50,123 bases of DNA from positions 1 to 50,123 of the forward strand of contig JBDTZG010000042.1 in NCBI GenBank assembly GCA_040005235.1, given 5' to 3'. The stretch comes from Acidobacteriota bacterium (GTDB lineage Bacteria > Acidobacteriota > Thermoanaerobaculia > Multivoradales > UBA5704). The translations under genes were made by a program, and so were the position numbers. Position 1 is the first letter of the stretch. The number at the start of each line of letters is the position of its first letter. Under the pieces are notes generated by a model. That model did no database searches. It was given only the letters and a program-made list of their open reading frames with translations, and was not told the origin of the DNA. Shown in pieces: positions 1 through 50,123 of the stretch.

Positions 1-23
1 CGCCCGAAGCCGGCGCTGATCGC

Positions 24-48
24 GGGCGGAGGCAAGCTCCGCCCCTAC
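24..48 (-). repeat. GTAG-family REP-like palindrome downstream of aceE
   Basis: Minus strand reads GTAG-GGGCGGAG-cttgc-CTCCGCCC: a GTAG tetranucleotide abutting a perfect 8-bp stem. Confidence 0.55.
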
Positions 49-86
49 GGAGAGCTGCCAACCAGGGTCTCGCTGCCATCCGCTCT

Positions 87-2768
87 CTAAACCGCAAGCG
101 CGAACGGTTTCTCGGGGTCGATCCCAAGCTCGGCGATCGCCTTGCCCGGCAGGTCGGCGGGCACCTCGCCGCGCAACGCGAGCTGCGAGAGAGCGGCCAC
201 GACCACCGATTCGGCGTCGACCTCGAAGAAACGGCGCAACGCCTCGCGCGTGTCGCTCCGGCCGAAGCCGTCGGTGCCGAGCGCGAAAAAGCGCCCCGGC
301 AGCCAACGGGCGACCTGATCGGGGACGATCCGCATGTAGTCCGAGACCGCGATGATCGGCCCCGGCTCGTTTTCGAGCAGCGAGACGACGTAGGGCTTCC
401 GCGCGGGCTGGTCGGGATGGAGCATGCTCCAGCGCTCCGCTTCGAGCGCGTCGCGGCGCAGCTCCTTGTAGCTGGTGGCGCTCCAGACGTCGGCCGCAAC
501 GCCGAAGCGCTCGGCGAGCAGGTCCCGTGCGCGCAACGCCTCGCGAAGGATCGGCCCCGAGCCGAAGAGCTGCACTCTCGGCCGGCCGTCGGGCGGCGTG
601 CTCGAAACTCTGTACAACCCCTTCAAAATCCCCGCGTCGGCCCCTTCGGGCTTCTTCGGCATCGGGTAATTTTCGTTGCACAGGGTGATGTAATAGAAGA
701 CGTCCTCGCGGTTCCTGTACATCCGGTGTAGGCCATCGCGCACGATCACCGCGATCTCATAGGCGTACGCCGGATCGAAGGCGACCAGGTTCGGCACCGT
801 GCTCGCGTGAACGTGGCTGTGGCCATCCTCGTGCTGCAAGCCTTCGCCGTTCAACGTCGTCCGGCCGGCGGTGGCGCCGAGCAGGAAGCCGCGCGTGCGC
901 TGATCGCCCGCGGCCCAGATCGAATCGCCGATGCGCTGGAACCCGAACATCGAATAGAAGATGAAGAACGGGATCATGTCGACGCCGTGCGTGGCGTACG
1001 AGGTGCCGGCCGCGGTGAACGACGCCATCGAGCCGGCCTCGGTGATTCCCTCTTCCAGGATCTGGCCGTCGATCGCCTCGCGATAATAGAGGAGCATCGA
1101 CTTGTCGACCGGCTCGTAGAGCTGGCCGACGTGCGAGTAGATGCCGAACTGGCGGAACATCGACTCCATGCCGAACGTGCGCGCCTCGTCCGGGACGATC
1201 GGCACGATCCTTTTTCCGAACTCAGGATGCTTCATCAGCTGGGTGAGCATGCGGACGAACGCCATGGTGGTGGAGACCTCGCGGTCGACGCCGTCGGAGA
1301 ACTCCTGCCAGAAGCTCTCCCCCAGGCTCTCGATCGGCTCGCCCCGGGTCTTGCGCGAGGGAATCGGCCCGCCGAGCGCGCGACGCCGCTCGCGCAGGTA
1401 TTCCATCTCCGGGCTGTTCTCGGCCGGGCGATAAAACGGCGCCTCCGCCAAGCGGTCGTCCGGAATCGGAATGTTGAACCGGTCGCGGAAATGGCGCAGC
1501 TCGTCCTCGTTGAGTTTCTTCTGCTGGTGGGTGACGTTCCTCCCCTCGCCCGCCTCGCCGAGGCCATAGCCCTTGATCGTCTGGGCGAGAATGACGGTGG
1601 GAGAGCCCTTGTGCTCGACCGCCGCCTGGTAGGCGGCGTAGACCTTCGCCGGATCGTGCCCGCCGCGGCGGAGCTTCCGCAACTGGTCGTCGGAATAGCC
1701 GCGCACCAACTCGCGCAGCTCCTGATATTTGCCGAAGAAATGCTCGCGGATGTAGGCGCCGCCCTCGACCGTGTACTTCTGGTATTCGCCGTCGATCACC
1801 TCGGCCATCCGCTGCATCAGCAACCCGGTGTGATCGCGCTCGATCAAAGGATCCCAGTCGTTGCCCCAGATCACCTTGATCACGTTCCAACCGGCGCCGC
1901 GGAATGCGGTCTCCAGCTCCTGGATGATCTTGCCGTTGCCGCGCACCGGGCCGTCCAGGCGCTGGAGGTTGCAGTTGACGACGAAAATCAGGTTGTCGAG
2001 CTTCTCGCGCGAAGCGAGCGTGATCGCGCCCAACGATTCCGGCTCGTCGGTCTCGCCGTCGCCCAAGAACGCCCAAACCTTCCTCGCGCTGGTGTCGAGA
2101 ATGCCGCGGTCGGTGAGATACCGGTTGAATTTCGCCTGGTAGATCGCCGACAGCGGCCCGAGCCCCATCGAAACGGTCGGGAACTCCCAGAAGTCGGGCA
2201 TCAGCCAGGGGTGGGGATACGACGACAGCCCACCCGGCACCGAGACCTCGCGACGGAACGCCTCCATCTGCTCGATCGAGATACGCCCTTCGAGGAACGC
2301 TTGGGCGTAGATGCCCGGCGAGCCGTGCCCTTGGATATAGATCAGGTCGCCGTCGAAGCCGCTCTCGCCCCGGCCGCGGAAGAAGTGGTTTAGGCCCACC
2401 TGGTAGAGCGTGGCCGACGAGGCGAACGTCGAGATATGCCCGCCGAGCCCCGGGTAGTGTTTGTTCGCCCGCACCACCATCGCCATCGCGTTCCAGCGGA
2501 TCAGCCCTTTGATCCGGCGCTCGACATCCCGGTCGCCCGGGTAGATCGGCTGCTCAGAGGCCGCGATCGTGTTGACGTACGGCGTGTTGGCGGAGAACGG
2601 CAGGACCACGTGGTGCTCGTGCCCCTTGTCGACAAGGCGTTGCAGCAGGAACCGGGCGCGCTCTTTGCCCTCGACGCGAACGACGTCCTCAAACGCCTGC
2701 AGCCACTCTTCGGTTTCGTCGAGCGCGGGATCGTTGGCCTCGGCGGCCTCTTGGATCTCGGCAATCAT
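87..2768 (-). CDS. aceE: Pyruvate dehydrogenase E1 component, homodimeric type
   Basis: 893 aa; GLSSYPHP, FPTVSMGLG, TPP-binding GDGETDEPES...VNCNLQRLDGPV, TTLNGEGLQH and LGTDGFGRSD motifs; GGAGG SD upstream. Confidence 0.97.
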   Translation of the reverse strand: MIAEIQEAAEANDPALDETEEWLQAFEDVVRVEGKERARFLLQRLVDKGHEHHVVLPFSANTPYVNTIAASEQPIYPGDRDVERRIKGLIRWNAMAMVVRANKHYPGLGGHISTFASSATLYQVGLNHFFRGRGESGFDGDLIYIQGHGSPGIYAQAFLEGRISIEQMEAFRREVSVPGGLSSYPHPWLMPDFWEFPTVSMGLGPLSAIYQAKFNRYLTDRGILDTSARKVWAFLGDGETDEPESLGAITLASREKLDNLIFVVNCNLQRLDGPVRGNGKIIQELETAFRGAGWNVIKVIWGNDWDPLIERDHTGLLMQRMAEVIDGEYQKYTVEGGAYIREHFFGKYQELRELVRGYSDDQLRKLRRGGHDPAKVYAAYQAAVEHKGSPTVILAQTIKGYGLGEAGEGRNVTHQQKKLNEDELRHFRDRFNIPIPDDRLAEAPFYRPAENSPEMEYLRERRRALGGPIPSRKTRGEPIESLGESFWQEFSDGVDREVSTTMAFVRMLTQLMKHPEFGKRIVPIVPDEARTFGMESMFRQFGIYSHVGQLYEPVDKSMLLYYREAIDGQILEEGITEAGSMASFTAAGTSYATHGVDMIPFFIFYSMFGFQRIGDSIWAAGDQRTRGFLLGATAGRTTLNGEGLQHEDGHSHVHASTVPNLVAFDPAYAYEIAVIVRDGLHRMYRNREDVFYYITLCNENYPMPKKPEGADAGILKGLYRVSSTPPDGRPRVQLFGSGPILREALRARDLLAERFGVAADVWSATSYKELRRDALEAERWSMLHPDQPARKPYVVSLLENEPGPIIAVSDYMRIVPDQVARWLPGRFFALGTDGFGRSDTREALRRFFEVDAESVVVAALSQLALRGEVPADLPGKAIAELGIDPEKPFALAV

Positions 2769-2939
2769 GCGGATTCTGACCTCCTGGGGGCGGGCGAAAC
2801 CTACGCCCGATTCGAGAACCCATAGGTTCTCACGGATCGCGCCCTCTCGCCAACGCGAGGAACTTCTTCGGAATCATCGAGATTCAGACCCTCCTTTCGC
2901 GTCTTTAAGAGGGAATCCCGCAGAACGGGAAAGGAGAGG

Positions 2940-2968
2940 TTGACAATGAGTCCACATGTAGCTACATT
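2940..2968 (+). promoter_or_regulatory. Sigma70 promoter of the TA operon with overlapping palindromic operator
   Basis: TTGACA (2940-2945), 17-bp spacer, TACATT (2963-2968); perfect palindrome ATGTAGCTACAT (2956-2967) overlaps the -10. Confidence 0.8.
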
Positions 2969-2975
2969 GCTCGAC

Positions 2976-3275
2976 ATGCGAGACGTCGGAATCCGCGAGT
3001 TGAAGGCGCAACTGAGCCGAGTGGTCCGCGAAGTCGAGGAAGGAGAAACCGTGATCGTCACCGATCGAGGCCGGCCCATTGCCGAAATCCGCCCTGTCGC
3101 CGTAGCCCCCCCGGCCGAAGAGCACCCCGGGCTGCTCAAAATGGCGCGCGAGGGGCGGCTGGTGCTCCCCGAGGTGCGCAACCATCCGGGCCTCTACGCG
3201 CGGCCGCGCCGTCCGCTCGGCCGGCCCCACCCCACCGTCGCCGACTTGCTCGACGCCGGAAGGGAGGACCGATGA
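2976..3275 (+). CDS. Phd/YefM-family antitoxin (VapB-like)
   Basis: MRDVGIRELKAQLSRVVREVEEGETVIVTDRGRPIAEIRP is the classic Phd N-terminus; start moved from 2940 to the ATG at 2976; ATGA overlap with the PIN gene. Confidence 0.9.
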   Translation: MRDVGIRELKAQLSRVVREVEEGETVIVTDRGRPIAEIRPVAVAPPAEEHPGLLKMAREGRLVLPEVRNHPGLYARPRRPLGRPHPTVADLLDAGREDR

Positions 3276-3742
3276 ACGCTCCCAATTCTCCCGATGCGCC
3301 CACCCTCTACGCCGAGTCGAGCGCGATCTTGAACCTGCTGCTCGGCGAGCCGGGAAGCGACGAGATCGCCGAAGCGCTCGGCAACGCCGGCCGGGTCGTG
3401 ATCTCCGAGCTGACGCTCGCCGAGACCCATCGCACGCTCCTCCGCGCCCGTGCGGCCGGCAAGCTCAACGACGAAGAGCTGGATCAGGCGCGCGGCGAGC
3501 TGGAGCACGCCGGCCTCGGCTGGTCGCTCCAACGGCTCGACGCCGAAAGCTACCTGCGCCTACGCCGACCGTTCCCGAAAGAGCCGATTCGCACGCTCGA
3601 CGCGCTCCACCTCGCCGGAGCCCTCGCCGCACGGCGCGAAATCCCCGAGATCCGCCTGCTCTCGCTCGACCGTCGCGTCCGCGAGAATGCGCGGGAATTG
3701 GGCTTCTCTCTAGAGCCGGAAGCCGTCAGCGGCTCCGTATAG
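3272..3742 (+). CDS. vapC: PIN-domain toxin (VapC family)
   Basis: LYAESSAIL...SELTLAE...IRTLDALHLAGA...LLSLDRR acidic PIN pattern; coupled to the Phd antitoxin. Confidence 0.88.
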   Translation: MNAPNSPDAPTLYAESSAILNLLLGEPGSDEIAEALGNAGRVVISELTLAETHRTLLRARAAGKLNDEELDQARGELEHAGLGWSLQRLDAESYLRLRRPFPKEPIRTLDALHLAGALAARREIPEIRLLSLDRRVRENARELGFSLEPEAVSGSV

Positions 3743-3744
3743 GG

Positions 3745-3843
3745 GCTATCGGCGGCGGATAGCGGCTATCGAAGCTGGATAGCCGCTATCGGTGGCGGAT
3801 AGCCGCTATCGGAGCTGGATAGCGGCTATCGGAGCTGGATAGC
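3745..3843. repeat. Left half of palindromic 20-bp tandem repeat array (5 units)
   Basis: Units GCTATC-N7-GATAGC-S start at 3745, 3765, 3785, 3805 and 3825. Confidence 0.95.
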
Positions 3844-3998
3844 GGTACTGGGTCTGTTTGAAAATCCCCGATTTTGCCAGAGCAAAGTGCGTTAACGTCG
3901 CGTGAGCGGCGGAGAGCGTATCTCCCCCGCGCAACCTAGACGCCCCGACGGAAGGCTGACACCAACCGCCGGGACTTGCCGAGCAGGGGACACAGCCC

Positions 3999-4325
3999 AT
4001 GCACGACCAGCCGAATCCTATCTTGTCGGTCCCGTTGGATCTCACCCGGTACAGCGAGAAGACGCGCCGCGCGCTGTACGACCGAATCGAGTTTGAGCAC
4101 TTCAAGCCCGATCCACAAACCGTCGTCCAGGCGATTGCCCGGGGCGACTTCGCGGAACACCGCACGGCGGAGGAAGCCGGGCTCCGGGTCGAATACCTGC
4201 TCGGCCGGTGGCTCGTGAGCTGGCGAGTTACCGACCCGATCGAGCGCCCGGCCGAGCGGGATCTGTGGGAGCTGGTGACGGTCACCGCCAGCCCACGCGG
4301 CGTTCTCAGTATGGCGGAGGTCTAG
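3999..4325 (+). CDS. Hypothetical protein (transposon passenger)
   Basis: 108-aa ORF with ATG and AGGGGA upstream; first of a closely spaced run of ORFs. Confidence 0.6.
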   Translation: MHDQPNPILSVPLDLTRYSEKTRRALYDRIEFEHFKPDPQTVVQAIARGDFAEHRTAEEAGLRVEYLLGRWLVSWRVTDPIERPAERDLWELVTVTASPRGVLSMAEV

Positions 4326-4329
4326 AGCC

Positions 4330-4545
4330 ATGGGGCGACCGCGAAAGGAAACGCCGATCGTACCGACCGGGCCGAAGTGCTACCCGGTCACAGTCGCAAG
4401 CGCGGACGAACAGCGCGCTTTCGAAGCGATGGCCGAGCACCAAAACCGCCCGGACGTGGGGACGTGGCTCCGGGATCTCGCCCGCGGCTACGTTTGCCGC
4501 TACTTCTCGAAGCGCACCCCCAGCGCCGAAGGGGCGGATGCATGA
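4330..4545 (+). CDS. Small putative DNA-binding protein (ribbon-helix-helix-like), passenger
   Basis: MGRPRKE N-terminus, then a strand-helix-helix pattern VTVASADEQRAFEAMAE...VGTWLRDLA; ATGA overlap with next ORF. Confidence 0.55.
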   Translation: MGRPRKETPIVPTGPKCYPVTVASADEQRAFEAMAEHQNRPDVGTWLRDLARGYVCRYFSKRTPSAEGADA

Positions 4546-4988
4546 TGACGGTCGCCGAGTTCACCGTTAGGGCGACAGCGGCGCAGTCCGCCGCATGGAA
4601 GCGGGCGGCAGGCTCCGAAGGGCTCCCAAGCGTCGGCCGCTGGCTCGCGCATGCGGCGGATGCCCAACTCCGGGCCATCGTTCGGGGAGGGCTCCCGATG
4701 CCGCTCGGCTGGTCGAAAGGGTTCTTCCGCGTCGCCCTGCTCGGCGGGAGCACGATCGACGCTTGGGGCAAGGTCTCGCCGCCCTTCGCCTTCTACCAGG
4801 GGAGCGGGGCCGGCCCCGACAAAGGCGAGCCCCGGACGCTGGTCTACATGCCCTCAGGGAAGATCATCGCGACCCTACGCACGGCGCGTCAGTGCAAAGT
4901 TTTAGCGGCCGAGCTGGCGCCCGCCTACGCCCGCGATGAAGCATCCGCCGCGGGAATCGTTCAACGTCACGAAAGGGAAAGCACCTAA
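4542..4988 (+). CDS. Hypothetical protein with RHH-like N-terminus, passenger
   Basis: Start at ATG 4542 overlapping the previous stop; FTVRATAAQSAAWKRAA...SVGRWLAHAAD resembles CopG/MobC-like RHH. Confidence 0.55.
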   Translation: MMTVAEFTVRATAAQSAAWKRAAGSEGLPSVGRWLAHAADAQLRAIVRGGLPMPLGWSKGFFRVALLGGSTIDAWGKVSPPFAFYQGSGAGPDKGEPRTLVYMPSGKIIATLRTARQCKVLAAELAPAYARDEASAAGIVQRHEREST

Positions 4989-5045
4989 CGCGCTAAAGGG
5001 GCGGCGCCCGTTCGGGTCGCCCCCGTATGCGATACTGAGGAAGCC

Positions 5046-5273
5046 ATGCCCAAGAAAGAAGACTTCACCGAAGTTGCCTTCCGTGTTTTCCAGCGGGCGA
5101 CTCACCAAGAATGCCCGGCCGAGCAGCCGGAACCGCTCTCCCCGAAAGCGGCAGCCGGCCAGAAGGGCGGCAAGGTCGGCGGACGTGCGCGCGCCGCGAC
5201 GATGACCGCGGAAGAACGCTCGGCGAGCGCCAAGAAGGCGGCGGCGGCACGCTGGAAAAAGCCCTCCCCGTAG
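5046..5273 (+). CDS. Small basic protein of the type often found beside IS1/IS1595 transposases
   Basis: GQKGGKVGGRARAATMTAEERSASAKKAAAARW motif; GAGGA SD. Confidence 0.8.
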   Translation: MPKKEDFTEVAFRVFQRATHQECPAEQPEPLSPKAAAGQKGGKVGGRARAATMTAEERSASAKKAAAARWKKPSP

Positions 5274-5322
5274 TTCGCCATGAGATCAGTCGATGAAGGC
5301 CGAGTAGCGCCGGGGGTGCCGC

Positions 5323-6078
5323 TTGCCTGTGATTGAGTCGTTGGTGTCAGAAGATGGCTCTCTTAGCGACGTCGCCCTTTTCGCTCTTGTAGCCACCAGG
5401 ACATATCCAACCGAGCAAGCCAAGCGCGACCTTTTCTTTGCTGCCTCTATGGTGAGGGTGCTGCTCAGAATCAAGACTGAACTCAAGGATGAAAACGTTG
5501 AGATTCCCCGCGATTGCTTGAATCTAATTTTAAACGCCCCCCCGATCGATAAGATCGTCGCGAATGCTCATGCCTACGCCGCAAATTCTTGGATTGCCGG
5601 AGAAATGATTCTGTTTATGATCAATGCCGCGATTCATCATCCAGAGCTAGACGTGACGTTAACTAAGGCGGTCTGGATAATACCGCGCCTGTTTGAAGGT
5701 AAGGAAACGTGGCAAGGAAGGCCATTCTCGATTAGCCAGCGGACAGTTTGGGGGGCGTGGAGCCGATTCAAGTCGGTAGCCCATTTCCATGCAGTAGAGC
5801 AAATATGGCGCCAAGATAAGAACCGCGAAACAGGCCCTGACGACGAAGGCTTCCTCAAGCTTCAAACGGAAAGACTCCTAGAATACCTAGCCCTGTCCGA
5901 AGTTATTCGGCGAGCCGCAGTAGACCGAAGAATCATCTCCCATAATGACACCTGGTGGTCGCCGGAAAGCCTTCATCTTCCCTCGATCAATCTAGGACTT
6001 CCTCCCCTTCCCGAAACTGCGCTCCGGGAGCTGGCGGCGTACCGCCCGGAATTCTCCAGCGAAGGCGAGAACGCCTAA
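5323..6078 (+). CDS. Hypothetical protein, lower-GC passenger
   Basis: 251-aa open frame in visibly more AT-rich DNA with natural globular composition; start uncertain (TTG). Confidence 0.7.
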   Translation: MPVIESLVSEDGSLSDVALFALVATRTYPTEQAKRDLFFAASMVRVLLRIKTELKDENVEIPRDCLNLILNAPPIDKIVANAHAYAANSWIAGEMILFMINAAIHHPELDVTLTKAVWIIPRLFEGKETWQGRPFSISQRTVWGAWSRFKSVAHFHAVEQIWRQDKNRETGPDDEGFLKLQTERLLEYLALSEVIRRAAVDRRIISHNDTWWSPESLHLPSINLGLPPLPETALRELAAYRPEFSSEGENA

Positions 6079-6460
6079 GGGGTCATCTGCAACCCTTCGA
6101 GGGTAGTGCTACTGCAACCCTACCCTTGCAGTAGCGCTGCACGCCTCTTCATGCAGCGCTACTACATCAATCTCTTGTCAGTTGCATGGGCGTTGAAGGT
6201 CGCCTGAAAATGAAGATCCCGGGCTAGTGACCCGGGATCTGGTCAACCAAGGCGCGGACCGCCGGGCTGACGAACACCCAAATTGTACCCTCCCGCCGGT
6301 CCGCGTTCAACCCCCAACCAAGGAGGGGAACGCGATGCACTCAGCCAAGCGTCAACGCTGGAAGCGTCACTGGTCATATCTCGCACGAAGGGCGTAGCTC
6401 CGCCCGGGCGGCGAGCCCGTGCGGTCGCCGCCCGTCTTCAAATTCCACGCATTTCGGGGC

Positions 6461-6489
6461 TTGACATTTCCGCCATGCTCACGCATAAT
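6461..6489 (+). promoter_or_regulatory. Sigma70 promoter of the transposase (probably leaderless)
   Basis: TTGACA (6461-6466), 17 bp, CATAAT (6484-6489); ATG at 6498 with no SD. Confidence 0.7.
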
Positions 6490-6497
6490 AGGTCATC

Positions 6498-7370
6498 ATG
6501 AACGCCATGGATACGAAACGCCGTGCCGCAATTATCCGCGCCCTCGTTGACGGAGTTGGCATCCGGGCCACCTGCCGCATTACCGGAGCCTCGAAGGGTG
6601 CCGTCACTAAGCTCATTACCGAGCTTGGCCCGGCGTGTGCCGCGTACATGGACCAGGCGTTCCAGGGTCTCACCTGCCGCATCCTCGAAGTCGATGAGAT
6701 CTGGGCGTTCTGCTACTCGAAGGCCAAGAACGTCCCGGCCGACAAGCGCGACACGTTCGGCTACGGCGACGTTTGGACCTTTACCGCGATCGACGCCGAA
6801 ACCAAGCTCATGCCCTCGTTCATGGTGGGCTCGCGCGACGGCGGCACGGCGACCGAGTTCATGCAGGATCTTTCCGGGCGCCTGGTCAACCGGGTTCAAC
6901 TCACCACGGACGGCCACAAGATGTATCTCGGCGCGGTCGAGGATGCCTTCCAGGGCGAAATCGACTATGCCCAGCTCGTCAAGAACTACGCCAACCTCCC
7001 GACCGGTCCCGAGACGCGGTACAGCCCGGCCATTTGCACCGGATGCGAAAAGCACCTGGTCTCGGGGAGCCCGGAATCCCGGAAGATCTCGACTTCCTAC
7101 ATCGAGCGGTCAAACCTCAGCATCCGAATGGGGCTCCGCCGCTACACCAGGCTTACCAACGCCCATTCTAAGAAGCTTGCGAACCACTGCGCGGCTCTGG
7201 CGATCTACTTCATGCACTACAACTTCGCCAAGATCCACTCGACCCTGCGATGCTCCCCAGCGATGGCGGCCGGCGTTGACTCGCACCTGTGGACGGTCGA
7301 GGAAATCGTCGCCCTCTTGCCGGTCGAAGCGCCCAAGAAGCGGGGACCGTACAAGAAGAAGGCAGCTTAG
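6498..7370 (+). CDS. IS1-family DDE transposase (single ORF)
   Basis: N-terminal HTH GVGIRATCRITGASKGAV; DDE motifs LEVDEIW, LTTDG and STSYIERSNLSIRMGLRRYTRLTNAHSKK; HYNF...SPAMAAG C-terminus. Confidence 0.93.
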   Translation: MNAMDTKRRAAIIRALVDGVGIRATCRITGASKGAVTKLITELGPACAAYMDQAFQGLTCRILEVDEIWAFCYSKAKNVPADKRDTFGYGDVWTFTAIDAETKLMPSFMVGSRDGGTATEFMQDLSGRLVNRVQLTTDGHKMYLGAVEDAFQGEIDYAQLVKNYANLPTGPETRYSPAICTGCEKHLVSGSPESRKISTSYIERSNLSIRMGLRRYTRLTNAHSKKLANHCAALAIYFMHYNFAKIHSTLRCSPAMAAGVDSHLWTVEEIVALLPVEAPKKRGPYKKKAA

Positions 7371-7390
7371 GTCCCCGGCGTTCTCGACGT

Positions 7391-8170
7391 TCACCCTAGG
7401 TGAACTATGCGCGCGTTGACCAAGCTCGCCTCCTTAAGTATGATCTTTATATAATCAACAGTGCCCTCGACAATGATGAGTTGGCCGGTCCTTGCCTTGC
7501 GGCGCTCCGGATCATCACCGGCAACCGAAGCAAAGAACTTCTCTTTGTCGGAAAGGATGATGAGCCGCCGCCGCCCGGGGACAACATCCTCCATCTCGGC
7601 ATGGTATATGCCCGTCCATCGCGCCTTTTGGCCCTCAAGCTCTGATTCAACCTCCTTGCCCACAACATCCGGCAGACTGAGAAGGTGGGTAAACGGGGGC
7701 TTTCCCGACAACAGCGGCGCTAGGTCTTCCGGGACCGGTTCGGGCTCGCTTGCGGCCGGTTGCTCAGCTCGCGGCTTAGTAGCTCGCGATGACGGGGCCT
7801 GGCTTTCTGGCGCTGGCTTGTCGCGTGTTCCCGACAACAGCGGCGACTTAGTTGGTGAGGACGCCGGGAAGCGACCGCGCGCGAGCGCCTGGCGCAGCTT
7901 GAAAACTAGCAAGGCGGCACAGGCGCCTACGGTGATCCACGCCCCGGGAATGAGCGCGCCTTGATTCTGGAAAACGAAGGTCCGCACCCACTCTATGATG
8001 CCGGCTCGAACCAGTAGCACGGCAACCAGAGCCGACCCGACGAAAGAGAGTATCGTCACAAGCCAAAGGAGTCTTCGCCACTTAGGCTTCAAGACGAACA
8101 GGGAGCCAAAGGCGAAGGCTAGCAAGGTAACCTCCAGTGGAACCAAAAACGCAAGTTTGTTGAAATCCAT
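7391..8170 (-). CDS. Membrane protein with about three N-terminal TM helices and a possible OB-fold C-terminal domain, passenger
   Basis: Three hydrophobic segments, a Pro/Ser-rich linker and a beta-rich C-terminus; ATG at 8170 chosen as start. Confidence 0.7.
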   Translation of the reverse strand: MDFNKLAFLVPLEVTLLAFAFGSLFVLKPKWRRLLWLVTILSFVGSALVAVLLVRAGIIEWVRTFVFQNQGALIPGAWITVGACAALLVFKLRQALARGRFPASSPTKSPLLSGTRDKPAPESQAPSSRATKPRAEQPAASEPEPVPEDLAPLLSGKPPFTHLLSLPDVVGKEVESELEGQKARWTGIYHAEMEDVVPGRRRLIILSDKEKFFASVAGDDPERRKARTGQLIIVEGTVDYIKIILKEASLVNARIVHLG

Positions 8171-8344
8171 TTTGGCGTCACCCCCGCAGGTGCCCCGCAA
8201 AGAGGAACAACCGCGCGGCGAGCCGGTGCGGGAACCGGCGTTCGGTGGCCAAACCTAGCCGCGCGCCGGAGAGCATATCGAAGTTGCGGAAATGGCGCGG
8301 GATCACCCGCTCGCGGGACGGTCATTTCAAAATGACCCAGTACC

Positions 8345-8460
8345 TGGATAGCGGCTATCGGAGCCGGATAGCGGCTATCGGCGGCGACATAGCCTCTATC
8401 GGAGCCGGATAGCCGCTATCGGAGCTGGATAGCGGCTATCCGCGGTGGATAGCGGCTATC
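8345..8460. repeat. Right half of palindromic 20-bp tandem repeat array (about 5 units plus partial)
   Basis: Units start at 8354, 8374, 8395, 8415, 8435 and (partial) 8455; same GATAGC-S-GCTATC core as 3745-3843. Confidence 0.95.
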
Positions 8461-8582
8461 CGTCACCGAGTGGCACCCTCGGCGAGGGCGGGCCGATTTC
8501 CGCGGAGTAGCCGCCCTATCGCTCACGCCGGAGGCTGAGTGCCCGTAGGTGGACACTGCGGGCACTCGTGTTAGCCTAAAAC

Positions 8583-9527
8583 GTGCTTACCCCCCCAGCC
8601 TCCCCGATTTCTCGTCTGCTCGCACTCCTCCCCTTGCTCTCCGCTTTCGGCTGCGTTTCGCTCACCCCTTACGCCGAGATCCGGCGCGCTCTGCCGGATT
8701 CCGATCGCGTGACGATCGATGGCCGGACCGTCCACGTCGAGCAGCGCGGCTCGGGCGAGCCTCTTCTGCTTCTCCATGGTTTCGGCGAATCGACCTACTC
8801 GTGGCGAAAAGTCGTCCCGGCACTCTCCAAGGAATTCCGGACGATCGCGATCGACCTGAATGGCTTCGGCTACACCGAGCGCCCGAAAGACCGGGCGGCC
8901 TATTCACGCGACGGCCAGCTGCGGCTGATCCTTGGCGTGCTCGACGCGCTTGGGATCGAATCGGCTCACGTGGCGGGGCACTCCTACGGCGGCGCGCTGT
9001 CGCTCGCGCTCGCGGCGCGCCATCCGGAGCGGGTGCGGTCGCTGATCCTGATCGACAGTGCGGCGGTGACCTATCCGGACGAAAAGAAAGGCTTTGGCGC
9101 CAAGTCGCGCACGATCTCGCGCCTGGCGCTCGGAGTCGCGCTCCGGCCGAGCGCGATCCGGCGCAACCTCAAGAAGGCCTATCTCGACGATGCGATCGCG
9201 ACGCCTGAGGTCGCCCGCGAATACGCGGCCCGCCTGGCGATCGAAGGAGTCCTCGACGCCTACGCCGGCCTTTCCTTGCCCTCCCCGCCGGCCGGACCGC
9301 CGATCGATCTCGCGACGATCGACAAACCTTCGCTCTGGATTTGGGGCATCGAGGACCAAACGGTGAAGATCGCAGGCGGCCGCGCGGCGGCGGCCCGGAT
9401 GGCGGGCTCAAAGTTCGTCGAGATCGAAGGAAGCGGCCACTCGCCGATGGAAGAAAAGCCGGACGAGGTGATACGCGCGATCCTGCCGTTTCTTGAACAA
9501 CATCTTTCGTCGCCGGGCGCGCGATGA
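8583..9527 (+). CDS. Alpha/beta hydrolase, probable lipoprotein
   Basis: LLLHGFG, DLNGFG, nucleophile elbow GHSYGG, GIEDQ, SGHSPMEE; N-terminal LLPLLSAFGC lipobox-like. Confidence 0.9.
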   Translation: MLTPPASPISRLLALLPLLSAFGCVSLTPYAEIRRALPDSDRVTIDGRTVHVEQRGSGEPLLLLHGFGESTYSWRKVVPALSKEFRTIAIDLNGFGYTERPKDRAAYSRDGQLRLILGVLDALGIESAHVAGHSYGGALSLALAARHPERVRSLILIDSAAVTYPDEKKGFGAKSRTISRLALGVALRPSAIRRNLKKAYLDDAIATPEVAREYAARLAIEGVLDAYAGLSLPSPPAGPPIDLATIDKPSLWIWGIEDQTVKIAGGRAAAARMAGSKFVEIEGSGHSPMEEKPDEVIRAILPFLEQHLSSPGAR

Positions 9528-10726
9528 ACGCACCGACTTCTTCCACCCATTCGCTCGGACTGGTCGCGACCTGCGCGCTTGGCCTTGAGGATTTCGTCGC
9601 CGCCGAGCTGGCCGCACTGGTTCCTGGACGTATCGGGGAGATCGAAAAGAGCCGCGGTGCCGTGACGATCCCCGGCGACTGGACCGACGTCTACCGCGCG
9701 AACTGGCGCCTGCGCACCGCCAACCGCGTGCTGGTCGAGATCGCGAGCTTCGACGGCGTGGACGGCGAGGCGCTCTATCAGGGGGCCAAGGCGCTGGTTC
9801 TCGGCGGCGATCGTTTCGGCCCGACGGGGGCGTTGGGCTGGTTCGCCGATCTGCTACATCCCGACCGGACGTTCTCGATCCAGGCGACCACCGCGGGCTC
9901 CGAGATCCGCGACTCGCGATGGGCCGCGCTGCGGGTGAAGGACGGCATCGTCGACGCCCAACGCGAACGCTGGGGCCGGCGCGCGAACGTCGAGCGCGAA
10001 GACCCCGACCTGGCACTCCGCCTGCGCCTCCACCGCGACCGGGCGACCCTGTTGCTCGACACCTCGGGCGAACCGCTCGACCGGCGCGGCTACCGGCTCG
10101 ACGCGGGAGCCGCCCCGGTGCGCGAGCACCTCGCCGCCGCCTGCGTGCTCGCGGCAGGATGGGACGGCCAAGGGCCGATCGTCGATCCGATGTGCGGCGC
10201 GGGCACCCTGCTGATCGAAGCCGCCGACATCGCCCTCGGCCGCGCCCCCGGCCGGCTGCGCAAGAGCTTCGCCTTCGAGCGCCTCCCCGGCTTCGATTCC
10301 CGGCGCTACGCCCGAGTCCGCTCCGAGGCGATCCCGTCGCTCACTACACTCGAAACTCTCGTCCTCTACGGCAACGACCTCTCCGGCTCGGCCCTCGCCG
10401 CCGCCAAGGCGAACCTCGAACGCACCGACCTGCTGCCCCTCACCCACCTCACCCGCGGCGACGCCTTCGCCCTCGAAACCCCGGCGCCCGCACCCGGCCT
10501 CCTGCTCGTCAACCCGCCCCACGGTCACCGCCTCGAAGAACCGGGAGACCCCGGAGACCTCTGGCGTCAGCTCGGAGACCTGCTCAAACAACGCTTCCGC
10601 GGCTACCGCGCCGTCGTCCTAGCAGGCGAAAGCCAGGGCAAGGGCATCGGCTTGAAGCCCAAGCGCCGAATCCCGATCTGGAACGGGCCCTTGGAAGGGC
10701 GGATTTTGATTTTCGATTTGTATTGA
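9524..10726 (+). CDS. THUMP-domain class I SAM RNA methyltransferase (RlmL/YpsC-like)
   Basis: ATCALGLE, ANWRLRTANRVL, DTSGEPLDRRGYR, DPMCGAGT and NPPHG motifs. Confidence 0.9.
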   Translation: MNAPTSSTHSLGLVATCALGLEDFVAAELAALVPGRIGEIEKSRGAVTIPGDWTDVYRANWRLRTANRVLVEIASFDGVDGEALYQGAKALVLGGDRFGPTGALGWFADLLHPDRTFSIQATTAGSEIRDSRWAALRVKDGIVDAQRERWGRRANVEREDPDLALRLRLHRDRATLLLDTSGEPLDRRGYRLDAGAAPVREHLAAACVLAAGWDGQGPIVDPMCGAGTLLIEAADIALGRAPGRLRKSFAFERLPGFDSRRYARVRSEAIPSLTTLETLVLYGNDLSGSALAAAKANLERTDLLPLTHLTRGDAFALETPAPAPGLLLVNPPHGHRLEEPGDPGDLWRQLGDLLKQRFRGYRAVVLAGESQGKGIGLKPKRRIPIWNGPLEGRILIFDLY

Positions 10727-10739
10727 GGGCCCGGGATCG

Positions 10740-12227
10740 ATGACCAAGCGCGCCAGCAAGAAGGCCGAGAAGCCCGTGCCGCGAGGGGCCGAAGCGCGGA
10801 CGTTGCGCTCCGAGATCGCCCTCGGAGAGGACAGCACGCGCCAGTTCAAGCGCGACGTGACCAACCCCGATGCGCTCGCTGCCGAGATGGTCGCCTTCGC
10901 GAATGCGGAAGGCGGAACCCTCTACCTCGGCGTCGCCGACGACGGGACGATGCCAGGGTTGTCCGTCGACGACGTCTCCCGGCTCAACCAGCTCATCGCC
11001 AACACCGCGAGCCACGCCGTGCGCAGCCCTCTCACCGTGCAGACGAGGAACGTCGCCCTCTCTAAGGGCCGCGTCGTCATCGCACTCACGGTCCCTAAAG
11101 GTCTCGACAAGCCCTACTTCGACAAGAACGGCGTCATATGGCTGAAGTCCGGTGCGGACAAGCGGCGCCTCAATTCCAAGGAAGAGCTGCGCCGCCTCTT
11201 CCAGATGACGGATCAGTTTCACGCCGACGAGCTGCCCACGCGGGCGGGTCTCGATGCGCTCGACGAGCTACGCTTCCGCGACTTCTTGCGCGACACCTAC
11301 GGCCAGCGGCTTCCCGCTCGCCCAGCAGACCGCTTACGGATTCTGCAGAACATGAACTTGGCCACTGGCGAGGGTGTGCTCAACCTTGCGGGCCTGTTGA
11401 TCTTCGGAGAGCAACCCAACCGTTTCAAGCCGCAGTTCCTCGTCAAGGCGGTGAAGTACCCAGGCAGTGATATTCACACGACGCGTTACGACGACACTGA
11501 GGACTTCGGTGGCTCGCTGCGCCGCGTCTTCGACGATGCGCTCGCCTTCGTGTTCCGCAACCTGCGTAAGGTGCAGGCGGGGCGCGGCGTCAACAGCCCG
11601 GGTGTATCCGAGATCCCGCCGGTCGTCTTCGAGGAGCTGTTGGTCAATGCACTGGTCCACCGGGACTACCTGATTAGCGCGCCGATCCGTCTGTTCATCT
11701 TCGACGACCGAATAGAGATCATCAGCCCCGGAACGCTGCCGAACAATCTCACGGTCGAGAACATCCGCGTCGGTAACTCAAACCTTCGCAACCCCATCTT
11801 GGCGAGCTACGTCGCCAAAGGTGTATTGCCGTACCGGGGTCTCGGCTCGGGCGTACCCCGGGCGCTCGAGGCCTGGGCTGACATCGATTTTCGGGACGAC
11901 CGAGATGGCGCTCTCTTCGTGGCAACGGTTCGGCGGAAGAAGCTGGGACCCGAAGACTTGGCCGTCGGCGAAGGTACACCAGAAACTACCCAGAAAACTA
12001 CCCAGAAAACTACCCAGAAAACTACCCAGAAAACTACCCAGAAAACTACCCACAAAATCTTTGCTCTCATCGCAGAAGACCCCGGCGTCACCCGGCGACA
12101 GCTTGCGGAGGTGCTGGGGATCTCGTCCGACGGCGTGAAGTACCACCTGCGCAAGCTGCAAGAGCAAGGACTCCTCCGACGCATCGGGTCCGACAAGGGC
12201 GGCCGATGGAAGGTGGAGGCGAGATGA
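10740..12227 (+). CDS. AlbA_2 (Schlafen-like) domain + HATPase_c_4 (RecG-C-like) + winged-HTH protein
   Basis: GEDSTRQFK, VAFANAEGGTLYLGVADDG, ELLVNALVHRDY, FDDRIEIISPG, LRNPIL; C-terminal HTH ending RIGSDKGGRW. Confidence 0.9.
   Translation: MTKRASKKAEKPVPRGAEARTLRSEIALGEDSTRQFKRDVTNPDALAAEMVAFANAEGGTLYLGVADDGTMPGLSVDDVSRLNQLIANTASHAVRSPLTVQTRNVALSKGRVVIALTVPKGLDKPYFDKNGVIWLKSGADKRRLNSKEELRRLFQMTDQFHADELPTRAGLDALDELRFRDFLRDTYGQRLPARPADRLRILQNMNLATGEGVLNLAGLLIFGEQPNRFKPQFLVKAVKYPGSDIHTTRYDDTEDFGGSLRRVFDDALAFVFRNLRKVQAGRGVNSPGVSEIPPVVFEELLVNALVHRDYLISAPIRLFIFDDRIEIISPGTLPNNLTVENIRVGNSNLRNPILASYVAKGVLPYRGLGSGVPRALEAWADIDFRDDRDGALFVATVRRKKLGPEDLAVGEGTPETTQKTTQKTTQKTTQKTTQKTTHKIFALIAEDPGVTRRQLAEVLGISSDGVKYHLRKLQEQGLLRRIGSDKGGRWKVEAR
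11985..12056 (+). repeat. In-frame 12-bp tandem repeat encoding (TTQK)5-TTHK
   Basis: Five perfect ACTACCCAGAAA copies followed by ACTACCCACAAA. Confidence 0.97.
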
Positions 12228-12351
12228 GGGGATCGCCTTCTGAGTGACTTCCCCCAAGATCCTCCCTAGAGAGGATTCCCTCGCCGGCTGCGGGGGTCTA
12301 TCGTGTCGGCTGTTTCAGCCCTAACGATTCCCCAACGAGAAAGGATGCCTC

Positions 12352-12852
12352 ATGCTTCGGACCCGTCTCTCCCTCCCCACCCTCCTCCTGGCCGTCGCCG
12401 CTCTCGCCGCTCCCCCGCTCGCCTACGCCGAATCCGCCAACGACTACGCGGGGACTTACACCGCGACGCTCCCGGAGCGGGCGGAGATCCTCAACCTGCA
12501 CGCCGATGGCACGGCGGAGATCACGCTCTCGGACCAGGTGACCTCAGGCGCCGGGGGGTTCACGTTCAGCGACAGTTTCGGATCGTGGAAGAGGACCGGA
12601 CCACGGCACCTCGTCGCCCGGTTCCTGAACTTGAACTTCGACGTCACCACCCCGGCAGCCACCTACTCCGGCGTCGCGGTCGTCGACTACGTGTACCAGT
12701 TCGCGCCGAACTTGAAGACCTTCGCCGCCAGCTGCCAGGGGAAGATCTTCCCGCCGGGCACGGACCCGTTCAATCCGGCGTCGGTCCCGGTGACGACGTT
12801 CGATTGCGCCTATCTGGACGGATTTCATTACCAGCGGATGCCGCTGCCGTAG
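12352..12852 (+). CDS. Secreted hypothetical protein (beta-rich)
   Basis: Signal peptide ending LAYA; AAGGA SD; two Cys. Confidence 0.8.
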   Translation: MLRTRLSLPTLLLAVAALAAPPLAYAESANDYAGTYTATLPERAEILNLHADGTAEITLSDQVTSGAGGFTFSDSFGSWKRTGPRHLVARFLNLNFDVTTPAATYSGVAVVDYVYQFAPNLKTFAASCQGKIFPPGTDPFNPASVPVTTFDCAYLDGFHYQRMPLP

Positions 12853-12955
12853 GGAACGCCCAACGCGGACTCTTTCACCGGCTCGCAGAACCTAAGGAAA
12901 CGCACCTTTGATTTGTGAGCGGCGATCCGGCCGTTCCCAGAGAGAAGGGGCACCG

Positions 12956-13123
12956 ATGAACGCGAAGTCCAAGAAGAAGCTGAATCTGAACCACGAGACC
13001 GTCCGCCGGCTGACCGATCGCGAGGTACTGGGCGTCGTCGGCGGCGTGACCCGAAACTGTACCGGAACGGACACCTGCACCGATAGCTGCGGTATGTGTA
13101 CGGGTAACACCTGCCTCTGCTGA
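12956..13123 (+). CDS. Lanthipeptide-like RiPP precursor, 55 aa
   Basis: Leader MNAKSKKKLNLNHETVRRL...VVGG (KKLxLxxET motif, double Gly) and Cys/Thr/Ser-rich core VTRNCTGTDTCTDSCGMCTGNTCLC; AGAAGGGG SD. Confidence 0.85.
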   Translation: MNAKSKKKLNLNHETVRRLTDREVLGVVGGVTRNCTGTDTCTDSCGMCTGNTCLC

Positions 13124-13148
13124 GATTTTCCGCCTGACCCGATATCTG

Positions 13149-13186
13149 GGGGAGAGCGCCGGAGCTTTCCAATCGGCGCTCTCCCC
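13149..13186 (+). terminator. Strong GC hairpin after the precursor (terminator or stabiliser)
   Basis: GGGGAGAGCGCC (13149-13160) pairs with GGCGCTCTCCCC (13175-13186); no clear U-tract. Confidence 0.55.
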
Positions 13187-13190
13187 TGCC

Positions 13191-13247
13191 CTACGCACCA
13201 CCCTCTGCACCGTCGACACCTGCACCGACGACTCCTGTTTCTGCTGA
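13191..13247 (+). pseudogene. Headless remnant of a second RiPP precursor core
   Basis: Reads LRTTLCTVDTCTDDSCFC-stop, similar to the first core; no ATG or leader between it and the first precursor's stop. Confidence 0.6.
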
Positions 13248-13256
13248 ATCGAACTG

Positions 13257-13294
13257 GAGACGCCCCGACCGGGAATCCTGTCCCGGGGCGTCTC
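13257..13294 (+). terminator. Second GC hairpin after the core remnant
   Basis: GAGACGCCCCG (13257-13267) pairs with CGGGGCGTCTC (13284-13294), followed by a pyrimidine run. Confidence 0.55.
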
Positions 13295-13353
13295 TTCCCC
13301 CCTCTCCGGCGCTGATACCATGTCGCGCCAGCCCGCCCAACCGGAGAGAACCT

Positions 13354-14712
13354 ATGGCCGACGAGAACGCCGTTCCCCTGCCGCAGCCGAAGCCCTGGTA
13401 TCGACTGTCGCTCACCACCTGGATCATGGTCGGTCTGGTGGCGGGCGGATTCCTCGGTTGGATCCGGCCCGATTGGGGCAACAACGTCTACTTCCTGCGC
13501 GACATCTTCCTGAATCTGATCAAGTCGATCATCGCGCCGTTGGTGTTCTCGACCCTGGTGGTCGGCATCGCGGGGGGCGGCGATTTGAAGAAGATCGGCC
13601 GGATGGGCGCCAAGGCGCTGATCTACTTCGAGATCGTCACCACCATCGCGCTGTTCATCGGCCTCGCGGTCGTCAACCTGACCAAGCCGGGCGTGGGCGT
13701 GGCGCTGGCGGCGACCGGCAACGAGACGGTCGCGAAGATCGGCGAGAACCATCCGAAGACGCTGGTCGAGACGATCGTCCACATCTTTCCGTCGAGCATC
13801 GTCGACGCGATGGTGAAGAATGACATCCTGCAGATCGTCGCCTTCTCGGTGCTGTTCGCGATGGCGCTCACCGCCATCGGCGAGAAGGGCAAGCCGATCC
13901 TGCGCGCGATGGACAGCCTGTCGCAGATCATGTTCCGCTTTACCAGTTACGTGATGATGTTCGCGCCGATCGGCGTGGGTGCGGCGATGGCGCACACGAT
14001 CGCCACCCAAGGGCTGGGGGTGCTGGTCAACCTCGGCAAGCTGATCGGCTCGCTCTACCTCGCGCTGATCCTGTTCGTCGTGGTCGTCTTGGGGTCCGTC
14101 GCCCTCTTGTTCCGCATCCCGATCAAGAAGTTCTTGAAGGCGGTTCGCGAGCCGGCGACGATCGCCTTCGCCACCACCAGCAGCGAGTCGGCTCTCCCCA
14201 AGGCGATGGAGGTCATGGAGCGCCTGGGCGTGCCGCCGCGGATCGTCGGCTTCGTGATGCCTACGGGGTACAGCTTCAACCTCGACGGCACTACTCTCTA
14301 TCTCGCGATGGCCTCCGTCTTCATCGCCCAAGCGGCGGAGGCGACCACGGGTCACCATATGAACTTCAGCACCCAACTGGTGATGATGCTGACGTTGATG
14401 ATCACCTCCAAAGGAATCGCGGGGGTGCCGCGCGCCTCGCTGGTGATTCTCCTTGCGACCGCGAGCAGCTTCCTGCCCGAGGGGCTCGGCCCGATCGGCG
14501 TCGCGGTGATTTTCGGCGTCGACGAGCTGATGGACATGGGGCGCACCTGCGTCAACGTGATCGGCAACTGCCTTGCAACTTGCGTCGTGGCACGCTGGGA
14601 AGGGGAATTCGACGACCACCGCGCGAGCGTGTTCGGCACGCCGAACGAGGCAAGGCTCGATCTGGCGGAAGGCGAACCGGCGTTCGTTCGCGCGCTGGAG
14701 CTGGGAGACTGA
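13354..14712 (+). CDS. Dicarboxylate/amino acid:cation symporter (DAACS; GltP/DctA family)
   Basis: IIAPLVFSTLVVGI, AFATTSSESALP, PTGYSFNLDGT, TSKGIAGVP and DMGRTCVNVIGN motifs; many TM helices. Confidence 0.95.
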   Translation: MADENAVPLPQPKPWYRLSLTTWIMVGLVAGGFLGWIRPDWGNNVYFLRDIFLNLIKSIIAPLVFSTLVVGIAGGGDLKKIGRMGAKALIYFEIVTTIALFIGLAVVNLTKPGVGVALAATGNETVAKIGENHPKTLVETIVHIFPSSIVDAMVKNDILQIVAFSVLFAMALTAIGEKGKPILRAMDSLSQIMFRFTSYVMMFAPIGVGAAMAHTIATQGLGVLVNLGKLIGSLYLALILFVVVVLGSVALLFRIPIKKFLKAVREPATIAFATTSSESALPKAMEVMERLGVPPRIVGFVMPTGYSFNLDGTTLYLAMASVFIAQAAEATTGHHMNFSTQLVMMLTLMITSKGIAGVPRASLVILLATASSFLPEGLGPIGVAVIFGVDELMDMGRTCVNVIGNCLATCVVARWEGEFDDHRASVFGTPNEARLDLAEGEPAFVRALELGD

Positions 14713-14713
14713 G

Positions 14714-17700
14714 ATGCCCCACCGCCGCGCGCTCGCCGCAATCGCAGAGATCGCCGCCGCCCTATTGCTCGCCGCATCGACCGCGCTCGCGGCGGCCGAG
14801 CCGGTCGATCCACGCCTGTTCCAGGATCTCCACTGGCGCCTGATCGGCCCGTTCCGCGGCGGGCGCGTGCTCGCGGTGGCGGGCGTGCCGGGCGAAGGGG
14901 AAAAAGAGCATTTCTACTTCGGCAGCGTAAATGGCGGCGTCTGGGAAACCCGCGACTCCGGCCGCACCTGGAAGCCGATCTTCGACGCGCAGCCGATCGG
15001 CTCGATCGGCGCGTTGGCCGTGGCACCGTCGGACCCCAAAGTCCTCTACGTCGGCTCGGGCGAGGCGGACATGCGTTCGGACATTTCCCAGGGCGACGGG
15101 ATGTACAAGTCGACCGACGGCGGTCGGACCTGGGGACATACGGGACTCACCGATTCGCAGCAGATCGGCCGCATCCTGATCCATCCGACGAATCCGAATC
15201 TCGTCTACGTCGCCGCCCTCGGCCATCCTTATGGTCCGAATGCGGAGCGCGGTGTCTACCGCTCGAAAGACGGCGGCGCGAGCTGGCAAAAGGTGCTCGG
15301 CGGCCCGGGCGAAGCGGCGAAAAACGTAGGCGCCACCGACCTCGCGTTCGAGCCCGGCAACCCGCAGGTGATCTACGCCGCTCTCTGGCAGACACGCCGA
15401 CCACCCTGGAGCGTCTACCCGCCCTCGAACGGCCCGGGCAGCGGGCTCTATAAATCGATCGACGGCGGCGACCACTGGACGCAACTCTCCGGCCACGGCT
15501 TTCCCGCCAAGCCCGGCCGCATCGGCCTTTCGGTCGCCCCCTCCCGGCCTAACCGAGTCTACGCGATGGTCGACGACCCGGAAGCCGGCGGCCTCTACCG
15601 CTCGGACGACGGTGGGGCGACCTGGTCGCTAGGGAGCAACGACAAGCGGATCTGGGGGCGCGGCTGGTATTTCGCGGGCATCACCGCAGATCCGAAGAAT
15701 CCCGACGTGCTCTACGCCTGCAACACCAATCTGTACCGCTCGGACGATGCGGGGAAGACCTTCGTGCCAATCCAAGGCGCTCCCGGCGGCGACGACTACC
15801 ACGAGCTGTGGATCGATCGGGAGAATCCGGCGCGGCGCATCCTCGGAACCGACCAGGGAGCCGTCGTTTCGCAAAACGGCGGCGCCTCCTGGAGCTCCTG
15901 GTACAACCAGCCGACAGGGCAGTTCTACCACGTGATCACCGACGGCAGATTCCCCTACTGGATCTACGGCTCGCAGCAGGACTCGGGCGCCGCGGGAGTG
16001 CCGAGCCGGACCGGAGCGATCGACGGCATCAACCTCACCCATTTCCGCGAGATGACCGCGGGGGGCGAGAGCGACAACGTCGCGCCCGATCCGCGGGACC
16101 CGAATATCCTTTACGGCGGCCGGGTGGACCGGCTCGACCTGCGCACCGAGCAGACCCGATCGATCTCGCCGACGCTCGCCTACCCCGACCGCTACCGGGG
16201 GGAGTGGACGCTGCCGCTGGTGTTTTCGCACCGCGATCCGCGCGTCCTCTACTTCTCGCACCAGCGGTTGTTCCGCACCGAGGATGGCGGAGAGCATTGG
16301 ACGGTGATCAGTCCCGACCTCACGCGGGAAAACCCGGGCGCGCCGGCCAATCTGGATCCGACGACCGCCGCCGACATCGACGACCCCGGTCCGCGCCGCG
16401 CCGTGATCTACGCCATTGCGCCGTCGCGCCTGGCCGATCATGACCTCTGGGTCGGGACCGACGACGGCCTAATCTGGCGCACCCAGGACGAAGGCGGGCA
16501 TTGGGAGAACGTCACGCCGGCCCAACTCTCCCCCTGGTCCAAGGTGGGCATTCTCGAAACCTCGCACTTCGACGCCGAAACCGCCTACGCCGCGATCGAT
16601 CGCCACCGGCTGGACGATTTCAAGCCCTACGTCTATCGGACAAACGATGGCGGCAAGAGCTGGAGCCTGATCGTCGACGGAATTCCGGACGGCAGCTTCG
16701 CCAACGCCGTGCGCGAGGATCCCGTGCGCAAAGGCCTGCTCTACGCCGGCACCGAAAAGGGGGTCTACGTCTCGTTCGACGACGGCGGGCATTGGCAGCC
16801 GCTGCAGAACGGCCTGCCCGCTACCTCCGTGCGCGACCTTGCAGTCCACGGCGAGGATCTCGTGATCGCCACCCACGGCCGGGCGTTCTGGGTGCTGGAC
16901 GACCTCTCCCCGCTCCGCCAACTCACCCCCGCGGTGGCTTCTGACGCCGCCTGGTTGTTTGCGCCGGCACCGGCGATCCGCATGCGAAGCGGCGAGTTTG
17001 CCGGCACGCCGATGCCCAAAGACGAGCCGCGGGCGGAAAATCCCCCGCCGGGCGCCGTCATCGACTACCTCTTGAAAACCGCCGCAATGGGGCCGGTGAC
17101 GCTCACGATCCGCGACGAGCAGGGCGGGCTCGTGCGGCGCTACAGCTCCAACGATCCCAACCCCGCGCCGGATCTCTCGAAGCTGGGCACCGCGCCGCAG
17201 TGGGTCGTCTCCCCTTCCATCCTCTCGAACGCACCGGGCATGCACCGCTTTGCCTGGCCGCTTCATTACGCGACGCACGAGGCATTCCAAAAGGCCACGG
17301 GGCGCCGTCACGCGACCGACGGAGTCTGGGCTCCCCCCGGCCGCTATCGCGTGGCGCTTGAAGTCGACGGCACCACCCGAACGCAAGACCTAGAAGTACG
17401 GACCGATCCCCGAGTGACCGCGGACCCAGACGCCTACGCCCGGCAATTCGCCCTGGCGCGCCGGATCGAAGAGGCCCGCGCGAAGCTCGTGCCGGTCCTT
17501 GACCGGAGCGACGCGTTGCTCGCGGACCTCGCAGAGAGCGCCAAGAGCCCCGATCCGAAGATCGTCCAAGAAGCCGAACATCTGAAAGCGAAAGCCGTCG
17601 CGCTACTGGGTTCCGGCCCCGACGGCGGCCCCACGCCGCTTGCCTCCTTGAGCTTCATAAGCTCCCGGCTGGACCAACTCGCCGACACCGTCGAGAGCGC

Positions 17701-17827
17701 CGACGCCGCCCCTTCGCCGGATGTGGTCACGGGCTTCGATCAAACCCAGACGATCCTCGAAGGTGCGCTCGCCGCCTGGGCGGCGTTTGAAGCGAAGGAT
17801 CTGAAGGGGTACAAGGCACGGTTCTAG
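14714..17827 (+). CDS. Secreted BNR/Asp-box (VPS10/sortilin-like) beta-propeller glycosyl-hydrolase-like protein
   Basis: Signal peptide from ATG 14714; WRLIGPFRGGR; many S/T-x-D-G-G-x-T/S-W Asp boxes; ATHGRAFWVLDD. Confidence 0.9.
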   Translation: MPHRRALAAIAEIAAALLLAASTALAAAEPVDPRLFQDLHWRLIGPFRGGRVLAVAGVPGEGEKEHFYFGSVNGGVWETRDSGRTWKPIFDAQPIGSIGALAVAPSDPKVLYVGSGEADMRSDISQGDGMYKSTDGGRTWGHTGLTDSQQIGRILIHPTNPNLVYVAALGHPYGPNAERGVYRSKDGGASWQKVLGGPGEAAKNVGATDLAFEPGNPQVIYAALWQTRRPPWSVYPPSNGPGSGLYKSIDGGDHWTQLSGHGFPAKPGRIGLSVAPSRPNRVYAMVDDPEAGGLYRSDDGGATWSLGSNDKRIWGRGWYFAGITADPKNPDVLYACNTNLYRSDDAGKTFVPIQGAPGGDDYHELWIDRENPARRILGTDQGAVVSQNGGASWSSWYNQPTGQFYHVITDGRFPYWIYGSQQDSGAAGVPSRTGAIDGINLTHFREMTAGGESDNVAPDPRDPNILYGGRVDRLDLRTEQTRSISPTLAYPDRYRGEWTLPLVFSHRDPRVLYFSHQRLFRTEDGGEHWTVISPDLTRENPGAPANLDPTTAADIDDPGPRRAVIYAIAPSRLADHDLWVGTDDGLIWRTQDEGGHWENVTPAQLSPWSKVGILETSHFDAETAYAAIDRHRLDDFKPYVYRTNDGGKSWSLIVDGIPDGSFANAVREDPVRKGLLYAGTEKGVYVSFDDGGHWQPLQNGLPATSVRDLAVHGEDLVIATHGRAFWVLDDLSPLRQLTPAVASDAAWLFAPAPAIRMRSGEFAGTPMPKDEPRAENPPPGAVIDYLLKTAAMGPVTLTIRDEQGGLVRRYSSNDPNPAPDLSKLGTAPQWVVSPSILSNAPGMHRFAWPLHYATHEAFQKATGRRHATDGVWAPPGRYRVALEVDGTTRTQDLEVRTDPRVTADPDAYARQFALARRIEEARAKLVPVLDRSDALLADLAESAKSPDPKIVQEAEHLKAKAVALLGSGPDGGPTPLASLSFISSRLDQLADTVESADAAPSPDVVTGFDQTQTILEGALAAWAAFEAKDLKGYKARF

Positions 17828-17856
17828 ATTCTTGCCTGTTTGTGATCCGGCTTTTC

Positions 17857-17933
17857 GCGGAGTATCCTCCGGTTTGGTTCGACCAAAGCGGAGCGTCCTC
17901 CCGTTTGGTTCGACCAAAGCGGAGTGAGCTCCC
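17857..17933. repeat. 31-bp direct repeat (2 copies plus partial), each with palindrome TTTGGT-tcg-ACCAAA
   Basis: Copies at 17857-17887 and 17888-17918; partial GCGGAG..CTCCC at 17919-17933. Confidence 0.85.
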
Positions 17934-17935
17934 GA

Positions 17936-19096
17936 ATGGTCAGCATCGAACGAGCCTTACGAATCGACCTGCCGCCCCATCAATCGGCGTTTCTCTGGGG
18001 TCCCCGGAAGACGGGCAAGAGCACGTACCTGCGCTCGGCGTTTCCTGACAGCGTGACGTTCGACCTGCTCCAAACGGACCTGCTGCTCGATCTCACCAAG
18101 CGTCCGGCTCTCCTTCGCGAGCGGCTGCTGGCGATGCAGCCCGAGAAACTCCGCTCGCCGGTGATCCTCGACGAAGTGCAGAAGGTGCCCCAGCTCCTGG
18201 ACGAGGTCCATGGGCTGATCGAGAACCAGGGTCTGAGCTTCATCCTGTGCGGATCGAGCGCCAGGAAGCTCAAGCGCGGTGGCGTCAACCTCCTTGGCGG
18301 CCGAGCCTGGCGTTACGAGATGCACCCGCTCACCTCGGCCGAGATCGGGGACCTCGATCTTTTGCAGGCGCTCAATCGGGGCCTCGTTCCGTCGCACTAC
18401 CTGTCTTCGGAATACCGGCGCTCGCTCGACGCCTACGTCGTGGACTACCTCAAGGAGGAAGTCTTCGACGAAGGTCTTACCCGCAACGTCGCCGCGTTCT
18501 CTCGTTTCTTCGAGGCGATGGGTTACTCCCACGGCGACCTCACGAGCTACGCCAACATCGCGCGGGATTGCGGTGTCGACGCGAAGACGGTCAAGGAGTA
18601 TTACCAGATCCTGGTCGATACGCTGGTCGGCACCTTCCTTGAACCGTATAAGAAACACCAAGAGCGGCAGGTGATCGGAAAAACTCCAAAGTTTTACCTT
18701 TTCGACGTGGGAGTGGCCGGCGCCTTGACCCGGCGGCGAATCGTTGAGGAACGGGGCGACCTGTTCGGCCGCGCGCTCGAACACTTCATCCTCATGGAGA
18801 TCCAGGCTCACCGGTCCTGCCGGGAGCTCGGCTACGGGATTCACTTCTGGCGCACCAAGAGCGGCCTGGAAATTGATTTCATTCTCGGCGACGGCGAGGT
18901 CGCGGTGGAGGTGAAGGGGACCTCGCGGGTCGACCCTTCGGATTTCCGCTCCCTCCGTACTTTCATCGAGGACCACCACCCGCGCCGCGCCATCCTGGTG
19001 TGTAACGAGCGCGTTCCTCGTCTCGTCGATAGCATCGAAGTCCTGCCTTGGCGGGAATTCCTGGCACGGCTTTGGGACGGGCAGATCCTCACATAG
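17936..19096 (+). CDS. AAA_14 ATPase with DUF4143 / PD-(D/E)xK-like C-terminus
   Basis: Walker A GPRKTGKST, Walker B ILDEVQK, CGSSAR, PKFYLFDVGV, FWRTKSGLEIDF...AVEVK; start is ATG 17936 or GTG 17924. Confidence 0.92.
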   Translation: MVSIERALRIDLPPHQSAFLWGPRKTGKSTYLRSAFPDSVTFDLLQTDLLLDLTKRPALLRERLLAMQPEKLRSPVILDEVQKVPQLLDEVHGLIENQGLSFILCGSSARKLKRGGVNLLGGRAWRYEMHPLTSAEIGDLDLLQALNRGLVPSHYLSSEYRRSLDAYVVDYLKEEVFDEGLTRNVAAFSRFFEAMGYSHGDLTSYANIARDCGVDAKTVKEYYQILVDTLVGTFLEPYKKHQERQVIGKTPKFYLFDVGVAGALTRRRIVEERGDLFGRALEHFILMEIQAHRSCRELGYGIHFWRTKSGLEIDFILGDGEVAVEVKGTSRVDPSDFRSLRTFIEDHHPRRAILVCNERVPRLVDSIEVLPWREFLARLWDGQILT

Positions 19097-19135
19097 CCCA
19101 GACCAGATTCAGAAAAAAAGCCAGACGTTTCGGAG

Positions 19136-19891
19136 CTAGGAGATTACCCCGTCGTCCTCTTCGCTGCGGCCGGTCCGGTGCAGGCGCACGGGGCCGGTGC
19201 GGTCGAGATCCAGGCGCTCGCGAACCTGCTTGAGCGCACCGACGGTCTCGACGTCCCGATGTCCCAGCTCCACTGCCCGCTGGAGATTCTCCTCGGCGGC
19301 GCGCAGCCAGTTCGGGTTCTGGGCGAGAGCGCGGCCGAGGGCGGCGAAATACTCCGGCTGCGGGTCGGTGCGCACCGCTTGGCGGAGCAACTCGACCGCG
19401 AAATGGTAATCCTTCGCTCCGGCCAAACTGCTCGCCCGCTCGTAGATCTGACGCGCGAGGCGCCGGATCTCTATCAGGCGCAGGGCTCCGGTGGGCTGGA
19501 CGGACCCGCCGATGTCCACCTCCCGATCGTAGCGACGGCGCCGGTCGGGATGGTTGAGGGTGAGATACGCGGCCGTCGCGCGCTCGAACAGCAGCTCCAG
19601 CACCCCTTCGCGTCCGGCAAGGCCGAGCGCCGGAGCGTGGGTCGGGTGGACCGCCCGAGCCAGCCGCTCGTAGCTGTCGTGGATCTCGTCCTCGCTCGCG
19701 GTGGGCGGCAGGTCGAGCAGCTCGTACCAGGTGGCCGAGCCGACCGTACCGATCAAACGCGCGATCTCGCCGCGATGCTCCCCGGTGTCGCCTTCGAACG
19801 GATGATCGGCGAGGCTCCGCGCGATCCGGCGCGAAAACTGCGCCAGCTCTTCGTCCGTCGGTGCCCCGCCGTTCCGTCTCGGTTCGGTCAT
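19136..19891 (-). CDS. J-domain-like + TPR protein
   Basis: TWYELLDLPPTASEDEIHDSYERLARAVHPT...AYLTLNHPDRRRRYD J-domain pattern followed by TPR-like helices. Confidence 0.8.
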   Translation of the reverse strand: MTEPRRNGGAPTDEELAQFSRRIARSLADHPFEGDTGEHRGEIARLIGTVGSATWYELLDLPPTASEDEIHDSYERLARAVHPTHAPALGLAGREGVLELLFERATAAYLTLNHPDRRRRYDREVDIGGSVQPTGALRLIEIRRLARQIYERASSLAGAKDYHFAVELLRQAVRTDPQPEYFAALGRALAQNPNWLRAAEENLQRAVELGHRDVETVGALKQVRERLDLDRTGPVRLHRTGRSEEDDGVIS

Positions 19892-19928
19892 GCCGGAAAC
19901 TCCCTGCAAGATCCCTGCAAACGCAATC

Positions 19929-20666
19929 TCACCAAGCCATCCGCTCGATCGCGTAGGGCAACATCTTGCGCCACCAGGGCCAATCGTGGTTCACGTCGTG
20001 CCCCCAGACGTCCAGCTCGTGCGGTATGCCCTTGGCGCGCAGGATCTCCGCAAGGTTTCGCGACGCATTCGGCGCCTCGTAGGCCCCCTGGCCGGTGAGG
20101 ACGTGGATCTTCGAGTCGTTCCGCAAAGTTTCGAGCGCCGGCCCTTCGAGTTTCGGCAGGTACCAGGCCGGATTGTTGAAATAGCAGCTCTCGTCGGAGT
20201 AGCCCTTGAAGTAGTCGGGTGCGAGATCGTAGAAACCGCTCATCGCGATCACCGAGTCGAACAGGTCGGGCCGGCGGAAGAAGCAGTTCGCGGCATGAAA
20301 CGCGCCGAAGCTCGCGCCGGAGGTGGCGATCCGACTCCCCGGCGACTGGCAGGCGTTTTGGATGTAGGGCACCACTTCGTCCTCGACGTAGCGGACGTAG
20401 AGCGCCTGGCGCCGGGCCTGCTCGGGCACCGGCAGCTTATCGTCCATCCAGGCCTGGCTGTTGATGCTGTTGATCGAGAAGACGCGCACCTTCCCCGCTT
20501 CGATCTGCGGTTCGACCGCCTTGATCAGCCAAAAACGCTCGTTTTCAAGGTAATCGGCGGCGGCGGTAGGAAACAAGAGGAGAGGATGCCCCCAGGACCC
20601 GTAGGAGACGATCGGCATGTCTTGGCCGAGACTCGGGCTGCGCCAACCGTCGAGGTGCTTTTCCAT
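19929..20666 (-). CDS. Putative esterase (alpha/beta hydrolase fold)
   Basis: WRSPSLGQDM, GHPLLLFPT, nucleophile GASFG, HDWPWW; start at ATG 20666 after GGAGG. Confidence 0.9.
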   Translation of the reverse strand: MEKHLDGWRSPSLGQDMPIVSYGSWGHPLLLFPTAAADYLENERFWLIKAVEPQIEAGKVRVFSINSINSQAWMDDKLPVPEQARRQALYVRYVEDEVVPYIQNACQSPGSRIATSGASFGAFHAANCFFRRPDLFDSVIAMSGFYDLAPDYFKGYSDESCYFNNPAWYLPKLEGPALETLRNDSKIHVLTGQGAYEAPNASRNLAEILRAKGIPHELDVWGHDVNHDWPWWRKMLPYAIERMAW

Positions 20667-20814
20667 TGTGCGACCGACCTCCTCCGAAAAGGCAGCCGCT
20701 TCTGCGGCGCCGGGTCTGGTGGGAACGGTGTCAGGATATCCGGCCGCGGACCGCCCTTCAAGCTCCATGCCTCTGCACACCTCGCAAATACCGAACAAGA
20801 AAGCCGAAATCCCG

Positions 20815-21645
20815 ATGCTCGTCTGCTCCGTTCCCGCCTGTCGCGCGCCGCTCAACATCGACCGAGAAGGCCGCCGCGCGGTCTGCCCGCGGGGGCATTC
20901 GTACGACCGGGCCAAAAGCGGCTACTGGAATCTGCTCCAGCCGCAGGACCGGCGTTCGAGCACCCCGGGCGATTCGAAAGAGGCGGCCCAGGCGCGCCGG
21001 CTTCTCGCCGATCGAGGGCTCGACGCGCCACTCTTTGCCGCGCTGGTGCCAATTCTCGGCACCTTGGACCCTACGAGTCCCCCCAAGGTGTTAGACGTCG
21101 GCTGCGGCGAGGGGGCCTGGCTCGCCTTCCTTCGATCGCAGCGCGAGGTCGATCCTTGGGGAACCGACCTGTCCACCCCGGCGATCGAGCTGGCCGCCCG
21201 GCGCCAGCCCCAGTCCACCTGGGTGATCGCGAACGCGGACCGCCGCCTGCCCTTTGCCGACGGCGCGTTCGACCTCATCACCTCGCTCACCGCCCGGAGG
21301 AACCCGGAGGAGTTTGCCCGGCTGCTCGCCCCCGGCGGCCGGCTGGTGATCGCGCTCCCGGGTCCAGAGGATCTGATCGAGATCCGGCAAGCCGCCCTCG
21401 GCCGCGGCGACCGCCGGGAGCGTTTGGAGGGAGCGCTCGCCGAGCTATCCCCGTTCTTTGAAGTGGAAGAAACGGCAAGGATCGATTGGAGCGCCACGCT
21501 CGACGAAGCAGGGATCGCGGCGCTGCTCGCTGCGACCTACCGGGGCGGACGGGCGGGCCGGGAGGAACGGGCGAGCGGCCTAGCGGGGATGGCCGTCACC
21601 TTCAGCCGGGATTTGGCGCGGCTCAACCTTCGACCCCGATCGTAG
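20815..21645 (+). CDS. RlmA-like (23S rRNA m1G) methyltransferase with N-terminal Zn finger
   Basis: LVCSVPAC...CPRGHSYDRAKSGYWNLL zinc finger; VLDVGCGEG SAM motif; LPFADGAFD. Confidence 0.88.
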   Translation: MLVCSVPACRAPLNIDREGRRAVCPRGHSYDRAKSGYWNLLQPQDRRSSTPGDSKEAAQARRLLADRGLDAPLFAALVPILGTLDPTSPPKVLDVGCGEGAWLAFLRSQREVDPWGTDLSTPAIELAARRQPQSTWVIANADRRLPFADGAFDLITSLTARRNPEEFARLLAPGGRLVIALPGPEDLIEIRQAALGRGDRRERLEGALAELSPFFEVEETARIDWSATLDEAGIAALLAATYRGGRAGREERASGLAGMAVTFSRDLARLNLRPRS

Positions 21646-21667
21646 GGGCACGGCCGTGCGCCCCTAC
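21642..21667. repeat. GTAG-REP-like palindrome between convergent genes
   Basis: GTAGGGGC-acggccgtgc-GCCCCTAC. Confidence 0.65.
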
Positions 21668-22683
21668 TCCCAGATGGCGACGTCGAAACGGCCGGCGGAA
21701 TTGGCGGCGCCGCGGAACATGCCGGCGGAGTTGAACACCAGGGCGATCCGGCCGTCCTTGCCAACGGCGATGATGCCGCCGTCGCCGGGGGCCAGCTCGG
21801 CGATCGTCTGCTTCGCCGCCTCTTCGAGCGACAAGCCGGCAAACTGCACGCGGGCCGAAATCGTCCGGGCCACCGTATGGCGGATGAACTGCTCCCCGAC
21901 CCCGGTCGCCGAGATCGCGCACGACCGATCGTCGGCGTAAGTTCCCGCGCCGATCACCGGCACGTCGCCGATCCGCCCGAACCGCTTGTTGGTAAGACCG
22001 CCGGTCGAGGTCGCTGCGGCCAGGTGCCCGTGGGTATCCAGCGCCACCGCCCCGACGGTCCCGAACTTCTTCGGCACGTTTCCCGCCGCCTCGTCCTTGA
22101 GCTCCGCCTGCCATTGATCGTAGCGCTCCTGAACGAAGAAATAATCCGACCCCGCGCGCTCGACCTTCATCTCGTCGGCGAACTTCTCCGCCCCCGGCCC
22201 GGCAAAGAAGACGTGTTTCGATTTCTCCATCACGAGGCGCGCGAGCGAGATCGGGTTCTTCACCGCCTTCAAACCCGCGACCGAGCCGCAGGCAAGGGTC
22301 GAACCGTCCATGATCGCCGCATCCATCTCGTGCTCGCCGTCGTGGGTAAAGACCGCCCCCTTGCCGGCGTTGAACTTCGGATCATTCTCCAGGTCCCGCA
22401 CCACCGCCTCGACCGTATCGACCGCCGAAACGCCCTTGGCGAGCATCCCCTTGCCCAGCTTCAAAGCCCGTTCAAGCGCCGCGAAATACTCCTTCTTCTT
22501 CTCCTCCGGCATCGACTTGTCGATCACCCCCGCCCCGCCATGGATCGCGAGCGACCAGGTGGGGACGTCGGCTTTCGTCAGCACCACCTCGGCGCCGGGC
22601 TTTTCGGCGGGCTGGCCGGCGACCGGCAAGAGCGAGAACAGGAAGGCGGCGCCGACGACACCGGCGCGGAAGAGCGTTCGCAT
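21664..22683 (-). CDS. iaaA: Isoaspartyl peptidase / L-asparaginase (Ntn hydrolase) with signal peptide
   Basis: LAIHGGAG, FNAGKGAV, EMDAAIMDG, autocleavage site G-TVGAVALD, ATSTGG, GRIGD, SATGVGE. Confidence 0.93.
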   Translation of the reverse strand: MRTLFRAGVVGAAFLFSLLPVAGQPAEKPGAEVVLTKADVPTWSLAIHGGAGVIDKSMPEEKKKEYFAALERALKLGKGMLAKGVSAVDTVEAVVRDLENDPKFNAGKGAVFTHDGEHEMDAAIMDGSTLACGSVAGLKAVKNPISLARLVMEKSKHVFFAGPGAEKFADEMKVERAGSDYFFVQERYDQWQAELKDEAAGNVPKKFGTVGAVALDTHGHLAAATSTGGLTNKRFGRIGDVPVIGAGTYADDRSCAISATGVGEQFIRHTVARTISARVQFAGLSLEEAAKQTIAELAPGDGGIIAVGKDGRIALVFNSAGMFRGAANSAGRFDVAIWE

Positions 22684-22735
22684 GGGATCTCCTTCAGAAA
22701 GCGAGACCGATGCTACCACCCGAGCGGGTAGCGGA

Positions 22736-24313
22736 TCAGGCGAGGCGCCGCAACAGCACGACCGTCTGGTCGTCGGCCTGGGGGTGGCCTCCTGCGAACG
22801 CAGTGACCGCGGCGTCGATCGCTTGGATCAGCTCCGGCAAAGGCATGTCCCGATGGGAGGTCAAAATCTCGCCCAGGCCGCTCATGCCGAATTCTTCGTC
22901 GTCGGGGGCGGTCGCTTCGGTGATGCCGTCGCTGTAGAGGCAGAGGAGGTCGCCAGGGCGCAGCTCGGTGCGCTGGGATTCGAAGCGGGCCGCGCGGATG
23001 AGTCCTAGGGGGACTCCGCCGGAGCCGAGCTCGTCGAGCTGACCGTTGCGACGCAGGACGATCGCGGGATTGTGACCGGCGTTCAGATAGTCGAGCTCGC
23101 CGGTCTCGGGGTGCAGCTGGGCGAAGAAGAGGGTAACGAATTTGTTCGCGGTCGAGGAATCAGCGAGATGGGTGTTCAGCCGTTCGAGGAACCCCGAGCC
23201 CACTCCTCCGTCGCGCTCGGCGAGTAGGCGGAGAGCGGAATGGAGGGTGGATACCAGCAGAGCGGCCGGCATGCCTTTGCCGGAGACGTCACCGAGCGCG
23301 AGGCCGAAGCGGCCGGCTCCGGCGTCCAAGAAGCCGTAGTAGTCGCCTCCGACCTGGGCGGCCGGGCGGTTCCAGCCGGCGACCTCGTAGCCGGGCAGGT
23401 CGGGCGAGCCCTTGGGAAGGATCTGGCGCTGGATCTCGGCCGCGAGGCTCATCTCGCGCTCCAGGCGTTCTTTTTCGAGCGCCTGAAGGTGGAGCCTCGC
23501 GTTTTCGAGCGCGATCGCGGCTTGGTTGGCGAACAGGCCGAGCGAACGGCGGTCCGCGGCGCGGAACGGGCCTACGCCGCGCCGGCTCTCCTTGTCGCCG
23601 ACGGCGATCAGGCCGCGCGGGCTCCCTTCGATTTCGATCCCGACACCGAGCAGGTGGCGCGCGCCGGGCAGCAGGGTTTCCGGCGCCTCGCCGCCGGCGA
23701 CAAAACGCGCCAGGCCGACATCGTGGGTTTCGAACGCGGCTTCCGCCTCGCCGCCGAACGTCCGTTGCAGGCGATAGCCTTCGGGGCCGAGCAGGTAGAG
23801 CGCGCCGCGCCGGGCGTCGAGCAGCATCACGGCGTGGAGCAGGATCTCTTCCGACAGCTGCTCAAGATCGAGGGTACCGGCAACTTTGAGCCCCACGTCG
23901 TAGAGCGCTTCGAGCTCGACGCCGCGATAGTTCGCCTGGAATCGTTGTTCTTTGAGTTGGCGTTGCAGGCGGAGGGCCTTGGCCGCCTCGGAAATCAGGA
24001 GGGTCGAGGCGTCGGCGAGCGGCACGTCGCCGGGGGCGTAGAGCAGCGCTCCGGCGGGCAGGCGCACGAGCGCCAAGCCCCGGGCAAACTCTGGGTTCGG
24101 CGCGGCCAGATCGTAGATGTCGGGAAATTCGCGCGCGCCGTGAGTGCACTCGCGCTCGAGCAGGTTGCCGCGATCGAGGTAGAGGGCGGCCGCCTCGGCC
24201 TGGTGCGCCTGGCACCAGTGGGCGAGCAGCCGGGCGATCAGCGGCTTGGCCGCCGTTTCGGTTTGGGACAGGACCAGCAGGTCTTCCCAATCCTCGCGGG
24301 AGAATGGAGTCAC
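22736..24313 (-). CDS. GAF + SpoIIE/PP2C phosphatase (RsbU-like)
   Basis: FANQAAIALENARL, VGGDYY, GDVSGKGMPAAL, NAGHNP, YSDGITEA and DDQT motifs. Confidence 0.93.
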   Translation of the reverse strand: MTPFSREDWEDLLVLSQTETAAKPLIARLLAHWCQAHQAEAAALYLDRGNLLERECTHGAREFPDIYDLAAPNPEFARGLALVRLPAGALLYAPGDVPLADASTLLISEAAKALRLQRQLKEQRFQANYRGVELEALYDVGLKVAGTLDLEQLSEEILLHAVMLLDARRGALYLLGPEGYRLQRTFGGEAEAAFETHDVGLARFVAGGEAPETLLPGARHLLGVGIEIEGSPRGLIAVGDKESRRGVGPFRAADRRSLGLFANQAAIALENARLHLQALEKERLEREMSLAAEIQRQILPKGSPDLPGYEVAGWNRPAAQVGGDYYGFLDAGAGRFGLALGDVSGKGMPAALLVSTLHSALRLLAERDGGVGSGFLERLNTHLADSSTANKFVTLFFAQLHPETGELDYLNAGHNPAIVLRRNGQLDELGSGGVPLGLIRAARFESQRTELRPGDLLCLYSDGITEATAPDDEEFGMSGLGEILTSHRDMPLPELIQAIDAAVTAFAGGHPQADDQTVVLLRRLA

Positions 24314-24342
24314 GGGATCAGAGGAACCGCTAGAGATGAGGG

Positions 24343-24699
24343 TCAGGCGGAGGGACGTAAGGCGGCGATCGCCTGCGCCTCGTCCGGAAAGATCTGGGCG
24401 TATTGCGAGAGGCCCATGATCTCGAAGGTCTTGGCGATCGTGGGCGTCAGGTTGCAGAACCCGAGCTTGCCGTCGATCTCGATCATCTTTTCGATGATCT
24501 CGATCAGGATCGAGATGCCGATCGAGTTGACGATCTTGGTGCCGTTCAGGTTGAGCAACAGGATCTTCCGCCCTTCATCGATCAGCTGATAGGCCACCCG
24601 GGCGATCTCCTCGCCGCCCTGGTTGTTGATGTAGCCCTCCGTGTAGACGATCGCGAACCCGTCTTGGCGATCGACGGTTACACGCAAACTTTCGGTCAT
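24343..24699 (-). CDS. STAS-domain anti-sigma-factor antagonist (RsbV-like)
   Basis: 118 aa; LLLNLNGTKIVNSIGISIL with phosphoacceptor Ser; TFEIMGL. Confidence 0.9.
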   Translation of the reverse strand: MTESLRVTVDRQDGFAIVYTEGYINNQGGEEIARVAYQLIDEGRKILLLNLNGTKIVNSIGISILIEIIEKMIEIDGKLGFCNLTPTIAKTFEIMGLSQYAQIFPDEAQAIAALRPSA

Positions 24700-25175
24700 C
24701 GACGTAGCTCTCCGACTTCTCGACTTTCGGCGCTTGCAGAGCGCCGTTTGCTCATCACCACCGTGGTGCCGACGCCCGCTTCGGACTCGATCGCCACGTC
24801 GTCCATCAGGCCGCGGATGATCGACAGCCCCCAGCCGCGCTTGTTCTTGGCCTTGAGGACGTCTTCGAATACCGGCTTGCTCTTCGACTCCGGCGAGAAC
24901 CCGACGCCGTTGTCGTGAATCGAGATCCGCAGCAGCTCCGGTTCGCCCTGCCCGAGCACCTCGAAGGTCATATGCACCTTCCGGTCGGGCGCGTGACTGT
25001 ACTCGAAGGCGTTGATGCAGGCCTCGATCACCGCCAGCCGAACTTCGTCGATTCTATCCGGAGTCATCTGCATGTACTCGGCCATGGCAGTCGCCGTCTT
25101 GCTCGCCGCGACTTCCATGTCGGGGAGCATCGGGAGCGTCAGTGTGACCTCCCTGAGCACCGCGTTGCCGGTCAT
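24696..25175 (-). CDS. Anti-sigma factor Ser kinase (HATPase_c_2, RsbW-like)
   Basis: LAVIEACINAFEYS, DNGVGF, RGWGLSIIRGLMDDV and GTTVVMSK motifs; overlaps the STAS gene. Confidence 0.92.
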   Translation of the reverse strand: MTGNAVLREVTLTLPMLPDMEVAASKTATAMAEYMQMTPDRIDEVRLAVIEACINAFEYSHAPDRKVHMTFEVLGQGEPELLRISIHDNGVGFSPESKSKPVFEDVLKAKNKRGWGLSIIRGLMDDVAIESEAGVGTTVVMSKRRSASAESREVGELRR

Positions 25176-25199
25176 GGTCGAATTTCCTGTTCCGCGGTC

Positions 25200-25355
25200 C
25201 TAGAAGGTCAAATAGAGCTCAAGAGCATAGATGACGATGGGATGCACCGCATCCTGGGCCAAGAGCACCAGGAAGCTCGCACAGGTCACCACCGACAGGA
25301 CCAGCGAGCTCGAAACACGGGGAAGAGCAACGGACTTGCGAACGGAGTCTAACAT
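25200..25355 (-). CDS. 51-aa small membrane protein (absent from ORF track)
   Basis: MLDSVRKSVALPRVSSSLVLSVVTCASFLVLLAQDAVHPIVIYALELYLTF; GAGGAG SD 9 nt upstream; lies between the sigma54 promoter and the RsbW-like gene. Confidence 0.7.
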   Translation of the reverse strand: MLDSVRKSVALPRVSSSLVLSVVTCASFLVLLAQDAVHPIVIYALELYLTF

Positions 25356-25390
25356 GTCGGGCTTCTCCTCATTCTCGCCGACGACTTACC

Positions 25391-25405
25391 GCAAGAGCGT
25401 TGCCA
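25391..25405 (-). promoter_or_regulatory. Sigma54 (-24/-12) promoter
   Basis: Minus strand TGGCAACGCTCTTGC: GG-N10-GC with the TGGCA and TTGC consensus; adjacent to a sigma54 activator gene. Confidence 0.8.
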
Positions 25406-25506
25406 CCCCTGGCGCCCGATCCCTTCGGGCGACCGCAAAGTGTTCTCTCCCCGTTGTTTACGCGAATCGAGAGGGGTTGCGCGCAGGACCTGCTCCACGT
25501 CGCTCA

Positions 25507-25623
25507 TGCGACAAATTGACGCACGTCAAAGCGGGGTACCCGTCGGAGTGCCCGGGAAATGAGCTTCCACCCTGCCGAAATCGGATATCGAGGCAATATG
25601 TCTCGCTGCGTCATTTTGCCACA
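25507..25623. promoter_or_regulatory. Candidate enhancer (UAS) sites for the sigma54 activator
   Basis: Imperfect palindromes TGCGACAAATTGACGCA (25507-25523) and TGCGTCATTTTGCCACA (25607-25623), 100 bp apart and upstream of the -24/-12 element. Confidence 0.55.
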
Positions 25624-25628
25624 GATCC

Positions 25629-27128
25629 TCAGAACCCTTTTCGCTGCAAGGTCTTGCGGTCGATTCCGAGGATCTTCGCCGCCTCGCTCTTGTTGCCGTG
25701 GGCCAGTTCCAGCACCCGGACGATATGGCGATGCTCCACGCTCAGCAGATCGAGCGGCTCGTCCGCCGCTTGCCGATCCACCGCCGGCCCGGACGATCCC
25801 GCGGCACCGAGCAGCGAGCGGACCAGCTCGGCCTCGATGTCGTTCTCGGCGAGCGAGGCCGCCCCTTCGACCAGGTTCTGCAGCTCGCGGACGTTGCCCG
25901 GGTAGTCATAGGACAAGAGCAGAGCCAGCGCATCGGCCCGGAGCACGGGAGAAGGGATACTCTCCCGGCGGCAGAACTCTTCGAGGAAATGGCGCACGAG
26001 GTGCGGAATGTCCGCCCGCCGCTCGCGCAAGGGCGGAAGGTCCACCTCCACCCCTTTCAGGCGATAGTAGAGGTCTTCCCGGAACGTCCCCTCGCGGACC
26101 ATCTTTTCGAGGTCGCGATGGGTCGCCGCGATCAAACGCACGTCGACCGGGATCGGCTGGCGGCCGCCCAGGCGGACCACCTCGCGCTCCTGCAAGACGC
26201 GCAGGAGTTTCGCCTGGAGGGTGGGGTCCATGTCGCCGATCTCGTCCAAGAAGAGCGTTCCGGTGTCGGCCAGCTCGAACTTGCCGGGCCGTGCCTGAAC
26301 TCCCGTCGCCACCCCTCCCTCAATGCCGAACAGCTCGCTTTCGAGCAGAGACTCGGGCAGCGCCGCGCAGTTGAGCGCGATCAGCGCGCCGGTCCGCCGC
26401 GAGCGCAGGTGAAGGAGCTTCGCGATCAGCTCCTTGCCGGTGCCGCTCTCGCCCCGGACCAGAACCGAGACGCCGCGCGGCGCCACCCTTTCGACGATTT
26501 CCAGCACCCTGCGCATCGGCGGCGTCGAGGCGATCACCCGCTGGCCGTCCACCTCGTCGATCAGGCGCCCTTTGAGCGCCTTGTTTTCCTCTTCCAGTTT
26601 CTCGGCTTGAGTCTCCAGCCGCTCCACCTGACGCGCCGAATCGAGCGCGATGCCGGCGAGGGTACCGACCGAATCGAGAAACCGCCGGTCGTCATCGGAA
26701 AAAGATGCCTCGGAATCGCCGCGCGCCTCTTTGTCCAGAATCGCGAGGTAGCCCAAAAACGTGCCGCGGTAGGCGAGCGGGGTCGCCACCAGGTCGTGAA
26801 ACCTCCTGCCGGCAAGCTCCCCTTCGGTCTGCACCAGCAGGCGCCCGGCGGCGAGCAGATCGCGCCAAAGCGGCGAGGCGAGCAGGGCGGCGCCGGAAAC
26901 CGCCGGTTCGGTCCAACCGACCGTGGCGACCCCTCTGGGACCGCCGTAGGCATCCCGGGTGACCGCCACCGCCGCGCCGGGGTCAAGCACCGCGCACACC
27001 CGTTCGAGCAGCTCGTCGACCAGCTCCTGCTCCCCCCGCTGCGCCTGGAGCGCGAGCGCGAGATCGTAGAGCGTCTCCAGCTGCAAAATCCGGCGGCGCT
27101 CGGCGAGCGAGGAGTCGGCGCGAGGCAT
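25629..27128 (-). CDS. GAF-domain sigma54-dependent enhancer-binding protein (Fis-type HTH)
   Basis: GESGTGKE, LNCAALPESLLESELFG, TLFLDEIGD, AATHRDL, FREDLYYRL, YPGNVREL; C-terminal HTH GNKSEAAKILGIDRKTL. Confidence 0.95.
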   Translation of the reverse strand: MPRADSSLAERRRILQLETLYDLALALQAQRGEQELVDELLERVCAVLDPGAAVAVTRDAYGGPRGVATVGWTEPAVSGAALLASPLWRDLLAAGRLLVQTEGELAGRRFHDLVATPLAYRGTFLGYLAILDKEARGDSEASFSDDDRRFLDSVGTLAGIALDSARQVERLETQAEKLEEENKALKGRLIDEVDGQRVIASTPPMRRVLEIVERVAPRGVSVLVRGESGTGKELIAKLLHLRSRRTGALIALNCAALPESLLESELFGIEGGVATGVQARPGKFELADTGTLFLDEIGDMDPTLQAKLLRVLQEREVVRLGGRQPIPVDVRLIAATHRDLEKMVREGTFREDLYYRLKGVEVDLPPLRERRADIPHLVRHFLEEFCRRESIPSPVLRADALALLLSYDYPGNVRELQNLVEGAASLAENDIEAELVRSLLGAAGSSGPAVDRQAADEPLDLLSVEHRHIVRVLELAHGNKSEAAKILGIDRKTLQRKGF

Positions 27129-27218
27129 TTCTCCATTCTATGTGGCCTGGAGGTGGCAACGACGAGTGTAATTTTGGTACGTTAGGCCGATTTCACGCTG
27201 AGCAGCCAAGGACTTCCG

Positions 27219-30149
27219 ATGACTCATGTCAACGCTTGCACGATCGTGTCGAACAACTATCTGGCGCTCGCCCAGGTGTTCGCCACCTCGTACAAACGAC
27301 TCCATCCGGGCACCGAGGTCTATGTTTGCATCGCCGATCAGCCGGATCCTTCCGTGCATTACGGCCGCCTGCCGTTCGTGCCGGTGTTCGCCGCCGAGTT
27401 GGGGATTCCGGCTTTTGAAAATTTCGCGTTCCGCTACGACATCCTGGAGCTGAACACGGCGGTCAAGCCGTTCCTGCTCGAACACCTGCGGGTGAAATAC
27501 GGGCTCGACCGGATCTTCTACTTCGATCCCGACATCCTGATGCTCGATTCCGTGGCGCCGCTCGAACGGCTGCTCGACAAGCATCCGGCGGTGCTGATCC
27601 CGCACATCACCCGCGGGCTCGACGATGGCTTGATCCCTCCCGAGCGGATGATTCTGATGGCCGGCGTCTACAACCTGGGGTTCCTCGGCCTGCGCCTCGA
27701 CGAGACGACCGCCGAGTTCCTCTCTTGGTGGCAGGACCGGCTCTATAAATTCTGCCTGAACGACATCCACAACGGCGTGTTCGTCGACCAGTCGTGGATG
27801 GATCTCGCCCCCGCCTTCTTGGACGACGTCGCAATCGTCCGCGATCCCATCTACAACGTCGCCTATTGGAATCTGCCGCAGCGCCGCACCGCCTGGAACG
27901 GCGAGCGCCTGACGGCCGACGGGCGCCCGGTCGGATTCTTCCATTTCAGCGGCATCGACTTCGACAACTTGGAGCCGATCAGCAAGCATCAGAACCGAAT
28001 CTCGCTCTCCTCCCGGCCGGAGCTGCGCCCGCTGTTCGAGCGCTACCGCGCCCAGGTGCGCGAAGCCGGCCATGCCCAGCTGGTGGGGGTGCCGTACGGT
28101 TTTCGCTCGTTTCCCGGCACCGACGTCGCCGTGCCCTGGATCGCGCGCCGGCTGCTCCAACGCATGGACCCCAAGGGGCGGCGCTGGCCGAACCCCTACG
28201 ACATCTACAACCAAGACAGCTATTTCGCCTGGCTGGTCGAGCCGATCTCGTTTCCCGGCGGCATCCTTACCCGCGCGGCGCTCGCGCTCTGGGAGCTGCG
28301 CGACGACCTGGTGCGCGCCTTTCCCGACGTCTGCGGCCGCGACCTCGCGCGCTTTGCCGACTGGCTGAAGCTCCATGGCGAAGGGGCGCGCGCGGGGCTT
28401 CATTCGATCTTCGTCGAACCGGTCCGCTCGCGCGAAACGGCCGTCCGCGGCCGCCGCTCGACGTTCGGTCCAGAGCTTCACCCCTACGACACGGTGGCGG
28501 TCGAACGCTCGGCCGAGCTGCTCTCCCGCCTCGACCTGACCCGGCCGGGGGCGATGACCGGCTGGCTGAACGAGCCGATCCCGGGCACGGCCGAACACTC
28601 CCCCGTCATCACCCGCCTGGCCCTATTGCTGTGGAAGATCCGCCCCGACGTCCAGCGCAGCTTTCCCGACCCGCTCGAAGTGCATCAGGCGGCGTTCGCC
28701 GACTGGTTCTGCCGCCACGCCGCGGCGGAATTCCGACTCCACGCCGATCTGGTGACTCCGATCCTGCAAACGCTGCCGCGCAAGACCCGCATGGCACTCA
28801 AGCTGCGGCGCGAGGCGACGTCCAGACCGGAGGTGCCGGTCGCCAATCCACTTCTCGCAGAGACCCACCCGTTGGCCGGATTTGCCGAGGCCGCCGACGG
28901 CGGCGAGTTTCACCCGGCGGGAGGAGTCGAAGAAGCGGCCGCCGAGCCGGGGGAACGCCGCGGTCTCGCGGCCCATCTGGCGGTCAACCTCGCCGGCTAT
29001 TTCGGCATGGACACCGGCGTCGGCCAGGTGGCGCGCGGCAGCCTGCTCGCGTTCCGCGAAGCGGGGATCGTCGCTCTGCCGGTGCCGCTCGACCAGGATT
29101 TGCAGAGCCGGACCCTCGACGGCCGGGTCTGTTTCGACGACGGCGTGCCGCACCCGGTGACGATCCTCCACGCCAACGCCGACGAAACGCCACGCGCCCT
29201 GTCGATGCTGCCGATCGCCGGCACCGCGGGGGGGGTGAAGATCGGTTACTGGTTCTGGGAGCTGTCGCACTTTCCGCTGTCGCTCACCGACCGCTTCGGC
29301 CACCTGGACGAAGTCTGGGCGCCGAGCCGTTTTTGCCAGCGAAGCTATGAGACGGTGGCGACCGTGCCGGTCCGCTACGTTCCTCCTTGCGTGCCGGCGC
29401 CCCGGGCGAGCGTGGAACCGACCGCCGCCGAGCGCCGCCGGCATGGGATCGAGCCCGGGCGCTTCACCTTTTTCTTCGCCTTCGACGTCCTCTCGGTGCC
29501 CGAGCGGAAGAATCCGTTCGCCGCGATCGAAGCGGTGCGCCGGCTCACGAAGCGGACGACGCGGCCGTTCTCGCTCCTGCTCAAAGTGTCCCGCGCGAGG
29601 CAGGACCTGGCGCTGGTCTCCCAGCTGCGCGAAGCCGCCCGCGGCCTGCCCATCGAAATTCAGACGGCGCCCGCCACCCGCGAGCAAATGGACGCCTGGG
29701 TTTGCCTGTGCGACGCGAACCTGTCGCTCCACCGCTCCGAAGGGCTCGGCCTGTTGCCGATCGAAACGCTCTACCTGGGCAAGCCGGTGATCGCGACCGG
29801 CTACGGCGGCGTCACCGACTTTCTCGACTCTTCGACCGGCTTCCCCGTCGGATATTCCCTCGTTCGGCTGGAACGCGACTATTCCCCCTATCCCGCGGGG
29901 GCGGTCTGGGCCGAACCCGATCTCGACGACGCCGCGGGCCAGATGCTTCGAGTGCTCGAAGATCCCGACGAGGCCGCCGCGCGCGGCGCGGCGGGCAAGG
30001 CGCGGGTTGAGGGGCTCTATGGCATCGAAGCCGCCGCCGCACGCTTCGCCGCCGAGGTCGAGAGGGTCTACGGCCAGCTCCATTCCGGCCGGCCCGGCGC
30101 GGGCGATTCGGCGCCGGCCACCCCGGCCGGCACCCCGACACGAGGCTGA
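27219..30149 (+). CDS. Multidomain glycosyltransferase (N-terminal GT-A-like + C-terminal GT4-like)
   Basis: ELNTAVKP, YFDPDI (DxD), GVYNLGF, YNVAYWN, FFHFSG; C-terminal GYWFWEL, ERKNP, SLHRSEGLGL, GKPVIATGYGG, WAEPD. Confidence 0.88.
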   Translation: MTHVNACTIVSNNYLALAQVFATSYKRLHPGTEVYVCIADQPDPSVHYGRLPFVPVFAAELGIPAFENFAFRYDILELNTAVKPFLLEHLRVKYGLDRIFYFDPDILMLDSVAPLERLLDKHPAVLIPHITRGLDDGLIPPERMILMAGVYNLGFLGLRLDETTAEFLSWWQDRLYKFCLNDIHNGVFVDQSWMDLAPAFLDDVAIVRDPIYNVAYWNLPQRRTAWNGERLTADGRPVGFFHFSGIDFDNLEPISKHQNRISLSSRPELRPLFERYRAQVREAGHAQLVGVPYGFRSFPGTDVAVPWIARRLLQRMDPKGRRWPNPYDIYNQDSYFAWLVEPISFPGGILTRAALALWELRDDLVRAFPDVCGRDLARFADWLKLHGEGARAGLHSIFVEPVRSRETAVRGRRSTFGPELHPYDTVAVERSAELLSRLDLTRPGAMTGWLNEPIPGTAEHSPVITRLALLLWKIRPDVQRSFPDPLEVHQAAFADWFCRHAAAEFRLHADLVTPILQTLPRKTRMALKLRREATSRPEVPVANPLLAETHPLAGFAEAADGGEFHPAGGVEEAAAEPGERRGLAAHLAVNLAGYFGMDTGVGQVARGSLLAFREAGIVALPVPLDQDLQSRTLDGRVCFDDGVPHPVTILHANADETPRALSMLPIAGTAGGVKIGYWFWELSHFPLSLTDRFGHLDEVWAPSRFCQRSYETVATVPVRYVPPCVPAPRASVEPTAAERRRHGIEPGRFTFFFAFDVLSVPERKNPFAAIEAVRRLTKRTTRPFSLLLKVSRARQDLALVSQLREAARGLPIEIQTAPATREQMDAWVCLCDANLSLHRSEGLGLLPIETLYLGKPVIATGYGGVTDFLDSSTGFPVGYSLVRLERDYSPYPAGAVWAEPDLDDAAGQMLRVLEDPDEAAARGAAGKARVEGLYGIEAAAARFAAEVERVYGQLHSGRPGAGDSAPATPAGTPTRG

Positions 30150-30155
30150 TCCGCC

Positions 30156-30962
30156 ATGACTCCCGCCGAAGCGCTGCTGCTCGGCGGCTCCGCGTTCGGC
30201 GCGGGGGTGATGAACTCGATCGCCGGGGGCGGCACGATCCTCACTTTCCCGGCCCTGGTCGCCCTCGGCCTACCGGCGATCTCCGCCAACGCCACCTCGA
30301 CCGTCGCGCTGCTGCCGGGTGCCGCAAGCAGCATGGCGGGCTATCGCAGCGAGGTCCAATCCCATACCGGCTGGCTGCGTGCGCTGTTTCTCCCCAGCCT
30401 GATCGGCGGCGCGGCGGGGTCGGTGCTGCTGCTCAGTACTCCCGAGAAGGTGTTCGCGCGGTTGGCTCCCTGGTTGATTTTGTTTGCGACCGGGTTGTTT
30501 TTGGTTCAGGGAGCTTGGGCGCGGAGAAAGGCAAAAAAGGACCTGAGGGCCGGCAAGGACGTAGAGGCCAACCGCGAAAAGATGAACGGGCTTCCAGAAG
30601 GGTGGTTTTGGGGAGCGGTAGCGGCTCAGTTGGGAATCGCGGTGTATGGCGGGTACTTCGGGGCGGGGATCGGCATCCTCATGCTCGCGCTGCTCGGGTT
30701 TCTCGGGCTGTCGGACATCCACGCGATGAACGGCCTCAAAAACTTCTTCAACCTGTGCATCAACCTGATCGCCGCCGGGCTGTTCATCGCCCGCGGCGCG
30801 GTGGTTTGGCCGGTCGCCCTGGTGATGATCCCGTGCGCCATCCTCGGCGGCTACGGCGGCGCCCGCCTGGCCCGATTCATCGGCCGGGAAAAGGCACGCG
30901 CCGCGGTGGTCGGGATCGGCATCGCGATGGCGGCCCTGCTGTTCTGGCAGCAGAGCCGCTGA
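30156..30962 (+). CDS. TauE/SafE (TSUP) family membrane transporter
   Basis: NSIAGGGTILTFP, ANATSTVAL, YGGYFGAGIG and MNGLKN motifs; multiple TM helices. Confidence 0.92.
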   Translation: MTPAEALLLGGSAFGAGVMNSIAGGGTILTFPALVALGLPAISANATSTVALLPGAASSMAGYRSEVQSHTGWLRALFLPSLIGGAAGSVLLLSTPEKVFARLAPWLILFATGLFLVQGAWARRKAKKDLRAGKDVEANREKMNGLPEGWFWGAVAAQLGIAVYGGYFGAGIGILMLALLGFLGLSDIHAMNGLKNFFNLCINLIAAGLFIARGAVVWPVALVMIPCAILGGYGGARLARFIGREKARAAVVGIGIAMAALLFWQQSR

Positions 30963-30988
30963 CTACGAGCCTTTATCCCTCCCTCTCC

Positions 30989-33900
30989 CTACTGCGGGTC
31001 GTACTCAAGGATCAGCTGCGGCCGGTCGCCGGCCGCAGCGGCTCCCGACCAGTAGCGGGCGAGATTTGCCTTCTGGTCGTTGTTGTCATCCTTCGGGCAG
31101 TAGAGGCGCACCTGGGTGACCCCTTTGGGATCGATCGGCGGGGTCGCGTTCGGATTCCAGGGCTGGGGATTGAACAGGTTGGCGTTCGACCACTCACCCG
31201 GGTCGGCATAGCCGAGCGGGCTTGCGTTGGTCACGGTGGCCTGGGCTTCGAAGTCCCCCTTCTCCAAGACGGGCGAGAGGCTGAACCCGCCTTTGTGGTG
31301 AACGTCCACCTGGCACTGCCCGAGAACGAGCTGGGCATCGCCAAGGTTGGTCTTGAGCTTCAACCGCACGACGGCGCCGGTGAGCGGCAGGGCGTCGGGC
31401 AGCCAAGAGGTATCGAAGGAGACGAATCCCTTCACCTGTTCGTTCTTCGCCGTATCGCCGATGTCTATGGTGTCGTTCGGTCCGACGACCGGCTGCACCA
31501 TGCCGCCGACGTTGCCGTTTTCTCCCTCTTCGATCACCGAGCCGTCCTGGCCGGCGGTCGAATTGAAGGTGAAGTGCGGGCCGAAGTCCGGCGGCAGGCA
31601 GGTTTCGATCTCGACGTCGTCGACAAAGAAGGTCGAGGTGTTCGCGTCGCCGTCATCGCTCGCGCGGAAGACCACCAGCACCTTCTTCCCAAGCCAAGGT
31701 GTGAGGTCGATCCCTTTCGAATCGATCCAAGTGTCCTTCGGCCAGCCCGAATCGCGCTGATCGACAACCGCCAGGACCTGGCCGGTCCCCGGATCGCGGA
31801 TCTCGGTGTTCAGGAAGTCCCGAAATTCGTTGGAGCCATTCGCTTCGCTGGTGTCGACCAGCGCCCGGAAGCGCAGCTCGGCCTTGGCCATAACGGACGG
31901 CAGAACGACCAGGAGCGACGCTTCGTCTTTCTTGTCGAGCGCGAGCGCATGATTGCCGCCGCCGTTCGGATCGACGTCGACCGTGGCGCCGGTGAGACTC
32001 CATTTTCCCTTGCCCGACTCGAAGTTCGTGAGGTCCGTCGTGCACTCGTCGGCGATCTGCTCCTGCCAGGCGTACACCAAGCCGAAGCTCTGCGGCCCGG
32101 ACGGCAGGCTCCCGGCGTTCACCCGGACGGTCCAGATCCCCTGCTCCGGATGATCGGCCACGACCTGTTCCAAGGTGTCGACTTTGTTGGCCCCGTGGGT
32201 CGCCGGCAGTTCCGGCTTTTGCGAATCGAGCACCCAGGCCTGGACGTGGACGCCGAGCGGCGAGATCAATTCGAGCGTCAGGTCGTTGACCAAGGGCTTC
32301 AGGGCGAATTCGGCCGGCGCCGGATCGTCCCAGGCGAGCGTCGCCTTGAGCGAAGGGAGGTCTGCCGGCACAAGGATCTGGTAGTCCCGGACGGTCGAGG
32401 GCTTGGTGATCTCGTCGGTGCCCCACTGCGGCCGGTCGCCGTTGTTGAGTTTGCCGTCGTCGGCGCGCTCCAGGTCGATCAGGTCTTTGGCATCCATCAG
32501 GCCGTAGCCGTATTCATAATCCGGCCCGACCGGCCCTCGGTCGTGCGCGGTGTGGGCCAGCATGGCGCGAACGAGCGCCGGCATCGGCTGCTCATCGCTT
32601 CCTGCGTGGCCGCGCTTGCGCCAATCTTGGATCAACAGAGCGATCGTGCCGGTCACCGAAGGGGCGGCCATCGAGGTCCCACACCAGGGGGCATTGGAGC
32701 CGGGAACGATCGACGAGTATTCGCCGCCCGGGACGGACGAATAGATGCCGAACTCCTGGGTCACCCGGCCGGTCTCGCAACCGGGCGAGACGAGCGTCGG
32801 CTTCAAGCTGCCGTCGTCGCACGGGCCCCAGCCGGAAAAGACGGTCATCGCGCCGCCGTCGGAATCGATCGCGCCCACCCCGACGATATTTTTCGCGCAG
32901 CCCGGGGGGCCGATCGTCCCATAGTCGGTGCCGCAATCCGGATGGCCGCGCTCGTTGCCGATCGCCCAGGACAAAATCACCGGCCGATGGATCGCCGGAT
33001 CCTTGCCTGCGATGAGATTGTCGACCGCCCGGCCATAGATCCCATAGTCGCCTTGGGCAATGCAAGTATCTCCGGCGCCGGACACCGCGAGACCGATCGA
33101 ATTGTTCGCCACGTCGATGCCGAAGTCGTTGACTGCGGAGGTGTAATCCTTCTCGAAATCGCCAAGGTTGGAGACGAACTCGTCGGTGAACGGGCTTGTC
33201 TTGAAGGAAACCCCGGCCGAGAACAGCTGCGCCGCGGGGGCCACGCCCCGGCCGCGGGTACCGCCGTTCGGATCGTCGCTGCCGTCGCCCGCGAGCGTCC
33301 CCGCGACGTGGGTCGAATGCTCGGCGACCGGTTCCTGATCGATCACCTTCACCCGGCTGCCGTTCCCCTCGTCGAACGTCGGATGGGTGTCGTCGACCGT
33401 TCCGGCGTCGTAGACGAACACCCGGGTGCCCGCCCCGTCGAGCCCGTACGTCGCGTGCACCGATCTCACCCGCGTCTGGGCGAGAATACCGTCGTTGAGC
33501 GGCCCCAAGGCCGCCGGTTCTTCGCCGATCCAAAGCACCTCCTCGCGCGCGGCAAGTGCCGCGAGCCGCCCTTCGGGCAGCCAGATCGCGAGGCCATGAA
33601 CGGCGGAGACCGGATCGAGGGGAATCGCGCCCAGATCTTCGGCCAGCGAGGCTCCCCGTTCGAGCGGCACGTCGCGCTGGAGAGAAACGAACAGCTTGAT
33701 CCGCCCGGGCATCTTCGGATGGCGCGACTGAGGCCCGAACCGGCCCGCGCGGACGTTCGGGTCGATCTTCCGCTCGGCGCCCCAGGCCGACGCGAAGCGG
33801 ATCCCGGGCAGGCGCAGCACCTCGGCCGCCCGGTCCGCAGGCACGGCGGCAATCCAGGAGCGGTCACCGGCATAGTCGCCGAGATCGAGCCCGGCGGCGC

Positions 33901-34150
33901 TAAAGTTCTCGCGCTCCCCGGCCGACGGGTCATGATCCAACTGCACAAGGAAATGAAGATTCGAGCCCGCCGTCGCTCGAACCCGCCCGTCCAGCTCGCC
34001 GAGCAGACGGGCGAAGGCTTCCGGCGAAACCGGCACGTCGCCGGATTTCAAGTGAATCGTCGAAAGATCGCCCGGCGCGGCCAGAGCGGTAACCGGCACC
34101 GCACCGAGACCAACGGCGATCAGAAGAAGAGATAGCTGTATGCGTCGCAT
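30989..34150 (-). CDS. Secreted S8 (subtilisin-like) serine peptidase with C-terminal beta-sandwich domains
   Basis: Signal peptide; triad VYDAG, HSTHVAGT, GTSMAAP; AKNIVGVGA; LKATLAWDDP...NDLTLEL domain; DNRLRE-like C-terminus (FVSFDTS...RPQLILEY). Confidence 0.92.
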   Translation of the reverse strand: MRRIQLSLLLIAVGLGAVPVTALAAPGDLSTIHLKSGDVPVSPEAFARLLGELDGRVRATAGSNLHFLVQLDHDPSAGERENFSAAGLDLGDYAGDRSWIAAVPADRAAEVLRLPGIRFASAWGAERKIDPNVRAGRFGPQSRHPKMPGRIKLFVSLQRDVPLERGASLAEDLGAIPLDPVSAVHGLAIWLPEGRLAALAAREEVLWIGEEPAALGPLNDGILAQTRVRSVHATYGLDGAGTRVFVYDAGTVDDTHPTFDEGNGSRVKVIDQEPVAEHSTHVAGTLAGDGSDDPNGGTRGRGVAPAAQLFSAGVSFKTSPFTDEFVSNLGDFEKDYTSAVNDFGIDVANNSIGLAVSGAGDTCIAQGDYGIYGRAVDNLIAGKDPAIHRPVILSWAIGNERGHPDCGTDYGTIGPPGCAKNIVGVGAIDSDGGAMTVFSGWGPCDDGSLKPTLVSPGCETGRVTQEFGIYSSVPGGEYSSIVPGSNAPWCGTSMAAPSVTGTIALLIQDWRKRGHAGSDEQPMPALVRAMLAHTAHDRGPVGPDYEYGYGLMDAKDLIDLERADDGKLNNGDRPQWGTDEITKPSTVRDYQILVPADLPSLKATLAWDDPAPAEFALKPLVNDLTLELISPLGVHVQAWVLDSQKPELPATHGANKVDTLEQVVADHPEQGIWTVRVNAGSLPSGPQSFGLVYAWQEQIADECTTDLTNFESGKGKWSLTGATVDVDPNGGGNHALALDKKDEASLLVVLPSVMAKAELRFRALVDTSEANGSNEFRDFLNTEIRDPGTGQVLAVVDQRDSGWPKDTWIDSKGIDLTPWLGKKVLVVFRASDDGDANTSTFFVDDVEIETCLPPDFGPHFTFNSTAGQDGSVIEEGENGNVGGMVQPVVGPNDTIDIGDTAKNEQVKGFVSFDTSWLPDALPLTGAVVRLKLKTNLGDAQLVLGQCQVDVHHKGGFSLSPVLEKGDFEAQATVTNASPLGYADPGEWSNANLFNPQPWNPNATPPIDPKGVTQVRLYCPKDDNNDQKANLARYWSGAAAAGDRPQLILEYDPQ

Positions 34151-34269
34151 GGAGTGGGTCTCCCCAGGAAAGGGTTAAGACTCCAGGGACGACCCTGCGA
34201 AACCCGGGTATTAGAGCTTTTCGCGCGAAGGCTGCGCCCGGTTCCCATGGCACGTCGTAGGATGCGACG

Positions 34270-34848
34270 ATGAATGAAAAACAACCTGGGGAAATCGGCG
34301 CTCTGCTGGACCAATTCGATGCCGTAGAACGCGACGCAAAGGCACTTGTCGCCGGGTTATCCGAGACGATGGGCACGGCACAGCCAGCACCCGGCAGTTG
34401 GAGCGTGGCCGAGTGCCTGGACCACCTCGCGACCGCCAACCGCGTCTACTTGGCCGCCCTCGAACCGCCGGCGAATCGCGCGAAGAAAGCCGGCCGGCTC
34501 CGCAACCGCCCGGCGAAACCCGGCTGGGCCGGCCGGCTGTTCATCGCCAGCCTCGAACCGCCGCCGAAATGGTGGTCCAAGTTGAAGGCGCCGGGGAAAA
34601 TCCGCCCCCGCCAGGCGCCACCGCTCGCCGGATCCTTCGAGGACTTCATGGCTTCACTCGTCGACGCGCAGGCATTCCTCCAGGCGAACGTCTCTCTGGA
34701 TCTGGCCGGCGTGCGGTTTCCCAACCCCTTCATCCCGGGCGTCGCTTTCAGCCTCGCCACCGGACTTCACATCCTCCCCGCTCACGCCCGCCGCCACCTC
34801 TGGCAAGCCTGGCGGGTGCGGCGGGCGTTGGAGGGTGCGGAGAAATAG
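34270..34848 (+). CDS. DinB-family protein
   Basis: PAPGSWSVAECLDHL and HARRHLWQA metal-binding His motifs. Confidence 0.9.
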   Translation: MNEKQPGEIGALLDQFDAVERDAKALVAGLSETMGTAQPAPGSWSVAECLDHLATANRVYLAALEPPANRAKKAGRLRNRPAKPGWAGRLFIASLEPPPKWWSKLKAPGKIRPRQAPPLAGSFEDFMASLVDAQAFLQANVSLDLAGVRFPNPFIPGVAFSLATGLHILPAHARRHLWQAWRVRRALEGAEK

Positions 34849-34914
34849 GTTGTCAGAGGGCGGCAAATCTTGATTCGGCCGGGGGGCTCGGGGCAGATCT
34901 AGCGATCACCGCTC

Positions 34915-37389
34915 GTGCTAATCTGCGCGGGACATCGCGATCATGCGCCGAAGCTGAACCGCGAGGCGCGAGCCTTCCCGGTACTTCGGCTCGGGGAGGC
35001 GGAGATCGACACCTCGGAACACCCGGAAGTCATCGCTCCGTACGGCCTCGGGCTCCCTTCCATCGAGGTGCTCGACGTCAAAAAGCGCGCGTGGGCGCGC
35101 TTCCGTGAGATTCCCGGCGTTCATGCGGTGGGCATCGGGTGCCGAACCGTCGCCGGGACGCGGACGGACGAACCGGCGATCGTCGTGTTCGTTTCCCGAA
35201 AGAAGCCGCTCCACGAGCTGGCAGGCGCGGACGTGGTGCCGCCCCTCGTCGAAGGCGTCGCGACGGACGTGGTCGAGATGCGGCCTCCGTGGCTGATGCA
35301 AGGGCCCTCGATCCAGGTGAACCCCACGGCTCTCGGGGGGCCGGGCGGCGGATCGAGCTTCGTCCTCTCGGGCACGGATCCCGTCGCCACCGGATTGATC
35401 GTGGTCGTGACCGTGACCACGACGCCGGCCAATCCGGCGCAAAAGATTCAGAGCTTCTTTCAGTCCGCCGTCACCAACGGCAGCTCGAACCTCGCCGAGA
35501 TCGCGACCGCCCTCGCCCGTTTCCCTTCGCATCGACCGGTGACGGCAACATCGTCTGGAAACACGCTTCAGGTCGTCGGCAGCGCGGGCAACACGGCCGC
35601 CGTGCACTGTTATGTGCTGACGCGGGATTCCGGTCTTTACCCCGAGCTTCGCGGCGGCATTCAACTGGGCGGCCCGAAAGGGGAGGTCGGCACGCTGGGG
35701 TGCCTCGCGACGACCGGCGCGGGTGACGTCGTTGCGCTGACCAACGAACATAACGTCTGGGATCCGGGCTATTTCTTTCCTCATCTCGCGGTCGACGCGA
35801 CGCTCTCGACGATCACGATCCAGGAGTTTGCGACACCCCGCCCCGGCCGACCCCATTCTCTCGTCGTCGCTCGGTTCATCCTGCGCAACCAGCCGGAGAC
35901 GATGGCGCTCTACTCGACGACCGAAACGGATACCGTTCAAACCATCGTGGCCGGCTTGATCACGGCGATCAATCAATCGGCCGCCAGCCTCGGCGTGCAG
36001 GCGAAGCCCGGCTCGTCGAGCCCCACGAAAGCGACCCTCACGCTCACCGGGCCGATCCAGCCGGACGACGTCGTGCTGTGCGAAATGTACGGACCTGTCG
36101 AGCCGGATCCGGACGCCCGTCTGCTCGTGCGGACCGTGCCGAGCCCGTCGGGGATTACGCTGACGTTTTCGGGCACTTTGACGCGGCGGAAGCGCTACGG
36201 CATCTTCGTGCGCCTGAGCCGGGGCGGCTCCCTACCTTCTCTCGGCACGTTCGTCGATCCGACCGGCAAGAGCCTCGATCAAATCGCGATCGACGTCGCC
36301 GCCGCTCTCAACGTGATCGCACCTGGGAGCGCAAGCCGGAGCGGAGCGGCAGTCACGGTCCTTAACGCTCAGGAAGTCGAGTGCGTGATCGAGCCCGATA
36401 CCCGCGTCGGTCATCCGACGGCTTTCTTCCTTGGGGACCTACCGTTCCCTTGCTCGCAGCGGATCGGCCGCGTGATCGACGCCCGGTTGGAGATCGACGT
36501 CGCGCTCGTCCGCCTCGATCCCGGCATGCGATACCTACCGCGCATCGAAGGAATCGGCGCGGTCGATGGGGTCGTCCCGAAGAGCCTGCTGGCACCCGGG
36601 CTCGCCGTTCAGAAGAGGGGTGCGGCCTCCGGGATCACCACGGGCCGCATCGCGGCCACGGCGACGGAAGGCGTGATCTTCTCCTCCCGGCATGCGGGCG
36701 CAAACAGCCTGCGGCGCTACTACACGAACGCGATGGTCATCGAGTCGACGACGCGCGACAGCCCCACGAGCCCTGTCCGGCCGTTCCTCGTCGGTGGCGA
36801 CTCGGGGGCCGCCGTGGTGACGACGGAGACGGGTCGGGTTCGCGTCGTCGGCTTGCTGTTCGGAGGAGACGAGGGGACGGCCGGGCTCGCATCGCCGATC
36901 GACGAGATCGTCAACGCGTTCGCGACGACCCATCAGCTCTCGTTCGACCTCGCACCGGGTCAGGATCCAAACGCCGTCCGAACGGTGCCGGCGGTGTCGG
37001 GCGCGGCTCCGCCCATCCCCCGGCAAGCTCTGCGGCAACCCGCCTTCGGCCTGCCGGAGGTCGCGGACATGATCCGTCGGCATTTCGCCGAGGGGAGAGC
37101 CCTCGTCGCCGATCATCGCCGCGCGGCGGCCATCTGGCGGAACAGCGGCGGGCCGGAGATCCTGGCCGCCCTGTTGGCGCCGCTCGACCGCCTGGATCGG
37201 CCCCTGCCGAGCGCGATCGACGGCCGACCGTTCGCGGACTGCCTCGCGCGCATTCAGCGCGCGTTCCTTCGCTATGCGAGCCCGGAGTTTTCGCGCGACT
37301 TGATCCGCTGCGTGCCGCGGATCGCGTGCGAGTCCGGTCTGACCGACTCGGAGCTGCTCGAAATCTTTCGAGCCGCACCCGCGGACTAG
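34915..37389 (+). CDS. Trypsin-fold serine protease with Nal1-like N-terminal domain and inserted repeat domains
   Basis: PGVHAVGIG...EPAIVVFVSRKKP...VATDVVE (Nal1-N-like); GTLGCL, LTNEH (His), IDVALV (Asp), VQKRGAASGITTGRI, GGDSGA (Ser), VVGLLFGG; start codon uncertain. Confidence 0.85.
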   Translation: MLICAGHRDHAPKLNREARAFPVLRLGEAEIDTSEHPEVIAPYGLGLPSIEVLDVKKRAWARFREIPGVHAVGIGCRTVAGTRTDEPAIVVFVSRKKPLHELAGADVVPPLVEGVATDVVEMRPPWLMQGPSIQVNPTALGGPGGGSSFVLSGTDPVATGLIVVVTVTTTPANPAQKIQSFFQSAVTNGSSNLAEIATALARFPSHRPVTATSSGNTLQVVGSAGNTAAVHCYVLTRDSGLYPELRGGIQLGGPKGEVGTLGCLATTGAGDVVALTNEHNVWDPGYFFPHLAVDATLSTITIQEFATPRPGRPHSLVVARFILRNQPETMALYSTTETDTVQTIVAGLITAINQSAASLGVQAKPGSSSPTKATLTLTGPIQPDDVVLCEMYGPVEPDPDARLLVRTVPSPSGITLTFSGTLTRRKRYGIFVRLSRGGSLPSLGTFVDPTGKSLDQIAIDVAAALNVIAPGSASRSGAAVTVLNAQEVECVIEPDTRVGHPTAFFLGDLPFPCSQRIGRVIDARLEIDVALVRLDPGMRYLPRIEGIGAVDGVVPKSLLAPGLAVQKRGAASGITTGRIAATATEGVIFSSRHAGANSLRRYYTNAMVIESTTRDSPTSPVRPFLVGGDSGAAVVTTETGRVRVVGLLFGGDEGTAGLASPIDEIVNAFATTHQLSFDLAPGQDPNAVRTVPAVSGAAPPIPRQALRQPAFGLPEVADMIRRHFAEGRALVADHRRAAAIWRNSGGPEILAALLAPLDRLDRPLPSAIDGRPFADCLARIQRAFLRYASPEFSRDLIRCVPRIACESGLTDSELLEIFRAAPAD

Positions 37390-37394
37390 CCGCC

Positions 37395-40300
37395 ATGCCG
37401 AGCCGACCGAGCACGTTCGAAGCGCTGGCGCAGCAGATCGGCTCCGCGTTGGAACCGCTCCACATTCGGCTCGCGCCCGAAAACGTGCTCGCGTTCCTCG
37501 CGGAGCTCGGGCTCCGATTCCCGCCGGACCTCCTGCAGCCGGCGTTCGTCGCGAAGTTGAACGTCGGGTCCGGGGCGGCTGGGGCGCTCGGCAATACGCT
37601 CCAGCAGCTCGCGGCGAGCCTCGCCGCAGGCAACAGCGTGGGCGTCGCCTCGAACGTCGCTCAGCTCGGCCAGGAGGTTCGAAGCCTCCTCGCGGCGCTC
37701 CCGGCGATCGGGACCGAGCTGGTCAACCGTGCCAGCTCGCTGCCGGGCATGAACGCGGCCGAGGTCACGAGCTTCGGACAACAACTTCCCGCGAGCATTC
37801 TCGGTCATGCGCTGATCTCTCACCTCGAAGAGGTCCAGCCCTGGATCGTGGGCGTCGCGAACCTTCTCGGCGTCGTCACCGTGCGCTCGGACGATGGCGA
37901 TCCGCGGGACCCCGCGCATCCGGCGCACACCGTCCGAAAGCTGCAACTCTCGAAGCTCGGCGAGGCTCTGACCGCGCCGGCCGCACGGCTGAGGGCGCTA
38001 TATCAATGGGGCGATCCGGGCTTCGACGGCACGAAGCTGATTCCGGCCCTCGGCACGTCATTGACTCTCTTGGGCATAAACGCCGAGATTCCGCATCCCG
38101 AGCCTCCCGATTCGTTGCGGTCCGGCTTCTTCAGCCTCAAGGCGAACACCAGTCCGCCCGGCCTCTCGGCGTCGCTGCACTACGACCTGCCTGCCGGACT
38201 CGACATCACCCTTCCGCTCGGCGGGTCGTGGTCGATCCGCGGGCAGGTGCAGGGTGACTTCAAGGCCGGTCTCGACGCGTCGATCGTGGCTCCCGCGAAG
38301 GTCTCCATGAAACCCGCCGCCGGCACCCTCTCGGGGTCGCTTGAGGTCGACCTCGTGGCGAAGGGGCCGGACCCGAATCACCCCCTCATCCTCCTCGGCG
38401 AAGCCGGCGGCAGCCGCCTGCAGACGGATTCCGTCACGCTCGGCGCCGGACTGGCGGTTCACTGGAACGCCGCCGCCGGCTCGGCCACCGGCGAGCCGTT
38501 GATCCAGATGGAGGTCCGCGGCGGCAAGGCCGTCATCGACACCTCGAACGCCGACGGCTTCATCGCGAAGATCCTCGGCGGTTTTCCGCTCGAATGCGAC
38601 TTCGACTTCGGCGCCACCTATTCGATCGGGGAGGGGTTGCGTTTCCGGGGCAGCGGCACCCTCGACATCCAGCTCGTCCAGCACCTCACGCTGGGGCCGG
38701 TGGCGGTCGACAACCTGACCCTTTCGCTCGGCATCAAGGGCGATGCCTTTCCGCTCGCCGTCACGGCCGATCTCGAAACCTCCCTCGGCCCCTTGACCGC
38801 CGTGGTCCAGGGCTTGGGCTTTGAGGTCGCGATCGCGCTCCGGTCGGACAACTCGGGCAATCTCGGGCCGGTCGACATTCATCCCGGATTCCGCTCGCCG
38901 ACCGGCGTCGGCCTCTCGGTCGATGCGGGCGGCTTCAAAGGCGGCGGCTTTCTGTCGATCGATACCGCAAAAGGGGAATACGCCGGCGGTCTGGAGCTCG
39001 ACTTCCTGGGCATCGTCACGGTCAAGGCGTTCGGGCTCCTGAACACGAAGTTCCCCGACGGCCATCGCGGGTTCGCGCTCGTGATCATCATCTCCGCCGA
39101 GTTCCCGCCGATCCAGCTCGGGTTCGGCTTCACGCTGGTGGGCGTGGGCGGGCTGCTCGGCCTCAGCCGGACCGTGGACACGGACGCGATGCGCGACGGC
39201 ATCCATCAGGGCGCGCTCGACAGCGTGCTCTTCCCGCGCGACGTCGTCGCCAACGCGCCGCGCATCGTCAACGACCTGCGCCGGCTGTTCCCGCCGTTCG
39301 AGGGGCATTTCCTGGTCGGTCCGATGGTCAAGTTCGGCTGGGGGACGCCGACCATCCTCAGCCTCGAATTCGGGCTGATCCTGGAGATTCCCCGGCCCGC
39401 CTTCGTGATGATCGGCCGGCTGCGCGCCGGGCTGCCGTTCCAGGCCCTGCCGCTGTTCGACATTCGCCTGACGTTCGCGGGCGGCGTCGATTTCGCGGCC
39501 GGCCAGCTCTGGTTCGACGCCACTCTCCACGACTCGCGGCTCCTCACCTTCGCGCTCACCGGCGACATGGCGGTGCGCCTCTATTGGAAAGAGAACGCCA
39601 ACTTCATCCTCACCGTCGGCGGCTTCCATCCGTCCTACGTCCCGCCGCCGATGGGGCTCGGCTCGCTCCAACGCTTAGGCATTACGATCTTCGAGGGCCA
39701 GCCGCGGCTCCGTGCGGAGACCTATTTCGCGATCACCTCGAACACCGTGCAGTTCGGCGCGAAAGCGGAGCTGATGTACGGGATCGACATCTTCAACATC
39801 TTCGGCTTCATCGCCTTCGACGTCCTGATCCAGTTCGACCCGTTCCGCTTCGTGGCCGAGCTGACGGCGATGCTGGGGGTGCGCACCGGTTCCCACGTGT
39901 TGATGGGCATCCGGATCGACGCACTGGTCGAAGGGCCGAAACCCTGGCACGCCAAAGGCACCGGCCATTTCGAGATCAGCCTGATCATCTCGATCGAATT
40001 CGACGTCGACTTCGAAGTGAGTTTCGGCGATGAGGCGCACGAGTCGCTGCCGAAGGTCGACGTGCTGCCGCAGCTGGCGGCGGCCTTGGCCGAACCGAAC
40101 AACTGGCGAGCGGTCACCCCGGCGGGAACCAACGTCCAGGTCACCCTGCGAGAGTGGAAGACCGAGCCGGGCACGGTGATCCTCCATCCGTTCGGCTCGT
40201 TGGAGGTGACCGAAAAGCTCGTGCCGCTAAACCTGCCCGTCGATAAGCTCGGCACGCAGCACATCGGCGACGGCCGCGTGTTCGGCGTCGAGCAGGTGTT

Positions 40301-40814
40301 GTTGGGCAAGGCGCCGGGCCAGATCGCCCCGCTCCGAGAGCAGTTCGCTCCCGCGCAGTTCATCGAGATGAGCGACGCCCAAAAGCTCTCCAGCCACTCC
40401 TTCGAGCGGTACGAGGCGGGCGTCCAAGTGGGCGGCGGCGACGCCGTGAACGCCACCTACGTCAAGCACCTCCTCCTCGAATACGAGGTCGTCTACATCC
40501 CCGAGCATAGGAAGCGGATCACCTTCAAGCTCGCGCAGGCGATCTTCAACGTGTTCCGCGGCAGCGGCGCCGTGGGGCAGTCGCCGCTGTCGGCGGCGCA
40601 GACGGCGCCCTCCGTCCTCGGCGCGCCGCGGGCGCAGGTCGTAGGCGAACAGTTCGCGGTGGCTTCGACGGTAGACCTCACGCTCCATGGCGAACGGATG
40701 GTCTTCCTCTCCGAGGCGGAGGCGCGCGCCGCGATGCGCGACGCCATCGATCGCGATCCCTCGCTGACCCACATGCTCCAGGTGATTCCGTCTACCCTCG
40801 TGAGGGCCGCATGA
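37395..40814 (+). CDS. DUF6603-like large beta-rich protein, 1139 aa
   Basis: Start placed at ATG 37395, 5 nt after the protease stop; GVGLSVDAGGFKGGGFL...YAGGLEL...PIQLGFGFTLVGVGGLLG and VGGFHP...YFAITSNTVQFG motifs recognised from DUF6603 proteins. Confidence 0.8.
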   Translation: MPSRPSTFEALAQQIGSALEPLHIRLAPENVLAFLAELGLRFPPDLLQPAFVAKLNVGSGAAGALGNTLQQLAASLAAGNSVGVASNVAQLGQEVRSLLAALPAIGTELVNRASSLPGMNAAEVTSFGQQLPASILGHALISHLEEVQPWIVGVANLLGVVTVRSDDGDPRDPAHPAHTVRKLQLSKLGEALTAPAARLRALYQWGDPGFDGTKLIPALGTSLTLLGINAEIPHPEPPDSLRSGFFSLKANTSPPGLSASLHYDLPAGLDITLPLGGSWSIRGQVQGDFKAGLDASIVAPAKVSMKPAAGTLSGSLEVDLVAKGPDPNHPLILLGEAGGSRLQTDSVTLGAGLAVHWNAAAGSATGEPLIQMEVRGGKAVIDTSNADGFIAKILGGFPLECDFDFGATYSIGEGLRFRGSGTLDIQLVQHLTLGPVAVDNLTLSLGIKGDAFPLAVTADLETSLGPLTAVVQGLGFEVAIALRSDNSGNLGPVDIHPGFRSPTGVGLSVDAGGFKGGGFLSIDTAKGEYAGGLELDFLGIVTVKAFGLLNTKFPDGHRGFALVIIISAEFPPIQLGFGFTLVGVGGLLGLSRTVDTDAMRDGIHQGALDSVLFPRDVVANAPRIVNDLRRLFPPFEGHFLVGPMVKFGWGTPTILSLEFGLILEIPRPAFVMIGRLRAGLPFQALPLFDIRLTFAGGVDFAAGQLWFDATLHDSRLLTFALTGDMAVRLYWKENANFILTVGGFHPSYVPPPMGLGSLQRLGITIFEGQPRLRAETYFAITSNTVQFGAKAELMYGIDIFNIFGFIAFDVLIQFDPFRFVAELTAMLGVRTGSHVLMGIRIDALVEGPKPWHAKGTGHFEISLIISIEFDVDFEVSFGDEAHESLPKVDVLPQLAAALAEPNNWRAVTPAGTNVQVTLREWKTEPGTVILHPFGSLEVTEKLVPLNLPVDKLGTQHIGDGRVFGVEQVLLGKAPGQIAPLREQFAPAQFIEMSDAQKLSSHSFERYEAGVQVGGGDAVNATYVKHLLLEYEVVYIPEHRKRITFKLAQAIFNVFRGSGAVGQSPLSAAQTAPSVLGAPRAQVVGEQFAVASTVDLTLHGERMVFLSEAEARAAMRDAIDRDPSLTHMLQVIPSTLVRAA

Positions 40815-43800
40815 GCTTCGGCACGTACTCGTTTCTGCCCTGGCTGCGGCGCGGCATCGCGAACCAGCTGGAGCAGCCCGCCGCGACGGCGAGCCGCGCG
40901 GAGCTGTCGGTCACGGTGCGCGTCCGCTCGGACGTCACGACGCTCGACCTCGCGCCCAAAAAGGTCCAACTGATCGGACCGGGCGACATTCTCGGCGTCA
41001 ACGCGCAGATGACCCTTCGGACCGAGCCGCGCCACGGGGTCGCGACGTTCGAGCCGAACTATCTCGCCTACGTCGATTTCTACGACGAGGACTTCGCCTG
41101 GCGCTATACGCCCGACCTCCCCGACCTCGCCCGGCACCGGCTCACCCCTTGGATCACCCTGCTGGTGTTGAAAGACGACGAGCTGACGGCGCTCAAAAAG
41201 CGGCCGCTGCCGGCGATCGAGCTGACGGCCGCCGCCCACCTCGAAGAGATCCTTCCTCCGGCGGACCAACTGTGGGCCTGGGCGCACGTGCATCTGAACG
41301 AGCCCTTGGGCAACGACGGCGCGCCGAACCTCGACCTCCTCGGCTCGCTGCTGCGGAAGAATCCCGACCTCGGGTACTGCCGCCTCCTCTCGCCGCGCCG
41401 GCTCGAACCCAACACCCGGTACCGCGCGTTCGTCATCCCGACGTTCGAGGTCGGCCGGCTGGCCGCCCTCGGCGAGCCGGTGCCCGACAACGTGCCCGGG
41501 CTGAAGATCGCCTGGGAGACCTCTCGCACCTTCCCGATCTATTACCAATGGGGGTTCGGCACCGGAGAGGCCGGCGACTTCGAGGATCTGGTGAAGGCTC
41601 TGGTTCCCCGCGACATCGACGAGCGCGTCGGCCTGCGGAAGATGGACGTGCAACAGCCCGGATTTCACCTGGCTCCGCCGACCGGGCAGCCGGGCAACGT
41701 CGTCGGTCTCGAAGGCGTTCTTCTCGCACCCACGACGAAGCACGTGCCGGTCGATCCCGCCTGCGACCTGCCCGAGACCCTCGCCGTCGAGGTCAACCGC
41801 CCGGCCGAGGCGGAGGCCACGGGCCTGCCCGCCCCTGTCCCCGGCCCCGCCCCAGACTCCGACACCGAAGACCCCCTGATCAGCATCCCGCTCTATGGCC
41901 GGTGGCACGCCCTGGTGAACCGCGTGCAGCCGTTTCCGGAGCACCGCGTCTGGATCGACGAGCTAAACACCGATCCGCGCTTTCGCGCCGTCGCGGGCAT
42001 GGGAACCAAGGTCATCCAGGCGAACCAGGAGAGCTACATGAAGCTCGCCTGGGAGCAGATCGGCGACGTCCTCGGCCTGAACCGCAAGATCGCGTTCCTG
42101 CAACTCGCCGTCAAAGCGAGCGACGCGCTGTACGCGAAGAGCCTCGTCTCCTTAGCGACCGAGAGCGCGCTCGCCATCGCGTCACCGGTGATGCGAAAAG
42201 TCCTGGGAAGCCCGGTGACCGTGCACACGCTGGTGCAGCAAAGCCGCCTTCCCCGCGCGGCGCTCTCCGGCGCGATGCGCAAGCAGCTGCGCCCGCGCGG
42301 GCAGTTGGCGCGGCGCGCGTTCGGAGGTGTGGAGGAAGCGGGAACGCCGCGAGGCAACCCGCAGCCGCTCGCGGCGATGATCGCGGGATTGAACGCGGGA
42401 ACGCTCACCGCCGCGCCGCCGCGGCCGGCGCCTGCCGGCGCGACATACGAGAGCACGCTTCAATCCGTCGCCGCGCGGTATTCCGACCGGCTCCGCTTCC
42501 TCGCGTCGAATCGCCTGGCGTTCCTCCTGCTCGCGCTCGCGCTGCTCGCACTTCTCGTTCTACTCGTCGCCGCGACCGCCGCAGCGCCCGTGGTGACGGT
42601 CCTCGCGCTCGCGGGCGCCGCTGCCTCGGCCATCGCCTACGGCAGGCTCGGACCGATTGCGAAGGCGATCGCGACCGTCGATGCGTTCCAGCCGCAGGCG
42701 CTCACCCCTGAGGCGATCGCGGCGTTGCCGGAAAACGACGCCTTCGTGCTGTCGGCGGCCAATTCGGAGGCACTGACGACACCCGCGGCGCCCGCGAGGT
42801 CTCCGACCGGCGGACCCGATTCAGTGCAAGGAGCGGCGTTCCGCCAAGCGGCGCTCCGGTTCAACGCTCTGCTCGCCGACCGTCCGGCGCCGCTCGTCGC
42901 CCGCGAGCCTCTGGCGCTCGCGTCCGTGCACGCGAAAATGATCCAGGCGTTGCAACCCGCGCCCGCGTTCGGCGCCCGCCACTCAGAAAGACTGTCGGTC
43001 GCGCGCGAACCGTTCTCTCACTACGTCGCCGGCTATCACGACGCCGTGCCCAAGCCCGCGGAGCCGCGCTTCGTTCCGGTGATGGCCTACCCGGACATCA
43101 AGCTCCCGATGTACCGGCCGCTCAAGGATCTCCAGAAGGACAACTTCGTCCCCAACCTCCACCTGGTGCCGCCGGACACGATCTCGCTCATGCTCACCAA
43201 CCCGCCGGTGATCGAGTCCTACATGGTCGGCCTCAACCACGAGTTCGCCCGCGAGCTGCTCTGGCGCGAGTACCCGACGGATCAGCGGCCCAGCACGTTC
43301 CGGCAGTTCTGGGACGCGTCGCACTACGTCCCCACCGAGAAGCTCTCCGCCGAAGAGCTGGCGGAGAAGATCCGCGACATCCGCCGCCTTCACGAATGGC
43401 CGGCCGAGACCCCCCTCGGCACGCACCTCAACCGCCAACCGGCGGACAGCCGGCCGCGCGTCGTCCTGGTCATTCGCGGCGAGCTGCTGAAGCGGTATCC
43501 CAACACCATCCTGTACGCCCAGAAGGCGCGCTGGGGAGGTCCGCCCGACCACCAGGACCACCTTCTGCTCTACGATCAGACCGGCGAGAAGGCGGACCCG
43601 CAGGTCGCCGATCCGAACTTCCGGTACCCGATGTTCCGCGCCCAGGTGGAGCCGGACCTCTATTTCGTCGGCTTCGACCTGCTGCTCGACGAGGTGCGCG
43701 GCGACCCGGCCCTCGAAGAGACCGCCGCGTCGCGCGCCCGCACCAACCCCGATCGCCTCGGCTGGTTCTTCGTCCTCCAAGAGGCCGTGGGCGAGCCGCG

Positions 43801-44068
43801 ATTCGGGCTCGACGAGCATGCCGTCACCTCGACCGACGACGCGAAGACGCCGAAGTGGGACAACTTGTCGTGGGAGAACCTGGGGCCTGCCGTGAAGATC
43901 ATCGACCTCGCGAAACCGTTCGCCAGCGAGCCGCCCCACCCCATGTTGACCGACGGAGCGAGCTGGAACAGCCATGCCGCCGACCTCGCCTTCATCCTCT
44001 ATCAGAAGCCCGTGCTGGTGGCGATCCACGCCCGGGACATGCTGAAAAATCTCAAGGCGCCAGCGTAG
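40811..44068 (+). CDS. Large hypothetical protein, 1085 aa, with internal hydrophobic hairpin
   Basis: ATGA overlap with the previous gene; YSFLPWLRRG N-terminus, AWEQIG, NHEFARELLWREYPTDQR, LVIRGELLKRYPN and GWFFVLQE...PRFGLD motifs. Confidence 0.88.
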   Translation: MSFGTYSFLPWLRRGIANQLEQPAATASRAELSVTVRVRSDVTTLDLAPKKVQLIGPGDILGVNAQMTLRTEPRHGVATFEPNYLAYVDFYDEDFAWRYTPDLPDLARHRLTPWITLLVLKDDELTALKKRPLPAIELTAAAHLEEILPPADQLWAWAHVHLNEPLGNDGAPNLDLLGSLLRKNPDLGYCRLLSPRRLEPNTRYRAFVIPTFEVGRLAALGEPVPDNVPGLKIAWETSRTFPIYYQWGFGTGEAGDFEDLVKALVPRDIDERVGLRKMDVQQPGFHLAPPTGQPGNVVGLEGVLLAPTTKHVPVDPACDLPETLAVEVNRPAEAEATGLPAPVPGPAPDSDTEDPLISIPLYGRWHALVNRVQPFPEHRVWIDELNTDPRFRAVAGMGTKVIQANQESYMKLAWEQIGDVLGLNRKIAFLQLAVKASDALYAKSLVSLATESALAIASPVMRKVLGSPVTVHTLVQQSRLPRAALSGAMRKQLRPRGQLARRAFGGVEEAGTPRGNPQPLAAMIAGLNAGTLTAAPPRPAPAGATYESTLQSVAARYSDRLRFLASNRLAFLLLALALLALLVLLVAATAAAPVVTVLALAGAAASAIAYGRLGPIAKAIATVDAFQPQALTPEAIAALPENDAFVLSAANSEALTTPAAPARSPTGGPDSVQGAAFRQAALRFNALLADRPAPLVAREPLALASVHAKMIQALQPAPAFGARHSERLSVAREPFSHYVAGYHDAVPKPAEPRFVPVMAYPDIKLPMYRPLKDLQKDNFVPNLHLVPPDTISLMLTNPPVIESYMVGLNHEFARELLWREYPTDQRPSTFRQFWDASHYVPTEKLSAEELAEKIRDIRRLHEWPAETPLGTHLNRQPADSRPRVVLVIRGELLKRYPNTILYAQKARWGGPPDHQDHLLLYDQTGEKADPQVADPNFRYPMFRAQVEPDLYFVGFDLLLDEVRGDPALEETAASRARTNPDRLGWFFVLQEAVGEPRFGLDEHAVTSTDDAKTPKWDNLSWENLGPAVKIIDLAKPFASEPPHPMLTDGASWNSHAADLAFILYQKPVLVAIHARDMLKNLKAPA

Positions 44069-44074
44069 AGGCCC

Positions 44075-47000
44075 ATGGCAGAAAACGACAACCTCGAAGA
44101 GATCCATCGCGCCGCCGCGGCCGCCCGCGAGGTGCGGGACGCCGCGCGCGCCGGCCTGCGCAAGAGCGCGCTGCGCCTTCAGACCGTCGAGCGCGAATTG
44201 GCCGACCTGCGCCGCCGGACGACCCGGGACCCGCAGGACCCGGGCGCCCGCGCCGTCGCCGAGCTGGAGCGCGAGCAAGCCGCCCTTAGCGAGAGCGTGA
44301 ACGTGGACCGGCGCGGCCTCGCCGCCGGCCGCGAGCGGGTGAACGCCGCGCTCCAGCCGTTGTTTCTCGACCCCGAGCTGCGGGTCTCCCAGCTCGACGA
44401 CGAAGCGCCTTTCGTCCTGTTTCCGGTGCGCATCGAGACGAAGTTTGCGGACTCGGCCAACGGCGCCGAGCTGCGCGTGCGCATCTTCCCCGACGACATC
44501 GCCGTCGCTCACCACGAGAAGGCGCTCACGGCCGGCGAACGAGACATGGGCGAGAGCTACTGGCGCTCCCGCGCGCTCGCCAACGCCGCGGCCACGGCGG
44601 AAGAGCGCGAGAAGCAGCAGCGCGGCGCATGGAACGCGATCGCCTCGCGCTATGGCGCCTATCGCACCGGCTGGATCACGAAATCGACCCAGCCGGACGA
44701 TTGGTCCGACGCTTCGACCGATCCCAAAGCGTTGGTTTTTCCGGTGCTGGAGACGAAGCCTCTCGGCTGGAGCGACACGCCGCGATCTCCGGTGATGCCG
44801 GACCGGTTCGCGGTCGTGCTCGAACGCGGGAAAGACTCGCGCACCGTCTGGGGCAACCTCGTGCCCGACGATCTGCCGCTGGGGCCCGATCCGCTCCAAG
44901 CCGAGGGCTTCCTCACCCGCGACGAGACGACCCACCGGCTGAAGATCTCGGACGACTTGCGCTGGCTGATCGACTTCGCCCAGGCCGAGGCGGTCGGGAT
45001 GGGCGTGCGGATTCCGCTCACGCGCGTCGAAAGCATCGAGGGCTTCAGCCGGATTCTCGTCATCGGCCTCCGGCTCTCCACCGATCGCGCCGGCAGCGCG
45101 GGTTTGGTCTCCCGCCTGTTCGAAAGCCACCGCTACAGCCAGGGCGTATCGATCGTGCCGCAGGGGACGCCGACCAACAACACCGACGAGGCGCGCTCAG
45201 GGCTCGCGACACCGGGCGAGTCCGTCGATGAGACCTACCTGCTGGAGCACGATCCGAAACCGTTTCCGACCTCGACCGAGCCGATGCGCCGATTGGACGG
45301 CGAGCGCCTGGCCGACGCTCTCGGCCTACCGCTCGATCTCGTGCGCACGCTGCCGAACGCGCAGGGCGCGGACATCGCCGAATCGGTGGCGATGAACCGC
45401 GCGCTCTGGAGCGGCACGCTGGGAAATTTCCTCGCGGAGATGCTCGAAGGCGCGTTTTCGGCCGCCGACGTCCGTCGGGTACAAAGCTTTCTCACCGAGT
45501 GGGTCCACGGCCGCGGGCTGGTCCCCGCGCTACGCGTCGGCTCGCAGCCCTACGGAGTCGTGATCACCAGCTCCTTCGACGACTGGGCGTGGAGCGAGAT
45601 CGAGCGCGGCGACGACGGCGATTTCTGGGATCGGCTGCAAACGCAGCTCGGCCTCCTGCGGGAGCATTGGACACGGGTCGCCAAGTCGGACGTGCGGTTC
45701 GTCGGCAAGCGAGAAGGCAGCGGCAAGCTCCTCGATCCGTTCGAGACGCTGATCGACATAGTGGGTCTGCAAGCCAGCTCGGTCGAATTCGAGTCGCGCA
45801 CCGGCGTGCCCGACTCCTACTTGAAGGCGCTCGCGGCATACGCCGGCAACGATCCGGATTTGGTCAAGAATTGGATCGCCAACGCGAAGAACCTCCGCGA
45901 TGCCGATCTCGCCAACGTGCACCTCCCGCGGAGCGACAAGAAGGCGCTGCCGCACGTGCTCTTCCTCGAAAAAGCGGAGAGAGTGACCTCTCCAATCATC
46001 GATGGCGATCCGGCCGTTCCGCTGTCGGAAACGCGGACGATCCGCCCCTACGACGGCGTGCCCGCGCACAACTACATCTCCTGGCTCGCCACCGCGTCGA
46101 GCGCCGATCTTGCGAACCAGAACTTTCCGGGCGCCGACGGCAAGCTCGTGCCGCGGCCCACCGCGCTGCTCTACAAGCTGCTCCGCGTCTCGACCCTCGC
46201 CGAGCTGTACACGTCGAGCCGCCTGCTCACCGAACGCGTGCGCGCCGACGTGTTCGAGGAGATCGCGAAAGTGGGAGATATCGCGAACATCGCAGAGCCG
46301 GCCTTGATGCCCGGGCACTTCGCTCTGGTTGATACGGCGAAGATCGGCCTGACCGCCACCAGCCTCTCGACCGGCGATTACCTTCTCGACCATGCGCGGG
46401 CGGCGACGCCGATTCTGCAAAAGCCGCCGGAGGCGGCAGCGCTCGCCGCTCTCACGGAGGCGTTGACCCTGTTGGCGGACCTGCCGACGGCGCGGCTGGA
46501 GCGGCTGCTCGCCGAGCACCTCGACGTCATGTCGTACCGCCTCGACGCCTGGCTGACGGGCCTGTTCGCCCGCCGCCTGGCCTACCAGCGGCACCGCCAG
46601 CAGACGCCGGGGACCCATCTCGGCGCCTACGGCTGGGTCGAGGACGTGCGGCCGGCGAAAGATCGCCGAATGGTCCAGGCCGCGCAGATTCCCGGCGAGC
46701 TGCAACCGGCGATCGACGGGCCGGTCGTCACCTACGCGAACAACGGCGGCTTCGTCCAGGCGCCGTCGCTGACCCACGCGGTCACCGCGGCCGTCCTGCG
46801 CAACGCGTACCTAACCCACGCCGAAGACACCGTGGACGCCGTGGATGCCAAGGACGGCAAGGCGCGCCGCATGGCCGTCAATCTATCTTCCGCCCGCGTG
46901 CGCATGGCGCTCTCGTACATCGAGGGACTTCAGAACGGGCAGGAGCTGGGCGCGCTGCTCGGCTACCAGCTCGAACGCGGACTGCACGAGCGGCATCCGC

Positions 47001-49081
47001 GCATCGAGCTCGACCACTTCATCTACGTGTTACGCCAGCGGTTCCCGCTGATCTCGAAGAAGCTGACCTCGGCGCCGGACAGCACGGCGGCCGAGGTGAT
47101 CGAAGCGCGGAACGTCGTCAACGGCTACGATCTGCTCGATTTCGTAAAAATCAAGGATTACCCATACGAGATCACCGGCCTGCCGCCCGCGAATGGCACC
47201 GCCGCGGAGGCGAAGCAGGCGACCGCCATCGGCGAGGAGGTGGACCGGCTGCGCGACGCGATGGACGCCATCGCCGACCTCCTGCTCGCCGAAAGCGTCC
47301 ACCAGGTCGTGCAGGGCAACTACGCCCGCGCCCGCGGCGCCGTCCAGGCTCTCACCGACGGCGAGCAGCCGCCGCTTCCCGAGGTGGTGCAGACGCCGCG
47401 CATGGGCCAATCCCTCACCCATCGCGTCGCGCTGTATCTGGATCCGGCGGCGGTCGCGGGCTGGCTTATGACTCTTACTCCGCGCGCGGCGGCGAACGCC
47501 CCTCTCAACCACTGGCTGTCGACCGTGCTCCCCCCCGCGGCGGACATCCAGTGGCGGATCACCTTGAGCGGCGGCGCGCCGGAATTCTTGAGCGTCGCCT
47601 CGCTCGCGCTCGAACCGATCGACCTCGTGCTGATGTGCGGCGAGCGCCTCGGGGATCTGACCAGCCCGCTCGAACAGCTGCTGATCCGCGATTTCCGCAT
47701 CGCGCACGGCGTCGCGGACGACGTCGCGACGTTCGCGTTCGAGAAGACCGACCCGACGATCCCCGACGCGAAATCGCTGGTGTTCGATCCCGACAGCGCG
47801 CAGTCCGGCAAGCCTTCGCTGGGCAGCCTGCTCCCGCTGCTCAAGGCTCTCCGGCGTCTCGTCACCGGCGCGCGGCCGTTGGGTGCGACCGATCTGATGC
47901 GCCCCACCGAGGCGCAGCACGCGCACCCGGAAAATCCTAACGGCACCGACGGAGCCACCGCGCCTTTGAAGGACCTGGGCGAGCTGAAAGGCCGCCTCGA
48001 AGCCGCGCACACCGCGCTTACGGCGATTCAAGCCCAGTTGCAGGCGCGGGTCGCCACCCTGGCCCCCCTCGCCGAGGCGCTCGAAAAGGATCCGGATCTC
48101 GCCGTGCAGCCGGCGTGGAGCGCGCTGGTACCGCAGTTGCGCACGATTCTCCGCAGTCTCATTTTGTTCGGCATGCCGGAAGCCCTGCCCTCCGACGGGC
48201 TCGCCATCAGCCGAGCGCTGGTCCGCACCGACTTCGCGCAAGCTGCGAGCGTTCAGCATCTCGTCGAGGAGAGGCTCGCCCGGTCTCGCGAGCTTCTCGA
48301 CACCGCGTTCCCCGCTCCCCCGCCGGGCGACCCCGCGGAGGTGGCCCGGGCGATGGGCGCGCGGGTGGCCGCCCGCATGGACGCCTATACCGAAGCCGCG
48401 CGGCTGTTGCTCGGCGCCGACTACGTCCCCGTGCCGCTGTTTGCCGCTCACGCCGAAAGCGTACCCGAGCTGACCCAAGCAGCCGCCGTGCCGGTCGAGA
48501 GCGACGCGCTGGCGATCGAGTCGTGGCAGCAGGCGATCGCTCACGTCCGCCCGGTCCTTGCGGCGTGGGATCTCCTTGCGACCTATCGGGATTGGCTGGG
48601 CGAACCGCCGCTCGATCTCGTGCCGCTCCAACTGCCGGTGGCGCCGGGGGCGAAATGGATCGGCGGCACGTACGGCGACACGGTGAGCGCCGCCGACGTC
48701 GTGTCGATCGCGATCCACCCGGTCCCCGCGAGCTTCGCCTCCCCGATGGCCGGCTTGCTGATCGACGAATGGACGGAGCTGGTGCCGTCGCCGAACGTGA
48801 CCACCGGCATCGCCATGCACGTCAATCGGCCGAACGCCGTGGCGCCGCAGGCCCTGCTGGTCGCGGTGGCGCCGCGGCAATCGGGACAGTGGGCGTTTTC
48901 CGATCTCGTCGCGATCCTCCACGACACGCTCGATCGCGCGCGGCTCCGCGCCGTCGAGCCCGACGACATCGGTTCGCCCTATTTTCAGGCGCTGCCGCCG
49001 ATCGTGGCCGCGTTCGACGATTCGATGCTGATGGCGGCGGCGAAGTTTTCAGGAATCGCGGCTCTCAAGGTCGAGCGCTAG
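44075..49081 (+). CDS. Very large hypothetical protein, 1668 aa
   Basis: GAGG SD, 6 nt after the previous stop; N-terminal coiled coil; FPVRIETKF...LRVRIFPDD, QGTPTNNT, SYRLDAW, LGYQLERGL and DEWTELVP...PNAVAPQALL motifs. Confidence 0.9.
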   Translation: MAENDNLEEIHRAAAAAREVRDAARAGLRKSALRLQTVERELADLRRRTTRDPQDPGARAVAELEREQAALSESVNVDRRGLAAGRERVNAALQPLFLDPELRVSQLDDEAPFVLFPVRIETKFADSANGAELRVRIFPDDIAVAHHEKALTAGERDMGESYWRSRALANAAATAEEREKQQRGAWNAIASRYGAYRTGWITKSTQPDDWSDASTDPKALVFPVLETKPLGWSDTPRSPVMPDRFAVVLERGKDSRTVWGNLVPDDLPLGPDPLQAEGFLTRDETTHRLKISDDLRWLIDFAQAEAVGMGVRIPLTRVESIEGFSRILVIGLRLSTDRAGSAGLVSRLFESHRYSQGVSIVPQGTPTNNTDEARSGLATPGESVDETYLLEHDPKPFPTSTEPMRRLDGERLADALGLPLDLVRTLPNAQGADIAESVAMNRALWSGTLGNFLAEMLEGAFSAADVRRVQSFLTEWVHGRGLVPALRVGSQPYGVVITSSFDDWAWSEIERGDDGDFWDRLQTQLGLLREHWTRVAKSDVRFVGKREGSGKLLDPFETLIDIVGLQASSVEFESRTGVPDSYLKALAAYAGNDPDLVKNWIANAKNLRDADLANVHLPRSDKKALPHVLFLEKAERVTSPIIDGDPAVPLSETRTIRPYDGVPAHNYISWLATASSADLANQNFPGADGKLVPRPTALLYKLLRVSTLAELYTSSRLLTERVRADVFEEIAKVGDIANIAEPALMPGHFALVDTAKIGLTATSLSTGDYLLDHARAATPILQKPPEAAALAALTEALTLLADLPTARLERLLAEHLDVMSYRLDAWLTGLFARRLAYQRHRQQTPGTHLGAYGWVEDVRPAKDRRMVQAAQIPGELQPAIDGPVVTYANNGGFVQAPSLTHAVTAAVLRNAYLTHAEDTVDAVDAKDGKARRMAVNLSSARVRMALSYIEGLQNGQELGALLGYQLERGLHERHPRIELDHFIYVLRQRFPLISKKLTSAPDSTAAEVIEARNVVNGYDLLDFVKIKDYPYEITGLPPANGTAAEAKQATAIGEEVDRLRDAMDAIADLLLAESVHQVVQGNYARARGAVQALTDGEQPPLPEVVQTPRMGQSLTHRVALYLDPAAVAGWLMTLTPRAAANAPLNHWLSTVLPPAADIQWRITLSGGAPEFLSVASLALEPIDLVLMCGERLGDLTSPLEQLLIRDFRIAHGVADDVATFAFEKTDPTIPDAKSLVFDPDSAQSGKPSLGSLLPLLKALRRLVTGARPLGATDLMRPTEAQHAHPENPNGTDGATAPLKDLGELKGRLEAAHTALTAIQAQLQARVATLAPLAEALEKDPDLAVQPAWSALVPQLRTILRSLILFGMPEALPSDGLAISRALVRTDFAQAASVQHLVEERLARSRELLDTAFPAPPPGDPAEVARAMGARVAARMDAYTEAARLLLGADYVPVPLFAAHAESVPELTQAAAVPVESDALAIESWQQAIAHVRPVLAAWDLLATYRDWLGEPPLDLVPLQLPVAPGAKWIGGTYGDTVSAADVVSIAIHPVPASFASPMAGLLIDEWTELVPSPNVTTGIAMHVNRPNAVAPQALLVAVAPRQSGQWAFSDLVAILHDTLDRARLRAVEPDDIGSPYFQALPPIVAAFDDSMLMAAAKFSGIAALKVER

Positions 49082-49108
49082 AAGGCCGAACCGGCGAGGA
49101 ACGCTCCC

Positions 49109-50123
49109 ATGGCGAAGTCTCAAATCGAAAACGCGATCGACCTGATGCACGCCGAGGTGAGGTTCCCGCCGGCGATCGTCGGCTGGAACCGCCTCGAAGG
49201 CAGGCCGCGGACGGCGCAGTTCGATCGCGCGCTCCGCGCCGAAGTGCGCGACGCGCTCTGGTTCCTCACCCGCCAGTGGCAGTTCGGTGAATTCAAAGGG
49301 GAAGACGCCGGCTCGCCGGTCGAGGTCCGGACGGCCGTGCGGGTCGATCCGCTCCAGCACTATGCCGTCCACGGCCAGGGGGCGATCGCTTATGACCCGG
49401 AGGTGGCGCTCGAAGCGCACGTCGAGCGAGAAAAGGTCGCCTTCGATCTGGTGATCCATTCCCAGGTCACGCGAACGTTCTGGCGCTTGATCGACGCCGT
49501 GGTCAAGACGCAGCCCACGATCAAGGCGATGTATCTAGCGGGCTACCCTCTCCTAGCGGTCGCAGGCGTCGCCGACCCCGACGGGGAGCACGCTCTCCAA
49601 ATCGGCCTCACCCGCACGCTCGATGCCGGGAAGCTGCTCGACGAAACGGTGGGCACCGCGCACGACGCAAGGGTCGACGGATTCGCGCTCCCGGCCGCCG
49701 ACAAGGCTCTCCTCAAGCAGGCGGGGCGCGACCTGCGCGCCTGGTTCTTCGCCCAATTCAGTCAGCCGAGCAGCGATCTGGGCGATTCCAGCGACCCCAG
49801 CGCTTCCGGAGACATGGCCTGGAACGCGCGGTTCCTCGAATACCAGTTCGCCGTCGCGACCGACACGGCCGACCGCGGCCAGACGGTGCTGCTCGCCGAC
49901 CAGTACGCGAACGGGCACCTCGACTGGTTCGCTTTCGATGTCGATGCCGCACCCGCGGCGGCGCTCAACCGCAAGGACGGCAGCGCCGCGGTGCCGACTC
50001 CCGCCAACGTCACTCCCCTTTCGTTCATCCCCGCTCCCGTCTCGTTCGGCGGCATGCCGAGCCACCGTTATTGGGAGATGGAAAGCCGGCAGATCGAGTT
50101 CGCCGACATCGACGCCCACACGA
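49109..50123 (+). CDS. Hypothetical protein, partial (runs off the window; not in ORF track)
   Basis: GAGGA SD then ATG 49109; open to the end: MAKSQIENAI...WNRLEGRPR...DALWFLTRQWQFGEFKGEDAGSP...GHLDWFAFD...FGGMPSHRYWEME. Confidence 0.88.
   Translation, partial: MAKSQIENAIDLMHAEVRFPPAIVGWNRLEGRPRTAQFDRALRAEVRDALWFLTRQWQFGEFKGEDAGSPVEVRTAVRVDPLQHYAVHGQGAIAYDPEVALEAHVEREKVAFDLVIHSQVTRTFWRLIDAVVKTQPTIKAMYLAGYPLLAVAGVADPDGEHALQIGLTRTLDAGKLLDETVGTAHDARVDGFALPAADKALLKQAGRDLRAWFFAQFSQPSSDLGDSSDPSASGDMAWNARFLEYQFAVATDTADRGQTVLLADQYANGHLDWFAFDVDAAPAAALNRKDGSAAVPTPANVTPLSFIPAPVSFGGMPSHRYWEMESRQIEFADIDAHT

Follow-up and report, generated by a model that had tools for sequence, protein, structure and literature searches.

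Introduction

Tc (ABC) toxins are encoded in operons and consist of leaderless proteins, including several very large subunits, that carry an enzyme payload; their distribution is patchy and partly plasmid-borne. The extracellular particles eCIS, PVC, and Afp are also leaderless, are accompanied by adjoining variable payload genes, and occur in both Bacteria and Archaea. The umbrella particles of Streptomyces (UmbA/B/C) are described as secreted and antagonistic, with paralogous trypsin-like proteins beside a large coiled-coil protein; UmbC carries a Tat signal along with ALF repeats and bears a toxin at its C-terminus, and UmbA has a trypsin-like domain that is catalytically inactive (PMC11062931). 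NAL1 (NARROW LEAF 1) is reported to be a cage-forming serine protease (PMC12012508). Here, we analyze a bacterial locus in which a trypsin-like protease gene precedes four giant genes, and compare it with these systems.

Organization of the Locus

Five co-oriented, close-packed genes (g1 to g5) occupied positions 34915–50123 of the window, which is the entire contig (G000:C113, 50123 bases) (Table 1). ORF calls and reading of the junctions reproduced the gene sizes, co-orientation, and spacing given in a preliminary description of this DNA: a 5-nt gap between g1 and g2, an ATGA overlap between g2 and g3, and gaps of 6 nt between g3 and g4 and 27 nt between g4 and g5. The four sequence motifs quoted there were all present, in columns invariant or nearly so in the family alignments. 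The operon had also been said to run past the window, and the g5 reading frame was indeed open at the contig end, which truncates it. Complete g5 in the sister genome (G003, contig C46) comprised 606 aa and was 91% identical over residues 1–338; a query with its residues 339–606 located the C-terminal half nowhere else in the assembly. A hydropathy scan revealed no N-terminal signal-like segment in g2–g5, in keeping with the earlier remark that signal peptides were not evident, and no N-terminal signal was seen in the proteins encoded directly upstream of g2.

Table 1. Coordinates of genes and domains of the locus (positions in the window).
Feature	Position	Strand	Description
g1	34915–37389	+	824 aa, GTG start; NAL1-like trypsin-fold serine protease (by domain and triad); variable "enzyme slot"
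g2	37395–40814	+	1139 aa; DUF6603 protein
g2 N-terminal domain	37395–38414	+	Approximately residues 1–340; helical, fast-evolving, proposed enzyme adaptor
g2 DUF6603 domain	38682–40379	+	Residues 430–995; PF20248 match, genome search
g3	40811–44068	+	1085 aa; unnamed family; conserved N- and C-terminal domains with a variable center between them
g3 central hydrophobic segment	42491–42640	+	Residues ~561–610; putative membrane-inserting hairpin (Kyte-Doolittle)
g4	44075–49081	+	1668 aa; unnamed family; N-terminal coiled coil, FPVRIETKF, conserved C-terminal domain
g4 C-terminal domain	48392–49078	+	Residues 1440–1668; predicted g5-binding (complex model)
g5	49109 to contig end (50123)	+	Residues 1–338 of a ~606-aa protein; unnamed family

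Conservation and Distribution of the Four-Gene Module

Gene order was determined by HMM search in 80 loci, which spanned at least 12 bacterial phyla; 78 of them fitted the order g2-g3-g4-g5. Exactly these four genes in this order were found in 60 loci, the same order with split or tandem ORFs in 3, and cuts at contig or locus ends that fit the order in 15. The order was kept in divergent copies from two Polyangia genomes and was also found on Streptomyces and haloarchaeal (Salinigranum) plasmids and in one "Bacteriophage sp." record, and gene sizes were conserved across loci. Downstream of g5, nothing was conserved across the 80 loci. The conserved unit is g2-g3-g4-g5, four genes ending at g5, and the protease gene lies outside it. 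The preliminary description had stated a tie between the motif-bearing proteins and DUF6603 and had made its proposal depend on co-occurrence of the genes in other genomes; the genes do co-occur, and their ordered co-occurrence shows that the tie is real.

Carriers included diderm and monoderm bacteria and archaea, among them the culturable genera Chitinophaga, Kribbella, Bradyrhizobium, Nitrosomonas, and Streptomyces. The module was present in 2 of 41 close relatives and, at the level of the phylum, in 9 of 301 genomes, counting the window's own and one unpublished genome (G294), and on 13 plasmid records; the DNA was also detected in metagenome runs from soil and roots. Its genomic context differed in the sister genome, where the module is closely followed by three genes, for an ECF sigma factor and for anti-sigma-like and TPR-CHAT proteins, the CHAT gene not being conserved. 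We counted the patchy spread, the plasmids, and the changed context in the sister genome as accessory, mobile behavior of the module.

Searches for Related Families and Known Systems

For g3–g5, searches of Pfam, NCBIfam, PADLOC, and PHROG matched no family, and PDB sequences gave no match either. Pfam and NCBIfam revealed neither an NTPase nor a nuclease nor a known sensor domain in the five proteins. DUF6603 was mentioned nowhere in the literature searched. The earlier suggestion of an undescribed system held up, in that no library or paper searched contained a characterized counterpart.

Four described types of system were considered and rejected. For Tc toxins, g2–g5 showed no TcA, TcB, or TcC domain (VRP1/TcA pore, RHS cocoon) in Pfam or NCBIfam, and sequence and profile searches of the PDB also gave no match, the fold-level comparison being confined to g5. 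For contractile injection systems (eCIS/T6SS-like), there was no such PHROG or Pfam match in g2–g5 and no other conserved neighbor in the 80 loci. An umbrella toxin particle was set aside on the triad kept in 45 of 50 members of the g1 family and on an N-terminal signal not being seen. A known anti-phage system was dismissed on the PADLOC-DB 2.0.0 library (2023), in which none of the five proteins matched a family at E ≤ 0.01.

The Upstream Enzyme Slot

The Pfam NAL1_N model matched g1 at 27.2 bits, borderline against its cut-off of 27, and PHROG 20754, annotated as "protease," matched with an E-value of 1.2e-18. A catalytic triad, His279/Asp528/Ser630, was found in trypsin order, with Ser630 within the GDSG motif reported earlier, and was retained in 45 of the 50 aligned members of the g1 protease cluster. 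By domain and triad, the g1 sequence is assigned to the NAL1-like, trypsin-fold (S1-type) serine proteases. The Pfam Trypsin model was matched weakly and in relatives only. Identity of g1 to its counterpart in the sister genome was only 32%.

A gene directly upstream of g2 and co-oriented with it was present in 67 loci. It belonged to the protease cluster in 30 of these; the others encoded M64-like (11) and PhoD-like (6) proteins, unknown families (7 + 5 + 2), or singletons (6). The trypsin-like proteases of the slot occurred as one to five copies, the archaeal plasmid also carried a PhoD-like phosphoesterase there, and in some DUF6603 proteins an alpha/beta-hydrolase (Abhydrolase_1/PGAP1-like) was fused N-terminally into a single polypeptide. 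Subtilase-like and HExxH-like ends were read by eye among slot occupants. The protease is an occupant of a variable slot and not part of the conserved unit, and the description of the operon as protease-led is not supported.

That description had further given the protease a dedicated role in maturing or activating the machine, which it would arm by cutting at least one of the giant subunits. An intact-triad protease 5 nt upstream of g2, its triad largely retained in the cluster, and other occupants that are peptidase-like too (M64-like, or with the ends read by eye) agree with such a role. It is nevertheless unlikely: PhoD-like phosphoesterases fill the slot in 6 of the 67 loci and on the archaeal plasmid, at least 14 loci have slot families lacking a peptidase signature, and up to five tandem protease paralogues are hard to square with a single maturase. 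Since a phosphoesterase or a fused alpha/beta-hydrolase cannot replace a maturation protease, the maturation role is unsupported.

The DUF6603 Subunit and Its Proposed Adaptor Domain

Residues 430–995 of g2 matched PF20248 with an E-value of 2.7e-128 (429.1 bits against a cut-off of 27), and the genome search agreed; with the gathering score exceeded, g2 classes by sequence as a full-length DUF6603 member. PF20248 is broader than the module, as one Chitinophaga genome carried two extra DUF6603 genes in other operons without g3–g5. Apolipoprotein-like amphipathic repeats were present on some DUF6603 proteins (Pfam, 76 and 39 bits, where the cut-offs are 90 and 36).

Comparison with the sister genome divided g2 in two, residues 1–340 being 36–56% identical and residues 400–1139 90–100% identical. 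DNA similarity began at position 38394, with 91.8% identity from there to the contig end. As g1 and the first ~340 residues of g2 were replaced together and everything downstream was ~92% identical, the g2 N-terminal domain looks like an adaptor for the upstream enzyme. Across 66 loci, this domain co-varied with the upstream family, being more alike for the same family at equal C-domain identity (residual, +0.080; reached by 0 of 2000 label shuffles, with relatedness among loci not removed). Its PDB matches were helical-bundle or coiled-coil only. A profile comparison of the variable upstream families gave no common docking domain, just two unknown families aligning (68% probability). The joint exchange of g1 and the g2 N-domain would equally suit a protease fitted to the site that it cleaves. 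A passenger that docks on the g2 N-domain is a better reading of the enzyme than a maturation protease.

The g3 Family and Its Central Hydrophobic Segment

The conserved ends of g3 carry YSFLPWLRRG and NHEFARELLWREYPTDQR, in columns invariant or nearly invariant in the alignment. Of 8000 candidates that were scored, 3144 were homologues at E ≤ 1e-3 and, where named, were all "hypothetical"; in one-genome-per-species contigs, at least 540 g3-family stretches were confirmed (540 of the 596 pattern matches listed). The hydrophobic segment reached a Kyte-Doolittle maximum of 3.26, and 77 of the 78 homologues that the 80 loci contributed had a comparable segment, which supports the preliminary description on the point of a subunit with a hydrophobic hairpin. 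The segment was missing from two Streptomyces plasmid homologues and from the Salinigranum homologue, and FG-GAP repeats stood in its place in one of the Streptomyces proteins. The AF2 model of g3 was poor (pLDDT 54.7).

Further accessory domains were found in relatives: two Lamin Tail Domains (LTD) on archaeal g5, Laminin_G_3 on one g5 (weak, 20.6 bits, below the cut-off of 27.6), and PG_binding_1 and Big_3_5 (Ig-like) proteins encoded upstream. Together with FG-GAP, we counted these as outside-facing domains, in line with an extracellular reading.

Predicted Contact of g4 and g5

The large, largely helical subunit expected earlier corresponds to g4, for which a PDB profile search gave nothing but coiled-coil noise. 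Among 1.84 billion representatives, 5465 representative clusters fell into the g5 family at E ≤ 1e-3, and full-length g5 had no Pfam match. Its AF2 model was confident (pLDDT 86.2), and a fold match was taken to require coverage of a domain with a Foldseek E ≤ 0.001 or Z ≥ 8. The best Foldseek hits had an E-value of 0.04 with a TM of 0.08 (PDB) and an E-value of 0.08 (BFVD). The wide VIA-align search reached a Z of 6.9 at best (rmsd 2.5 over 76 residues), within the helical subdomain 110–221 only, the beta-rich parts being barely compared separately. The predicted g5 structure had no clear match to a PDB fold.

A complex model of g5 with residues 1440–1668 of g4 had a median score of 0.78 (best control, 0.00), a mark attained by 58 of 80 solved complexes versus 2 of 110 mismatched pairs; this score is a model confidence obtained from alignments made in this analysis. 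Model runs shared at least 46% of contacts, with a partner pLDDT of at least 61. The modelled interface lay at g4 residues 1566–1583 and involved the invariant residues E1568 and P1571 of g4 and R569 and G573 of g5. The fold model supports binding of g4 to g5, and with the conserved gene order it lends support to the earlier idea of a conserved multi-subunit machine around the DUF6603 protein.

Possible Functions of the Complex

We tentatively favor the explanation that the locus encodes a toxin-like complex of a new kind, which would carry an enzyme, would probably be extracellular, and would deliver a passenger hydrolase to a target. Four parts of it are shown or directly supported: the module of four genes, the slot with its varying occupants, the swap of the enzyme and g2 N-domain as a cassette, and the modelled g4–g5 interface. 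On this basis, we infer that g2, g3, g4, and g5 would be four stoichiometric subunits of one large complex inherited together across Bacteria into haloarchaea, and that the interchangeable upstream hydrolase, here the NAL1-like serine protease, would be a passenger docked on the fast-evolving g2 N-domain. The leaderless assembled particle would act outside its producer, either after release or while exposed at the surface, much as Tc toxins or eCIS do. It may engage its target through the variable center of g3, which would insert a hydrophobic hairpin into membranes in most versions and present binding repeats in some, and would thus bring the hydrolase to the target as an antagonistic or prey-digesting device. 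As no signal peptide was seen and no lysis or secretion gene was conserved nearby in the 80 loci, export of the module proteins is an assumption. We counted against this explanation the absence of the g3 hairpin from Streptomyces and haloarchaeal versions, the lack of a common docking domain among slot families, and the finding that no immunity-like gene of at least 100 aa accompanying the enzyme was conserved across the 80 loci.

The same proteins might instead form an intracellular conflict or anti-phage (abortive-infection) system, in which the complex senses infection and the hydrolase and g3 hairpin kill or arrest the cell. The patchy, accessory, plasmid-borne distribution, the effector-like variable slot, the leaderless proteins, a membrane hairpin that could serve as an effector, and the sigma factor, anti-sigma-like, and TPR-CHAT genes of the sister genome would suit this scenario. 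We consider it improbable, however, given that the 2023 PADLOC library gave no match for the five proteins, that these lack NTPase, nuclease, and known sensor domains, that the LTD, FG-GAP, PG_binding_1, and Ig-like domains of relatives are typical of extracellular proteins, and that the downstream genes, CHAT included, are not conserved.

Equally doubtful is a self-serving envelope apparatus for the export, display, or membrane handling of leaderless hydrolases, used in scavenging or envelope remodeling rather than as a weapon. Enzymes of the M64, PhoD, and subtilase types are usually extracellular and here have no signal peptides, and the widely kept g3 hairpin, the amphipathic repeats of some DUF6603 proteins with their mixed scores against cut-offs, and the detection of the DNA in metagenome runs from soil and roots point the same way. 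Yet no ATPase or other energy-coupling component was found in the module, the hairpin is dispensable in some lineages, and the very patchy distribution is ill-suited to a housekeeping role. Moreover, the identical four-protein set occurs in diderms, monoderms, and archaea, which argues against a machine bound to one envelope type.

Returning to the toxin-like delivery complex, it is possible, with some doubt, that the module represents an unrecognized class of nanomachine shared by Bacteria and haloarchaea, with four giant subunits, at least one unlike any solved fold, and interchangeable hydrolases attached through a swappable adaptor on the DUF6603 subunit. If so, it would be a delivery or toxin platform ranking with Tc toxins or eCIS and unrelated to both. 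Three of the four core families are large and widespread yet have neither a Pfam or NCBIfam model nor a named relative, which leaves ~4,500 conserved residues per system without an assigned role. An extracellular enzyme-carrying particle would be a new way in which microbes of soil, sediment, and haloarchaeal communities antagonize others or feed, and would bring with it novel protein folds and a naturally modular arrangement of passenger and adaptor; an intracellular complex would represent a new kind of conflict system.

Comparison With Known Systems

Like NAL1, g1 has the N-terminal domain, matched at the Pfam cut-off, and a trypsin-type His/Asp/Ser triad; unlike NAL1, it has an insertion of ~250 residues that separates His279 from Asp528, and at its C-terminus a helical tail common to its bacterial cluster. 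The umbrella particles share with the module several trypsin-like paralogues near a large coiled-coil protein; in contrast to them, the module shows no signal peptide, mostly keeps the triad (45 of 50), and has DUF6603 and g3–g5 as partners. The likeness to eCIS, PVC, and Afp lies in leaderlessness, variable neighboring genes, and occurrence in both domains of life, whereas the module is without the sheath, tube, baseplate, or AAA ATPase genes of eCIS, g2–g5 having no PHROG match. With Tc toxins, in a functional comparison, the module shares operon organization, leaderlessness, giant subunits, an enzyme, and a patchy, plasmid-associated spread. The payload of Tc toxins is the C-terminal tip of an RHS protein, whereas the module encodes its enzyme in a separate upstream gene or as an N-terminal fusion to DUF6603 and, in contrast to Tc toxins, extends to haloarchaea.

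Gene organization and protein families of the operon

The window spans one complete contig of 50123 bases. Its operon comprises genes for a NAL1-like protease (g1), a DUF6603 protein (g2), and three giant uncharacterised proteins (g3, g4, and g5). Gaps of 5 nt, 6 nt, and 27 nt separate g1 from g2, g3 from g4, and g4 from g5, respectively, and g2 overlaps g3 at ATGA. Every detail of the preliminary description of this operon that we checked was correct, including the four motifs and the position of Ser630 in GDSG.

Positions of the operon genes and of other genes in the window
Feature	Position	Strand	Description
Regulatory genes	22736-27128	-	region including the following two genes
GAF-SpoIIE phosphatase	22736-24313	-	
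GAF-sigma54 activator	25629-27128	-	with HTH_8 domain
GT4 protein and exporter	27219-30962		976-aa protein with C-terminal GT4 glycosyltransferase domain, then TauE/SafE exporter
Subtilase	30989-34150	-	1053 aa, Peptidase_S8 (E 6e-34), divergent, just upstream of the operon
DinB-family gene	34270-34848		between the subtilase gene and the operon
g1	34915-37389	+	824-aa ORF
g2	37395-40814	+	1139-aa ORF
g3	40811-44068	+	1085-aa ORF
g4	44075-49081	+	1668-aa ORF
g5	49109 to contig end	+	338 aa, open

The g1 protein matched the Pfam NAL1 N-terminal domain with 27.2 bits (cut-off, 27) as well as a PHROG "protease" family; its residues His279, Asp528, and Ser630 were present, and this triad was kept in 45 of 50 aligned relatives. 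The g2 protein is a full DUF6603 protein (PF20248; E 2.7e-128). No match was found in Pfam, NCBIfam, PADLOC, or PHROGs for g3, g4, or g5; for g5, the query was the full-length protein (606 aa) encoded by a sister genome in the same genus. The three also lacked matches in the PDB, whether searched as single sequences or as profiles. With single sequences, g2, g3, and g4 yielded chance-level rows only; with profiles, g5 yielded nothing, g3 noise at E 0.2, and g4 and g2 no more than coiled coils or designed helical bundles, the noise in g2 being N-terminal. Pairwise profile comparison showed that g2, g3, g4, and g5 are not paralogues (best pair, g4 versus g5, with 8.5% probability). In the ESM Atlas, g4 and g3 led to unnamed clusters only, with no model of either. 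The g5 family contained 5465 representatives at E<=1e-3, of which 2307 remained at E<=1e-30, and 3144 matches to the g3 family were obtained among 8000 scored candidates. DUF6603, DUF7800, and the BGTF surface domain were not mentioned in the searchable literature, which leaves out subscription journals and supplementary files.

Elsewhere in the window, the 976-aa GT4 protein weakly resembled "GT4 in conflict systems" (25 bits, below the cut-off of 26).

Conserved four-gene module and its distribution

A degenerate-pattern scan with the g3 alignment, covering one genome per species, matched at least 596 stretches, of which at least 540 passed confirmation; the best 80 of these were taken as the locus set. 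According to record titles, the 80 loci included Acidobacteriota, Alpha-, Beta-, and Gammaproteobacteria, Actinomycetota, Bacteroidota, Verrucomicrobiota, and Chloroflexota, together with a Nostoc, Planctomycetaceae, Polyangiaceae, Gemmatimonadota, Ignavibacteria, Heliobacteriaceae, and Deferribacteres.

HMMs were built from the 80 loci and searched back against them. Within this set of the best 80 of at least 540, the exact order g2-g3-g4-g5 was found in 60 loci; three further loci had split or tandem ORFs in an otherwise preserved order, and 15 were cut by contig or locus ends and were compatible with it. The two misfits were L038, with 2.6 kb 3' of g3 that lacked g4, and L049, with the order g4-g5-PhoD-like enzyme-g2-g3 and neither g4 nor g5 in the next 10 kb. 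Co-occurrence in other genomes, on which the preliminary description had made its proposal depend, was confirmed, as 78 of the 80 loci fit the order. Downstream of g5, no conserved gene was found in these best 80 loci, and no cluster was common to more than three of them. At the level of sequence, these data show that the conserved unit is the four genes g2-g5 (the module). Protein sizes varied little, being mostly 1116-1177 aa for g2, 1012-1179 aa for g3, and mostly 565-653 aa for g5, and complete g4 proteins had about 1600-2000 aa. One tandem locus (L035) read g4-g5-protease-g2-g3-g4-g5.

The module is rare within the lineage of the window: g5 was present in two of 41 close relatives and in nine of 301 genomes of the phylum, both counts including the source genome and the latter also an unpublished genome (G294). 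Polyangia genomes carried divergent copies in the same gene order. Plasmid carriers were found in Streptomyces (five records), Gemmatirosa, Rhizobium, Paraburkholderia, and Nocardia, and in four haloarchaea (Natrinema, Salinigranum, Halobellus, and Halalkalicoccus). All four genes were confirmed on two Streptomyces plasmids, on the Salinigranum plasmid, and on one scaffold labelled "UNVERIFIED: Bacteriophage sp." (L091; MT835531.1; 40 kb, from a human fecal sample), where g3, g4, and g5 come after the terminal part of g2. It is possible that this scaffold is bacterial and was filed as phage in error. We rejected the idea that the module derives from a phage or prophage: the unannotated fecal scaffold was the sole match in the phage collection, and g2-g5 had no PHROG match.

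According to the record annotation, the neighbourhoods of the Streptomyces modules on the plasmids of Streptomyces sp. NBC_01724 (L088) and S. longwoodensis (L089) encode DUF2235, phospholipase D-like, peptidoglycan-binding, Ig-like, and RHS-repeat proteins, surroundings that fit an antagonism island.

Variable enzyme slot upstream of g2

We took as the slot gene any ORF of 200 aa or more that runs in the same direction as g2 and ends no more than 1.3 kb from it, and such a gene was present in 67 of the best 80 loci. Clustering showed that the slot varies in sequence: 30 of the 67 genes fell in the cluster containing g1-like proteases, 11 in an M64-like cluster, and six in a PhoD-like cluster, six were singletons, and three clusters of seven, five, and two genes had no family match in the representatives scanned. 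The Pfam search covered 10 representatives, among which those of the protease cluster gave weak trypsin-type matches (two of five) or none (three of five), both of the M64 cluster matched Peptidase_M64, the one of the PhoD-like cluster matched PhoD, and those of two unassigned clusters matched nothing. The protease cluster occurred in one to five tandem copies per locus, and two of its members (L016 and L062) have ends that we take, by eye, to be subtilase-like. The slot of the Salinigranum plasmid was occupied by a PhoD-like/DUF7800 protein, and that of one Streptomyces plasmid by a 1514-aa PG_binding_1 protein. Beside this mixture of families, the protease-dependent maturation proposed in the preliminary description, for an operon that does begin with a protease gene, appears unlikely.

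One unassigned slot family of about 370-400 aa (L014, L015, L019, L030, L060, L063, and L070) begins with MDYAFAPG and contains a conserved (S/T)H(G/A)N(D/A)xG motif, which may resemble the His-Gly site of caspase-like peptidases; L014 had no Pfam match.

Exchange of the enzyme together with the g2 N-terminal domain

The sister genome (G003) contains a complete module on its contig C46, with a g5 of 606 aa. Comparison of the window with this contig revealed 91.8% DNA identity from 38394 to the contig end, and similarity was undetectable at 35005-38393 except for 95 nt at the g1 start. The two g1 proteins shared 32% identity (47% over the first ~100 residues), and the g2 proteins were 36-56% identical over residues 1-340 and 90-100% identical over residues 400-1139. 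Within the 40 kb of C46 examined, the flank upstream of the module was unrelated to that of the window. This identity pattern shows, as far as sequences can, that the enzyme and the g2 N-terminal domain were exchanged as one cassette on a near-identical module.

The same coupling was seen across 66 loci, in which, at equal identity of the DUF6603 part, g2 N-terminal domains were more alike if the upstream family was the same. In the 0.5-0.6 identity bin, mean likeness was 0.31 for the same upstream family versus 0.215; the same-family residual difference of +0.080 was reached by 0 of 2000 label shuffles, which ignore kinship among loci. Moreover, 55 DUF6603 proteins of 2078-2952 aa were present among the matches listed, many with Abhydrolase_1 and others with apolipoprotein-like repeats, both located N-terminal to DUF6603. 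When 101 Polyangia genomes, and also plasmids, were searched for the alpha/beta-hydrolase-DUF6603 fusion, only unfused proteins were detected. Profile comparison detected no common (docking) domain among the slot families. Taken together, the cassette swap, the co-variation, and the fused hydrolase-DUF6603 proteins suggested that the g2 N-terminal domain is likely the docking site of the enzyme.

In Chitinophaga ginsengisoli, two additional DUF6603 genes (L098, G043:C2:571500-591400; L099, G043:C7:172500-192400) head different operons of large uncharacterised proteins, one of them also encoding Kelch, PQQ-like beta-propeller, and GH127 proteins. Neither operon includes g3-g5; DUF6603 is therefore a platform that extends beyond the four-gene module.

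Downstream of the sister-genome module lie genes for an ECF sigma factor, a putative anti-sigma protein with a weak zf-HC2 match, and a 1057-aa TPR-CHAT protein (G003:C46:34981-39539; L006:982-5540), a trio that was not conserved in other loci.

Structural prediction of g5 and its modelled contact with g4

The AF2 model of the sister g5, based on 148 sequences, had a pLDDT of 86.2 and a pTM of 0.83; its N-terminal ~65 residues are the most conserved, yet were modelled with the lowest confidence. Searches with the whole model revealed no clear known fold: the best Foldseek hits had E 0.04 and TM 0.08 against the PDB and E 0.08 against BFVD, and VIA, which is independent of Foldseek, gave a best Z of 6.9 among 48161 chains, covering only a small helical subdomain (110-221). 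The AF2 model of g3, based on 33 sequences, was too poor for a fold search (pLDDT 54.7; pTM 0.29).

Complex models of g5 with g4 residues 1440-1668 scored 0.80, 0.76, and 0.78, and the best control scored 0.00; the mark used for these scores was reached by 58 of 80 solved complexes and two of 110 mismatched pairs. Contact agreement between runs was at least 46%, and partner pLDDT was at least 61. In the modelled interface, g5 residues 565-577 (including invariant R569 and G573) faced g4 residues 1566-1583 (including invariant E1568 and P1571). This prediction supports binding between g4 and g5.

The g5 gene is interrupted by the contig end at residue 338, and the remainder was not found in the window's assembly. 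The sister genome carries a second copy of g5 residues 278-606, 96% identical (G003:C27:90864-91946; L007:10865-11947, minus strand), which adjoins a gene for a DUF2254 membrane protein and is not preceded by g4. Such a duplicated tail may explain the assembly break.

Membrane and surface features

Localisation, membrane insertion, and delivery are matters that we infer. A strongly hydrophobic central stretch of ~45 residues was present in 77 of 78 g3 homologues from the best 80 of at least 540 loci, and it falls in the region of g3 where conservation is lowest. The stretch was absent in two Streptomyces plasmid homologues and the Salinigranum homologue, and one of those Streptomyces proteins has FG-GAP repeats instead, between conserved N- and C-terminal domains. 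Two Lamin Tail Domains lie at the C-terminus of the archaeal g5, and one g5 relative showed a weak Laminin_G_3 match (20.6 bits, below the Pfam cut-off of 27.6). Domains such as Lamin Tail, FG-GAP, and Laminin_G_3 usually face the outside.

The slot proteins showed no N-terminal signal peptide by eye, and the module might be a self-serving apparatus for the export or display of such leaderless hydrolases. The four module proteins were found in diderm bacteria, monoderm bacteria, and archaea, an occurrence that is easier to reconcile with a released or purely cytoplasmic particle than with an envelope-spanning machine; we assign the export or display apparatus a low probability.

Proposed function and comparison with known systems

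The best-supported picture is that the four subunits g2-g5 would form one complex, on whose g2 N-terminal domain an interchangeable hydrolase would ride. The likeliest of the readings considered, albeit a tentative one, is that this particle acts outside the producer, in a toxin-like or prey-digesting manner, with the centre of g3 as the element engaging the target. That the complex instead serves as an intracellular conflict or defence system seems improbable; the five operon proteins had no match in PADLOC. An encapsulin-like reading, drawn from the analogy of a cargo gene upstream of a shell gene, was rejected, as no capsid-like family was matched in Pfam or PHROGs.

We rated the module as lying outside known kinds, on a fold-level basis consisting of the g5 model alone and a literature basis that excludes subscription and supplementary material. 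Tc toxins and eCIS are leaderless multi-subunit particles with variable payloads, and by analogy the module may work like them, although it showed none of their defining features among those testable. The system found here has no Tat signal, in contrast to umbrella toxins (PMC11062931), and, unlike them, it retains the protease triad.
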